Below, piece by piece: positions 1-64,000 of a stretch of DNA of 64,000 nucleotides. The position numbers were made by a program, and so were the translations under genes. The stretch is from Amphiscolops sp. MND2022. Lineage: Eukaryota. The notes under the pieces were generated by a model. That model had not been told where the DNA came from. It searched no databases and saw only the letters and a list, made by a program, of their open reading frames with translations. The stretch spans positions 61,320,001 through 61,384,000 of the forward strand of contig OZ076409.1 in the NCBI GenBank assembly GCA_964187785.1, read 5' to 3'. Numbering within the stretch: position 1 is the stretch's first letter; each line of letters opens with the position of its first letter.

Positions 1-110
1 TTTGGGATTAAAAACTAATGTCTAGGTTGTAGTAAGACACTGGTCTCCTGTTCAAGCAATCTAGGCATTGTCCCACTTCTATGATGTACTCTGCTAGGTG
101 GTTGACGTTA

Positions 111-330
111 CAAAATCAAATTAGTTTCAAATAACATAAAAATAAAACCGAATACCGGGTTAAACAATCGAACTCAGAAAATATCATCTGTAATTTCCAC
201 ACTTTTTTCAGTGACTCTTTTGAATTGTGAATCTTTTGACAACTAAAACTTTCTCGTAAACAATTTTATTTTTATGTTTAGTCAAACTAATTTCATTTTT
301 ATGTTATTTGAAACTAATTTTGTTTTTATG
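111..330. repeat. AT-rich foldback remnant (inverted arms)
   Basis: AATTAGTTTCAAATAACATAAAAAT at ~119-143 is inverted at ~295-319. The arm motif AAATAACATAAAAATAAA resembles the foldback at 59743-60189. Termini not resolved. Confidence 0.4.
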
Positions 331-968
331 TGTCCTTCAGTTGAACGGCCAGTATAGTCAATGTGCTTCGGAGGGATTCTAGTTTGAAAGTGTTTAGGTG
401 TCATTAGTGTCATTCTTTTAAAAACTTTGATAATAATGATTTTATTACTTAAGAACTAAATTGAATTACTGTCTGGGTCATTATCATCTAAATATCATGA
501 ATTCTTTTGACGGAATATTTTATAAACTATATATTCTCAACTGCTGCATTCTAAGATAGAAATTGTCAATTGTATAGAATGCTCTTTTTTAACACTGTTT
601 TCGTTGTCGAATTCTGGTGATTATGATGAGGGGTAGTCGTGTGTATTGTGATGACGTCATGCTGTGTGATCAGAATTCTGTCACCTGAAACAAGAGTAAT
701 TTTTGAAAAATTTCACCATCCTTTTTTAAGTACTTTTAATTCAAGTAATAAAATACGTTAACGTATTTTATTTCAAAAATAATGTGTACCTCTTAGACAA
801 TCGGAGAAATAGGAAAAGTTCAAGCCTGATACCGGATGTATGATGATTTCGACATATATCCATCAATGCGACATATAAAAGCTGCCAAGTGCTGGATCTT
901 TTCTGTTTATTCCACCCCCCCCCCCCAATTTAATTCCCCCCAGTTAGGCGGTCAAGTGAAATTTTAGT

Positions 969-1371
969 ACTCCTGACTAAGTGTGGTCCCTACAAAAATT
1001 ATCCAGCCGGCCTGAAAGCTCCTTACTAAGTGTGGTCCCTAGCAAATTTAGAATAGTCAACGTGGAGCAAACATTACATGTAGTTCAAAGCAGCAAAATT
1101 CAAATTACTAGCTTTTAGTGCTGTTACAGCCAATATGTATGGAACTTGATTTGAAGACGCTAGCATATTTGTTGTATGGCTCGGTCGCTCCGCTCCTTTA
1201 ACCAAGTAGCAACATTGAGGCATGGCCATATGGCACGTCGCTCCGCTTCGCTTCGCTCATGCATTCAGGACATTAGGGGAATGTGAACATACCTGACTAC
1301 GTTATAATACTAATTCCCACAAAATATGCAGGGACTACGATTATATTACAGGGACCACACTTAGTAGGGAG
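969..1371. mobile_element. Foldback/MITE with ACTAAGTGTGGTCCCT arms carrying cassette A
   Basis: ACTAAGTGTGGTCCCT at ~976 and ~1025 is inverted as AGGGACCACACTTAGT at ~1350-1365. Cassette A lies at 1163-1307. The right end abuts the truncated Bel/Pao RT. Confidence 0.65.
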
Positions 1372-1374
1372 GGA

Positions 1375-4300
1375 CGATGTCATCTAGTTCGTCTGCACGC
1401 TTTGGGCGGCTCTCGGAAATTTGTCGGCACTGTCAGTTGCGGTCCCCTTCAGAGCGTTATTTGTGCAAGTCGGAGATCCCTTTGACCTAAAGATGTGTCT
1501 TACGTACTGAAAAACAGCAACTTCAGTTAATGGATCCTCCCGCCATAAAAAACGAATGGACGGTTGGTCTTTCGGTATAACTCCCATTTGTAAGAACACG
1601 CCTTCAAGGTCGGCGGACACGGCCTTGGGAATTGACAGAATCTGAAGAGGATATGGATCAAACTTTGCAGTAGATCCGGACCGGTTAGAAGCGCGTTGTT
1701 CAAATAGTGTCCATGGAACTTTGCAGCACCATTGAGAACTCTTATAGCTTTGCCCGGTTTGTGCGGGTGTATTACGGGGTGACGTGGCAAGTACCATTCA
1801 CGACAGTTATCGGTTCGGAAGCATTCGGTCTTATCGACTCGAACGATGTACCCCTTTTCAAAATCATCTTTGATTCTCTTGCTGTACCTCTCTTTCAGTT
1901 GAGGATCTTTCCCAAGCCGGCGTTCTAACTACTTAAGTTGGTCAAGAGAAGAGAAGTAGTTGTTCAGCAACGTACTTTCTTCATCGGCCCACAACATCTC
2001 AACTTGGTAACGGCAGCCATCGTTGAATGTCGTCTCTTCGTAGTCAACTTGCTTGTAGGAACCATATGACTCCAGGTCATACCAGCTGCGAAGATCTTCG
2101 GCAAGAATAGAGTTGTTCTCTGAGCTAGTGACAGCTTTGAAACAATTCGAGAAAAGTCGCGTGGTGGAAGGAAGCGTACCACTCATTACCCAACACAACG
2201 GTGAGCGGACGGCTATTGGAGTATTCGGACGGTCGGCTTCGAAGTCCTCCAATGGACGGATACAGTGAAGGACATCCTGACCAAGGATCATCTCAACGTC
2301 TGAATAGCTGTACTTGCTGAGGGGGATCGGCTCTGAATGCGGGTAAGTCGTTTTCAATTTTACAATGTCCATAATGTCGTTTCCAACTTTCAAATCATCT
2401 CGAACGTAAAAAGTGACAGGAAACGATGAACAAAAGCCACCAGAATGAACGGGTGTCAACTTAAGCTCAGCTGTTCCCGAATCGATCACTTGTTGAGAGT
2501 TTTTTCCGGGTACGCTTAATTTGGTTGCTGAGCCCTTAACTTGTAGTTTGTCGGCTGTTCTTCTTGAAAACCATGAATGACTACAAGCAAGATTTTTTTC
2601 GGTGCTCGACGGCGATGGCAATTCGACTCATGTTATTTGCAACAAGCCTTTGACGTCGGTTATGGAAGGCAAACCGGAGCTTTCGCTGCCAGTTTGTCTC
2701 TGACTGACCTTTGTCGTCTTACTTTGAGAATTTTTTGCGTCCCAAGGGCTTTTCTGTGCAAAAAAGCTGTCAGAACCGTGAAGTAAAGGGTTATGAGAGC
2801 TCCTACAACCGTCTTTGGTGCATTTGTTTGGTTGCGGGCATTGCCGGAAAGAATGTCCTTCGCAGCAGAGTTTGCTCTCAGCGGCTAGCTTGGTTTTCTC
2901 TATCGGCGTTTTTTGGCGAAATACTGTACAACGCCAGAGCGGGTGGCTTTCCTTACAGACTACACATTGTTTCTCCTTTTTACCTTTGGCGACAGCGTTT
3001 ACTTGGGTACTGGTGGTCGCTGCAAAACTCTTGGTTCCTGTTCTGTTCTTGGTTATGGTAGTGACAGGAACGTCCTCGGTTCTCGGTTTATTGGAGGTGG
3101 CTTTCATTTTTCGTGAGCTTCTGCTTTCTCCTTTAGCCAACCGTTGAAGTCAATCAATGTCGGCCGATCCAAATTCCGTTTGACGGTGTTAGTTGACCAC
3201 GCATCCTTCAAATTTGGCGGAAGATTCAGAACCACTTGGCCCAGGAGGGAAGCACTCACTCGACAAATCCTGCAGGTAGTTCAACGATCGGAAAACACCA
3301 ACCAGTAAGAAGTTGTGGCAGAATAGCTGATGATGCTGACACTATTGTGCATCTTAACCGGCGGATAGTTGGCAAGTTAATGGAGGTAGGCACTAACAAC
3401 AGTGTGAGGTTGCCCAAACTTTCGTTCCAAGGTTTTCAGCTTGTCTTTGTACATGGTACCACAGTATGCAAACTCGGCGATAGCAGTCTTTGCCTTACCG
3501 AACACCAGTGTCTTCAGGTAGAGCAGTTTCACGTCATCAGTAAGGGGGCTGAATCGATGGCACTCTTGAACTGGCCGAACCACTCGTGCCATTGAAGTGG
3601 ATCTCCACTGTATTGTGCCAGTTTCCATTCCGGGAGGAGGTCCCTTTTCGATGACGCTAACAGTTGCGCAAGATCCTGAAGAGTGAAACTGTTAGTTACT
3701 GGTTGCGATTCGGTGATGAACGTAGGGGGTGCATACGGCGATGCATTTGAAGGAATGGCTGGGAAGGTAATTGGTACTGGTGCGCTGACCGGTGCGGGCA
3801 CTGTTGTAAGAGACGTCGGGTTAATATAGTATACGGTTCCTCCAGCGGTTACTGGAAAAATAGGCGAAGCTGTTGGGGCGACACTAGTAGTCGGCAAAAC
3901 TGTCGGGAACACGGCGGGGTTCGTAATTACCGGAGTTGTGGTCACAGACGGGTTTCTTGGTCCTATCGGGAATGTTTAGGCTGATAAGTTTGGAAGAAGA
4001 TAACTTGCCGGAACGGTGACTGTTGAAATCGGAAATGACGTGGCGGTCGCCAAGGGGGCCGATGCTGTAGCAGTTGCCGATAGAGCAATTGTCCGCTGAA
4101 GTGTTTTGGTTGATTGGGATACTTGGACGTGGCCAGTGTTTTGTAGGTAAACTATCGAACCTCGTCCCGTAACTAAAGGCACGTTGTTAGTCGTTGGTGC
4201 GGTTGGAGAGGCTACAGGAGTCACTACTGGGATAATAGGTAGTGGGGTTGTTGTTGGAGCTTCTCTGTTGACGGAATTTTGTGCTGCAGTAGTGATGGTC

Positions 4301-5838
4301 ACGGCGTTGGGGTCTATAACTCCAAAGTTTGTGGGATCACTTGCAGTTGCAACAGGAGAAATTTTGCCCACTCGCTGACCCTGACAAGATCGTCAACTTT
4401 AGTTGAAGCGGCTAGTTGCGACAAAGTGTCTAGAAACTCCGATAGAGCGTCCGACAAGTCCTCAGTCAGTTCAAGCTCAGTGAGTGTTGCTTCAGCTAGT
4501 TTCTTTCGATTTTCCTCTTCTAACTGTTTCCTCTTCTACTCGAAGTGTTTCCTCCTTCTTGAGTCGGTCGGTCCTCAGTCTAAAAAATTCTTGTTCTTTT
4601 TGAAGACGTTCAAAATCCAACTCTTGCTGTTGCTTTGCAATTCTAAGGGCGGCTTTGTTTTGCCTTTCTATCTCCTTCTTACGTTGCTTGGCATTTAGCA
4701 AGACTCTTTGTTGCTGACTGGATGTTCTTGATTGTCTGGATGTCCTTGAATCTGACGTTTTGCTTGGCTGCTTGCTCTTGGTGAGAGTCGTTGACGATTG
4801 AGATGCTCCATCGACGGGCGGTCATTGATTGATGTAATCCCGGACCTTCTTTAAAATCCCATCATTTCGAGTGGTCAGTTCGTTCAACCAAGTTTCCAAA
4901 TCTTGGTTAACGAGTGACGGTCTTCTGTTTTGCTAGCTAGTCCGAAAAGTTGCTCAAGCTTGACAAACAGTTTGGTCATCGCTTCATCACAGGAAGTACC
5001 AAATCTTTCGACGCAGACACGTCTATCTTTGTTCCCCACGGCATCTTGGACTTTTTCTTCCAATAACTTTAACTCGGTCTCGGCTTTGGCACGACTTTCA
5101 AAAAGTTTTTTAACTTTGTCTTGCTTGGCGTCGGCCATTTCCGTCGTGAACTTTCGTCAGAAAATGAATCAAGTTAGTAAGAAAAGTGTTAAATCAAAAA
5201 GAACTAGAAAAATTTTCTTCGACGGCGTAAACCAAGCAATTAAGCTTAGACACAGCTAAACGGAGAAAGATTTCGGTTTGACGGTAACTGTGTGAAATTG
5301 ATGGAAGCTGTATCTCACAATATCGGCAAGGGTATTTTTTTATTATACGATTTTTTGTTTTTTACAAAAAGTTACAAGACACGGGAGGAAGTCACATGGA
5401 ACGAGACGGCGGTTTAAAAACACGCTCTTCCCGAAAGGCTGATGGTTCGTCCAATACTAAATACCCAAAGGGCAGAAGAAGGCCGAGAGAACTTCAGCCA
5501 GACAATAAAGTCTGGACACCGTCCAAACGACAGGTTAAAAGACGGATAGTAGATTTCTGAGTATCAACCGACACTTAAGTCCGGACACAACTCAAGAAGA
5601 TGGATAATATACTGTAGGAACTTCACCCAGACAATGAATTCCGGACACCGTAACTACAGTACAGAGAAGTTGGGTGGACGGTGCCTAGGACGAAGCAGCG
5701 ACAGCAGCCTTGATAGCCTTTCGGGTGTGTTTACTAGGCCGCTTGGGGCGGCTTTTGTCAGTGATAGCGTCAAGCTCGCTCTCGTTGCGCAGATTAAAGT
5801 CAGTATGCTTTATTTCAATCTCGGGGCTCTAGTGTAAC
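1375..5838 (-). mobile_element. Bel/Pao LTR retrotransposon, frameshifted and 3'-truncated inside RT
   Basis: Gag starts at 5138 (MADAK...). Gag motif PEWKLAQYSGDPLQWHEWFGQFKSAID...LERKFGQP (DUF1759-like); Cys/His knuckles (CVVCKESHPLWRC, CTKDGCRSSHNPLLH); protease region (ACSHSW...ILGQD); Pao RT motifs (HPHKPGK.IRVLNGAAKF, LNNALLTGPDLL, RFLWREDP). Stops just before the YxDD motif. Putative 5' LTR ~5290-5838 with internal repeats and AATAAA; LTR edges are tentative. Confidence 0.92.
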
Positions 5839-7350
5839 GCCTTGTGGTTTTTGAGAAAGTCGGGATCTTTCTGTTTTCTCGTGGAAATGAAATCATCAAC
5901 TATACTGAACACTTTATTGTTCGTGGTTTTTTCAATTTCCTTCAAATTAGGCAAATGTTCGGGGTACGGAATTGATGGCAGTACAGTAGAGCCCGGAGTT
6001 TGTTTTAATTGATTTCAAAATCTCAAATATTTGCGGGACTGTTAGAGGACGGAAATTATTGCTCTCGTGTTTGGAAATACTATTATTTAACACATTGTGC
6101 TAAATGACAATGTCACGTTTGTCGGAAAGATCTTTTGAGAGCATGTTTTGAACTTTCTTTTTCGGGTTTTTTTTTGTGTTGACATTAAGGCTCACGCCCG
6201 GGATAGAGAAAATCTTTTCGTTATAGCCTTTTCGGTTTTTGCGTGTTAAAGTTTCAAGGGCATGATGAATGGAATTTGCCGCTACAATAAACTCCATTGG
6301 TGTTTTTTCAACATATAGCAGAAAAGGCCAAAAATTTTACCTAAAAAGAAGTTTTTTACGCTCGTATGAACGTTTAATATTGATGAAAACGTTAGGTTAT
6401 ATCGACGAAGTTTCAAAGAAACGCCTTGCTACTATGGTTGACAAATTAATACCGCAAAAAGGACATTTAAAAGTTTTCAATCAAATTTGGGCTTTTTCTA
6501 TAACCAGTTTTGTAGCAGCTAACGACCTTCGGGGCTTTGGTGCCTTCTCAACTAAGAGAGGCACTACAATAAGCATTAGGACTGACGCAACAAAGACTCT
6601 TTTTGATGTTTTTGTTGTTCTCGGGTAGCAACTATCGCTTTCGAAGCCCCTTTGTAGTAATTTCCTCGGGTTGGCGAGATGAAAATTCGACATCTAAATT
6701 TTGGGCTCAAAATATTTGTTCGAGTCGTAACAAATTCGAGATTAATGAAAGTTTCTCCAGCAGTTCTAAGCCGTCAATTGGACCAACGCTTCCTCGCTGA
6801 GGTGAGTGAAGAGTAAAGCCGAGGAAGAGTTGAACTATTCTGCAAGTGAAACGGCGGAGGAATAAAAATTATACTTGTGTATACTTCTTAGGGGCTGAAA
6901 AACTTGTAACAGAACCCATACATCTGCATTGAACCAAACAGAATTGAATGGGCGAATGGATTTGCCTCTCTATGGCCACCATGAAATTACTATAGAATGG
7001 TCGGTTTCTCTATAGATCGTTTTGAGAGTCAAAAAGGAAGAGCTATGGCGAATTGAATCTTGGCTTTATACTGTCGCAAAATGAATCAATGTATATAGTA
7101 ATATGACATAACTGACAAAAGATCAAATAATGTTAGTCAACAAAAATCACAACAGTAAACATAAATAGCAAGGCCTTTTTTTCAAGGTTATTTTACCGAA
7201 ATCGAGGAAATATTTCCAAAATATGAAATATTTTTACATGACCGGAAATCGAACCTGATCCGAACGCATTTTGTATTAATCAGATGCGGACGGATTAACG
7301 CGCCTTGAAAATGTTCGATTTCTAATTGCTTTTAATCTTATTGCTTGTCA

Positions 7351-7870
7351 ACATTATATGAATGTATATACTTAGAGGATTGTCTCTACAACTGTTTGGA
7401 CACTTCAGGTTTTAAAAAAATACCATAGTTTTTTGATAATATTGTCCAAAATAGCAGAAATTCACATTTGAAACAAGGTAAAATCGTATAAAAAGGACCC
7501 TATTTCAGCGCAAGTTTTGTCCACTGTAAAATCTAATGAGCAACTTTTAACTGACAGCCAATGTAATGGATATAGGATTATGTCGACATCAGTTATTTTA
7601 TTTGACCAAAATTCCAACGCAAACTATGTCGACATAATGGTATTTGAACCTTGTGTTTCTTATTTCCCCCCTGCCGCAGTTTGGGGGGAAATAGATGGCA
7701 TGGTCCGTAAGGAGAAATCGTTTGGGATCACAGTCAGTAGTACCGAAATTTCTATTGAATTATCAGTAACAACCAATCAAATTGCAGTATTTTATAATTC
7801 TAACTGCAACAGAAACTCATCGCTGATAGTGGCGGGGAATTAACATTTCCGCGCTCACTGTGGGGGGAGG
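7351..7870 (-). repeat. Dispersed unclassified repeat 'family E' (G-run/hairpin-rich)
   Basis: Reverse-complement match to 16220-16511/17381-17480/17665-17776 and to 51133-51377 (e.g. GATGTCGACATAATCCTATCCATTACATTGGCTGTCAGTTAAAAGTTGCTCATTAGA). Confidence 0.8.
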
Positions 7871-8104
7871 CGGGGGTCTCGAAGTAATTACAGAAAAAAA
7901 ATGATGATACATTGAAAGATGAGATGATGACATCACTGATGTAGTAAAAAAATACGAAGATGAAGTCGTTGCAACATAAAATGTAATTCAAGTATATACT
8001 TCAACCAACTTTACTGAAGTGTGTTAACCCATCTGAAATTGACAGCAACCTCTTTCGACTAAGGTTTTTAAGTTTCAATTAAACAGCACCCAAGACTTCA
8101 TTTT

Positions 8105-8560
8105 TCTATGGAGCAACCTGTGCCTCGACTATAGCAGTGACTTTTTTTCTTCAGACCACATCACTCACACTGATCGGTCCACGTTTTAGGAACATCGCTG
8201 AAACTACATAAGGCCAAGTCCGGCCAAGGCAAACTTAGTGCAAAGGGTCCCCCTTTCGATTTTTTTCCGGCACTGTGCGACTTTGTTCGAAACTTTTTTT
8301 CTCCAAAGGGTCCCCCTTTTCAATTTTTACTTTTTAACGTAACCTACAATACTGGACAACACTAAAGGACAACACTAAAGGTTCAGAAGACGAGACTGAA
8401 GGTATACTAAAGGTATTCAGAAACCCCCTTTCGATTTTTTTCGGCACTGTGCGACTTTTTTCGAAAGAAAAAATTCAAAACTTTCAAGTTTTTTCTAAAA
8501 AATGTTTTGCGCTTTTTGAGCCTCAGATATAGCGCCGACTTTAGACGTTCTCGTCTTGTT
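8105..8560 (+). mobile_element. Helentron/Helitron2-like non-autonomous element, family C (5' end degenerate)
   Basis: Internal AAGGGTCCCCCTT units. 3' end GCGCCGACT-TT-AGACG-TTCT-CGTCT-TGTT is shared with copies ending at 56496 and 58892 and with the minus copy at 61902. Confidence 0.7.
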
Positions 8561-10727
8561 TTTTTTCTTTGAATGTATGGCGTAAGAATTCGTTTTAGTC
8601 CAACTTAGATTTTTGTCAACATAGTGTATCTCATCAAGTTTTATGCTTATCTATGACTCGAGACTTGGTCTTAAAATTCTTGCCATTACAGGCTGCCTGG
8701 ATTACTGATGAAACTATAATTTGAGCCGTCACATCAAAGGTACAATAGTGTAGGAAAAGAAATAAACCCTTTTTTGTAAGAAATGGTTTGGACTGCATGT
8801 AAACAAAGCTAGCATTTTACATAGGGGTTTCTTTCGCTCTCTATTTTACTCATGAATTTAAGGGACTGGAAAAACAAATTGAATGTTCAAGATAATAGGT
8901 ACAATCGCTTTAATTAGCAGATTCTCGTTATATTGAATTTATTGGTAAAAAATCTGAACCCGAAAACATAATCCCCAATGTTTGCGAAAAATAGCTGTCT
9001 CCCCTGGTTGGAACTGCTTGAACTTTTTACATGTTTTTGTAGGTTACCAACCTACTTTTCTATGATTTTATAAAATTCTCAATGAAATGTCCATGCAACA
9101 AAACTTCACTGATTCGATTTAATTTTACCAAGCTGCCTATAAAATGCATCCTAAATTTGGCGGCCATTTTGCGCCGCAAAGTTTTGCAGGTTTCATTAAG
9201 ACGCCGTTCTAATTTTGAAAGCAGCTGAGACCGTCATCACTTTTACCGCGCTTTCAGTGCAAATCAACTTCAGTCACATTATAAGTTTCAAAGTAGCGTC
9301 ATATTTAGCGTGCTATCTGACTAACGGTGATTACATAAGATGCTTCTTTGAGAAACTTACGCGTGAAAACAAAGTGATCGCGGTGGTGAAGAAGTGGAAA
9401 TGTTTTCAGTTTTAACTGAAATAGTGGAAGCTGCATTGTAATCCTACAAAATGTTTCCATGCAGGCTCCCGATATTTTCCATGTTTTGTAAAAAAAATTA
9501 GCCTGCATGTTTCCATGCAGCATGTAAAAAGTTAGAGCAATCTCGACTAGGGTCACGTGTTAAGATAGTAAATAAAATGAAATAGTAGATAACCCCTTGC
9601 AAAAATTATACAAGCCCAATTATCTTGATGTAAAATAGTTGAATATCGTCAGTAAATGACGAAGTACCTGCCAAATAAAAAAAATTCCAAATTAGATGTC
9701 AAATGTTACAAAATTGTCTGAAATGATGTCCCATATGTAGTAACTACAATCAAACAAAAATGAAATTTGGAAATTTCTTCTTTTTTTGCAAACTTACATT
9801 TTGAGTGCCTTTGAAAACTTTAGAATAATTGTATATTTGATTTTCAAATAACTTGGATGATAGCAGAAATCAAGGCTAGTTTTGTTTTGGTCCAATTCTC
9901 TTTTACTAATAAAGGTTCAGCTTATTTCTTACACTATTGTACTCTTCAAAGGGGCTTCTAATTGTGTGGTAGAGCGGTGCTTAGTTGTATTTTCACACTA
10001 TGTAAAAATCATTGTGAGAAAATAGTTGTTTATGTATTTACAAATAACCTGCCAAAATACAGCAAAGTGGCATTTTCAGCTAAACTGCCATAACATCATA
10101 CTTATGAAAAGAATACACCCGTACATAGTGTTTCACACATTCACTGCTTTTCTGCAAAAATTACTTCCTTGAGCTTCACTCCGATTACAAGTTGCAAGTT
10201 GCATCAATCGACAGACCGTTTAATTACATTGAAAATACTAATGAATTCAATTAGAAAATCATCTCATCAAGTCCTACATTATTTGACTTAATAAAAATCT
10301 GCGTTTTTTGGTTCCCATGGAATAAATTACTTGGGAAAGAACACTGTAAATAAAACTTAAAACATAAGTGAAACAGGGGTTTCCGGTCAGTGTACCTTTT
10401 TCGTGGAACAAAATTGTTGACAAAACTTTTTTTAAATTTTCATGAGAGCTTTTATTTTGGCTTTTGCTGTAAAAGAACACATTTTTCATAGAGTTTTGTT
10501 TGCGGTTAAATATTCACAGTGGTACATTTTTCTTGAGAAAAACAATTGAGTAATCTCATTTATATATATAGAGAGAGAGAGCTATAGTTTCAAAACACTG
10601 ATTTAAATGATTTAAATCTTCATATGACTGGTTTAGTTGAGTCGACCGTAAAATATCAATCCTAAAATTACTGTTTTAAGTTATGAAAACTTTATGAAAA
10701 CTCGCATAGAATACAGCAAGTATGTGA

Positions 10728-11036
<309 letters not shown>

Positions 11037-11156
11037 TTACTGAAAACATTCCTACTAATAATCAACCAACTTAAAGATTGATTATAAGCTCACCAAGACT
11101 AAACGCTGAAACGTTCATCGTTCCCGAGTGTTTTTGTGCAAACTTCACGAAGATTG

Positions 11157-13504
11157 TCTCAAGAAACCGATATGATATTGTAAAACATTCCTTTCGGAAT
11201 GTTTTTACTTTTTTGTTCCAGCTAATCTGTTGACTGTTTAGAAGTGAATTCAGAATCTACATTTGTCACTTTAAACAGTCAACAGATTAGCTGAAAAAAA
11301 ACAATTATAACTTAAGTCTATTACTGCGTTTTTTCTTCGTTTCCTCGACATACTCTCTATTTTTTCTTTCTTTCTTTCTTTCTTTCCTTCTCTCTCTTTC
11401 ACCCTGATTTTCATAAGCCAAATCCCGACACTTTTTAAGGCCGATCAAAACAGCATATTTCAATATTATGTTTATCGGATTTTGATTTTTTCCTTTAACC
11501 GTTTTTCCTTTGCGGCAGAAAGATATGGAAAACGTTTTCCTATGAAACCCTGTTGCAGCAATTTTGCAGGTGGTGGCTCAGTTTCTCCGTTTAGCATTCG
11601 GACAGATTCTGAGCTAATTTTTGGTCAGTTTTTAAAACAGAGTTTGGAATTCATACGTTTTTTGAAAAGAACATGAAAGTTCATCAACAACGTCATTTTC
11701 CAAACCATACCTTACAGTTAGCTGAAATAATTTCTTGCAGCGTCCTATTTCAGCTTTTCAAAAATGTGAAATAGTCCTTGTTTGATTTGCATGATTTTTT
11801 TTATACGTTCTTTAAAGTTGCCAGCAAATTTTAGGCTGTTTCAAGCAAATCAAAAATTTGGCCCCAAGTTTTGCATGTTTTATTATGCATCAGTTCTATT
11901 TTTAAATGCAGCTAGGATCACAAATTCATCGCCATTTCAATGCAAAGTATCTCCAGTCACGTCATACGTTGCAAACTAGTATCATCTTGGCGTTTTTGAG
12001 AAGTGGTAATCACATCACAGATGAGTAGTAATATATATTTAATAATATTAAATAACTAGGCTGAAAAACCGAGATCAGTTGATAGTTGAACTGAAACAAT
12101 TTTACCAACTAGGTAAAAAACTTTCCGGCCCTTCGTCTGCGCTGAAGTTCTGAGACGGCGATTGCAATCATGGAAAGTTACGTTTGATAATAATTAATTT
12201 GTCGAAGTTTACATTTCAATTTCTCAAGAAACCGAGATGATATTGTAAAACAATCCTTTCGGAATGTTTTTAATTTTTTGTTCCAGCTAATCTGTTGACT
12301 GTTTAGAAGTGAATTCAGAATCTACATCTGTCACTTTAAACAGTCAACAGATTAGCTGAAAAAAAATAATTATAACTTAAGTCTATTACTGCGTTTTTTC
12401 TTCGTTTCCTCGACATACTCTCCATTTTTTTCTTTCTTTCTTTCTTTCTTTCTTTCTTTCCTTCTCTCTCTTTCACCCTGATTTTCATAAGCCAAATCCC
12501 GACACTTTTTAAGGCCGATCAAAACAGCATATTTCAATAATATGTTTATCGGATTTTGATTTTTTCCTTTACCCGTTTTTCCTTTGCGGCAGAAAGATAT
12601 GGAAAACGTTTTCCTATGAAACCCTGTTGCAGCAATTTTACAGGTGGTGGCTCAGTTTCTCCGTTTAGCATTCGGTCAGATTCTGAGCTAATTTTTGGTC
12701 AGTTTTTAAAACAGAGTTTGGAATTCATACGTTTTTTGAAAAGAACATGAAAGTTCATCAACAACGTCATTTTCCAAACCATACCTCACAGTTAGCTGAA
12801 ATAATTTCTTGCAGCGTCCTATTTCAGCTTTTCAAAAATGTGAAACAGGCCTTGTTTGATTTGCATGATTTTTTTTATACGTTCTTTAAAGTTGCCAGCA
12901 AATTTTAGGCTGTTTCAAGCAAATCAAAAATTTGGCCCCAAGTTTTGCATGTTTTATTATGCATCAGTTCTATTTTTAAATGCAGCTAGGATCACAAATT
13001 CATCGTAATTTCAATGCAAAGTATCTCCAGTCACGTCATACGTTGCAAACTAGTATCATCTTCGGCTTTTTTGAGAAGTGGTAATCACATCACAGATGAG
13101 TAGTAATATATATTTAATAATATTATATAACTAGGCTGAAAAACCGAGATCAGTTGATAGTTGAACTGAAACAATTTTACCAACTAGTTAAAAAACTTTC
13201 CGACCCTTCGTCTGCACTGAAGTTCTGAGACGGCGATTGCAATCATGGAACGTTACGTTTGTTAATATTTAATTTGTCGAAGTTTACATTTCAATTTCTC
13301 AAGAAACTGATATGATATTGTAAAACATTCCTTTCGGAATGTTTTTAATTTTTTGTTCCAGCTAATCTGTTGACTGTTTAGAAGTGAATTCAGAATCTAC
13401 ATTTGTCACTTTAAACAGTCAACAGATTAGCTGAAAAAAAACAATTATAACTTAAGTCTATTACTGCGTTTTTTCTTCGTTTCCTCGACATACTCTCTAT
13501 TTTT

Positions 13505-13548
<44 letters not shown>

Positions 13549-14379
13549 TCCTTCTTTCTCTTTCACCCTGATTTTCATAAGCCAAATCCCGACTCTTTTT
13601 AAGGCCAATCAAAACAGCATATTTCAATAATATGTTTATCGGATTTTGATTTTTTCCTTTAACCGTTTTTCCTTTGCGGCAGAAAGATATGGAAAACGTT
13701 TTCCTATGAAACCCTGTTGCAGCAATTTTGCAGGTGGTGGCTCAGTTTCTCCGTTTAGCATTCGGTCAGATTCTGAGCTAATTTTTGGTCAGTTTTTAAA
13801 ACAGAGTTTGGAATTCAAACGTTTTTTGAAAAGAACATGAAAGTTCATCAACAACGTCATTTTCCAAACCATACCTTACAGTTAGCTGAAATAATTTCTT
13901 GCAGCGTCCTATTTCAGCTTTTCAAAAATGTGAAACAGTCCTTGTTTGATTTGCATGAACTTTTTTATACGTTCTTTAAAGTTGCCAGCAAATTTTAGGC
14001 TGTTTCAAGCAAATCAAAAATTTGGTCGCAAGTTTTGCATGTTTTATTATGCATCAGTTCTATTTTTAAATGCAGCTAGGATCACAAATTCATCGCCATT
14101 TCAATGCAAAGTATCTCCAGTCACGTCATACGTTGCAAACTAGTATCATCTTCGGCGTTTTTGAGAAGTGGTAATCACATCACAGATGAGTAGTAATATA
14201 TATTTAATAATATTATATAACTAGGCTGAAAAACCGAGATCAGTTGATAGTTGAAACTTTCCGACTAGTTAAAAAACTTTCCGACCCTTCGTCTGCACTG
14301 AAGTTCTGAGGCGGAGATTGCAATCATGGAACGTTACGTTTGTTAATAATTAATTTGTCGAAGTTTACATTTCAATTTC
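11157..14379. repeat. Tandem triplication of a ~1.07 kb unit (starts 11157, 12222, 13297)
   Basis: Three near-identical units. Each has a 10-bp hairpin (one mismatch in copy 2), a 75-nt hairpin and a (TTTC)n tract that lengthens from copy 1 to copy 3. Confidence 0.97.
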
Positions 14380-14710
14380 AGCACCATTCTCAGCGCTATT
14401 TCCTTAGTTTTTGAATCTTTTGAAGTTTTGCAATTTTGAAAATTTTTTCAAGTATAATTCGTATGTTTTTCAAGAAGTCTCAAAGCAATCTTTCAATAGC
14501 TCAAGTAACTTCTGTCATACGTGGTTAATTGAATTCAAAACTGACATTTTTTAGTCTATGCGGATCTCACTTTTTTCGATACAAGATAAAAAGCAAATAT
14601 TATGCAAAGAAAAAAGTCAATTTAAAAAATCACTACAACACAAGTAAATAAAATAAGCACTTATTGCATGCTGTTTAAATCATTAAATCTATAAAGTAAA
14701 GTTCACACTC

Positions 14711-15307
14711 TCATTCACTTTTCTGTTGGTTTGCATCTCCCGCCTTTAGCTTCGTTTTCATCTCGATTGGGATCTCTCGGATGCTTCTTTTCTCCTCAAC
14801 CACTTCTTTCTCGCCATGAACAACCATGCGACCCTGGTCATCCATCTTGACCTTCACAGTATCCAGTTTGACCTCATCTGGAATTGTGAACACTCTCTGG
14901 AAAGATCTGGATTCTTTTTGTTTCCCATCTTCGCTCTCAGTGTTTTGTGTTCCCCTGATTGACAGGCAACGGTCATCAAGCTCCACCTTCAAATTTTCGG
15001 GACTGTAGTCAGAAGTGCCCAAAGAGAAACCCCAGAACTTTGGGTCCTCCGATTTCAGAGGCTGTAGACAGGCTTCGTTGAACGAATGACGATTGAGAAT
15101 TCCATTGGTATCCACATAAGGAAATCCTTGGAAAACTTCGTCTTCCAATCGCTCAAAGTCGTGTAGGGCCGAGCGAAGAATGGAGTCGGCGTTATTTTGC
15201 GAACGAAGATGTTGACGAGGAACTGGTCTCAGGGTGAAAACGTGAGGAGCAGCTCTACGTCTTGCTGACAAGGGATGGTCGAATAAATCTCCGTATAAGC
15301 TCAACAT
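14711..15307 (-). CDS. Small heat-shock protein (HSP20/alpha-crystallin domain), intronless, 198 aa
   Basis: Alpha-crystallin motifs YSPENLKVELDDRCLSIRG...RSFQRVFTIPDEVKLDTVKVKMDDQGRMVVHG and a C-terminal IPI (I-X-I) motif. ATG at 15307; open frame to TGA at 14711. Confidence 0.95.
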   Translation of the reverse strand: MLSLYGDLFDHPLSARRRAAPHVFTLRPVPRQHLRSQNNADSILRSALHDFERLEDEVFQGFPYVDTNGILNRHSFNEACLQPLKSEDPKFWGFSLGTSDYSPENLKVELDDRCLSIRGTQNTESEDGKQKESRSFQRVFTIPDEVKLDTVKVKMDDQGRMVVHGEKEVVEEKRSIREIPIEMKTKLKAGDANQQKSE

Positions 15308-15480
15308 CTTCAACAAATGTGATAATTTGTTTCAATGTGAATAATTATGAGCAAGAGAAAGAGTCAGTTATAAGTGAAATGGCGAATTCAATTTATTGTG
15401 TTTTGTCTAATCGAATTGTTTTGCTGAGAGAACTGAATAATGTATGATTTAAGGAGCGATGTGTTTGAGTGTCGTAAAAC

Positions 15481-15518
15481 AATGACTGAAAACTGAGGTG
15501 GATTGCCTTGTTTTTATA
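15481..15518 (-). promoter_or_regulatory. Core promoter of the sHSP: TATA box plus TCAGT initiator
   Basis: Minus-strand TATAAAAA at 15518-15511. TCAGT Inr with its A at 15487, 31 nt downstream of the first T of the TATA box. Confidence 0.85.
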
Positions 15519-15531
15519 TTTCGATAGATTG

Positions 15532-15575
15532 TTCTAGAATTTTCACGAAGTAGACTTTTCTAGAATGTTCTAAAA
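15532..15575. promoter_or_regulatory. Two heat-shock elements (HSF sites)
   Basis: TTCtaGAAttTTCacGAA (15532-15549, four perfect nGAAn units) and GActtTTCtaGAAtgTTCtaaAA (15553-15575), immediately upstream of the TATA box. Confidence 0.93.
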
Positions 15576-15663
15576 TTACGTCAACGACTGACTAATTGAA
15601 GTAGTCGGACTCTCGTTGTCAAATCAAATGGACTGACGTCATTGAATGGATGAATTTGATTGG
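15576..15663. promoter_or_regulatory. CRE/ATF-like sites and a CCAAT box upstream of the sHSP
   Basis: TTACGTCA (15576-15583), palindromic TGACGTCA (15634-15641) and minus-strand CCAAT (15659-15663). Confidence 0.5.
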
Positions 15664-16511
15664 CCAGTTTATTTCAAGTAACTGCAGACATGACTATTCG
15701 TGATTCCATTGGTACTGGATGTCAGAATTTCGTGACACTTGCGTGAAAACCACGGATTCGCATTGTACTACTACAATTTATGCTACTCGAAATTAATGTA
15801 GGAAAAAAGCGTTTTTTTGTCCGTGGAACCCCGTGTTTTTCAAAGTTTTTCTTAAATTTCAACTTTTTCCCCGTAAAATGTGTCGTGAAACTTACTAAAA
15901 TTCTAGTGAAATTTTAGCATCCCTATTCTGGAGTAATGTGGAAAAGTCTGAACATATACAGCACGTATAAAAGCATTCAAAATTTGGAGCTATTCCATAA
16001 TTTTTTATAAAAAAATTGGGTATTTTGCCACGAAGTTTAAATTCACGCGTTTGTTAATATTTGTAAGCATATCAACTTGTTTTATTCATTCAATAATTAA
16101 TATACTTGTGAAAAAGCCGTTTTCATTTTTTTTTTTTGGGGGGGGGGGAATTCCTAACAAGGTGTACATGGGGGGGGGGAATAGATCACATGGCCCTACA
16201 TTTCAAAAAGTGGACCATGTCATCTATTTCCCCCCAAACTGTGGCAGGGGGGAAATAAGACACAAGGTTCAAATACCATTATGTCGACATCGTTTGCGTT
16301 GGAATTTTGGTCCAATAAAATAACTGATGTCGACATAATCCTATCCATTACATTGGCTGTCAGTTAAAAGTTGCTCATTAGATTTTATAGTAGACAAAAT
16401 TTGGGCTGAAATATGGGCCTTTTTATACGATTTTAGCTTGTTCCACACGTGAATTTAAATAGCAGAATTTAAATAGCAGAATTTAAATAGCAGAATTCTG
16501 CTATTTTGGAC

Positions 16512-17380
16512 CAGGGGTGCCCAAAAATTAATTGCAATTAATTGCTGCCACTTCAACGATGAAAATCAATTAATTTTAATTGCTCTTCTGAAAAATTAAT
16601 TAACTGCAATTAATTGCAATTAATTGTATCTCTACTCTACTAAATAACAACACAAATAGTAATCACAATAATGAATTCAAGCAACAATTGATGCAACAAT
16701 TTGTTCGTTCCAAAATCTTTGATTTATCTTCAGGAAAAGTTGCATCTCCAAATTCATTGGTAGCAGACTTTGACGCAAATCACCGAATGAATATGTAGCC
16801 GAACTGAAGAATCTTTCCACCAAATTAGATGTGGGCAATATGAATTTGACGTTCATATATTGCGATCCAGCTTTTTCAATTTTTCGTTTTTTAAGAAGAG
16901 TCGCAGCAAAATCGATTGAAGTTTCACTGTTAGTGTCTGTCGGTAGATTTGAATTAGGGAGCTTTAGCAGGATAACGGCTTCTTTTTCGTTATCAGATAG
17001 TTCGTTCTCAGAATCATTAATAATTTTGATAATCGCAGCCTCAAAATCCGGACTGTGAACAATATCGGACCGCGTCCCACAGTGTGACTCAAGTCCGGGA
17101 AATTCCTTGATAACTTCATCGAACAGAAAACGAACATCAGCAATATCCGTAGATTGAAAAGATTGGTAAAACCAGTGTTCTTTTTCTGCGATAAAACCTT
17201 CCCACACGAACATTTCCACAGGTTATCAGCTTGGTTATCAGCTACATGTATTACACCAATTAATTGCAATTAATTGGAACGAAAAAATTAATTAATTTTA
17301 ATTGCAAATTCTAGCAATCAATTAATTTCTAGCAATTAATTGCAATTAATATTCAATCAATTAATTTTTGGGCAGCCCTG
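16512..17380 (-). mobile_element. Internally deleted hAT-like DNA transposon (869 bp)
   Basis: 23-bp TIR CAGGG(G/C)TGCCCAAAAATTAATTG; perfect 8-bp TSD TTTTGGAC (16504-16511 / 17381-17388); AATTAATTGC subterminal repeats. A BED-finger fragment (WKCSCGK...TGFTNL) is joined out of frame to the transposase C-terminus (LPTSNLVERFFS...LFLKINQRFW). Confidence 0.92.
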
Positions 17381-17776
17381 TTTTGGACAATATTATCAAA
17401 AAATCAGGGTGAATTTTTTTTGAGTGAAGTGTCAAAACAGCTGTAGAGACAATCCTCTAAGTATTTACATTCATATAATATTCTCTTATTAGTGAAATAT
17501 TTTTATTCAAGAACAAAATGTGCTTTCGTGTTGGGGGGATTCCTAACAAGGTGTACCTGGGGGTTTCCTTTCTGCGGAAAGATTTATGGTTTTATGGACT
17601 GTGTCGGTTTTTGAGAGAAATGTTATCCACCATGTTTCAATAAAGGAATCTTTTCTGTTAACCCCCCCCACACACAGTAAGCGCGGAAGTTTTAATTCCC
17701 CACCACTATCAGTGATGAGTTTCAGTTGCAGCTAGAGTTATGAAATACTGCAATTTGACTGGTTGTTATTATAAAT

Positions 17777-18164
17777 GGTGTCCGGACATTACGCCCAAAG
17801 ACATTACGCCCAAGGACATTACGCCCAAAACGGACATTACGCCCAAATGTAAATTACGCACAAGGAAATTACGATAATGTAATCAGCTATGCTCACATAC
17901 CCCTAGTGCCCTAAATGCAGGAGCGAAGCGAAGCGGAGCAACGTGCCAATATAGCCATGCCTCAATGTTGCTACTTGGCGAAGGGAGCGAAGCGACCGAG
18001 CCATACAACAAACATGCTAACCTCTTCAAATAATAACCTGAAAAAAATCGCTGCTATTCTCTTAGAATAGCCTAATTTCCTTGGGCGTAATTTCCGTTTG
18101 GGCGTAATTTCCTTGGGCGTAATGTCCTTGGGCGTAATGTCTTTGGGCGTAATGTCCTAGAACC
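17777..18164. mobile_element. Foldback element (MULE/Phantom-like) with GACATTACGCCCAA arms carrying cassette A
   Basis: GG...CC termini; arms built of ~15-bp tandem subunits; 9-bp TSD ATTATAAAT / ACTATAAAT (17768-17776 / 18165-18173); cassette A at 17874-18017. Confidence 0.85.
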
Positions 18165-18322
18165 ACTATAAATTCAATGATAATTTCACTTGACCGCTTA
18201 ACTGAGGGGGAATTAAATTGGTGGGGGAATAATTAACAGAAAAGATCCCAATAAAGTTCAACAAATTTTATTATCTAGTCTAATTAACCAGTTGAGCAGC
18301 GACCACTGACGCTTTTTATATT

Positions 18323-19375
18323 TAGGTCGCCATGAACCCGACGAACACAATTTTCGACCCTGAGAAAATCAGTTCGATGGTTCTGACCAAATTGAAGGAC
18401 ACGGCTGAAGCCTATCTTGGTAAAAAGTGACAGATGCAGTGATCATAGTGCCACCTTACTTCAATGACGCCCAGAGACACGCCACTATTCAGAAACTCGA
18501 ATTCCGATTATCCAGAAGCTGTTGCAAGACTTTTTCAGCGGCATCAATTCAACAGAAGTATCAATCCGGATGAAGACGCAACAGACCAAGTCGCGATTCT
18601 GTCGGGTCCGATACTGACCAGACCGTCCAAGACGTTTGCTTCTGGATGTTGGACCTTTGTCTCATTGACTCGAAACCGCTGGCGGTGTTTTGACAACACT
18701 AGTGAAACGAAACACGACCATATCATTCAAGAAGCCGCAAAATTCAGACAGATAGCCAGCCAGTGGTGATGATTCAAGTTCTCGAGGGGGAGCGGGCAAT
18801 GACTAAAGATAACATTTTTGGGAAGTATGAACTCTCTGGGATTCCCTCAGCTTCTAGAGGTGTACCCCAGGTTGAGGTAACGTTTGATATCAACGCAAAC
18901 GGAATTCTGAATGTTAGCGCCCGCCCAGGATCCAAGCACTGAAGTTAGCGAACGCATAACAATCACAAATGACAAGGGAAGACTGTTTCAAGCGGAGATT
19001 GACAAAATGGTGGTGAATGCTGAAAAATTCAAAGACAAAGTTGAAAAAGAACGGAGCCGAGTTGCTGCCAAAAATGCATGTGAGAGTTACGTGTTTCAAG
19101 CCAAAGCGGCAGTTGAGGACGAAAAAGTGAAAGACAAAATTGCAGAAAATGGCAAAAAGATGGCTCTGGAGAAAGTTGTCACGATAATCAGATGTCTCGA
19201 AACAAACCCATCGGCAGATAAGTTTGAAGATCAACATGAGATGGAAAAAGTGTTCATGAAGACTTTCATGTATGGTTCTGATGGCGCATGATTTCCTGGG
19301 ACTGCTGGGTTTGCTCTTGGTGCGAAACCCGGAAGTTAAGATTCTAGCGGACCAACAATCAAGGAATTTGATTAA
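18323..19375 (+). pseudogene. hsp70: Cytosolic HSP70 pseudogene with frameshifts and large internal deletions
   Basis: Colinear fragments [11 protein letters not shown] / [21 protein letters not shown] / YFNDAQR / RIPIIQKLLQDFF / SINPDE / [17 protein letters not shown] / [14 protein letters not shown] / [22 protein letters not shown] / ITITNDKGRL. Ends GPTIKEFD*, a degenerate GPTIEEVD. Confidence 0.95.
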
Positions 19376-20074
19376 ACAACCTGATTTTTGTTCCATTTAT
19401 AGTTTAGAAGGAAGAAATAGTGGATTATTTTTCTATTTACTCATGAATTCAAGCAATGTTATTGCACTTTAGTACTTATTTTTCATTAGGCAGCGGGTAT
19501 CGATTATCGAGAACATTCAGAAGACAAGCTAAAACTTACTTCAAACAACAACTTACTTCAAACAACAACTTACTTCAAAAAACCGGAAGAAAGAGATACT
19601 GCCTGTGTACTGGACTTACATACCCAAACATTGCGATCCTGCTAATATTTGTTCTGTGCGTGTTGGAACTGCAAAAACATTTAAAAACTAGCCTTCATGA
19701 TAAATTGAATTGGAATTAAAATTTCCTTGGGGCAATGCTAAAGTCTTTCTTATTTTCAATACTTCTATATTCATTACTATTTATATTATTTTAAAGTATC
19801 ATTTTACTTCAGAGGATAGTTGTATGAAATAACTGTTTTATATTACAAACAACTACAAACAACTTTCTACCCAGTTTCTACAAACAACTGTCAGATCTAG
19901 CGAGGGCGTTTGACGTCCAAGTACTAACGCGTCAATGCACAACGGGAAAAACGTCTAAATATTTAGACGGTATTCTCGTTTCAAGGTGCTTTTTGAAGAT
20001 TTTAAACACTAATATATCAGCCCAAATAGCTGAACAAAGAGTAAGAATTTTGAGTTGAAACGACGTTTTAGATG

Positions 20075-21570
20075 GGAAATTTGCACTGTGTGCAGTGACT
20101 CTGCAAGAGCCAGAGACGGATGTCTTTCTTGGACCAATCTGTGGTGGGATATGTGACAAGTTTGGAATCGAATATCCGGACACCCTCGGTGATTTTGTCC
20201 AGTATAGCAGCCTTGGGTTACTCAAGAACTTGCTGTAGCTGATCATCCCAATAGAACGTTGACGACGGCTCGAGATACTCGCGGAAAGGTGCAATGTCGT
20301 TGCGGAGGGATTCGCAGTGCGACACTTGGTTGATGAAGCCGAACCAAGATCGGATGTCAATGATGTTTTGTGGCGTAGGCAAGTCACGGATTGCGCAGAT
20401 TTGTTTGTCACTGAGCTGGATGTTGTTCGGAATGGTGACGAAGCCAGCAAACTCCACCGTGTCGGAGCCAAATACAAACTTTTTGGGATTCTGCACAATT
20501 CCGTGTCGACCGCAAATGTCAAGCCTGCGACATGTTTGGAAGAAGTTGTCTTCGAGTGTGTCTGCCCATAGGCATGTGTTATCGATGCATTTGGTTTTGT
20601 CGGGAAAGTTTTTGAGAATATCGTCGAACTTTCTGGAATCTTCTGGTGTACCCGTCCTGTGACGCCCCGTAGCCCTGTGGGCAAGATTGTACCGACCCCA
20701 TGGGGTATGAAACTAGTGAAATGGCGATCTTCTTCTCGCATTGGCACACCGTGATACCCGTTCCAAGCATCAATGATCGTCTTCTTGGTCCCTGAAGGTA
20801 CCAGCGTTGCCTGGTGAAACGGGGATTGGCGTGTTTCAAGGGCAGCATGGTTTTTGAGCACCTGCATGTCCTTTGTGCGTCGTGGCTTGCCGTTTCTATT
20901 CTCAGCCGTGACCATTCGTTGGCACCACGTAACCGGTTCTTCCACTGGAAATGACTCCAATACACCGGGTTTGACAATTCTGTCGATAAACACTTTGCTT
21001 TCTATTGCCAATGTAAGACCATGTCGTTGGTGTAATTGACTGCTCCAGATGGCTTGTGAGAGCAGTTTTTCGAGAACTTGCAGACAGACTTTAGCTTGAA
21101 CCGGTAAGTGAGCGGCAAAATTCCTAACATCTACTTCTCTGTCGTGTGCTTTCATTGTTTTGAGAGTCATCCTGCTCACCATGGCGCTATCAGCCTTCAC
21201 TGCTAGACACTTGATTGCTGCCAGAGCGTTTGTCTCTGTTGCCGTGGCAATGTTCGAATGGGAGCGGTGGAGGTCCTTGCGTAAACTGCCTTCACAACAT
21301 GCGAGGAGCTGTAAAGTGGCATCATAGTCGGCTATGCGAGTGGCTGTCTTGTAGGCGTCCCTCCTGGTGATGAAATGCTCCCAGTCTCCACTCATACTCT
21401 TTTTAGACACTTTTGGGCAAGACAATTTGTCAGGTTCAGCCTGTTGACAGGCGCCGGGTGCATGTGAATACCCGTGCCCCAAGAAATGTGCGACGGCTTG
21501 AGCTGCTTCAATATTCCCCGTGGCGCAGATACATCCTTCAATGGGGCAATTGAGCACCACCACTGGTCGA
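20075..21570 (-). mobile_element. Ty3/Gypsy LTR retrotransposon remnant (gag joined to RT, partial RNase H)
   Basis: Gag-like LQLLACCEGSLRKDL...LAVKADSAMVSRMTL; RT PVTWCQRMV...GKPRRT, DAWNGYH, PQGYGASQDGYTRRF, NPKKFVFGSDTVEFAGF, RSWFGFINQV; RNase H TDWSK.DIGFWLLQ. No protease region seen; frameshifted. Confidence 0.9.
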
Positions 21571-21789
21571 CTAGTGAACGACACGTTCACTAGTCGATTC
21601 CATTATTGGACCTCACGATATATGATGCTAAAAGGTAGATATAGGAATATGTTTGAAGCACACGATACGAGACAGCACTAGGTGATATTCATGAGCAAAA
21701 CAGTTTCAGTTCCGAACCAGTTCAGGCTTCGTTTGGGAAAGGAGTAAATGCTCTTTAATGTTTGCAAGATCTTTGTAGATTGCAGAAGT

Positions 21790-23220
21790 TGCTCTTCCAC
21801 TTACAGAGAATAGAGGATCATTTAGACTTTATGGACCTGTGTTTGTGGAATAAGTGTCATAAAACATTTGTTTTATAAAAAGATCCTCGGAAATAAAATG
21901 ATAATTAAAAAAACATCTATACATTTCACGATCTGTAATAAAAGAGTTTACGAAATCGTACAGTGTCGGCATACTTTTCCAAGAGAGCTGGATAATAAAA
22001 CTTGTACAGGTTCTCAAGAAGTACAAGTTTTTTGGCATTCCAAATTTGTTTCCAAAAGAAAACTATAAGGCGCATCCAAATTGTTAGCAATTCTCTTAGT
22101 TTTTTTCCATTCAATAATATTGTTTTCCAATAAGTCTGCCTGCGATTTTGGGCCGAACGGTGAACCAAAAATAAAAAGTGCATCTTTCGTTGGTGATTCC
22201 CAAAAAACGTTTTGGATAGATGCTAAAGCTGTCAATAGTCGTTTTTCAACGATGACTCCAAGGAAACTATTTTGAATTTCGTGGGTGTTTTCCGCTTCAA
22301 CGATTTTCGTTACTTTTTTTCCATCATCGAGGTACCATAAGGATTTTCGACTCTAAATTGTCAATGAGATCCGGACTGGAATCCGACAATAGAGCTGGAG
22401 ACTCCTGATAGTTTTGTTGGGTACCTCCACAAGATTTGATTACCGAATCACCGTGAAAAAGAAACTTTGATTTTTGTACGTCGAGTATGTAAGTTTTTCA
22501 AAAATTTTCTCGATAATGAATTGTCGGTTTTTTGAATTGAAATCGTTTTCAAAGTCATTTTTCAAAATGAAGTTTTCTTTGGGCTGGGATTTTCTATCAG
22601 ACAACGGAAACAAGTGAGGCCATTTCAGCGCCCTTTTTCTTCCCTATCTTGCTTGACGTGATTCGAAGACATGGTATCTGGCGCATTTTGCGGACAACCG
22701 ACGGAAAGTGTTGCATACAGCGATCGGAGGACATAGGGCCTTTTTAAGCACAAATAAAATTTGTTACAGCTCTGAGAAAATTCATTCCAGTTTGGCCGTT
22801 CATTCAAAGTTTGGAGCGAAATGTCGTTGTGGAATGACCTAAGAGCCTCGTGGAGGAAGAAGTACGAGGTGGAGAAACTCGAGAAACAATCGGTTTTGTG
22901 GGGATCGGAACAGAGCAAAGTTCCCTTTGCGGATGTTTAATCTTGAGGTTCGCGTAGTTGTTGACAGTGAAATTGCAATATTCATCGTTGTCAATTGCTG
23001 TCTGATTCCTGCCTTAACATTACCTTCATCTAATTCAGAGCAGACGAAGTCGTCGACCCATTTGGCTTTTCTGTTGCTGTTTTCCGTCGCGTTCCGATTT
23101 TTTCTCAATGACACCATCCCGTATGCGAAGGTTTTTTTTTGCACTGAGTGATAACATCTGACGTTTACCTTCACAGGTTATTTGGTATGAAGTCATTTGG
23201 CTGATTTTTTTTCGTCGAGT
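21790..23220 (-). mobile_element. Degraded non-LTR retrotransposon RT (CRE/R2-group-like)
   Basis: Fragments LDEGNVKAGIR, DFENDFNSKNRQ, WYLDDG, FGSPFG, PKNLYFLRT spread across frames with many stops. The clade is inferred from WYLDDG and GSPxG. Confidence 0.7.
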
Positions 23221-23378
23221 CATTTGGCCTAAACATCGGTAGCCAAATGAGGATAAAATTGAGCCAAATAAAGCAATGGCTCAAAACAACACTCTTAAAG
23301 ATCAAAACTGATATGAATTCTCAACAGAATGTTTAGGAGGTAGAGAAAAGGAATGTTTTGATTTTGTATGAAGAGTTA

Positions 23379-23516
23379 GCATTTTTGTTGTTTGACTCAC
23401 TTGGTCGCTTCGCTTTCTTCGTCAAGTAGCAAAATTGAGGCATGGCCATATGGGACATCGCTCCGCTCCTACTTAGGGCACAAGGGTATGTGAACATAGC
23501 TGACTACCCCATTATA
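23379..23516 (-). repeat. Cassette A copy (degenerate)
   Basis: Matches GGTCGCTTCGC...GTAGCAA.ATTGAGGCATGGCCATATGG...GGGTATGTGAACATA.CTGACTAC. Flanked by weak GAGCCAA(A/T)T repeats. Confidence 0.8.
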
Positions 23517-23586
23517 AGAATGAAAGGAAATCTGTCACGCGTTTTCAAGTTAGTGATTTCGAGCCAATTGACATTGAATTAAGCCA

Positions 23587-24070
23587 GGGCACGGTAATAC
23601 GTTCGAACGCATAAGTTCGAATTTTAATTTCGAATGGACTAAGTTCGAATTTTCCAAAAACCGGAATAACTTCGAATCACTGTGTTCGAACTTTGAACTA
23701 AGTATAAAACGTGCCTCTGATTTTCCCCCATTTCATCTTGTGCCCCGCTTATGGTCCCATCTTGCTAAGGGAGGTCGAACAGGAGCAAAGATCTACCGGG
23801 AACGGAGATCGCGAAGCGATCGTAGTGGGAGCTGGTCTTTGCGACGACGAGGGCGAGCGTACATAAACCGGATATGCCCCACATTTCAGTTTTTAGATTT
23901 CTTTAAATCCTAGGCGGTGGAGCTCTCAGGATCTTGTGTGAAGGATGTCCAGTTTACACCGGATATGCCCGTCCTGAAAATTGGAACTTGGTATCTTCAA
24001 ACTATTCCATTCGAAGTTATTGCACTAGTTCAAATTCGAGCTTAGTAAATCGAACTTATTGCCCGAAGCC
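23587..24070. mobile_element. Foldback element with AAGTTCGAA arms carrying cassette B
   Basis: Arms of repeated (T)AAGTTCGAA / TTCGAACTTA. Flanking direct repeat AATTAAGCCA at 23577-23586 and 24071-24080 (9-10 bp TSD). Cassette B at ~23711-23882. Confidence 0.75.
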
Positions 24071-26350
24071 AATTAAGCCAAGTGTCCAAATGAATAAGGC
24101 AGAAGGACTTTAACCCAAGTGACTACAATACAAGTGACCAATTTCCCTCGAGGTAGTTTTTCTTGGTAAAAAACACAGCTTAGAGTGGAGAGCAAAAAGC
24201 ACCACAAGGCTTTTTCGACGGGGTTTCACAGTTATGCTGAAGCGCGTGAAATTGAGATTTATCGTTAAAAAATATACAGTTTATACACTTTTCAAGCGGT
24301 GGCCATGGAAGTACATGGTTCTTTAGGCGAGATCAGTGAAATATTTTTGGGCTAGGGACAATTTGCCGAAAGTCATTTTGCCGAAACCCAATTCAATTTG
24401 CCGAACGTGAAGGACAATTTGTCGATTTTTTTTGGCAATTTGTCCTTTTGAATTTGCCGAATATTGTAAGGACAATTTGCCAAATACCTAGCGTTTTCAA
24501 ATAACAATGTTTTTGACCGTCGGATATGCCCCCATTTCCTCTAGTGCCCCGCGGGTGGCTGTAAATAGGTTGAGTTTTTCTGGTTGAAAGGGCAGAGGTC
24601 GAACCTTTTGATCGAATCGCAGGGATCGGTCGATCTTGATCGGAGCCTTCGGATCGCAAAATTCTTTGTTTGCCTCAAGTCGATTGACTATCATAGTGTG
24701 GGGCATATGCTGTGAATGCACGCTCGCCCTCACCGTCGCAAAAACCAGAGGCATGTAAATCCGCTAGGTGACTAGGTGAGCTAGGAACTGGGTAACTAGG
24801 TAAATATTGACTAGTTGACTGGGTATTCTATTTTTAAAAACTGGGTAAATCTTTTCGAAATACTTTTGTCGAAGTAATTGCGTCGATGCCATTGCAAATG
24901 TAAAATGGTCAAACAATGTTTTGGCTGTCGGATATGCCCCATTTCCTCTAGTGCCCCGCGGCCACTTGGGGCCGCTTATGTTCCCATCTTGCTAAGGGAG
25001 GTCGAACAGGAGCAAAGACCTACCGGGAACGGAGATCGCGAAGCGATCGTAGTGGGAGCTGGTCTTTGCGACGGTGAGGGCTAGCGTACACAAACCGGAT
25101 ATGCCCCACATTTCAGTTTTTCGATTTCTTTAAATCCTAGGCGGTGGAGCTCTCAGGACCTTGTTTGAAGGAAGTCCAGTTTACACCGGATATGCCCGTC
25201 CTGAAAATTGGAACTTGGTTTCTTCAAACTATTCCATTCGAATTTATTGCACTAGTTCATGTTCGAGCTTAGTAAATAGAACTTATTGCCCGAAGCCAAT
25301 TAAGCCAAGTGACCAAATGAATAAGGCAGAAGGACTTTAACCCCAGTGACTACAATACAAGTGACCAGTTTCCCTCGAGGTGGTTTTTCTTGGTTAAAAA
25401 AACAGCTTAGAGTGGAGAGCAAAAAGCACCACAAGGCTTTTTTGACGGGGTTTCACAGTTATGCTGAAGCGCGTGAAATTGAGATTTATCGTTAAAAAAT
25501 ATACAATTTATACGATTTTCAAGCGGTGGCCATGGAAGTACATGGTTCTTTAGGCGAGATCAGTGAAATATTTTTGGGCTAGGAACAATTTGCCGAAATT
25601 CAATTTGCCGAAACCCAATTCAATTTGCCGAACGTGAAGGACAATTTGCCGATTTTTTTTGGCAATTTGTGATTTTGAATTTGGCGAATATCGTAAGAAC
25701 AATTTGCCAAATACCTAGCGTTTTCAAATACCAATGTTTTTGACCGTCGGATATGCCCCCATTTCCTCTAGTGCCCCGCGGGTGGCTGTAAATAGGTCGA
25801 GTTTTTCTGGTTGAAAGGGCAGAGGTCGAACCTTTTGATCGAATCGCAGGGATCGAATGGAATGCGGTCGATCTTGATCGGAACCTTCGGATCGCAAACG
25901 TTCTTTGTTTGCCTCAAGTCGATTGACTATCATAGTGTGGGGCATATGCTGTGTATGCTCGCTCGCCCTCACCGTCGCAAAGACCAGAGGCATGTAAATC
26001 CGCTAGGTGACTAGGTGAGCTAGGTACTGGGTAACTAGGTAAATAATGACTAGTCGACTGGGTATTTTATTTTTAAAAACTGGGTAAATCTTTTTGAAAT
26101 ACTTTTGTCGAAGTAATTGCGTCGATGCCATTGCAAATGTAAAATAGTCAAACAATGTTTTGGCTGTCGGATATGCCCCATTTCCTCTGGTGCCCCGCGG
26201 CCCCTTGGGGCCGCTTATGTTCCAATCTTGCTGAGCGAGGTCGAACAGGAGCAAAAACCTAGCGGGAACGGAGATCGCGAAGCGATCGTAGTGGGAGCTG
26301 GTCTTTGCGATGGTGAGGACGAGCGTGCATACACCGTATATGACCCCATA
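23745..26350. repeat. Tandem duplication with a ~1.23 kb period and breakpoints inside cassette B
   Basis: CTTGCT(A/G)AG(G/C)GAGGTCGAACAGG recurs at 23761, 24988 and 26227 (offsets 1227 and 1239); the intervening sequence is duplicated. Confidence 0.93.
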
Positions 26351-26897
26351 TTTATTTATATGACACCATATATTAATTTATAAGGTACCAAGTTTCGTCT
26401 AAAAGCAGATAGTTTTGATCTATGTTGTCGTTAATTGTCTCAATTTACAGTTTTCTGACCATTAGTTTTGCTAAGTGTCTCAGAATTCAATGTACCTAGA
26501 CGATTTTCCTGAAAAACCTAGTAAATTTTCCACCCAGTAACGATTTATATAGTCAACTAGTCAACTAGTTGATTTCTCACACTCCAAAGCCCAGCTCCCA
26601 CTAAGATCGCTTCGCGATCTCCGTTCCCGCTAGGTCTTTGCTCCTGTTCGACCTGGGCTTAGCAAGATGGGAACATAAGCAGCCCCATGGGGCCGCGGGG
26701 CACTAGAGGAAATGGGGACATATCCGAGACACGTTTTAAACTTTTCTAGAAAATTCTATCTGCGGCAATTCGGTTGCTTTCCCAAAAATCAAAATTTCGA
26801 TCCGAGTTGTTTCAATCCTATTCAAAAATTTGGTATGTCGACCCGAGGACTAACTCTGATTTTCGATCCCGTTCCTTCGACGTATTTCCGCCCACCC
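25780..26897. mobile_element. Foldback element with GGGTGG...GGTCGA arms (nest level 2)
   Basis: Perfect 9-bp TSD GTGCCCCGC (25771-25779 / 26898-26906) lying inside cassette B. Carries an inverted cassette B split into 25937-25987 and 26586-26725. Confidence 0.85.
25988..26585. mobile_element. Foldback element with CTAGGTGA-type arms (nest level 3)
   Basis: 9-bp TSD AAAGACCAG / AAAGCCCAG (25979-25987 / 26586-26594) inside the level-2 cassette B. Arms of ~8-bp CTAG(G/T)TGA units; own cassette B at 26168-26349. Confidence 0.78.
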
Positions 26898-28356
26898 GTG
26901 CCCCGCGGCCTACTGGGGCCGCTTATGTTCCCATCTTTCTAAGCGAGGTCAAACAGGAGCAAAGTCCTAGCAGGAACGGAGATCACCAAGCGCTCGTAGT
27001 GGGAGCTGGTTTTGCGACGGTGAGGGCGAGCGTGCATACACCGTATATGACCCCAAATTAGATGAGGAGAAGTACCTAATCTATTTTAAACGCTTCGCAG
27101 GAGCAAAATTCGGATACGGGACAATTTGCCGAAAGACAAATTGCCGAAACCAAATTTGCCGAACGTGAAGGACAATTTGCCGAAAATTATTCGGCAAATT
27201 GTCCCGCATCCATTTTTTTACGAGTCTCTGTAAAATGCTTTGTCGTTTGCACGACAATCAACGAGACGGCAGCCTTTTGTGGCAACGGATCTCAAGGGCT
27301 CTTCAGATTGTCCATGTGGCCTATTTTCTAGGAACTGTGAGGGACAGAGATGCCTTTCAAAGATATTGTCACTTTTAGACATTTTTTCGTAAACCTGTAT
27401 ATAATTGCAACTTTTTTGAAACTAGTTTCTGCCAATCGACTGGGATAGTGGCTGGGGCGAGCGGGAATAACGTCCAAGGAATAACGTCTAAATTCAAAAC
27501 AGGAATAACGTCTAAAGGTTTAAACGTTATTCCCGTTTTTTTTTTTACGGTTTTCCTGTTTGTTTAGACGTTTTTCCCGAGAGTGAAAAAATTGATTTCA
27601 AAATTTATCGGATTTGAAAACTGACTATTATCAGATTACATGGTAGAATTCGAGATCATCGAAGGCCGACGTAAAAGCGCAGTTGTCTACATCTGCAAAA
27701 ACAGACTTGTTAAAAGCTAGGGGCGGGAATGTCGTCTGAGGAGTAACGTCTAAATTTTACTTATTTTTCAGGAATAACGTCTAAAGATTTAGACGTTATT
27801 CCCGTTTTTTAGATGTTATTCCCGATTTCGAAATATTGTTTTTTGTGCTGAAAAGTTTTGCCCTTGCACTAGTTTTCAGGAATGAACTATGAAATAATCG
27901 AAGGCCACGAAATACGAGCAGAAGTCTATGTGTCTGATGGGTACTTGTACCTAAATAAAAAAAAAACGTCCAAAATATCAATAATCTATGCAAATACGTC
28001 CGAAAAAAGGAATATCCTATAAAATCCAGAAAATATCCGAAAGTCATCACAATACGACTGAGAAACGGGGAAAAACCTATGAAATTGGAACAAAATCATA
28101 TCGTTTAAGATCTAAAACTAAGTGATATAAAATATAAAACGTGCCCTGGATGTGTCCCCATTCCTTCTAGTGCACCGCGGCCCCTTGGGGCCGCTTATGT
28201 TCCCATCTTGCTGAGAGATGTCGAACAGGAGCAAAGACCTAGCGGGAACGGAGATCGCTAAGCATATGCCCTACCCCGCATACACCGCATATGACTTACG
28301 TTGTGATATTTTCGCTTTAAGAAAACCTTTTTCGAAACATGAATAACGTCTATATA

Positions 28357-28556
28357 NNNNNNNNNNNNNNNNNNNNNNNNNNNNNNNNNNNNNNNNNNNN
28401 NNNNNNNNNNNNNNNNNNNNNNNNNNNNNNNNNNNNNNNNNNNNNNNNNNNNNNNNNNNNNNNNNNNNNNNNNNNNNNNNNNNNNNNNNNNNNNNNNNNN
28501 NNNNNNNNNNNNNNNNNNNNNNNNNNNNNNNNNNNNNNNNNNNNNNNNNNNNNNNN
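28357..28556. other. Assembly gap (200 N)
   Basis: Run of N. Confidence 1.
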
Positions 28557-28559
28557 CTG

Positions 28560-29195
28560 AATAAAAAGTGAATTGCAGTTTCTTCGGTTCTTTTACATGA
28601 GCATAGAGGATTGGCTGTTAGGCTTCAGTTGTAGGCAAAATTTTTCAGTGAGGGGTTGATGTCCAGGAGTACTTCTATGACATGCCTCATGAGCTCTTTG
28701 GTTGTGGATATCTTGGTCAAAACGGAGTCGTTTTCTACTCGAGGGACAAGATGTTTGAGATTTGTATCGAAGTCCGGATATTGCCATCTAGAATTCCTTT
28801 GCCTAAGAATATGATTTCTACTCGTTTCTTTATCGTAGCTTTGCTTGTCGCGTAGGTTTAATGTCTTTCTGCCGTAAAATTGTCTCAACGTATTTCTATG
28901 GCCCATAAGAAACGCTAAATCTGATTCATTTTCTTTTATTTGATTTGTCATATGATCATTACTTTGTAGAACTTTAGTTAAAGTTTTCGATGATATGTTT
29001 TGGCACAGTATGTCTATGGGTGGAATACCCAAAAGAACATTGCTGCTGCCGAATTTGCATTGTATCTGGTTTCCATTATGTTGCGGGTAATCTTATGTTG
29101 AAATTTAGTTAATTTAGTGATGTTTTGACTCGCCCATACAGGTGTGCAGTATAGTAAGGCCGGTAGGATCAATGTTTTGTACATAACTGTAAGGG
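28560..29195 (-). mobile_element. Non-LTR retrotransposon ORF2 C-terminal fragment
   Basis: MYKTLILPALLYCTPVW...FQHKITRNI...GIPPIDI resembles the region just after RT in LINE ORF2; frameshifted. Confidence 0.8.
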
Positions 29196-29441
29196 TCTAA
29201 AACATAACGTTTAAAACTTTAGACGCTAGTCTCAAAAAATGATTTATTTTAGACGTTTTTCCCGTTTTGTATTTAGATGTTATTCCTCAGACGTTCTTCC
29301 CGCTGCCACGTGTTTTGATGATTTTTTGACATTTTAGACGCTTTGGCCAATTTTAGACGTTATTCCCGTTTCTCAGACGTGTTTTGATGGTTTTTTGACA
29401 TTTTAAACGTATGTCAGTTTTAGACGTTATTCCGCTTTTTA

Positions 29442-29785
29442 GGGTGGCTGTAAATAGGTCTAATTTTTCTGGTCAAAAGGACAGAGGTCGAACCTTTTGA
29501 TCGAAGTGCAGAGATCGAATGGAATGCGGTCGAATTTTATTGTATTTGTTGTATGGCTCGGTCGCTTCGCTCCCTTCGCCACGTAGCAACATTGAGGCAT
29601 GGCCATATGGCACGTCGCTTCGCTTCGCTCCTGCATTCAGGGCACTAGGGGTATGTGAACATATCTGACTACGTTATAAAAATTTCGATCCGAGTTGTTT
29701 CGATCTAATTCAAATAATTTGGTATGTCGACCTGAGGACTAACTCTGGTTTTCGATCCTGTTCCTTCGACCTACTTCGCCCACCC
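29442..29785. mobile_element. Foldback element with GGGTGG...GGTC arms carrying cassette A
   Basis: Same arm family as 25780-26897. Perfect 9-bp TSD CGCTTTTTA (29433-29441 / 29786-29794). Cassette A at 29543-29679. Confidence 0.88.
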
Positions 29786-32340
29786 CGCTTTTTAGACATT
29801 CCACTTTTTAGACGTTATTCCGCTTTTTAGACTGTTATTCCACTTTTTAGACGTTATTCCGCTTTTTAGACGTTATTCCACTTTTTAGACGTAATTCCCG
29901 TTTTTTAGAAGTATTCCCGTTCATTTCAGACTTAGATGTTATTCCTTTAGACGTTATTCCCGGTGGACTTTGAGACGTTATTCCTCTTCCCCGTTGAAAG
30001 CGAAAATATCATAATGTGAGGCATATGCTGTGTATGCACGCTTGCCCTCACCGTGGCAAAGACCAGCTCGCGATCTCCGTTCCCGCTGGGTTTTTGCTCC
30101 TGTTCGACCTCGCTTAGCAAGATTAGAACATGAGCGGCCCCCAAGGGGCCGCGTGGCACCAGAGGAAATAGGGCATATCCGACAGCCAAAACATTGACCA
30201 TTTTACATTTGCAATGGCATCGACACAATTACTTCGACAAAAGTATTTCGAAAAGATTTACCCAGTTTTTAAAAATAAAATACCCAGTCAACTAGTCAAG
30301 TTTTACCTAGTTACCCAGTATTTTAAAAATAAAATACCCAGTCAACTAGTCAAATTTTACCTAGTTACCCAGTACCTAGCTCACCTAGTCACCTAGCGGA
30401 TTTACATGCCTCTGGTCTTTGCGACGGTGAGGGCGAGCGTGCATACACAGCATATGCCCCACATTATGATAGTCAATTGACTTGAGGCAAACAAAGAACG
30501 TTTGCGACCTGAAGGCTTCAATCAAGTTCCCAATTTCAGACGTTATTCCGTTTCTTAGACGTATTTCAATGATTTTTGGACATTTTAGGCCTGATTTTAA
30601 ACATTTTTTCCCGATTTTAAACGTTATTCTATGATTGATGTAAGCGCATCAGAGAAATATATAGAGTGGTCAGAACAAAGCCAGAGTGACTTATGGACAC
30701 TAAAATGCCCACAGTAGGCAGTAAAAGAAATCATCAAAAGTTATTTCTGTTTTTCAGACGTATTATGATGGTTTTATGATATTTTGGACCTTTTCCGATT
30801 TAGACGCTTCCCGATTTTAGACGTTATTCCTCTTTTTAGACGTTATTCCCCTGTTTAGACGTTATTCCCGTTTTTTTGACGTTATTCCCTAATATTTCAG
30901 TTTAGATGTTATTCCTTTAGACGTTATTCCCGGGGGACCTTTAGACGTTACTCCCTCTAAGTGGCTGGAATGAGTAGTTTGTTGGTTGTGTTTTTTGTTT
31001 CTAATGGGATAGTGGCTGGTATGTGGTTTCCTCCTTTCGTTGCAGACTACGGGTGTGTGTCCTCTCCACCTAAGATTATGTCACACATGAAACTTGATTG
31101 ATTGATCAAGATCCATGATATCTGATACATAGAAAAGTTCACAAATTAGTTTTGGGTATCAAGTTTTCAGGTAGGGGATCCGTGAATTTGTAGGAACTCT
31201 TTTCAAGTTAACAACACAATTAAGTTAACAATTAAAAAGGTTTCCTGGTCTAAATTTATCATCATGACAGGGATTTTGTTCACTGAAGAATACCAACATT
31301 TAAATTCGGCAAGCACAATCCTTTTTTGGTGCTTCATTTTCTCATCCCCCCGTGATCATCCAATAAGCATACAATTAGTTTTTTTCTTTTTTATCCAATG
31401 GTTTTTTATTATTATCAATAATTGATAGCGTACTTTTAATAATTGTAATAATTGATTTTTTAAAATGTGACGTGGTATGTGTATGTATTATCATACTGAT
31501 TCTTAATTTACTTGTATCAGAAGACTTTAAATTCGGCAAGGCTCCTGCCCTCCAATTTTGATAAATTGGTTCCTTTTATATGGACCCATCCATTGCAAAG
31601 CCGACAATTTACCCTGAGGGCTGCAGAGCGTTTCAGGTTTCGTTGTTTTTAATCGAAACTCAACCTCAAAACCTAACCACTTGCAGGAATACCACATTTG
31701 GATGTGTGCAAATCTCCCCAAAAAGGCGCAACAATAGTGCGCTTATAGTTAGATCTCAGGTTATCAGATCACAGGCGTATGTCAAATTTAGGTCTATGAT
31801 GATCCCCGAGATCAGATCTTAGGTTTAGATGCTAATAGACTTGGCACTGTTTTAACATGACACCGGATTAATGATGACGATCTATGTCATCTGAGAGAAA
31901 AACAGCCTAAATTTTGACAAGTGCTTCATTTCCAGATTTGAACAATAGCGTTGATTTTTAGGTGATCACTGATGATTATCAATGAAAGCGTAATGTACAA
32001 CTTCAACAAATCTGGCCAATCTCATTGTGGATAGATTCGGTGAAAACAACAGCTGTTCCGATTCTTGAACAAAATAAAGTATTTACTGGAAACATCAGAT
32101 AACCTATTTCTTCAACTTCACAAGCTAGAAACGTTCACATCGAGAAATGTTTTCAAAAAAGCGCTTTCCTTGCCGAAAAAACTATTTTTGCCATAAAAAT
32201 TTTGGGCTACATTTTTCTGTTGGAAGTTGGGTTTTTTCTGGGAGTTTTTTCGATGTTGCGTCTCGTTCTCCTTCTCCTGTCAATTTTTGCAGTTAGTGTC
32301 AAGTGTAGTTTTAGCGGACTTTTTTTCACTTTTGCCAGTA

Positions 32341-32513
32341 CAGTGGATCCCGGATATAAGAAACTCGCTTATAAGAAATACCCGCTTATAGTCAATGCGT
32401 ATCTTGACCCCGACTGGGAATTTCATTCCTTTTAAAACCCGGATATAAGAAAGTTCGATTATAAGAAACACCACTGTCGTTCCCCTGACGTTGATTATAT
32501 CCGGAATCCACTG
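32341..32513. mobile_element. Tigger/pogo-type MITE
   Basis: TIR CAGTGGAT(C/T)CCGGATATAA with TA on both sides; internal TATAAGAAA repeats. Confidence 0.88.
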
Positions 32514-33016
32514 TATCTTAGTTTATCCTCATCAAAGACCATACAGGAGCCACGAGAGTTTATAAAGTAGACGAGCGCATCTCAAAGCAAAATATCGGTA
32601 CCTGCGCATCGACTTTGAGACGTTGTTGTCTTTCTTAGAGACAATTCTTTTCTTAGAGACGGGAATTTTTTCCGTAATATGAAATTATGAAGATATCTGA
32701 ACTTTTTGATTGTTTTCAGTGGCAAGAATGAATATCAATTGAGTTCAGCAACCAAAAACAGCTTTTAAACAGTTTTGTTCTTGGACCAATCCAATGTTTG
32801 CCAAAATGAGCAAAACCCAAGAGAAGTCATTTCAATCAATTTTTTTTGTAATTGATTCCGCCATCATTTAATCTGTTTGCTCCAAATTATGATGTAGTTG
32901 AGTTTTACCAATTTTTGTTAGTTCACCAGTGATGTACAACCCATTTGATTCAAACAACCTGTGATTTTTGCGAGTTAACCTGAATTAACCTAGTGGTACT
33001 TTAAAGGAGCCTGCCA

Positions 33017-33250
33017 TTTTTAGTCGGCGCTTCATGAAGTGCAACGCGACTATTATAGTGACTTTTTTCAATAAACACGAACTGACCAAAGTAGTTCTTC
33101 AAAAGTTCTACGAAATACTATGCTGTCACATTGAACCATTTCGCCTAGCGAACTGAACCAAGAAGGTTTTTCCGCGTAACATACAGTACTGGGCGAGACG
33201 AAAGTTTCCCCCTCAGATTTTTTCGACATTGTGAGACGTTTGCCAGCAGG
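33017..33250 (+). mobile_element. Family C Helentron-like element, 5' part only
   Basis: TTTTAGTCGGCGC...GCGACTATTATAGTGAC head as at 55961; cut off by the family A copy. Confidence 0.6.
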
Positions 33251-33255
33251 CCATA

Positions 33256-33838
33256 TTATTATTATTTCTGCTTTAGCAGGAATAATTTTGAAATCTCAAA
33301 ATGTCTACTTTTTTCAGTACAATTCTTGTCACGATACTGAATAATTCAGATTTTGTTCGGCAGTGACTATAAGCGTAAGAATTAACTTTCTCAAGCTGCC
33401 GACGACAATTCAATTCTCGTGCGATGGAACGAGCGAGTGGTAATTATGCATTCGTAAGCTGACGTCATTGAGATGAAACGAGCGAATGTTCGTAATGGTG
33501 CTTTCGTTGTGCCGAGTTATTGAGACGAAGCGAATGAGTGTTGATTATACTTTCGCGGAGAGCTTCGCCTGCATTCAAATATATATTTGCTTTAGTCCGA
33601 GATATACTACTATTACTACTAAAAGACTGAATTGATTCTAGTCAGAATTGATTCTAGAAAGAAATACTTGATGATATTTACATGTACAGATTTTTTAACA
33701 ACAGATTTAAAGGCGGTATAAACTGGTAGAGTGCGCTAAATAATGATTAAACAGGAGTGTATTGGTAATCCAGATATGATTTTATTATTATGGAAGATTG
33801 AAGCAGAAGTAGTAGTGTGCCCCGGAGGGGCCTATTTT
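33256..33838 (+). mobile_element. Helentron-associated (HINE/DINE-like) element, family A
   Basis: 5' palindrome ATTATTTCTGC-TTTA-GCAGGAATAAT; 3' subTIR GCAGAAGTAGT; hairpin GCCCC-GGA-GGGGC then CTATTTT. Other copies at 45824, 59151 and 63131. Confidence 0.8.
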
Positions 33839-36024
33839 CTAGCTCAGTTTTTTTTTCAACAGTTCATTGGTACCTAGATTAATTTGGATGGTACAAGCAT
33901 TAGAAAAAGTGAATATGTCTCCAAATCTGAGAAAAATGTTTTTTTTTACACAAAAAATGGTTGTATTCGTCCAAAATTCAGTTTTTGGCGAAATCCAGTT
34001 TTCTTGTTACTACAAAAACTTGTTGTTGCCCAAAAAAACTAAAATTCTGAAAAATGGGGCGCGCAGCGACAGGGGCTCACCTAACCAAAATGAAAGCCCA
34101 ATACGACCTTTCCAATGCGCTATAGTTCGTTTCTCTGGTACCCTTAGTTGAGATATTAATGATTTAAAAAAGTTATTCAGATTTTTCGAAAATTTGCAAA
34201 AACACCCAGGTCAATTGGGTTAAGCTTAACTGTTGTTGTTTTTTTACTCATCAGCTTAACTCCTTGGACTTCCATTTAACTCTCTGGTTTTGTGCCTCTG
34301 GAGACAATTTTTTCTGGCGTAATTGAACTCATGACTCAAAATTTGTTCACAATCAAAAAACGGGCGCCCGAAAGTTTTCGAGACAAATCAATGATGTCAA
34401 TTGAAGTTTTTAACCAAAAACGCATTTACCACCAAACCGAAATGTTATCAGTCGCTATTCGAGACTTCTCAACATCAGCCTGCTCTGTCCGTTCTACGTC
34501 AGAAACGAAGCTTTAGAAAAACAACGTTCAGCGATTGTCGACGAGGGTAAAACAGATTGACCGACGACTTGGACTCCTTGAGTATTTTCAGTAGATAGAG
34601 TTTATATTTTCAGTATAAAATTCTTGGCTTATAGTGTTGTTAGTTGGCGCTTTGCTTCTGGAAGTATTTTCTTGGGTGGAGCGGAATGCTTCTTCAAAAT
34701 CGTCTAAGTCCGGAAATTTCTTCAGTTGATATGTCGCTGAGCGTCACGTCGATTGGCTCAAGGGAACATGAATTTCCACCGTTGTCTTTTCTTCATAGGC
34801 CCCAAGAGGTAAGTAATTCTTCTCTGGATTTGGCTGGCACGCACCCTTCAGTATTGAACAGTAGTTGCGGAAATGTTTGGTTTGGTTCATTCGAACTGAC
34901 AATTGCGCCAAAAAATTCTTAACAGGATCGCGTTTTGTTTATTCGAGAATCCTTTCTACATACTGTTTGATCTTAATTAATCAAGGTATGACTTTCCATG
35001 AACCGATCGATATGTGTCTTCAAAAGCTCTGTGTTTCGAGTGACCATACCAGCGGGTATTTGAGAGAATCGGCCGGGAAAACTCCTTTAAGGAACTGCTG
35101 TGTTGTTTGAAGGAAGGTATATTCAAGACGGAGTCCAGAATGCAATGAATCTCACAAAGGGAATTGTCATGAGAGTCTAATGGAACTCCTCTGCACGTAA
35201 AAACACCTGAGTGCCTTGAATGAGACTCTATCATCGAATTTCAGTTGTCGCTGAAAGGCTATACGGTTTTCAGGTTGCAAGTGGCTTTCCACCAGTGCGC
35301 TTTCAGCTCACCACTACGGCCAGGCCGTAGTTTCCAACACTTCCTTGAAAATCTATGTACTGATTTATTTGACTGCAGTGATGCAAATACGTACCGCGAT
35401 GCTAAATAGGGTTAATGGTGCGGTGATCTGACAAACTCATGTATCCAATGAGCCTTGTCAAGAACGGCTAGCAGTAGTCTGCACGAAAAACATTCATTAG
35501 GAACATTGTTTTTGCAATGCGTGACTGAAGTTTGCGTTTGTGTGAACCCCCAGGAAAGAGACAGAATGAGTGATGCCAGGCTGATCCTTATTCTCAAATT
35601 TTTCTTCGCACGCCGCATGCTTCCGGATGGTCTACTTTGAGGTTTGGTTGAGCATTTGGAAGGAAAATGTTTTTTTTTCCGAGCCCACCAAAAGTTTTCT
35701 GACATTTGCTTTCATGGTTCTCCCCTTTTTGCCTGAAGAGAATGAACGAATCGCGGATTGTCGCATTTGTGCCGTCTCATGTCCCTGTATCTCTAGGATT
35801 ACGTCTCTATAATCCGTGTACTATGATATTGGATGACGCACTGTCTACCATACTGTACTAAATGAATTGGACCTCTGATTGTAAAAATTGCTCAGGAGTC
35901 GATTAAAGGAGACCAAAATCTTCTGAAGGGAAAAGTAAAGTCGAAAACTCTAGACTGAAAGTTTAATGAATTTTAATGTTGATTACTTTTTGTTTGAAAA
36001 TTCTGATATCAATATAGAAAAACT

Positions 36025-36516
36025 GATACAATTCAAGCAGCGTGGTCCTGCCTTGAACTAATCCAAGCACTGTGGTCCCTCATTTAGGCTGTGGTCCCTT
36101 AGTTGAAACTCATTTTGGGTCTCGAAATCTTTATCTCCTTCTCAATCGAAATTTTTTAAATTTTATATGCGATGGACACCGCCACACTTTTTCTCCTCTT
36201 CCCATTTTTACTTCGGACATTGCACGACCACATGTGGAAAATCCGAGGCAGTGTCTTGCCAAAACTTGTTTATCTCTCAAAAATCCAACTGCAGAGGAAT
36301 AGTTTGCCGTATGCTGGCTCTCAAAAGCAAGATTCACGTTCTCACTTCTAGTCCAGGCAAACTAGTGAATGGATGATTATGACTCTAATTATGCTCATTG
36401 TCAACTATACAAACTATTCATAGAGAATGCGGAGAATAGTGCGGATCCACTCTGCTTGAATTAGTTTTGGCTCGGATGCTGGATAGGCCGATGGACCGCA
36501 TTGCTTGAACTGTACC
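36025..36516. mobile_element. TIR element with TTCAAGCA...GGTCC arms
   Basis: GATACAATTCAAGCAGCGTGGTCC versus inverted GGACCGCATTGCTTGAACTGTACC; flanks GAAAAACT / CAAAAACT. Shares TGTGGTCCCT with 969-1371. Confidence 0.6.
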
Positions 36517-39500
36517 CAAAAACTTAAAAGCTATGCATTTTACTACTGATTTTTTTTCTAACTTGGTTCAAATTCCGAAGGCCTTGATTTTAAAAAATGT
36601 CATTTTGAATCTTTCAGGCGCGTTTTTAAGAAAAGTGTCCACTTGGATATTTTTCGTTGGAAGAGACTTCAATTAGTTTCAGAGGAAGAAACTTCAACGC
36701 AAGATTTTCAGAAACCCATATATAACTATAGTTTTTCTTCGGATTTTCTGTAAACAAAACGAGCATTTTATTGACAATCAATTGATGGATTAGTTTGTGT
36801 CAACATACAAAATTGCGGAACCGGGTCAGTGAGACGTGTAAATTTGCGAAACTTTTCTCATTGATCAAGATTTACCAGTAAATACAAGTTGTTGAAAGTG
36901 ACATTACAAAGCTACAAAATTGTTTGCAAAGCTGATTCTGAAGTGTTTTCACAAATTTATTGATATTTTACCAAGATTACCTTCAAAATAACTCGCGTTT
37001 CGAGCTAATTTAATTTCAGTCCAAATCATTTTTTACAATCAGGGGTCCAATTCATTTATTATTTTCCGACCCCACATTTTATAAATGGGGGAGGAAAATC
37101 ATGATCTGTGACGCGTTTTTTTTCAAATTTTGCCAAATCTCCACCTTTTGATTACTTGACTATTTTATATAGCTACTAGTAACTAAAATAGTCAAGTAAC
37201 TAAAATAGCATACAGCGGGAATAATATCTAAGGTCAAAAAAGAGAATAGGATCTAAAATTTCAGGGCGGGAATAAGATCTAAAAGGAATAAGATCTAAAA
37301 TCACTAAATTTTAGTACTTATCCTTTGGATCCTATTTCCCCCTCCCAAAATAGCTAGTTGGTTCTGTAGGCTCAGTTGATGAAGGCGAGAACAGGGCGGA
37401 AAATATCCCGGTGCTTTACGGGCGTCTTGTTGAGGCTATGTAACGTACAACGGCTGTGAAGTGCTATTGATTAGCATTGCGCAAGCAACAACCACTGGTA
37501 TAGCCAGATAAATAGTTTACCCAATGTGTGCTTTCTGCTATGCCTAAGTGCGACTAACACGCTCAATCGCTTTCAAAAGTCTGGTTGTACATGTACGTTA
37601 GGTATTTTGTACATCACTGCAATTTTAGGAAAAAGTATCGCAATACTACCGCCTATTCTGAATGTCATGGATGTTGTCAGAAAAATATTGGAAATTTATT
37701 ATAGATTATTTTTGAATCAGTTAGAAAACTCCATCACTCAAAATTGCAACTTTCGAAACCAATTATCTTGAAAACTGCCAGGAATGCGAAAAATTGTCTG
37801 CTCGGAAAGTTTAGATTTTTTTGTAGTCTTCAAATATATCTGTTACAAAATTGTGCGACAAAAATTACAACAGTTAGAAAATGTTAATTTCAGCAAAATT
37901 TATTCATTTTTCACTTTTATCTATTTCCAAGAAGTTTTAATTACAAGAAGTTATTTCCAAAGAATTACTTTCTAAGCTTATAGCCAAGCGTTTGCCCCCA
38001 AATTGCCTGAGGGTGCTAGTATAATTTGGTTGAAAAACTTTAGATTTCAAAGAATAATACTCAAAGTTCTAAATACGACTTTTACTGCCTATCTGAATGG
38101 ATGCGGGACAAAACAGTCGATTTTAAAACGAGACAAAACAGCCGATTCCCAATCAGGACAATTCAATAGGTTCGGGAGATTATATAGAGTTTCGGAATAG
38201 AAAAATTTTGATTTTTAGCTACTTTATTTTCGAAAAAACTCATTTCAATTAAAATTCACTAAAATTTCTATTTACTGAAATTTCATACAACCATTTGTGT
38301 AAACTTTTGGCAAACTTTTCGATTTGTGACAGTTTACGAAATAATTGGGCTTGAATTTGGATATTTTAAGCAACCGCTATTTTAGAACGCTACTGTAATA
38401 TTTCTCATAGTTCATCAACAAATGTTTACCCTCGGAAAATAATGGCTGAAATCTCAACACATGTGACTGAACCGAATTATCAGAGGAAGTAAAATGGATT
38501 GAAAAAAAACTTACGTGCCGACTGTTTTCAACTTTGGGTGTTCTCTCTCCATAACTGGCAAATGATTTACGTGTCTCAAAGACTATGAATATAAGCGACT
38601 GTCTTCTGTATGTTTTATAATCACAGTTGGCGCTGAATGTCAAATTTGCATTCAATATATTGAATGAACCTTTGTGAAGGAGCGCTTTTTATTCCTTTTC
38701 CAATGACGGGTGCTACTGTAGTTGGCGTGATTTGCCTTCGCTCTTACAAGGAATATGGTGGTGCTTCATGGAACACAGAAAATTTAGTGGGAATGGGTAG
38801 AATATAAGCAATGAATAAAGATGCAATCCCCACCAGATTTGTTCTCGCCACACACTACACTACATGTTAGGTCTGCGACTAAAGGCAAATTTGCATCTTG
38901 AAGCTCGGTGCCTGCTTTTTAAAATTCGGGACTGGAATTGAAATCACTGTAAAAAAGACATTGTTGAATACAGAGCGCCCGCGATGTTGTAAGTAAAGCA
39001 TAGCATTAGTGCGTATTCATTTTTGTTCCGTTTAGCTGTAGATGCTATTTGTCCCTTACTACCAAGCGTACGAACGGCCAATAGAACATACGGTAATCTG
39101 CGATCGCGTGGTCGTTATTCATACCAGAGGAAGATCATTTAGCTGCCTGGGAGCTAAAACCGACGAACGCACTTGCAATTAGCAGGAGAAAGAATTCTCT
39201 GAATATACCTTAACGGTATTGTATTTCTGACATACTGGAAGTTCACATGTTTTCAAGCGGAAAGGGGTTTCTAGCAATGTTGGTTGTTGAATATGACAAG
39301 CAACATTTTAATTTTCTATTTCACGCTTTAACTGTCCTTTGCTTACATGACACATTTATGTCAATGGAGGACCTTTTTCCGCTGACGCAACTTCCTTCGT
39401 TGAAACCCTCGCTCGGCTACATATTAACACGCTTTTTAAAACGGTTGAGTACCGCTATTCCGTTTATCAGTATTATACATTCATATTCGAAGCTTTGCGT

Positions 39501-41730
39501 ATGGGTATATAGTTTCAGGAGAGAACGCTAAATGAAACGATTTTTGAAGGTGAAAGTATGGCATTTTTGAGCAAAAGCACGCGACTATTACAGTGACCAG
39601 TTTACACGTCCACTTTTTGCTAACTGATTTCATTTGTGAATAAAAACCGTGCATCCTTTGATTACATGAGAATATTGCCCTTTTACGAAGCAAGGAAAAA
39701 ACCACACCCTCATCTTTGACTGTAATTTTTCCAATTGACATATTTTCCTCACTTTTGTTTCCAAAGAGTCCCTTTTCAATAATTTGAACGCTTGAAACAA
39801 AGGTGGAGGAAAACGTTTCTCAAAAACAGACCATTAACGAATTTGCAATAACACAGTGTCAATTTTTTCTCGCCTGTTTCTGTCGATCGCTTCAAAATGC
39901 TTTGAAATTAATTGACGTCACTTGTACGCCTTATTTTTGTTTTCGGTTTCATTGGTAAGGACATTTTGAGAACCCGCAAGTCTCAGAACGAAAAATATAA
40001 AATTTTGATCGTTTCCGCAAGACACATTTTTTTAGATGAAGTAGTTTTTTCAAGTCTTAAAATAAAATTCTTCGAGGAGAATTTTGCTTGAAAAAAAACG
40101 TTGCTTGGTGACCAGATTCAAACCTTGTCAGGTAATTTCATAATTGAACATAATGTCAGAAAATGCCGACTACCATAAATCTTTCTTTTAGCAAGTAAAC
40201 AAACAGTGAACGGCTTAAGTCGGCACCCCGCTCAAGGCAAAAAAGTGGAAAGTACTTCAGAACGCCTCGGGTCGAAAAAGATACTGTATTTTTCAAACAG
40301 CCTGTTCTGAAAGGCTGTTTTTATGAAAGTTTTGAATCATATTGCCGAAAAATATTCCTTGGCCTTCAAATGGGTTTTTCCTAAATGAGAATCCCAAAGC
40401 CTCAAAAATCCCAAAGCGAGAACCTTTCTGTGAGCTTAAAATTTTCAACCGCATCATGCCGAAAAAGACTCCCTCAATCACACTCTTGTGATTTTAAGCT
40501 GAAGGTAGATTTTTTGGTCTTTTCGGCAAGATTGAAAAAATGACAAAAGCCAGTATAATAGCCGCGTTACATTGCATGAAGCGCCGACTAAAAACGGTGC
40601 TGTTGGAAGGACTATTCTCGGGTTCGGCTCGTAGTTTTCCTTGGTTTTCTTCCACTTGGTTGTTCATTGAATTATCACTCGTGACCTTGTGCTTACTTAA
40701 TCTAGCGACGATTTGCAATATTTCTTGTTGCCTAATCCTTCAAGCTAAAAGAGCTCAATTATCTGAAAGCTTCGCTCAGTCGCTTTTTTCGTCACTGAAA
40801 GTTCCGTTTCAGCATATTGGTTTCTTGATTTCGCTGACATTTTCTTCCGTAGTTAGTTTCCGTGTTGAATTTCTGTTCTTTTTCATTTGAAACATTCATG
40901 TCTTCTGTTGCAACAAAAACAGTCATCTGAATATTTGTTGTTGAGGTTAACGCCTCGAAGTAAGTTTCTTGTTATTTTCAAGTAGAGAATCAGAGTGGCA
41001 TAAGTCGGCGACCCACTCAATTTCAAAAAGCACAAATCGTTAAGAAAATGTTTTCGGAAATAATTCAATCTCGCGGAAAACGTTCGAGCTTCTTATGGTT
41101 TGCAAAGGTTTTTTTTTCTAACTGGAAAAGAAATCAAGAAAAGCAAAGTGAAGATACTTGGAGGCATGTTGAATGAACAGTTTTCCGGATCCGGAGAAAA
41201 GTTACCCTGGCCGAAAAAAAACATCCATCGCTTTCTACGTCGTATGAGTGTCAAAATAAAAGGTTTTAGACATTTTTGGTCACTTCCGCTGGATTGAGCA
41301 AAGTAAAACTGACGAAACGCCTCTATAATGATCTTGTCTTTATTTTAAAGCGCCCACCAAAAATCGAGGTACATCATATCGCCTTGTCGTCGACTTGTGC
41401 CCTCTTTCATGATGGGAACGTGGGTTCGAATCAGCACAGGACTGATTTTCCCAAAGCTATACGGGCCCAAATCTTCCCTTTTAACCGATTGCTGAATGTT
41501 GAAATGATTCAACTTTTTGTTGAATTCTCAAATTCAACTAATCGAACAGTTTCTGTGATGAATTTGTTCTCAGTTAGAAATGAGACACGAATCTCGAATA
41601 CTTGACGTATCAAACGAAAACATCATAGAAGATATTATCGCGTTATCACATACGTCATCGGAATAAGAAATTCAAGGTACGAAGTTCAGTCCAACACGCC
41701 CCCTATCAATTCAAAAGATATACCAGTGGG

Positions 41731-42148
41731 TTTTTAGGAGTCTGAAAAAAGGTTCGACTACTTATGCAATCGTATCGTTTTTCTCCCGACCTTTGAATGA
41801 AAATTTCAAAGTTATCAAAAACTGTCCATACGATTTTCATAAAATTTTGCACAGTCATTCTACACCCAAAGGGCCCCTGCGTGCGCAATGGCATCGAAAT
41901 CATATGACTGGAATGTGAGAAACATAGCCAAAATAGCCCAAAGATTATCAAAAAACTGCCATTTTTGGACTTTTTTCCCAATTTTCGCGAAAACTGTCCA
42001 TACGATTCGAACGAAATTTTGTACAGTCATTTTACACCATATTATGATCATATATATGCAAGGGCATCAAAATCGTATGACTGGGATTCGAGCGAGTTAG
42101 AAGGAAAAAGACCTAAGCGGACTCCTTCACCGCACATTCGGCTCTAGT
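41731..42148 (+). mobile_element. Helitron2/Helentron-like non-autonomous element, family B
   Basis: TTTTTAGGAGTC head; 3' GACTCCT subTIR; CCG..CGG hairpin; ends CTCTAG. Homologous to 54144-54784. Confidence 0.78.
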
Positions 42149-44491
42149 TCATATCGTTCTATCTAGAAGTTTAAAATTTTGACGTGTAAATTATAAGTTA
42201 CTCATCAGGTATTTTAAAATGTATAGTGAACAAATTGAATAGATGCACATCAGATTTCAATTCTGTGAGCATTTAGAAAACATTAGAAACGCAACTTGAG
42301 GTGTCGCTGTCTAGTTTTTATGAATCTTTTGAAGTAATTTTTTTCTGTTAATTCGGTTGAATTCGGAGAGCTGAAAGTCTTATAGAAATGTCGGTGATAC
42401 CAAGTTTTTTTAGTTTTTGAAATTCTTTGTGCATTCATTTTGCGTTTAAAAGCTTGAAATTTCAGTTCAGTATTCGAGAAACATGTGCTTCTGGCTGTTG
42501 TTCGTTTCTACAGTATAATTTTATTAAATTTTCTCTGACTGATCGAGTAAAATAATTTTGTACTTTATAGCCGTGTCAATTTTAAAATTCTTCTATTGTA
42601 TTACGTCCAGCAGCTTTTGATTTAAATATAGTTTGATGATCGCGATATCATGATTACTGCTTACATTTGGCGTTTAATTGTACTGCTTTTGACTTCCTTT
42701 AGTTTGAGTTTTCTTTGATCAGTGTTTCTTAACAAAGATTTTTAGTATTTTGATTTCAAGGTATTTAAGTTTCCGGTCACTGCGATAATCACTCCCTACC
42801 AATCAAAGTTCTCGCAAGCAAAGCAATACCGGAACACCATTTAGTGTTCTGATAAACTCATTGTTTTTAAACAAAAAAGTTATACCGTGACAATCGATTA
42901 CCGAACTTCGGTTTAGAAACACTTGGCCTAAATGTAGTGATAGCTAAATACCAGTGATAATTTGCTGACATTAGATTACGCCATTGGTGCTATTACGCAT
43001 TGATAATTCCTGTGGGGATTCCTTTAGTTACAACATCGTTTAGATGGTTAGGAAAATACAAACTTTCTAAACAAATCTTGGTTCATTTGATATTAGCTGG
43101 AATCAAGACGCAACAATTACTGTCTTTGTTCAACATGTCATGACAATCAGTAAGTTTTTGATAACGTAGAGAAATTGAAAGTGTTAGCCGCCTATACCAA
43201 ATAAAGAAATTACATTTGCTTGGTCTTGTAAACTTTCGTCACCCCTTTGTTTTTAAGGATAATTTGCATTAATTGAAATTTGATTATGATTTTTATGCGA
43301 GTTTTGTAATCTAGCTAGCAATTACAAAATTGATAAAGAAGGACTTATCAATGCTGTATTAAACGTTTTCGACACAGTGTGTCATCATCAGAACTGAAAA
43401 AAAAGAAGTAACCAAAACTTAAATGAATGTTGAAGATAGAGCACCAGAAAAAATTCAAAATTGTCTACTTTGACGTATATCAAATTTTATCATAATCATC
43501 AAGTTTTGTGAATGTAAATCTAAAGAAACTGGTTTAAAACACGGGAAATTTATAGGTTTTATGAAATATATTGCTGAAAACTCACCTGGCCGCGCTTTTG
43601 AAATCAACTTTAGACTGTTGCGACTGTAAGTTCTGCATTTTACTACAAGAATAACCAAGTAAGCAAATAGTAAAATCTCTTATCTTCCCGTCAAATTAAG
43701 ATAAGATTGTTTCAATTCAAGTTAAGATTCAAAAATAACTCCAACTTTACGAGATTTCGGGCCTTTGGTTTTATATCAATAACTACAGGTGCAATTTGCT
43801 GATAGGGTTGCTTCGCTATTGCTAGCTATCTGACACGGTACGATTACACACTAATTGCTTCTGCTGAACAATCAGTGTCGATTGTATACCAAAATAAACT
43901 GTTAGTTGGTTGGTTCCCACAATTGTGCTTTTACGCAAATTAGGTGTCGTCCCTTGGGCTATAAAGCAGAGTAAATAGGTGTTTGCACCTCAGGTCGCTA
44001 AGTCCGCAAATGAACAAAAAATATTCAACGTGAACAAACCCCCTCCCCTCTGTGTTGTGAATTTACATGATAAGATGAATGGAAATTGAAAGAGATGGAA
44101 CCAATTAGTCTGGTTCCGTTTTACTCTTTTTATTCTCGCAGGTTTTTGTTTGCAGTGTCCCCGGGGTTGAAAAATTCAAATATCCACAAATTCCATTTGT
44201 GTGATTACTTTATGTATGGCGTTTTTGATGTAATTCTAATTTATATTCAGCTAAATTGCAGACACAACTGTCAGATGGAATAAACATTCAAAATTGTGGG
44301 ATCAGAAGTTGTGAAATGCAATTGAACATATCTTTCATGTACATTCCATCATAACTATTGTTATCTACCATTCAAGAACATTTAAACCAAGGGATACCAA
44401 TCTCTTCCGAGGTTTGGAGTTCCGAGGGTTTTGCTTCTGGTTACAATTTCCACATTATCATCAAATTCTCCATTGTTCTAAGCTTTGTAGT

Positions 44492-46670
44492 CAGGGGTTA
44501 TCAAAAAAATTAATTGCGCAACGAAAAATCACATATTTGGCGAAAAATTATTTAATTGCAATTATATATAACGACAAATCAATTAATTGGGCCGAATAAA
44601 TTAATTGCATTTAATTGCACGACAAACTAGTTTTTCGTCCCAGTACTTTTTGTTCAACTTAAGGAACAACTGTATTTCCAGATTTGAGGGATTCAGCGCC
44701 TGTCTAAAATTATTGGAGGTATATCCAGAAAGGCTGAAAATATCTTTTGACTAGATTAGAGGTTGGCAAGAGGAATTTGGTACAATTATATTGCGACACA
44801 TTCTTTGACGTATCAAGTTTCCGGCGTTTTAGAATGCTAACAGTAAAATTTTTGTCCGAACAGGTACTTGATTGAGTTTGATTCACCACCGGTAGTTTCA
44901 GTGACTCAGTTTCGAATACTTCGGTCTCGTTCGTTATTTCTTCTTGCCAATTCTGAATTTTTACAATAGCAGACTCGAAATTAGGCGATAACAATTGTTC
45001 TGTGATATTAATCCGAAAGATCAAGAACCCAAAGGAATAGATCATACTGATCTTTTGGCAGTGAAACTAGTTTCCTTCATGAGTGGGGGAACGCAAGCAA
45101 CACTGTTTCATATTCATTGCTCTTAGATAAAGCCCCAAAATTCCTATGAAATGTGTAAATTTCTTTGTCCAGCCATCCAAGCGAATCGCGAATTTTGAGA
45201 GTAACAGCTTTCTTGTTTGACCCTCGACCTTTTTCGTGATAACGTCCATGTATTTTTTGAACCAATTGACAGAAATTGGTTCCAAGTTTGTATATAGGCG
45301 TGTCAAGGGGTCTTCTACAAAGCTGAAAGGTTTTAACGAAGTGCAAATCCAGTTTACCCAACAGTAAATGTCATTAGTTTTTCGATCAATTCTCCCCACT
45401 CATTGGAAGCTTAAACGCGACTGGTTATCAATAAGCTCGTTTCTATGCTGGGGTTTGAGGCGATTTGATAGGTTTGTCCACCCATGATTTTGTTCCTGGG
45501 AAAGTTTTTTCCGCAGTTGCTAATCCATTTGTGGTCTTCTTCGTTTTCTAATTTGAAATACTTTGAGCAAATATGTTTAGACGAAGACATGGCATCTGTA
45601 ACAAGCAAGCAGTTCTAATTTGAAATACTTTAAGCAATTATTTTTTGACAAAGACATGAAATCTATAACAAGCAAGCAGAGCAAATGTAGTTGTATACTC
45701 CGCAGCCAGAGTTGGAATTAATTCACGCTGTGAAATTCCGTGCAATGCAGTGAATTTTAGCCATTCAGAAAGCGCCATGTAAATAAAATTTCAATCAATG
45801 CACTTTTTATGAAAATCACTACGTTATTCCATTTCTGCGGTAACAGGAATTATATTGAAATCTCAAGATGTCTACTCTTTTTCAGTACAATTCTTGTCGT
45901 GATACTGAAAAGTTCAGATATTTTGTTCGGCAGTGACTATAAGCGTGAGAATTAAATTTCTCAAGTTGTCGACGACAATACAAATCTCGTGCGATGGAAC
46001 GAGCGAGTGGTAATTAATCATTCGTACGCTGACGTCATTGAGATGAAGTGAGCGAATGTTCGTAGTTATGCTTTCGTATGCTTTTCGAGTTATTGAGATG
46101 ACGCGAATGAGTGGTAATTATTCGTTAGCTGAGAGCTTCGCCTGCATTCAAATGCGAATGCGAAACTTCGTCTACACTTAGTTGTTACATTTGCTTTAGT
46201 CCGAGATTTAAAGGCGGTATAAACTGGTACAGTGATTAATAGTGCGCTAAATAATGATTAAACAGGAGTGTATTGGTCTTCCAGATATGATTCTATTATT
46301 AATGAAAGATTAAGGCAGGAATAATAATGTGCCCCGGAGGGGCCTATTTTCATGAAATGTTCCATTCGAAATAATATAGTGGCAATGAGCGTGAATTATC
46401 TCCGTCCCTGGCCGCAACGTGTGAAAGGTCGTATACACACGCGTATTTGTTCATGCTTTCATTATTTGTTCAAGCGTTAATGGCTCTCATTTAAACAAGC
46501 AATATCGCGTGGATGTCCAGAAAAATGTAGCATAAACATTTATATATTTATATTGAAATTTTTTGGCTCGTGTTCAATCAATTAATTGTACTTGTGAAGA
46601 GTCAAAAATCACTTAAATGATTGCAATTAATTTGCAATGTAATTGGCCCAATTACTTTTTGACAACCCTG
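44492..46670 (-). mobile_element. Degraded hAT-like transposon related to 16512-17380
   Basis: TIRs CAGGGGTTATCAAAAAAATTAATTG / CAGGGTTGTCAAAAAGTAATTG; degenerate 8-bp TSD TTTGTAGT / GTTGTAGG. Transposase pieces WVNWI...PFSFVEDPLTR...FAIRLDGWT and LLPTSNLVKRYF at 44710-45590. Confidence 0.85.
45824..46350 (+). mobile_element. Family A HINE-like element nested in the hAT
   Basis: Homologous to 33256-33838; 3' GCAGGAATAAT plus GCCCC-GGA-GGGGC-CTATTTT. Confidence 0.8.
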
Positions 46671-47003
46671 GTTGTAGGGTTGGTCCGAGTTTTTCTAATA
46701 CAGTGCTGTGAGTTTTGCCGTTTAATCCAAGTATATACAGTAGAAACTGCTTCATAGCAATTCGAAGAATAGCAAATAACGTTTATTGGCAAGACGCCTA
46801 TAGGAACGAACCAATAATAACGCATTAGGATTGTATAAGTTAATAGCAAGATTTTAAGAGTAACGAAGCGACTTACTATTAAGCAGTTTCTACTGTAAAT
46901 GCTTAAGTTGAGCCAAAGGAATCATAAAAAGTGTTAAAACTGTACCAATTTTCTGTGTTTGCAGAGAAAATGAATAGAAAACAAGAAAATCAAGAAAAAA
47001 CTA

Positions 47004-48293
47004 GAGTGCTGTGATAAAGAAATGGAACATAAGGCTGTGATAAAGAAATGGGACTCTCCAATTTTACCTCTATTGTTGCCTAAATAAACAAGGCATCGAG
47101 GGTTTAATTGACATGGCCTCCTGTCGTTGTTTGATTTAATAGACGCTGATAATCATTTTGTTAGCAAAATGCCCCAAACCACAGTGAAACAACGATTTCT
47201 TGTTATATCTCATTATAAAGGAAAATCTGTCAATTTTATCTCAAAATCAATGAAAATTTCTAGAACAACCATATTTAACATAATACAACGATACAAAAAG
47301 GACCCAACAACCCTAGAAAATCGACCGAAAACCGGAAGACCTCAAATATTGGACAAGTTTGAGCAGAAATTAATTATTAGAAAGTGTTTGGCTCAGCCAA
47401 ATCTGAATTCTACTCAACTTTTGGCGTCCCTAGAGTTATCACAAAAGGTTTCTACAAGTTACGTCCGGAAGCTGTTATTGAGAAACGGATTACATGCAAA
47501 AGTTTGCACTTCAAAACCGTTTCTTTCCAGAGCGAATCGACTTAAACGAGACGTTTGGGCAAAAGATATGTTACAAAAATCCGACCTTTTTGGGAAAATG
47601 TACTGTTTTCGGACGAAACAATGATTGAGTTGTTCCCAAAACGGAGAAATTTTGTCCGCCTACCCAAACAGAGTGGAATTCCGAATCTCGAGTCGGCAAA
47701 AATATGTTTGTCAGCATGCTAAATTTGGTGGAATAAAGATGAGGTTTTGGGGTTTTATCAAAGAGTCAGGTGAAAGAAAGTTGATAAAAGTGGAGAATCG
47801 TGTCAATTCAAGCGTTTACACCAGCATTTTGGCCTATCATTTGCTTCCTCATATGTATTTGGGTGAAGTTTTGCAGCAAGCTCATAAATCAGCGGAAACT
47901 TGTACATCGTTTCTCGAAAACGGTGTTGACGTTCTCGAAAATTGGCCCCTAAACTCGCCAGATCTCAATATTATCGAAAATTTGTGGTCTATTCTAAAAG
48001 GCAGAGTTGCGAAGAGACACCCCAAAACTTTGGAGGACTTGGAAACTTTTGCTCTTGAAAAATTTTACGCAATTCCTGACGAATATGTACAAAAACTTTT
48101 CAAGTCGATAAAAAATCGGTTGATTCTAACTAAAATTAACCGGGGAGGTTTCACCCGATATTGAAAGCTTCAATATTTTACCTAGTTTGTTAATACTGTT
48201 TCAATATTTTCATGAGGTTGTTCAATTGAATGTTTTTCATTAGTCCCATTTCTTTTTCACAGCCCTGTGTTCCATTTCTTTATCACAGTACTG
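47004..48293 (+). mobile_element. Tc1-family DNA transposon with both TIRs and an inactivated transposase
   Basis: ~50-bp TIRs, each with two CTGTGA(T/A)AAAGAAATGG repeats; TA at 47002-47003 and 48294-48295. Transposase from ATG 47169 to 48164 with HTH/GRP motifs, WENVLFSDET (shifted frame) and WPLNSPDLNIIENLW. Confidence 0.95.
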
Positions 48294-50137
48294 TATGATT
48301 TGAAAGTCACGCAAGAATCATGGTAAACCTCTGTAGGAAGAAGCCGTTCGGTCGGAAAGCACATTAGTGAGACTCAAAGTTTCTTTTCCCGTTTCATGGT
48401 GTTCGTGTTTTCGGAAAAGAACTGTTAAATCAGCCGTTCGATTCTTCCAACGAAAAACTGTTTTTTGAAAGGTCTTACAAAATTTGTTATTCTTGAAGAA
48501 GCAAATCACGAAAATTAGCATTTGACTATGCAAATTCAAGTTTTTACTCCATGTGATTTGGAGGCAAGACAAGAAAACAAACCGAGTAATTTTTCAAATC
48601 TGGTCAGTGGAAGATTCGAAATTAAGATGACGATCATCAGTTTGTGTCAATGAAGCAGAAATCTGTTCGAATTTACCAAAGTAGTTCCACCAACAGTTCT
48701 GAATATTCGTCCTATTATATAGAGTTTACAGTTGTGCGTGAATTGAAAAGCTGGACGGAGATCGAAGATCGGGATTTCGTGATAATGTGAATATCTGATT
48801 TTTTTTTCAATTGACCAGTTTTCCATGATATTTTCCACCTTGAGAGCGCTTTTTTGAACCTAATGGGCCTTTCGATTTTTACGGCCTTGAGATTGTCCAT
48901 AAATTCCAATAGAGGCCCCTGAGTGTATATAAAATAGTTTGGTCTATTTGAGCTCTGAGCGGGGTTTCGACATATATCGGTCCCTGCTTGTTGTGACTTC
49001 TGAGTCGACGAACGAAAAAAATTGAACTTCATAGTTTTCAAAGAACCCAGGAAATCCTATCTCGGACGACGTATCGATGAAGAAATTTAATACTGTTACA
49101 GACACGTTTCAACCCTTCATTTACGGTTTTGCAATATTGTTATTTTTCCTCTGCATGATGCCGCCTGTTCGCTGTCACGTTAGCAATGGGTGACGGGTGC
49201 TAACATTGAATTATACCTGAAATTCATTTCTTTGTGATTGAACTATACTAGCTACACTTTCTTAGGAATCATGTTTAGGCGGAGCGAAGCGAAGCCTATT
49301 GCGATTCGATTGTCAGAGGCATATTTCAAATCTCGTAATTTGATATGACTTCACGTTAGGTGGGGTTGTTGCGGAAAGTTTAGCCCCAATAGTAGGAAAA
49401 AAGTCATGAGTTTCATTACATATGGAGTTTTTGGTATTTCGTGGTTCGGTCTCAGACGGTTTTTAAAGACTTAAAAATTGTCTTTGCGGAAGGATTAGTT
49501 CCAAGTTTTCGCAATTTGTGTTCTTGTTGGGCTGCTGTAACTGAAGATGTTAGCCTATTTTGTTGATTTTATTTTTTTCTCTTGTGTAGTCACTAGGCTC
49601 TTTTATCCATTTCTCGAAAAGGAGGTTTCTTTTGGAAATTGCATTTTTAGGCGGAACTAAGCCTATTGCCATTCAATTTTCAGTCTAATTTCACTTTTGC
49701 TGCCAAAACGTTTGACATTGACCAACTTCTCAACCTTGAGCCCTTATTTCTCGTGCTCTATGATGGGTACGAGTTTCGATTTTTCACAAAAAAACCGACA
49801 CGGCTTTGGGCTACCTCCCAATGAAAAAAGGTTCAAATGGGGTTACTATTATGCAACTGTTCGTGCAGTTGTGTTCTTGGTCTGGCTTGAAGGTTGTAAG
49901 AAGTGTCCCTTTCAGATTGAAATTTGTCATATTACAAAACAAACTTGCCATGGTAAGATTCGGGCACTTTTTCTTGCGAAAAGCGCTGACAATGTAAAAC
50001 ATAGTCGATGATATTCACTGCTATTCTCCAACTGTTTTGATACGTTGACGCATTGTTCTAAATGTTCTCCGAACCAAAGTACTGGGATAATTAAATTCGA
50101 CTCAAAATTTGGTAGCAAATGTCCAGTAGTAGTAGTA

Positions 50138-50300
50138 CAGTAAACCCTCGATTATCCGCCACCATCGGTCCAGCGCGAACTATGGCGGATAAATGAGAGT
50201 GGCGGTTAATCAAGGGAGCTTAGACACGGGTGGTATAGCAAAATGTCCCCGTAGATTTGTGGCGGTTGACCAAAGGTGGCGGATAATCGAGGGTTTACTG
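50138..50300. mobile_element. Tigger/pogo-type MITE (163 bp)
   Basis: Perfect 26-bp TIR CAGTAAACCCTCGATTATCCGCCACC; TA on both sides. Confidence 0.92.
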
Positions 50301-50585
50301 TAAATGTACGCTAGTAGCAAATGGGCTATTACAGTGGAGTGAGTCCGCTTAAACCGATAACGAGGCGACCAGAGGTTTGGTTCGGTTGGAGCGATTTATC
50401 GGTTTACAAATTCAATGTTCAAAAATCTGAATTCAAAATTTTTTCTGAACAAAAAATGAATCAAGTAAACTTGATATTGTCAGAACTCGATATTGTCAGA
50501 GTTATAGCCTTTTGTTTCATTATTGAGTCCCTGATTTTAGAGAAACAATGTCCATTGTTTTGAATCCGATTCTGGTCGATTTATA

Positions 50586-51075
50586 CAGTCGAACTTGGAT
50601 TAGTGCAATTGCTATTAGTGCAATATTGCTTTTAGTGCAAGTCTCGTCAATGTCCCGGCTATATCGCTATCTTTTTAATCTAAAAAGATACGGATAAGCG
50701 CCATCCCTTCGATAGATGTTTCTGATGATTTCATTGATGCTGATCAGTCGCTTTCCGTATACGAGTCGGTGTGGGCTATACCAGCTAATCAAGAGACAGA
50801 CGACCCCGATCAAGTCGACTCTGGGGATGAAATTCAGGCCATTAGTCCAGCCCCAAGTTACTCTGACGTTAACAAGTGCCTTAAAGTTGTATGTGCGTTC
50901 ATAGAAAATGCCGAAAATGGCGCATCGATGATAAGTAACCTAAATCAATTGAAGGACTATCAACTTGGAGCACGATCAGAGTCGTCGACAAACCCAAATA
51001 ACCGATTTCTTCGTGCAACAAAATTCAAGTGACATTCCGTCATTAACACCTGCACCAGATTTGCTTTAGTGCAAT
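50586..51075 (+). mobile_element. Tigger/pogo deletion derivative (left TIR plus acidic transposase C-terminus)
   Basis: TA|CAGTCGAACTTGGATTAGTGCAA with TTAGTGCAA repeats; acidic tail and a QTQITDFF-like motif near 50988-51011. The right end is replaced by a foldback hairpin. Confidence 0.65.
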
Positions 51076-51132
51076 TTTGAATTGAACTTTGGAAAAAATT
51101 CAATTCAAAATTGCACTAAAGCAAATCTGGTG

Positions 51133-52540
51133 ATCCAATAAAATAATTGATGTCGACATAATCTTATCCATTACATTGACCGTCAGTTGAAAGTTTCTCA
51201 TTAGAGATTTTATAGCGGACAAAATTTGCGCTGAAATAGGGCATTTTTATACGATTTTAGGTCGTTCCAAACGTGAATTTCTGCTATTTTGGACAATAAT
51301 ATCAAAAAACTATGGTAATGTTTTGCCTGAATTGTCCAAACAGTTGTAGAGACAATCCTCTAAGTTTATACATTCATTACACTTGCGATAAGCAAGTGTT
51401 ATGGGAAAGTGCGGGTGCTTTTTTTTTCCGCGCGACAACTCTCTCGTTTCAGACCGCAAGTCGCATAATTCAGACTTTTTTGGTCTAGCGGTAAGATGCT
51501 TGCTTTTCAACCCAGAGGGTCCGGGTTCGAACCCGTGCCTATGCGCTAATTTTTTTTTACAAAATTTTCGAAGCAGAAGATTCTCACTTTTTTCGACAAT
51601 ATGAGACTCCCCCTCCCCCCTTTTCGGCTTTTTGAGACTTATTTTCGAAAATTTTTTAATGTCCCCAAAGGGTCCTCCCTTCATTTTTTTGATATTTTGC
51701 AACAGAACGAACGTTAGAAAATTCAAAAGGGTCTCTTCTTTCAGATTTTTCGGCACTATGAGACTGTTGAAAATTCGCATTTTTTTCGAAAATTTTTCGA
51801 AGTCTTCAAATGGTCCCCCTCAATTTTTTTTGAAATATCGCAAAAGAATGGATGTTAAAAAATCTCAAAGAACCCCCCTTTCACAGTTTTCGGCCTTGTG
51901 AGATTTTTCAAAAGTAATAATTTTTGTCTTAAAGTTAGGTTTTCTCAGGCCCAGCACGCTATATCCGATTTTTTTTTCAAAGACCGGTGTTTTTCATATG
52001 CGACTTTTTCAATTTTTTTTTCATCGAAGTCCCCCCTCAATTTTTACCAAAAATGGTGACTCTAAAGGACTCGTCAAGGTTTTCGGCACTATGAGACTTC
52101 AAAAAAATTGCCGGTGACCTTCAAAAAAATTTTTCGAAAATATTTTGGAAAAATTTCGGAAAATTTTTGAAAAAAATTCAAAAAATTTTCCTTCAATTTT
52201 CTGTTTGTTTTTAAGGTTTTCCGTTGAGGAAGATGGGTTTTTTGCTGTTTTCAGTTGGGGAAGAATGGTTTTCGAGACTTATGCCCATCCCTTCGGGTAT
52301 TTTTTGGCGCTGTAAAATTGATGAAATTTTAACATACTCCTTTTACCCTTGGTTCTACGTATGATATTGCTTATTTGGTTTTCAAAACTTCGCAAGTGTT
52401 TGCGAAGCACGGCTTCGCCTCTGTGTATAATATTCTCTTATCTCCTATCAGAAATATTTTTATTCAAGAACAAAATGTGCTTTCGTGCTGGGGGGAATTC
52501 CCAACAAGGTGTACCTGGGGGGATAGATGACATGGTCCAA
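51133..52540 (+). repeat. Family E repeat, interrupted by 51378-52426
   Basis: Colinear with 16310-16511 plus 17381-17560; lacks the hAT (empty site). Confidence 0.8.
51378..52426 (+). mobile_element. Helentron/Helitron2-like element, family D, with tRNA-like A/B boxes
   Basis: 5' palindrome ACACTTGC-GATAA-GCAAGTGT; 3' subTIR TCGCAAGTGT; hairpin GCGAAGC-ACG-GCTTCGC; end CTCTGTGT. No TSD relative to the empty site CATTCAT|ATAAT at 17468-17479. A box at 51481-51491 and B box at 51524-51534. Confidence 0.85.
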
Positions 52541-52599
52541 GTGGTATTTGGTGGTGAAAATACGATTTCGATTCGAGAAAAATTCCACTGTTTCCCATG

Positions 52600-53530
52600 A
52601 GCACTGCATAATCAATTATCATACACACGTTTCTTCCATCTCTGTTTCGAGTTCCATTTTTGAAGCCAATTCTCGAATATTTCATATGTCATTCATGCTT
52701 TTCTCGAAAACGAATATCAACAAGAAGGCTAATGACTTTTGAAAAATCTAGGTTTTTCGAACTTTCCAATAACGAAGAGAACTTATCCAAACCTGTTGCA
52801 TTTGATGCAATCAAAACTGTAACTCGCTCTTTACTTTTTCTACCATCGTGGCATGTTTCATTTCTTGTACAATAATTGCGATGGGTAAAAGCCTCCATTA
52901 AAGGCCAGTCTCATCTGCGTTGTAAATATCACTGAAATCCTATTTTGACATGATTGCTTGTCCTTTTGTACCATCCAGGATGTAACTGTCTCCATGTCAA
53001 CAGTATCTGCTTCTCCAACTATGGCTCTACTGGTTAGTTGATGCCTTATTTTCCACCGCTGAAACGAACCTATTGATTATTTCCATGTATATCCGAAACG
53101 ATTTGCAAACTCGTCGGCTTTTTGTCGTCATATTGGGCCATTAAGGGGTAAATTGTTTGCTCGCGTTTCTTGAAACCATATAAATATGGCTTTATCAACT
53201 TCCTTGTGGGTTGATTGTTTTCTCTTCTTTGCAGGTGAACAGATGAATCAGTATTCCCGTTTTCAATTTCGTTCCTGTTCAACAAAATAGTAGCAAAAGT
53301 AGACTGTTTGATTCCGTTCTGAATACAAAACTGTGTCTGGGAAGTTCCAGTAGCCCTATCGTATTTGGCGATAAGATGTGTGAACCAGGTTATAAAATAT
53401 ATATCAAATGATTAAATTCAATACGCAATCGTTTCATCCAAGCAAAATACAACATAAAATTGAACGCTGTTCAGTTTCACAGCTATCGATTTTTCGTTAT
53501 CGGAATTTATTCATTATCGGAATCAGTTGA
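52600..53530 (-). mobile_element. Tigger/pogo (CENP-B-like) transposase pseudogene
   Basis: Fragments GIKQSTFATILLNRNEI, FQRWKIRH...GEADTVD, DIYNADETGL and GRKSKERVTVLIASNATG; frameshifted. Confidence 0.85.
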
Positions 53531-54143
53531 ACCAATTATGTTGTCATAGTCCGGGACTTTCACACGCTAAAATTTTGGACAAATAATCGGAGCAATGGCT
53601 GAATTCCATTCAATTTTCGCGAATTTTTGTACAAAAACAACAGTTATTTGATAATTTCTGGGGCCATACTTTGGCGGTCTGAACTGACAATATTTGAAAT
53701 CTAGAGTTACTTCAAAAACGTCGTATTCCGCAAATTGCTATTTCCGCTGCAAAGTCGCGCCATGTCACGGAGCATTCTAATCGGCTAGAAAATCACGCTA
53801 ATTCACGCGCGTGATTTTATGTTGGCCTTACCTATTATTTAGCAAACGTCCTGTACCCTATGTTGCCGGCCATTGACACAGCTATTTGCAATATAATTTA
53901 TTCAATCAAGTAATTTCTAGTGTGAGCGAGATTGAGCCATTGTTGGAATTCGTGGGTTATTTACCCCGACAAAGATTAGACAAGTCACCAATGCACCCCG
54001 AAACATCTTACAACAGGCATCCGTCGGCCAAAGAACCTGAACTGTATCTACAGTTTTTTAGATATCTCTAGCTATGTTTGCAAGTCTTTAAACAATATTT
54101 GGACTCCCAGTATCCTTTTCTGGAGTTATTGGATTAAGTTATA

Positions 54144-54784
54144 TTTTTAGGAGTCGGAAAAAATTTTCGACTACTTATGCAATCGTGTTGTTTTTTTTTT
54201 TCTCCCGACCTTTTCATGAAAATTTCAAATTTCTCAAAAACTGTCCATACGATTTTCACGAAATTTTGCACAGTCATTCTACACCCAAAGGGGCCCCTGC
54301 GTGTGCAAAGCCATCAAAATCGTATGGCTGGGATGTGAGAAACATAGCCAAAATTAGCCCAAAAATGGCCAAAAAACAGCCATTTTTCGACTTTTTTCGA
54401 TTTTCTCAAAAACTGTCCATACGATTCGAACGAAATTTTCTACAGTTATTCTACACCATATTAGAGTCCTATATGTGCAATGGCATCAAAATCGTATGGC
54501 TGGGATGTGAGAAACATAGCCAAAATTAGCCCAAAAATGGCCAAAAAACAGCCATTTTTCGACTTTTTTCGATTTTCTCAAAAACTGTCCATACGATTCG
54601 AACGAAATTTTCTACAGATATTTTACGCCATATTAGAGTCCTATATGTGCAATGGCATCAAAATCGTATGGCTGGGATGTGAGAAACATAGCCAAAATTA
54701 GCCCAAAAATGGTCAAAAAAGGGCCATTTTTCGACTTCAGAAAAAAACCTAAGCCGACTCCTTTACCGCACATGCGGCTCTGGT
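54144..54784 (+). mobile_element. Family B Helitron2/Helentron-like element with an internal 172-bp tandem array
   Basis: 5' AGGAGTCGG pairs with 3' CCGACTCCT; hairpin CCGCA-CA-TGCGG; end CTCTGG. The unit CATCAAAATCGTATGGCTGGG recurs at 54312, 54484 and 54656. Confidence 0.85.
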
Positions 54785-54789
54785 TTAAT

Positions 54790-55608
54790 TCTCCAAAGGC
54801 GAAAATGGAGAGTAATTTTTGTAAGCATTGCAATAATTTATGAAAAACTATTGAACTAAATATACCAGGAAACCATGGTCTGCCATCAGACGTCATATCC
54901 TATGCGGAAGAGTGGAAATCCGGTACCTAGTCTGGCATAGAATGATTGGATTCTGGAAAAGAATTACTTTGTCACAAACTAAGTATTCCAATATTATCTA
55001 TAACTGTATTAAATCATGTGGAAAAACAGACTTTATGAAAAACAGATCATGAGGAAATACAGAAAATTCTAATAGCGTGTGGTATACCTGCAGTTTTTGA
55101 ATACCCAGCTGAGATATCAATCACACTTGATGAGATTTTTGAAAGCACAACTGAGGGACGCTGCTTCACAAACCTGGCGAACGTCCTTGAACGAGAACAC
55201 TCTTTGTAAAACATACGTTTTATACAAATCCAATTTTGGCATAGAAAGATACCTTATCAACTTGAGACAACCTTACCGAAACGAGTTGAGTAGGTTCCGA
55301 TGTGCCTCTTTTGTGAACGCGCAGACAAGAGGAAGGGCTGGCGGACGAATATCATTTACTTCTAGTCTGTAAGAGCCTAAAGTCAGAGCGGGAAAAATAT
55401 TTAACGGAAGAGTTTCATAAGTACCCAACTCTTCTTAAACTAAATAGGTTGATGAATTTGGGTTGCACCTCCAAACTATATAATTTATTTAAGTTTTGTA
55501 AACAAATTACCAACCACGTTCGCTGTAAAATGCAAACTTTGTAATTTGTAAGCCCGAGTTGGGCAACGAATACGAATTGAAATATTCATTCATTCATATT
55601 CATTCATG
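54790..55608 (+). mobile_element. 3' end of a CR1/L2-group LINE
   Basis: MIGFWKRI and W..SLNENTLCKTY..YK..FGIERYL..L...R..LSRFR resemble an ORF2 C-terminus; terminal GCCC-GAGTT-GGGC hairpin and (ATTC)n tail. Confidence 0.7.
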
Positions 55609-55767
55609 CTTTGCTCCTCTGTGGTCTTTTTTTTCGCTAAAGCAGGATTTTTCATTTTGGACTGAGATTGAACAACAATCCTTTGTATTTCTTTCCGTTT
55701 TGTGCGGAAAAGTTTCTTGTTGAATGAACTGCTATAGTGCGAGTTTATTCATGTTAATATTTCTTAA

Positions 55768-56860
55768 CCCCAATTGACCTGGGCGTTTTTTTAAAATTTT
55801 CAAAAAATTTGATAAAAATTTTTAAATCATCAATATCTCAACTACGCGTACCAGAGAAACGAACTATAGTGCGTTTGAAAGGTCTGGTATTTTTGACTTT
55901 CATTTTGGTCAGGTGATCCTCTGTCGTCGCGCGCCCCTTCCTTCAGAATTTTAGTCTCTTTTTTAGTCGGCGCTTTTCGAAGAAAAACGCAGACTATAGT
56001 AGTGACTTCTTTTTTTTTAAGACCAACGAACTGACAGATTTTATAAATTTTATAAGTTGGTACTAAACCGGCGCGAACACTAAACTGTGTCACGCTACTT
56101 CACTGCCACTTGGCCACTACGACTTTTTCGAGGTCTGACGAGCAGAATGACATGGGTTCGAGTCCCGCCATGACCAAAATTTTTTTGTGCAAATTTGTTT
56201 TTTCGGCTTTGTGAGACTTTTTTCGCAAATATCTCCAAATGGTCCACCCTTCATTTTTTTGTCTATTTTGCAAAAGAATGGATGTTAAAAAACTTCCAAA
56301 GGGCCCCATTTTACATGTTTTGGCACTATGCGACTTACGGGAGACCAAAAAAATTTAAAAAATTTCAAAAAAAATCGGAATTTTTTTTTCAATTTTTCCT
56401 CAAACGGGTACTGTAGAAGAGAATACTTGACACTTTGAAGTCCTTTTATTTTTGAGCCTTAGATATGGCGCCGACTTGGGCCGTTCCCGGCTTGTTCGGT
56501 ACTTCGTGCGGCCCGCTGCGCGGGGGCTTGTAGTAACAACAGACTATTATTGGGGTTTGTTGCACAAGGACTTGCTGTGGAAGGGTATAGGGTTGGTTTT
56601 TTCTATTGATCAAAGACTTTTGAGAAAACTGGATTCCGTCAAAAACTGAATTTTTGGAAAATATAACCTTTTTGTGCAAAAAAAAATTTTCTCAGCTTTG
56701 GAGACGTATTCCCTTTTTGTAATGCTTGTGCCATATAAATCAATCTAGGTACCAATTAATTGTTGAAAAAAAACTGCTAGAGACAATGGGCTACTGGCAA
56801 AAGGAATCAGAATTTGGAAAAAAGGTAGGCTGCTTTAAAGCACCACTAGGTTCATTAGGG
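55768..56860. mobile_element. piggyBac-like MITE hosting a family C element
   Basis: TTAA|CCC...GGG|TTAA; reverse homologue of 32979-34219. Confidence 0.75.
55961..56496 (+). mobile_element. Family C Helentron-like element, complete
   Basis: 5' AGTCGGCGC (55965-55973) is the exact inverse of 3' GCGCCGACT (56468-56476). Terminal hairpin GCCG-TTCC-CGGC then TTGTT. B-box-like GGTTCGAGTCC at ~56155. Confidence 0.82.
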
Positions 56861-57101
56861 TTAATATTTCTGTGTGTGGAAATGATAGTTTTCCTAAATT
56901 CTATTGGAACGATTTTGCAGTTGTAGAAATATCATCCCGACCCGGAAGGTCCAATTTTGTGCTCAGATGTTTGTATAGAAGAAATTTTTGGACCATGTGT
57001 TCAATTTGTTGCGAATTCCCCCCTCCCAACACGAAAGCTCATTTCGTTCTCGAATGAAAGTATTTCACTTAAGGGAATATTATATAAATGTAAATGCGTA
57101 G

Positions 57102-57341
57102 AGGATTGTCTCCGCCACTTATCTCTGACACATGGTCCAAATTTTTCGATCTGCGAGTCGTTCACAGCTGTTTTTATTCACATAAATTAGAAGTTTGCGA
57201 AGATGTTTCTGGTATTAGTAGCTACTAATACCAGAAACATCTTTGCAAACTTTTAATTTATGTGAATAAAAACAGCTGTGAACGACTTACAGATCAAAAA
57301 ATTTGGACCATGTGTCAGAGATAAGTGCCGGAGACAATCCT
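57102..57341. repeat. 240-bp spacerless palindrome
   Basis: 120-bp arms centred between 57221 and 57222; 6 mismatches by manual comparison. Confidence 0.97.
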
Positions 57342-57753
57342 AGTATACAGTTTTTCACAACCACTGAGCTGAACTCAAAAGTTGAGGCTTATTAATAATT
57401 CTAGCTCCAGAGTCACGTCATGTATTATACTTTTTAAACGACCGAGTGCACGACCATTCTATAAGCACAATTTTTGTCAATTTAGTTTCAGCTAACTTGG
57501 TGACTGTGACTTGTGACAGAATAAAATAGAATTGTGAGTGCGCCGAAGGCGACAGTTAGATCATTCATTTGTTACTTATTTAGACGGCTTACGTTTTCTG
57601 GTGACTAATCATCAGCAAGTAACATTTACCATGATCCAAACATTTGACTCCAAAAAGCCCTATAGGTAAGTGTGTGGAAATAGTTAAGCTAACTGCGCAT
57701 AATTACACATTCATTTGCTTCAATTTTCATTGAATCTCTGAATCAAGAGATCG

Positions 57754-58892
57754 TTTTTAGTCCGGGCTTTTATAAGTAAAAGAGCCCGACCGTTACAGTC
57801 ACTCTTTTTTTAAGACAGACTCGAAGCGACGAACGTTAATTTATGCGGCAAACGGGGAGCGCATTTAAGATAGTGCAAAGGGTCCCCCTTTCAGTTACTC
57901 CATTTTTATCGTAAGATACAAAACCGGACGAGACTATAGGGTCCCCTCTGAGTTTTTTCGGCACTAGGCGACTTTTTCGAATTTGTTTTTGTCTCCAAAG
58001 GGTCCCCTTCAAATTTTTTGATATTTTACAGCAAACTGAAGTTTGGAAAAGCCCAAACGGTCCTCTTTCAAGTTTTTCGGCCCTCCCATTCTTATTTTTC
58101 GATTTTTCGTTTTTTTTTCGAAAATTTTTTAATGTCTCGAAAGGGCCCCCCTTCAATTTTTTGCACATGACGAAGTCAATGTGCATTGCAGTCCAGCTAA
58201 GTAAGTTTTTTTTCCACTATAGTCAACTTCATAATGAGCGCCTTTTAGAAAAAAAGCCAAAACCCCAGAGAGATTCGAACCTGCAGCCTCCCGGTTGCAC
58301 GGCATAAGTGTTGACCACTGTGCCATAGGGACGTTATTGAACAAAGTTGAACTGTTGAATATATACGATTTTTCGGCATTCGTATATAAACTATTAATGT
58401 ATACATTCGTATATATTAAAATAATCGATGTCTTCGTCATGTGTTGCGAAGCACCGCTTCGCCTCTGTGTTAAATATTTTGCAACATAATAGATATTTCA
58501 CAATCCCAAAGGGTCCCCTCTTTTAGATTTTTCGGCACGATGAGACTGTTCAAAATTGTTATTTTTTGTCTGAAATGAGGTTTTCTCAGTGTATATCTAC
58601 CAATATTTTTTTCCAGAACTATCCGAAACTTGGTCTTAATACCCTGAGTAAAGCGCTATATCCGAATTTTTGACGTTATATCCGAATTATATTCCGTTTT
58701 ACCAAGGAGGAGGCAGAGGTTTGAACAGCGCTCCCATTTGGGCCAGCACGCTATATCCGAAGTTTGAGTCGTTACACCCCGCAACAAAGTGGATTTTCAA
58801 AAAACCCAAAGGGTCCCCCTTTTACAATTTCAAAAAGTTTGAGCTTTTTGAGCCTTAGATATGGCGCCGACTTTAGACGTTCCCGTCTTGTT
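57754..58892 (+). mobile_element. Family C Helentron-like element with a nested family D copy
   Basis: TTTTAGTCCGGGC...GCCCGAC head; AAGGGTCCCC units; 3' GCGCCGACT-TT-AGACG-TTCC-CGTCT-TGTT. Confidence 0.78.
58161..58470 (+). mobile_element. Family D-type element (~310 bp) with an antisense tRNA-like sequence
   Basis: 5' hairpin GCACATGAC-GAA-GTCAATGTGC; 3' subTIR CTTCGTCATGTG; GCGAAGC-ACC-GCTTCGC-CTCTGTGT end. tRNA-like sequence on the minus strand at 58332-58262. Confidence 0.8.
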
Positions 58893-59150
58893 CCGTCTAA
58901 TAATTGTCTCATTTCTTCAATGTGTTTTCAATATTCCATTAATTAGAGTCTTTAGTTATACCTATCTTTATTCAAAGTATTTTCGATTTTTGATCTGTTA
59001 GGTGGCTCTTTTCAATCATCAATATATTCAAATTTAACAGCATTTGTTTATCGTTGACTGCCCATACTTCATATGTGGAAAACGACGTTATTCTACTCGT
59101 CGTTGCGTTTTGTCTTGTGTTAAATGCCAATGTCGTCATAACTAATTTTT

Positions 59151-59631
59151 ATTATTTCTGCGATAGCAGGAGTAATATTGAAATCTGAACTTGGCCACTT
59201 TTTTCAGTCAACTTTACGTACGCGATTCGAGTGCCTACTGAAAAATTCAGATATTTGGTTCAGCGGTGTGAATAAGCTTGAGATTTAAATTTCTCAAGTT
59301 GCCGACGACAATTCGTTTCTCGTGCGATGAAACGAGCGAGCGGTAATGATGCTTTCGTACGCAAAGTTATTGAAAAGAAGCGAACGAGTGTTAAATAATC
59401 GTTCGCCGAGAGCTTCGCCCGCATTCAAATGCGAATACAAACCCTCGTCTACGCTTAGTTATATTTTCTTTAGTCCGAGAAAAATTAAAGGCGGTGTAAA
59501 CTGGTACCGTCATTAATTGAGCGCTATATATTGATTAAACAAGAGTGTTTATTTATTCCTGATATGCTTCTATTAATGAACAGGAAAGCCTAAAAGCAGA
59601 AATAATACTATGCTCCACAGGGGCCTATATT
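59151..59631 (+). mobile_element. Family A HINE-like element
   Basis: ATTATTTCTGC head; GCAGAAATAAT subTIR; hairpin GCTCC-ACA-GGGGC. Confidence 0.8.
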
Positions 59632-59742
59632 CAATGAGTGAAAAAGTAGATAAAGATAATTATATATTCGATGTGTGGAAAAAATCAGCCAGTCAGTGTA
59701 CACCCAAATTGGTGGTTTTGTACCAAGTGTACAAACCATTTT

Positions 59743-60189
59743 GGTGGTTTCCCAAATGACATAAATGCAAATAACATAAAAATAAATTAATTCCCAGAAA
59801 ACATAAAAGTACATTGAATTCCTATTTAACATAAGAATAAAACATTATTATAACGTAGTCAGATATGTTCACGTACCCCTAGTGCCCTAAATGCAGGAGC
59901 GAAGCGAAGCGGAGCGACGTGCCATATGGCCATGCCTCAATGTTGCTACTTGGCGAAGGGAGCGAAGCGACCGAGCCATACAACAAATATGCAAACCTTT
60001 TCAAATAAATCAAGTTCCAACATATTGGCTGTAACAATGATTCAGCGCAAGCGAGAAAATGACGCAAGGTTGAATTTCAATTTTCAACCAATCAGAAGTG
60101 CTTAATTGTTTTATGTTTTCTGGGAATCAATTTATTTTTATGTTATTTGCATTTATGTCATTTGCATTTATGTCATTTGGGACGTAATC
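59743..60189. mobile_element. Foldback element with CCCAAATGACATAAATGC arms carrying cassette A
   Basis: ~57-bp inverted arms (59750-59808 versus ~60110-60182); cassette A at 59848-59992. TSD not resolved. Confidence 0.75.
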
Positions 60190-60734
60190 GTAATTTTAGT
60201 TTGGGCGCCTGTGGTTCAGTTCTTCGTAACAAGATGGGAACCTCCAAAGTTGACTTCCTCTTAAGGCCCTTAAAGCCGAAGTACTTCAAGTACGCTAAAA
60301 CCTGTTTTGGAGAAATTTCGTAACATCTAGCACTGCTGGAAATATATCCAAGGGGCTCTGTCAAATGAAATATATTTGGAATGAAAGTCGCAGCGCCGAA
60401 AAAAAAACAAAAAACCCTTTGGTCTTCATTCTACTTTTGCAAGCATAAACATTTGCTCCGGCGCAGGATTCGAACCCAGGTACAATTGCAGAACATGAAG
60501 AACTTCGACACAGCTGCATCAAAAGTGCCGCGAAATTTGTCCTATATGTTAGCCTTATATACGACCGGGTGTCCTATAAAAATTGAGGAAGTGTCCTACA
60601 TTTCGTTCTACTTTCGGAGCATGCCCGGTAAAGAAAAGAAATACGGCTTTGAAAATTGTCAATTCAATTTCTTTAGCGTGTTTTCTTGAAGGCCCTCAAA
60701 TCACATTGAAGAAGTGAATTCACATTACTTGCCG

Positions 60735-61008
60735 GTCCCCCTTCAATTTTTTGATGTTTTGCGACAGAATGGATGATGAAAAACCCCAAAGTGTCCTCCC
60801 TTTCAGTTTTTCGGCATTGTGAGACTTTTTTTCTAAAATTTTTTTCTCTCTAAAGGGTCCCCCTTCAATTTCTTTGATAATTTACAACAGATTGGGTGTT
60901 TAAAAATCCCAAAGGGTCTACCCTTTCAGTTTTTCGGCATTGTGAGACTTTTTTTCTAAAATTTTTTTCTCTCCAAAGGGGTCCCCCTTCATTTTTTTGA
61001 TAATTTTT
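60735..61008 (+). repeat. Array of AAGGGTCCCCCTT units (family C/D interior)
   Basis: Repeating GGTCCCCCTTCAATTTTTTGAT / TTTTCGGCATTGTGAGAC units; termini not seen. Confidence 0.7.
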
Positions 61009-61819
61009 CGAATTCAGGTTTGCAAATTAGATGGTAAAAAGTCCACAAATCAATGGTAGCTTGTGCAAAACGTGGCCTTCGCCTAAAAATCAATCACAGA
61101 CTTGAGCAAAATAATCGAAGCGATAGATTGAGACGAAAGAAAATATCGATATGTATATTGACTTCAAGTTCATGTTTTGCCGCTTTTCTTTTGATTTCGC
61201 TTCCGGCAATAAATTTGGCACTGGTTCAACTTTTGTGACGAAAACTCGTTACGTGCTTTAATGTTTTGAAACTTTTCGTAATTGCTTGCAAATTTGATGA
61301 ACATTAAACTGACTACACAACTGATTTTTTTTCTATCCCCGCTTGTTTTTTGTTCATCTGCCATTTTATTGCGTCGATCGTGGATTCGAAGGCCAATGAC
61401 GATTCGGCGGTATGCATTTAACTGCCTACCATTTGATTTAAGGGGACCGTGCACATTGGTATATTCAGTACTCGTCGTGAAAGGAATTATCACGGGACCG
61501 AAAACTGTTTGTTCGCGCCATGCGAACACAGGAAACAGAAAATAATAATTAATTCGGACTTCCAGTGAAACAAAAAATCATCTAATTGAAATATCCAAGT
61601 GCCTTTGCTTTACTTCAACCTAGGTTTCATATTTCAAAGGTTGCTTCTTGAAGCTGCAATGTTTTTCGTTGGTATCACCTTTCTCTCTCAATGAAAGGTT
61701 CACATCAAAGCAAACCTTTCATCGTTGTTAACACTACGGCGATAATCAGCAATGCAAAGCTTCTCGTATATGAGTACCGATATACACTATTTAACAAATG
61801 GTTTAACCATATGGTTAAA

Positions 61820-62880
61820 AAGTCCGCCAGTTAAACGCTTTTCAACTATAACCATATGGGCACTTGCTGAAATCACCGAATTTATGCGAAAAACAATTGA
61901 CAAACAAGCCGGGAACGGCTAAAGTCGGCGCGATATCTAAGGCTCAAAATTGTAAAAGGCGGGACCCTTTGGGCTTTGTGAAACCCCAGTTGTGCAAAAT
62001 ATGAAAAAATTAAAGGGGGACCCTTGAGAGATTTCAAAAAATTTCCGGAAAAAAATTGAAACTGAGATTTTTGAACAGTGTCACAGTGCCGAAAAATGTA
62101 AACCCTTTGGGATTTTTTGACATCCATTGTGTGGCAAAATATCGAAACAAATGAAGGGGAGACCCTTTGGTGGAATGCGAAAAAATTCGAAAAAAAATCG
62201 CATAGCGCCGAAAAAAATCCGAGTGAAAAACACCAAAATGGGAGTTCTATGTTTTCGAGGTTCCGGACGTCGATGTTTTTATTTTGAACGAGGTTCTGGC
62301 GTTTCGAGTATGTTTTGGACGACCGTGGTTCAAGTTGATGATGTTGAACAAAAAAGCGGGAACAGTACGGGTCTAAAAAACTACTTACTGTTAGAGTCGG
62401 GCTCATTTTCTACTAAAATGCGACTAAAATGCTTGGCAGCTTTCATTGATTTGAAAAAAGCTTTTGATATGGTAGATCATAATCTCATTGGAAAAAACGA
62501 ATAGCTTTGGATTACGTGGTCAAATATAAAGTTGCTCATAGATTACCTATCTGATAGAGAACAGTTCGTATTTTCTGGTAATCGAAAATCATCATCGAAG
62601 AGCATTGAATATGAAGTTCCACAAGGTTCAATCTTGGTTCCACTTTTGTTTTTGATATACATGAATGATTTGCCTGAAACATGTTGAAATTCAGAAATGG
62701 TTCTTCTTGCTGATGATACAGCAATTATATCTTCTAAAAGCTGAAAAAATGTAATAAAAGACGTTTAATTGGATTTAGAAGGCATGAATGCCAAATTCCA
62801 GTATCTACGCGTTAGTATTGATAAACGATTGAATTTTCATAGCTATATAGCGAAATGTTCAAAAATGTTAAATGGATACG
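61820..62880 (+). mobile_element. CR1-group LINE RT fragment split by a family C insertion
   Basis: ALAEITEFMRKTIDK | insertion | CLAAFIDLKKAFDMVDH...YLSDREQFV...VPQGSILVPLLFLIYMNDL...LADDT; contains stops. Confidence 0.88.
61902..62429 (-). mobile_element. Family C Helentron-like element
   Basis: Minus-strand head TTTTAGTCGC...GCCCGACT and tail GCGCCGACTTT-AGCCG-TTCC-CGGCT-TGTTT. Inserted in an A/T run within a LINE frame with no evident TSD. Confidence 0.82.
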
Positions 62881-63130
62881 AATTCATGCTGAATTTTCCA
62901 TCAGATTTTATGTGGAAATACTTTCCAGTTATACCGACACAAGCTTAACTTCAAACATGACAAATTACTGACAATCAGGTCGAACAATCGATTGAACTTT
63001 TTTATTTGAATTGCATTCTCTATTGGCGAAAAATTTTCCATTTTCAAAAAAAGATTTGTGCAAAAACTCATTAGCCTTGAAAATTCCGCCTCTTGTTAAG
63101 TCGACATTTCAATAAAAGACAAATATTTTC

Positions 63131-63453
63131 ATTATTTCGGCGATAGCAGGAATAATATTGAAATCTGAATTATTGAACTTTTTTGGTAGTTATGCATTCG
63201 TACGCCGAGTTATTGAGATGAAGCGAATGAGTGTTAATTATTCATTCGCCGAGAGCTTCGAATGCATCCTAATGCGAATGCGAAATTTCGTCTACGCTCA
63301 GTAGTTGTATTTTCTTTAGCTCGAGAAGAATTGAAGGCGGTGTAAACTGGTACAGTAAATAATTGTGCGCTATAAAAATGATTAAATTCTATTATTGAAC
63401 ACGAAGGAAGCCTAAAAGCAGAAATAATACTGTGCCCCGCAGGGGCATATTTT
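63131..63453 (+). mobile_element. Family A HINE-like element, internally deleted
   Basis: ATTATTTCGGC head; GCAGAAATAAT subTIR; hairpin TGCCCC-GCA-GGGGCA then TATTTT. Confidence 0.8.
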
Positions 63454-64000
63454 CAAATTTCGGTTTCATATGGAACGTGAACACTTTTGTCCATATTGGC
63501 AGACACAAAAACTCAATGCTATGACACTTTTGACTGAAGTGAATATTATCAGTTTTTGAATGTTTTTGCTTTTCTGAAGTTACTGTGTTGGTTCTGAAAT
63601 GTTATCAAATAAAAGATCCTTGTTTCATCCTTTTAGGCTTGCACATCTAAAATATGGCTGTTTTAAAAAGCAAAGTTTCAGTGAAGTTTCCCATTTTTCA
63701 AACTACTTCTGTAATGCACAGAAAAAAGACAAATTTCATCAAGTGTTTGATACTCAATTTGGTTCAACTTTGTCTGCAATGCAAAACAGAGGACTCAAAT
63801 CTGATTAGACTCAACATATCCCTGATTTTCATTCCCCAAAACGTAAATATTGTCACCAAAATATCCAATAACCGGCCATCTTTCATTACGTCATCCGTTT
63901 TCTACGTCATTGTTCATATTGAAATGCAGACTGTAGCAGCAATGCATGACATTTTTAATGATTTTCGATGTTGCAAGCAGATGTTTTTTCATCCTCCCAT

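Follow-up and report, generated by a model that had tools for sequence, protein, structure and literature searches.

Exchangeable cores shared by several families of Mutator/Foldback-like elements in a 64-kb window

Core A and its host elements

The window (the whole 64-kb stretch of DNA that was analysed) contains five copies of a core sequence, core A, all of them at the positions where an earlier note had placed a cassette of about 140 bp. The copies are labelled A1 to A5 (equivalently c1 to c5), and the strand given for a core is that on which it reads head first. A1 (1163..1307, minus strand) has a sharp head, TTATAACG, at 1307, and a tail extension (1122..1162, minus strand) in common with A5 (36/40 identical); A2 with its short tail extension (17874..18031, plus strand) has a head that abuts the arm; A3 (23369..23516, minus strand) is the most diverged copy; A4 (29543..29679, minus strand) abuts both arms and has a tail junction that is also seen in sequencing run X1; and A5 with its tail extension (59848..60036, plus strand) comprises two ~60-bp modules ending GAGCGA..GCCATA. 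BLAST identity is 88-94% among A1, A2, A4 and A5, and 76-81% for A3, while the five-copy tree has supports of 62 and 65 only. No sixth copy was found in the window by a search with a five-copy profile (next match E 0.96). On the tail side the cassette extends past 140 bp, with end-points at +0 in A4 and at ~+15 in A2 and A3, and with a further ~40 bp common to A1 and A5.

Four of the five copies lie in TIR elements, as the earlier note had claimed; the background passes this test at 38 of 1161 positions (binomial P(>=4 of 5) ~6e-6, by a threshold chosen after the data were seen and with overlapping background positions, 29 of the 38 being in the core B nest). The inverted-repeat scores of the flanks are 39 for A1, 142 for A2 and 107 for A5, and the enclosure of A4 is marked by a perfect 9-bp TSD outside GGGTG termini.

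Element E1, around A1, has a left arm (966..1040, plus strand) of only two GTGTGGTCCCT units and a right arm with an inner part (1350..1371, minus strand) and an outer part (7715..7744, minus strand; 0/1000 shuffles) displaced by a nested TIR element (1372-7706; 8-bp TSD, 7/8; termini complementary at 10/12); the TSD of E1 itself (958-965 / 7745-7752) is 8 bp long and matches at 7/8. E2 (17777..18164), around A2, has arms of 15-bp units (17777-17873 and 18062-18164), GG termini and a 9-bp TSD (8/9), and is hosted by a TIR element of family H (17646-18248; 8-bp TSD, 8/8); another H copy contains an empty paralog of the E2 target (7735..7800, minus strand; left flank 0/1000, right flank 9/1000). 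A3 is probably also accompanied by arms, in degenerate form: a probable left arm of E3 composed of GTCAYTTGG units (23175..23235, plus strand) pairs with a partner at ~23560-23586 and 24071-24145, split by a nested element, at 1-2/1000 if the nested insert is skipped but not significantly otherwise (119/500 shuffles). E4 (29442..29785), around A4, has asymmetric arms of GGTCGA/GATCGA units, which are not alignable as an inverted pair (203/500 shuffles) and were defined by the short termini (GGGTGG..CCACCC), the TCGA units and the 9-bp TSD (9/9). E5 (59750..60209), around A5, has arms (59750-59808 and 60109-60209) complementary at 55/56, of units related to those of E2; its left terminus is missing and was not found elsewhere. 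Both E1 and E2 are inside family H, and E4 is inside another family's array. TSDs were located by scanning many offsets, and no convincing TSD was found for E3, E5 or the host of core B copy B6.

The arms had been described as sharing no sequence, which is incorrect for E2 and E5, whose GACATTACGCCC and CCCAAATGACAT arms are related (match at 17/19, 0/500 shuffles; a second pair 3/500; 45 pairs tested). A similarity between the right arm of E1 and the left arm of E5 (5/500 among the 45 pairs), AT-rich and in opposite orientation, was set aside on account of multiple testing. No solo core could be demonstrated among the 12 full-length A and B copies in the window. The two observations that the earlier note held would speak against it, copies outside TIR elements and arms homologous to one another, are not made in full: no copy is clearly outside such elements, and relatedness of arm families was found for a single pair. 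The other TIR elements in the window, namely Tc1, a TA-flanked MITE at 50136 and a hAT-like element, contain no core match. Two loose-end motifs of the sequencing runs match this MITE (50136-50302) weakly, after selection (11/100 and 4/100 shuffles). A foldback at 112-331 has the inner units of E5 and no core.

Core B, its nest and the anatomy of the cores

A second core, core B, is present in seven copies, in four TSD-bounded arm families and one further host (that of B6). B1 (23700..23887, plus strand) lies in a TTCGAA-unit element (23587-24070) with a 10-bp TSD (10/10); B2 (24911..25114, plus strand) lies in a 1227-bp tandem duplication and is not independent of B1 and B3; and B3 (26150..26352, plus strand) lies in an ACTAGGT-unit element (25987-26584) with GAG termini and a 9-bp TSD (8/9). 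The latter element splits B4 (25932..26744, minus strand) into two pieces (25932-25987 and 26585-26744); the host of B4 is an E4-family element (25780-26897) with a 9-bp TSD (9/9) and arms identical to those of E4 at 84/92 and 97/105, which splits B5 (25738..27060, plus strand) into 25738-25781 and 26892-27060. The host of B5 is a GGACAATTTGCC-unit element (25576-27211) with a low-complexity 8-bp TSD (7/8). B6 (28129..28304, plus strand) is found among TTTAGACGTT-unit arrays, with an assembly gap at 28357-28556, and B7 (30011..30196, minus strand) is found beside an ACTAGGT arm, in an inverted duplicate of part of the nest. All of these copies are in one 7-kb nest with local duplications and are therefore not independent samples. 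Internal repeats make up approximately 29% of the window.

The cores have 52-59% GC, compared with 38% for the window. Their head boundary is common to the five A copies and B1, B4 and B6, and the upstream end is different in B2, B3 and B7 and in B5. The same order of motifs is found in A and in B, the middle being variable and the head and tail conserved. Of the 35 A-B pairs compared, 7 score above every one of 2306 background windows and 12 are equalled by no more than one window, none of them for A3; a profile of A finds B only at E 4.1, and a profile of B misses A. These comparisons point to a remote homology of A and B. In A5, the two modules are similar (0/1000 shuffles) and there is a central palindrome, GCCATATGGC, at 59921-59930. 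Core B has a direct repeat of 17-19 bp near both ends (0/1000), ~15 bp inside the head, and A has a weak one (8/1000); the similarity of B unit 1 to unit 2 is not significant (263/1000).

The sequence GCGAAGC occurs 29 times, versus 4.2 expected, with 16 occurrences inside A and B cores, and the motif GG-GA-GC-GAA-GC-GA-CC, a potential single-strand hairpin with sheared G.A pairs, is perfect in three of the five A copies. Core B folds slightly better than shuffles (z -1.0 to -1.4) and core A no better (DNA z 0.0 to +1.9; RNA z +0.6 and +1.7), by ViennaRNA scores that do not count sheared G.A pairs and so are blind to the putative mini-hairpins. A structured RNA or ribozyme was rejected as the identity of the core, given this folding of A and the lack of any Rfam family. 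Nor does the core have the anatomy of a SINE, of which a head derived from tRNA, 5S or 7SL and dispersed solo insertions would be expected: ARAGORN predicted 0 genes, no Rfam match reached the gathering score or fell on a core at E<=5, and four of five copies are enclosed. For a HINE or Helentron, a palindrome 8-35 bp from the 3' end and a T-rich target on both sides would be expected. Most A copies and B1, B4 and B6 have a T-rich head end, the tail end is not T-rich, and the palindromes are central. Canonical Helitrons have a 5' TC, a 3' CTRR, a 16-20-nt palindrome ~11 bp from the end and an A|T target, according to the available part of PMC4067079; the cores have neither the TC head nor Helitron termini. 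CTAR follows the tail in three of five A copies, and then C, but the homology runs past it, and B has no CTAR. The pair of 12-15-bp subTIRs expected of a HINE or Helentron, with the 5' one near the terminus, is also lacking: inverted matches of at least 8 bp are absent from all five A copies and B has internal hairpin stems only, whereas a HINE-type family in the same window, family C, has subTIRs with full anatomy and sits solo. A stretch common to this family and A or B, TGAATGCAGG..CGAAGC, is not significant (105-380/500 shuffles).

Exact-pattern scans for core A gave no match in metagenome contigs, GTDB genomes or plasmids; of four scans of viral contigs, three gave none, and the match in the fourth (a 20-base motif in a contig of 65% GC) was discarded, as nothing beyond the motif aligns. 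Two sequencing runs contain the core, each as a small share, and no RNA run among those listed does. Run X1 contains the E4-type junction again, and run X2 a 13-letter junction of the E2/E5 type, in low-depth contigs for which depth is no guide to copy number and scant cover on the E5 arms is uninformative.

Mobility of the elements and exchange of their cores

Arms and core move as one unit, as follows from the TSDs outside the arms where these were found and from the empty paralog of the E2 target; for the E4 type, the junction recurs in run X1. The hosts resemble non-autonomous Mutator/Foldback elements in having unit-array arms and 8-10-bp TSDs outside them (7/8 in E1, 8/9 in E2, 9/9 in E4 and in its relative, 10/10 in the TTCGAA element, 8/9 in the ACTAGGT element, and 7/8, of low complexity, in the GGACAATTTG element). 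A TSD of 8 bp alone also fits hAT, P or Merlin. Unit arrays are present on both sides of only 6 of 12 cores, compared with 33 of 1076 background positions, and periods of 15 bp were observed in both E2 arms, the right arm of E5 and the GGACAATTTGCC arms. Mutator elements are recognized by an 8-11-bp TSD directly outside the TIRs (PMC6446971), and composite TIRs of short tandem units serve as a Mutator/Foldback criterion in the available text of PMC3169594. An autonomous partner that shares the TIRs and encodes a MULE DDE (and FLYWCH) transposase was not identified in the window: two short ORF remnants, at 27640 and 27882, had no significant match in Pfam, and one 84-aa match was obtained.

The GGTCGA arm family of E4 carries either A or B, in arms that are 91-92% alike, with the head of the core facing the same arm in E4 and its B-bearing relative. 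Conversely, A4 and A5 are identical at 134/137 (98%) in unrelated arms, and A2 and A5 at 135/143 in related arms. Arm families and cores are thus decoupled in both directions, and descent alone cannot yield the same arms with A or B together with near-identical A cores in unrelated arms; on the evidence of these alignments, cores have been exchanged between arm families, some of them recently. The earlier proposal of a shared interior between differing ends is borne out and extended by this exchange. Its suggestion that many transposase systems had recruited the core is too broad: the hosts look like one superfamily type, and the other TIR elements of the window contain no core match.

Origin of the core and comparison with known systems

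The best explanation is that the core is a middle domain, divided into subfamilies A and B, that several non-autonomous elements of the Mutator/Foldback type have in common. We propose tentatively that it is a passenger that is passed on in gap repair and persists through its benefit to mobilisation. Family-specific transposases would recognise the unit arrays of the arms, and exchange would occur during repair of the double-strand gap after excision of an element or nested insert, with repair synthesis switching to another abundant MITE as template and rejoining by microhomology; ectopic capture by template switching during gap repair has been described (available text of PMC3814204 and PMC1562414). 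Such exchange would leave a staircase of tail end-points and lost spacers, as in E4. Arm-plus-core composites would dominate because the core is a candidate cis-acting mobilisation helper usable by any arm family, for instance as a site at which a host factor binds or DNA bends, or as a spacer of suitable size for synapsis, with the GCGAAGC mini-hairpin motifs and the central palindrome as candidate working parts. Gap repair alone leaves unexplained a head end that is fixed to within a few bases, and the core-less foldback with E5 inner units argues against a passenger or helper. It is possible, if doubtful, that the core is a foldback module independent of family, either a putatively host-factor-binding mobility enhancer traded among unrelated transposase systems or a TSD-less single-strand element in the centres of arms, in the latter case a would-be parasite of MITEs that recognises structure and not sequence; recognition would depend on the fixed head together with the GA-rich mini-hairpins and the central palindrome as signals.

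A rather unlikely origin is a TSD-less mobile module, rolling-circle or tyrosine-recombinase (Crypton-like), that inserts by preference between foldback arms and is then amplified with them. The sharp head common to A and B1, B4 and B6, a middle that varies between a conserved head and a conserved tail, the direct repeat near both ends of B and more weakly in A, and the motif that is perfect in three A copies are consistent with such a module, and copying from one end would be in keeping with one end being fixed and the other ragged. Moreover, 6 of the 13 listed run pieces leave the cassette at 59911-59925, which suggests that modules are shuffled at the central palindrome. Cryptons have ends that are hard to define and terminal direct repeats of 4-6 bp, which those of animals lack, in the available account (PMC3212892). 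However, 0 of 12 copies are demonstrably solo, no A copy has the subTIRs that family C displays, tail ends differ by 0-45 bp and the upstream end of B2, B3, B7 and B5 is different, a foldback lacking only its core was not found in the window, and the scanned ORFs of the window yielded neither a recombinase nor a Rep-helicase. Neutral cargo, i.e. a GC-rich core that is an insertion hot spot and is captured in repair and amplified by positive feedback with no benefit to mobility, is unlikely: elements that have a 9-bp TSD and a core of their own do interrupt B4 and B5, the cores are GC-rich, and nesting is rife, as with E1 and E2 in family H and E4 in its array, but varied ends and cargo would be expected, whereas the head is fixed across eight copies, motif order is kept between A and B, and all five A cores are free of interruptions.

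Vertical descent from one ancestral element, with the core as its slow part and arm units turned over fast, would fit the related arms of E2 and E5 and the same core orientation in E4 and its relative; it is very improbable and, as sole explanation, contradicted, since no single tree at any rates accounts for the same arms with A or B and A cores 134/137 identical in unrelated arms, but an old shared origin with later exchange is possible. Equally improbable is an ordinary SINE or Helitron landing randomly in a repeat-dense region, or an assembly artefact. The self-repetition of the window, the assembly gap and the tandem and inverted duplications near the B nest are compatible with these, but within the window they are contradicted by the enclosure of four of five A copies versus 38 of 1161 positions, a head without tRNA or Rfam match, the lack of Helitron termini, the TSDs, the empty site and the recurrence of a junction in another run.

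Modular foldback structure is known from the sea-urchin TU elements. The Tm1 Mutator/Foldback elements of root-knot nematodes are similar to the hosts of the core: their TIRs are composed of tandem units of 13-15 bp, the short termini are asymmetric, the TSD is 9 bp long, the interiors are non-coding and insertions are nested, and one Tm1 class has a distinctive interior, a histone hairpin; in the available text (PMC3169594), however, one TIR family has several interiors and a known Phantom-type transposase, whereas here many arm families share one interior family, the E4 arm family carries either core, and no transposase was identified in the window. The Tetris/DAIBAM elements also combine modular arms with a middle domain, and are non-autonomous and assigned to Mutator by their 8-10-bp TSD, but the available description (PMC4079207) gives their middle domain as variable in size and composition, unlike the conserved, shared one here. 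The interiors of Anopheles P-MITEs and Ozma-derived MITEs are proposed to have been copied from ectopic DNA or joined by microhomology in gap repair; they are without identity between families, and recurrent fixed-end capture of one sequence is not described in the available parts of these sources (PMC1562414, PMC3814204). An internal enhancer of a Stowaway MITE raises transposition, as shown experimentally (Yang et al. 2009, cited in the available text of PMC3227409), and is a model for the function that the core may have; that example concerns one family and one transposase type, whereas the core crosses families and its function is suggested by analogy. HINE/DINE-1 elements, the non-autonomous Helentrons, are likewise TSD-less with a T-rich end and short hairpin motifs (available part of PMC4067079), but in core A both a subTIR pair and a 3' stem-loop are missing and no copy is clearly solo; non-autonomous Cryptons share poorly defined ends and short direct repeats (PMC3212892, same limit). 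In the paper titles and abstract openings that were listed, one core common to several TIR families was not found.

MITE families are classified by their ends and their interiors are deemed dispensable, whereas here the interior is the conserved and traded part, and the window amounts to a natural two-by-two swap, in which the same arms occur with different cores and the same core with different arms. A core that raises mobility would make it possible to test directly why certain non-autonomous elements amplify more than their autonomous partners do; a core that moves itself would be a transposon specialised on the foldbacks of other transposons. In both cases, families would be merged or wrongly split in repeat libraries for this genome by way of the shared core.

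Copies of core A and their host elements

BLAST recovered five copies of core A, a cassette of ~140 bp, at 1163-1307, 17874-18017, 23379-23516, 29543-29679 and 59848-59992 (A1 to A5), the positions proposed in the earlier note. A1, A2, A4 and A5 are mutually 88-94% identical and A3 is 76-81% identical; a profile search of the window found no sixth copy. The head (TTATAACG), the sharp end of the core, varies in position by no more than a few bases. The opposite end, the tail, forms a staircase, A4 being shortest, A2 and A3 ~15 bp longer, and A1 and A5 having ~40 bp more in common (36/40); a piece from sequencing run X2 continues beyond the core as A1 does.

The enclosure of the core in TIR elements, also proposed previously, is beyond chance: four of the five copies pass a test for inverted arms or for TIRs with a TSD, versus 38 of 1161 background positions (binomial ~6e-6; threshold chosen after the data were seen, background positions overlapping), and 29 of those 38 fall in a nest of elements at 23587-30530. 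The host of A2, E2 (17777-18164), has arms of 15-bp units, GG termini and a 9-bp TSD (8/9), and is nested in a TIR element of family H (8-bp TSD, 8/8), a second copy of which supplies its empty site. E4 (29442-29785) ends in GGGTGG..CCACCC, contains TCGA units and is bounded by a perfect 9-bp TSD; as an inverted pair its arms fail to align (203/500 shuffles). The real ends of E1 are 966 and 7744 (8-bp TSD, 7/8), because its right arm is split by another TIR element (1372-7706; GGACC/GATG termini, 8-bp TSD 7/8). The broken ORFs of the latter (~1384-5156) presumably resemble an LTR-retrotransposon relic; Pfam gave no match for the single ORF scanned. The arms of E5 are 55/56 complementary, with the left terminus missing and no convincing TSD found. 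A3 probably lies between degenerate arms (1-2/1000 once a nested element is skipped), and no convincing TSD was found for its host. Because TSDs were sought over ranges of offsets, terminal complementarity carries much of the weight in the 7/8 cases.

The statement in the earlier note that the arms share no sequence holds for E1 and E4, which are distinct, but not for E2 and E5, which are related, as matches among 45 arm pairs indicate (right arms of both, 0/500; E2 left with E5 right, 3/500); a match of E1 right with E5 left is doubtful (5/500). Two copies of family H (894-963 plus 7745-7873, and 17646-18248; 8-bp TSD in one) are interrupted ~15 bp apart or less by E1 and E2, a possible insertion hot spot.

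In excerpts of the respective papers, MULEs are defined by TSDs of 8-11 bp (PMC6446971), Tm1 has unit-array TIRs, 9-bp TSDs and asymmetric termini (PMC3169594), and most foldbacks are assigned to Mutator (PMC4079207). Resembling these in unit-array arms and TSD length, and Tm1 in asymmetric termini, the hosts look like Mutator/Foldback elements, as candidate members for which no transposase partner was found. Two short, similar ORF starts (27640-27717 and 27882-28019) lie within arms of TTTAGACGTT units; we take them to resemble the N-terminus of FLYWCH-type MULE transposases, and they yielded no Pfam match and one relative.

Core B and the exchange of cores between arm families

The nest at 23587-30530 comprises at least five unit-array TIR elements in Russian-doll fashion, younger elements lying inside the cores of older ones; a tandem duplication of 1227/1239 bp and partial duplicates in inverted orientation also occur there. 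It contains a second core, B (~170-200 bp), as seven full copies (B1 to B7, 79-93% alike) and three fragments. The hosts have TTCGAA arms (TSD 10/10), ACTAGGT arms (TSD 8/9) or GGACAATTTGCC arms (TSD 7/8, low complexity), or belong to the E4 family (25780-26897; TSD 9/9), and one copy sits among TTTAGACGTT arrays where the host ends are not delimited. Local duplication partly links B1, B2, B3 and B7, which leaves four TSD-bounded families and one further host as independent cases. B4 and B5 are both interrupted, each by another core-bearing element.

E4 and its relative at 25780-26897 have arms identical at 84/92 and 97/105 positions; the former encloses A, the latter B, and in both the head points to the same arm. 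A4 and A5 are identical at 134/137 positions in unrelated arms, A2 and A5 at 135/143 in related arms. Same arms with different cores, and closer cores in unrelated arms, fit no single tree; thus cores have been exchanged between arm families, an argument that holds with or without homology of A and B. The earlier observation of a conserved interior and varied arms is thereby extended to cores traded across families. In E4 the core adjoins both arms; in the relative, spacers of ~40 and ~60 bp separate core and arms. Sequencing run X1 contains the E4-type tail junction again, which marks E4 as a family rather than an assembly artefact; run X2 has a 13-letter head junction of E2/E5 type.

By alignment statistics, A and B are probably remote relatives. 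All three A heads compared with that of B4 scored 0/500, and five of nine head tests gave <=4/500; tails align less well (3/9 at <=6/500). Of 35 A-B pairs, seven exceed every one of 2306 background windows and 12 are matched by at most one, none involving A3. Evidence against the relationship comes from the profiles: that of A reaches B no better than at E 4.1, and that of B does not find A. All A copies share one head boundary with B1, B4 and B6; B2, B3, B5 and B7 begin differently.

Anatomy and affinities of core A

Core A consists of two ~60-bp modules, each terminating in GAGCGA..GCCATA (0/1000), that meet at the palindrome GCCATATGGC. Among the 13 run pieces listed (of 14), six diverge from the cassette at 59911-59925 and still have letters beyond that point, which implies that half-cores exist elsewhere. 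There are 29 occurrences of GCGAAGC versus 4.2 expected, 16 of them within A or B, and GG-GA-GC-GAA-GC-GA-CC is perfect in three of the five A copies, where we assume a possible one-strand fold with sheared G.A pairs. A literature search found no paper supporting this fold, and standard folding showed no excess structure in the core. Outside A and B, a palindrome GCGAAGC..GCTTCGC is present twice (52402-52418 and 58446-58462), and a further GCGAAGC hairpin repeat, GGAGCGAAGCGAAGC, once (49279-49295). A GC-rich viral contig, L001, has a GAGCGAAGCGACC-type motif twice (874-893 and 998-1020), with no broader likeness to the core, and was rejected.

A tRNA-type or Rfam head is absent from core A, which also lacks subTIRs and TC/CTRR ends, features of HINEs and Helitrons according to excerpts of PMC4067079. 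HINE/Helentron-type anatomy is present in family C, the positive control within the window, whose four solo copies (33255-33839, 45824-46352, 59145-59634 and 63125-63456) are flanked by T-rich sequence and have a subTIR pair, an inverted repeat on the 5' side and a GC stem-loop on the 3' side; GCGAAGC is among their GA-rich internal repeats. Cryptons have ill-defined ends, and those of animals are without terminal repeats (excerpts of PMC3212892).

Movement of the cores and their genomic setting

In hosts with a TSD, the core is a passenger that moves with the arms. Exchange could proceed by gap repair, template switching and microhomology joining, of the kind proposed for MITE interiors (excerpts of PMC3814204 and PMC1562414); breaks at suitable positions would arise from nested elements that enter cores and leave them. 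That the passenger was exchanged in this manner, and kept because it aids mobilisation, is the reading we tentatively favour, an analogue being the Stowaway enhancer of transposition (as cited in PMC3227409). Such a role would account for the fixed head, the retained motif order and the absence of solo copies. The fixed head would be better explained by an independent TSD-less module that targets foldbacks, a doubtful alternative that predicts solo copies and precise tails. Neutral capture at hot spots, which would account for the interrupted B cores but leaves the fixed head unexplained, seems to us improbable. Pure descent and random insertion of a SINE or Helitron are both contradicted, and each is very improbable.

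Several observations count against universality: a small foldback (112-331) has the AT-rich inner arm units of E5 and no A or B core, the other TIR elements of the window have no core, and the unit-array test flags only six of 12 cores. A 167-bp TA-flanked MITE (50136-50302) has two interior motifs that also occur beside core A pieces in X1 and X2, a weak match (11 and 4/100 shuffles). The sharing of the cassette is real, as known from the sequence of one 64-kb window, with 14 low-depth contig pieces from X1 and X2 as further material. Its components are of known kinds, and the logic is inverted, a conserved interior being traded across arm families; among the papers listed in literature searches none was seen to describe this, and curated libraries (Repbase, Dfam) may hold families of this sort.

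The window is repeat-dense (GC 38%), with ~29% repeated within itself, and encodes HSP20, a protein with the InaF motif of an animal protein family, a piece of HSP70 and a Tc1-type transposase. The InaF motif suggests an animal source. The HSP20 gene (14711-15331) has many close relatives, and between it and the InaF-motif ORF (10728-11036) a ~1075-bp unit is present in three tandem copies (11157-14379). A Tc1/mariner element with TIRs (47002-48295) has its transposase broken into two ORFs, and a near-perfect (95%) palindrome of 240 bp without a spacer occupies 57102-57341.

Follow-up and report, generated by a model that had tools for sequence, protein, structure and literature searches.

The locus described here raises the question of whether a short cassette, found in the middle of several foldback-type elements that sit inside one another, is a preferred landing site for further elements or a core that is passed among them. 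It lies in a window of 64 kb of repeat-rich animal DNA (~33-48% GC), where an ORF domain search also places a small heat-shock gene, an InaF-motif ORF, an HSP70 fragment and a Tc1-like transposase. All counts of elements and cassettes are drawn from this window alone, and the labels L0-L4, E1-E11 and A-D are our own, not published names (Table 1).

Table 1. Elements, cassettes and rearranged copies, with positions in the window
Feature	Position	Strand	Description
E1	968..1375	-	ACTAAGTGTGGTCCC arms, ends approximate, no TSD found; cassette A ~1155-1313
D, TIR element hosting E3	17646-18247		TSD 8/9
E3	17777..18164	+	GACATTACGCCCAAA arms; TSD 8/9; cassette A ~17868-18030; inside TIR element D
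E4	23175..24152	.	GTCATTTGG-type arms, ends approximate, no convincing TSD; cassette A ~23367-23519 (-)
L0, fourth arm type	23586..24070	+	TTCGAA subunits; TSD 9/9; cassette B ~23712-23885
Tandem duplication	23745..26210	+	23745-24971 / 24972-26210, segments 95-97% identical
L1, outermost element	25576..27211	+	GACAATTTGCCGAA-type 15-bp subunits; ~508 bp minus insert
L1 cassette B, 5' piece	25747..25779	+	last bases = left TSD of L2
L1 cassette B, 3' piece	26898..27059	+	first bases = right TSD of L2
L2 within L1 cassette	25780..26897	+	arms GGTCGA/GATCGA-type; 9-bp TSD 9/9
L2 cassette B, 5' piece	26586..26727	-	
L2 cassette B, 3' piece	25936..25987	-	
L3 within L2 cassette	25988..26585	+	arms CTAGGTGA/CTAGTTGA-type; 9-bp TSD 8/9
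L3 cassette B, uninterrupted	26167..26352	+	12-13-bp direct repeat at ends (10/12); small internal hairpins
L4, fifth arm type	27455..30958	+	GGAATAACGTCTAAA subunits; TSD 8/9; rearranged; cassette B ~28145-28297
L2', L2-family arms	29442..29785	+	TSD 9/9; in L4 arm; cassette A ~29536-29682 (-), not B
Inverted copy, L2/L3 junction + L3 left arm	30013..30529	-	joined inside cassette B to L4-type 3' flank
E11	59743..60185	+	CAAATGACATAAATG-type arms, 98% inverted, no convincing TSD; cassette A ~59848-60005

The nest and its elements

The sequence-only reading had described three elements with different arms, each inserted into the cassette of the previous one. This three-level order can be read directly and stands with refined ends, as L2 splits the cassette of L1 and L3 splits that of L2. 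The TSD of L2, claimed to be perfect, is indeed so (GTGCCCCGC, 9/9, at 25771-25779 and 26898-26906), that of L3 matches in 8/9 positions (AAAGACCAG/AAAGCCCAG), and that of L1 itself is weak (ATATTTTT/ATTTTTTT, 8 bp, 7/8, in T-rich DNA). After excision of the inserts at their coordinates, the L1 (+) and L2 (-) cassettes align over their full length with the intact cassette of L3, so that its orientation alternates through the nest (+, -, +). The claim of one cassette in three elements with differing arms is thereby confirmed, the three cores being 89-91% identical and the arms mutually unlike, with between-family z scores of -1.2 to 1.7 relative to shuffles, against ~53 for the control pair L2 and L2'. 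An assembly artefact is an unlikely source of the nest, as the cassette copies differ by 9-11% and TSDs are present.

L1 is the least secure of the three nested elements, because of its imperfect TSD (7/8, T-rich) and because most of its right block (27118-27202) repeats the left arm on the same strand (82%), with inversion at the outer tip only; this block could be a separate mini-element. Regarding the order in time, L3 may have entered L2 ahead of L2 entering L1, since its TSD is more worn, one TSD mismatch being too little to decide.

TSDs of 8-9 bp are present in eight elements, seven of which carry a core, D being the one without. The element ends start with GG or AG and diverge for ~7-9 bp before the shared subunit begins. 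By TRF, the array period is 15 bp in L1, E3 and E11 and 15-20 bp in L4; L2 yields no array, and L3 yields one only in the copy near 30358. The inversion of left relative to right arm gives z scores of 10-42 for E3, E11, L4 and L0 and 6-8 for L1; the arm pairs of L2 and L3 are weakly inverted (2.7-4.4). The asymmetric terminal motifs and the 8-9-bp TSDs, together with the repeated subunits of some elements, bear out the Mutator/Foldback-like anatomy proposed from sequence, and L0-L4 together with the A carriers fit non-autonomous elements of the Tm1/Muta1 type, as putative members. The agreement is one of anatomy: a domain search of 101 of the 105 window ORFs with 85 aa or more (all except two repeat copies and two that span the gap) gave neither a MULE nor a FLYWCH domain, and foldback arms accompany several transposase classes (PMC3169594).

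As described for Tm1 of Meloidogyne, Mutator/Foldback elements of the Phantom subclass possess short asymmetric terminal motifs, non-coding interiors and nested insertions, all as here, with arms made of ~14-bp repeats in unequal numbers and 8-10-bp TSDs without consensus; unlike Tm1, the arms of L2 and L3 are much less symmetrical and no corresponding transposase was found in the window (PMC3169594). The Muta1-14 MULE families of Aedes aegypti are similar as well, having 8-9-bp TSDs, 9-15-bp subterminal repeats and many families side by side with non-autonomous derivatives (PMC5225508).

Two similar cores among nine arm types

A profile search (nhmmer) recovers cassette B in 12 pieces, every one at 23.7-30.5 kb; besides duplicated pieces, these represent five independent carriers, each with its own arm type (L0, L1, L2, L3 and L4; core identity 78-93%). 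Its occurrence in two further nearby arm types had not been seen by the sequence-only reading. The starts of all five B carriers fall within 3.9 kb, no carrier being found in the remaining 57 kb, and the clustering of the three non-nested ones has P=0.011. Five copies of the related cassette A are scattered between 1.1 and 60 kb, all of them flanked by arms (E1, E3, E4, E11 and L2') and 73-92% identical across these hosts. A and B are alike in one orientation (z 1.5-6.6 in 15/15 pairs, against -0.7 to 1.8 for the reversed control), their likeness is concentrated at both ends, with differing middles, and an A profile alone recovers B weakly (E 1.8), so that judging from the sequence A and B are likely of common descent, proof falling short. 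Thus the proposal that the cassette is a common cargo proves broader than stated, with B in five arm types and the related A in five hosts. Exact-pattern scans of metagenome, viral and prokaryote contigs, collections where little animal DNA is expected, returned 0 loci for B and likewise for A.

Cores of the A/B kind are found with nine arm types, and all ten independent cores lie between arms, even though such elements cover ~13% of the window; no solo core was found in the 64 kb with nhmmer. The core measures 170-190 bp and its boundaries agree within ~15 bp across hosts. Arms of different families do not align (z up to 5.6; L2 and L2' give 53-55), and the few weakly similar cross-family pairs, such as the right arm of L2 with the left arm of L4, suggest that some arm types may be distantly related. 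One arm pair is directly observed with either core: L2-family arms, 91-92% identical between L2 and L2', enclose B at 25780 and A at 29442, with both cores facing the same way. This second cassette within L2 arms is a further observation beyond the sequence-only reading.

Several identities for the cassette were considered, and it is not recognisable as any of them. A structured RNA was rejected, as it does not agree with fold z scores of -1.1 and +0.8, with covariation in 1/42 and 1/25 pairs, or with the lack of any near-gathering Rfam hit, no match over the cassettes being obtained at E up to 5. A SINE would not fit either, as there is no tRNA or Rfam match and no tail, and the end repeat is similar across hosts; no host-specific TSD was detected around the core. 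The Helentron-associated HINE/DINE-1 units are also short and non-coding, with a conserved core and terminal hairpins; unlike them, the cassettes have direct rather than inverted end repeats and sit between arms only (PMC4067079). The 11-15-bp subterminal inverted repeats of such units are missing from 12 cassettes, where the best pairings are 8/11 to 10/15, against 12/12, 10/11, 10/11 and 10/13 in the control family C. At one end of the cassette, a hairpin followed by T's can be seen by eye.

Part of the nest is duplicated twice, which is likewise an addition to the sequence-only reading. The tandem duplication has 95-97% identity in all five of its segments and therefore postdates the completed nest; possibly it represents uncollapsed haplotypes. 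The cassette at its junction (~24928-25112) has the 5' flank of L3 (31/32) and the 3' flank of L0 (40/42). The inverted copy may derive from this nest or from another copy of the composite, since its identity to the nest differs between the L3 arm (97.5%) and the L2 part (92.4%). There are two recombination junctions inside B, in the cassettes at 24914 and 30100, each joining the 5' flank of L3 to the 3' flank of another host, and they show B serving as a recombination substrate. The suggestion that the composite is one historic unit that was simply amplified stands for the extra copies, as the three copies of the L2/L3 junction go back to one event, and these are not additional insertion events. 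Amplification of one nested unit has precedent in rice MULEs, where a single nested event was copied many times (PMC3903597).

Landing sites and the origin of the shared core

The sequence-only reading had further made the cassette a preferred landing site. The insertions available for this question are eight (D, E3, L0, L1, L2, L3, L4 and L2'), all having an 8-9-bp TSD and foldback-type or long inverted ends, curated by hand from a scan and a read-through of the window. E1, E4, E11 and a small element near 37263 have no convincing TSD and are therefore not among the eight, and a hAT-like element (16512-17380) was set aside as being of another type. Two of the eight landed in a cassette, three in other parts of such elements and three elsewhere. 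Compared with the 3.4% of the window that cassettes occupy, two or more hits are nominally enriched (P=0.028), a value inflated because the window was chosen for the nest; relative to the local share of 22% the value is P=0.56, and the four insertions into cassette-bearing hosts would give 1.16 cassette hits, with 2 observed (P=0.33). The core makes up ~37% of an empty L1 or L2, and therefore the two cassette hits require no targeting. What is enriched is nesting (5/8 insertions against a 13% share, P=0.0016, post hoc), which is already known behaviour of small TIR elements. The preference for the cassette is thus not borne out, and self-targeting through it lacks support in the available sample, a moderate preference being possibly still compatible with eight events. 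A preference for GC-rich targets was rejected too, as the GC content of the TSDs spans 0-89%.

The reading that we hold, on balance, to be probable is that the A/B core has been passed among unrelated non-autonomous arm families of the Mutator/Foldback type, with local pile-up and no targeting needed. Each arm family would be moved in trans by a transposase recognising its own arm subunits, as the anatomy suggests. Breaks in these repetitive elements would be mended by template switching or ectopic recombination, through which interiors may be gained or swapped; a core already common among piled-up elements would then be the likely donor, and the 23-31 kb locus would be a pile-up of elements landing in one another. 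The exchange route, as well as the absence of targeting genome-wide, is what we infer from these features. It is known that Mu elements with divergent TIRs exchange interiors (PMC10401008), that animal TIR elements are gap-filled with nearby DNA (PMC8277862) and that MITEs form multimers (PMC5172404). Several observations count against the reading as a whole: the clustering of B within 3.9 kb would not be predicted by a genome-wide B core, random gap-filling predicts ragged boundaries and the cores agree closely, the two cassette hits are nominally enriched against the window share, the 101 ORFs searched yield no MULE or FLYWCH domain, and arm symmetry in L2 and L3 falls far short of the 93% reported for Tm1 (PMC3169594). 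The similar core boundaries and the tight clustering of B keep local capture, a mobile core and targeting in play.

Capture at the locus would make B private to it, the elements having come without B or with A and acquired B by gap repair or conversion. We rate this as unlikely, although B is restricted to 23.7-30.5 kb, two cassette-junction events occurred there, Pack-TIRs are biased to nearby fillers (PMC8277862), and the divergence of B among L0-L3 (9-15%) is near that of the L2 and L2' arms (8-9%), so that capture after insertion fits the ages. However, the newcomer did not copy the cassette of its host, as in its 5' flank L1 resembles L3, and L2 resembles L0 and L4 (matches are 16/33 for L1-L2, 15/32 for L2-L3 and 21/30 for L0-L2); copying by an incoming element of the cassette at its landing site was rejected on this alternation of flank types. 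Moreover, five full-length captures with near-identical boundaries are improbable without a defined unit, and the related core A is spread over 59 kb. Another idea is that the core is itself mobile, being a small element so far unrecognised and perhaps of rolling-circle type, which lodges in the middle of foldbacks and hitch-hikes on their arms. The position of all ten independent cores between arms, the similar end boxes of A and B around differing middles, and the resemblance of L2' to shortened L2 arms with A inserted agree with it; it is nonetheless quite unlikely, considering the missing solo core in the 64 kb, the lack of a host-specific TSD, of Rfam or tRNA matches and of covariation, and subterminal pairings below the 10/11-12/12 of three of the four family C controls. 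Also quite unlikely is a self-targeting guild in which the cassette is cargo and preferred target via a tethered host protein or transposase. Two of the five B carriers do lie inside a B cassette, all B carriers are clustered, the P value against the window share is low, and the L2 insertion point adjoins an 8-bp cassette hairpin. Nevertheless, the target sites of L2 and L3 are more than 100 bp apart in the cassette, have no common sequence and contain 89% and 44% GC; L0 (in an arm of E4, outside the cassette), L1, L4 (which crosses a 200-N gap at 28357-28556), L2' and E3 all carry cores and landed outside cores; the L2 family has one copy in a cassette and the other in an AT-rich site of the L4 arm; 0/5 A cores are interrupted; and neither the local nor the conditional P value favours it.

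A more far-reaching form of the portable core, which we put forward tentatively and as doubtful, is that the A/B core is a selfish module of 170-190 bp with conserved end boxes, which would spread among unrelated Mutator/Foldback families by moving into their centres or by boosting the amplification of the arms that carry it, drawing its carriers together and recombining them. Such a module would be the counterpart, in cut-and-paste elements, of the central domains common to SINE superfamilies.

Known systems and significance

The portable core finds partial parallels among described systems. One Tm1 subgroup has a common interior motif, a histone hairpin; unlike in Tm1, where according to the available part of that account the shared interior is tied to one arm family, the core family here lies between nine arm types (PMC3169594). 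Derivatives of Muta1-14 have, as far as that source goes, common arms and varied interiors, unlike the interiors here, which also span differing arms; in yeast, Muta1 has no target sequence preference (PMC5225508). In the heteromorphs of maize Mu, recombination uncouples TIRs from interiors, and nested or close elements are the proposed substrates; still, these are clades of a single superfamily, whose TIRs can be aligned and whose interiors are coding, unlike the short non-coding core and non-aligning arms described here (PMC10401008). Pack-TIRs are similar in that gap-filling (FoSTeST) by template switching places nearby DNA inside TIR elements, FB4 included, with break points leaning to the interior; their filler, in the available text, is host sequence with varied ends, unlike the one repeated unit with similar ends that is seen here in element interiors only (PMC8277862). 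As in MITE multimers (PMC5172404) and Galileo hotspots (PMC2775673), small TIR elements nest and some families are targeted by many, and foldback loci such as the latter accumulate secondary insertions; nevertheless, a shared interior as target or common cargo is not described in the available portions of these two papers or of that on rice MULEs (PMC3903597). ModuleOrganizer concerns modules inside one family (PMC2955051). No description of a core common to different TIR families was found in the open-access literature, by which newness is not established.

The real interest of the locus is thus the shared, exchangeable core rather than the nesting. A cassette common to several arm families inverts the usual rule, by which a family shares its ends and varies inside. 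If this is true genome-wide, it would be a route to new non-autonomous families, made of new arms on an old core, and the core would supply homology for rearrangements, two junctions being present in 7 kb here. Repeat libraries would, in that case, be misled into merging unrelated families.

Genes and gene fragments

The window also holds coding sequences, transposon remnants and repeats, whose positions are collected in the table below. The small heat-shock protein has nine relatives at 69-91% identity in a homologue search, and the broken HSP70 fragment is probably a processed pseudogene. Immediately upstream of a unit of ~1070 bp, triplicated at 11157-14379 with copies 95-96% identical, lies the InaF-motif ORF.

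Further features of the window (window positions)
Feature	Position	Strand	Remarks
Decayed LTR-retrotransposon-like coding pieces	about 1380-5300 and 19900-21700		
InaF-motif ORF	10728-11036	-	PF15018, E 1.5e-12
Small heat-shock protein gene	14711-15331	-	single ORF; PF00011
hAT-like elements (2)	16512-17380 and about 44490-46670		ends rich in AATTAATTGC
HSP70 C-terminal fragment, broken	18330-19380	+	PF00012 on 18911-19288
L1 flanks	25450-25575 and 27212-27340		R2/CRE-like stretches in translation
Family C copies (4)	33250-33842, 45820-46354, 59145-59636, 63120-63458		
Short foldback-type pieces	37263-37348 and 38100-38165		without cassette
172-bp tandem unit	54223-54737, 41731-42087		
Tc1/mariner element	47002-48295		54-bp inverted ends and transposase
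240-bp palindrome	57102-57341		near-perfect (95%)
123-bp tandem family	60734-61006		relatives at 8241, 51621, 56200, 57938, 61939

Retroelement-like pieces and DNA transposons

One decayed LTR-retrotransposon-like piece carries a DUF1759 domain (3380-3691), and a stretch near 20218-20712 resembles a reverse transcriptase as judged by eye, with no match in a Pfam search. The translated flanks of L1, the outer foldback element of the three-level nest, contain stretches reminiscent of the endonuclease region with which R2/CRE-type non-LTR elements end at the C-terminus; a Pfam search of the right flank gave no match.

Regarding the DNA transposons, the Tc1/mariner transposase is interrupted by a stop. 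The hAT-like element at 16512-17380, surrounded by a perfect 8-bp TSD, splits a repeat with relatives at 7350-7706 and 51131-51377. One family C copy is harboured by a decayed hAT-like element.

Foldback-type pieces and family C

By eye, the short foldback-type pieces show kinship to the ends of L1 and of L4, a foldback element with another arm type. Family C, the control set in the comparison of subterminal inverted repeats with the cassettes, has such a repeat of 10-12 bp in its four copies in the window, as well as a GC hairpin close to the 3' end. Under the criteria of PMC4067079, this family is Helentron/HINE-like.
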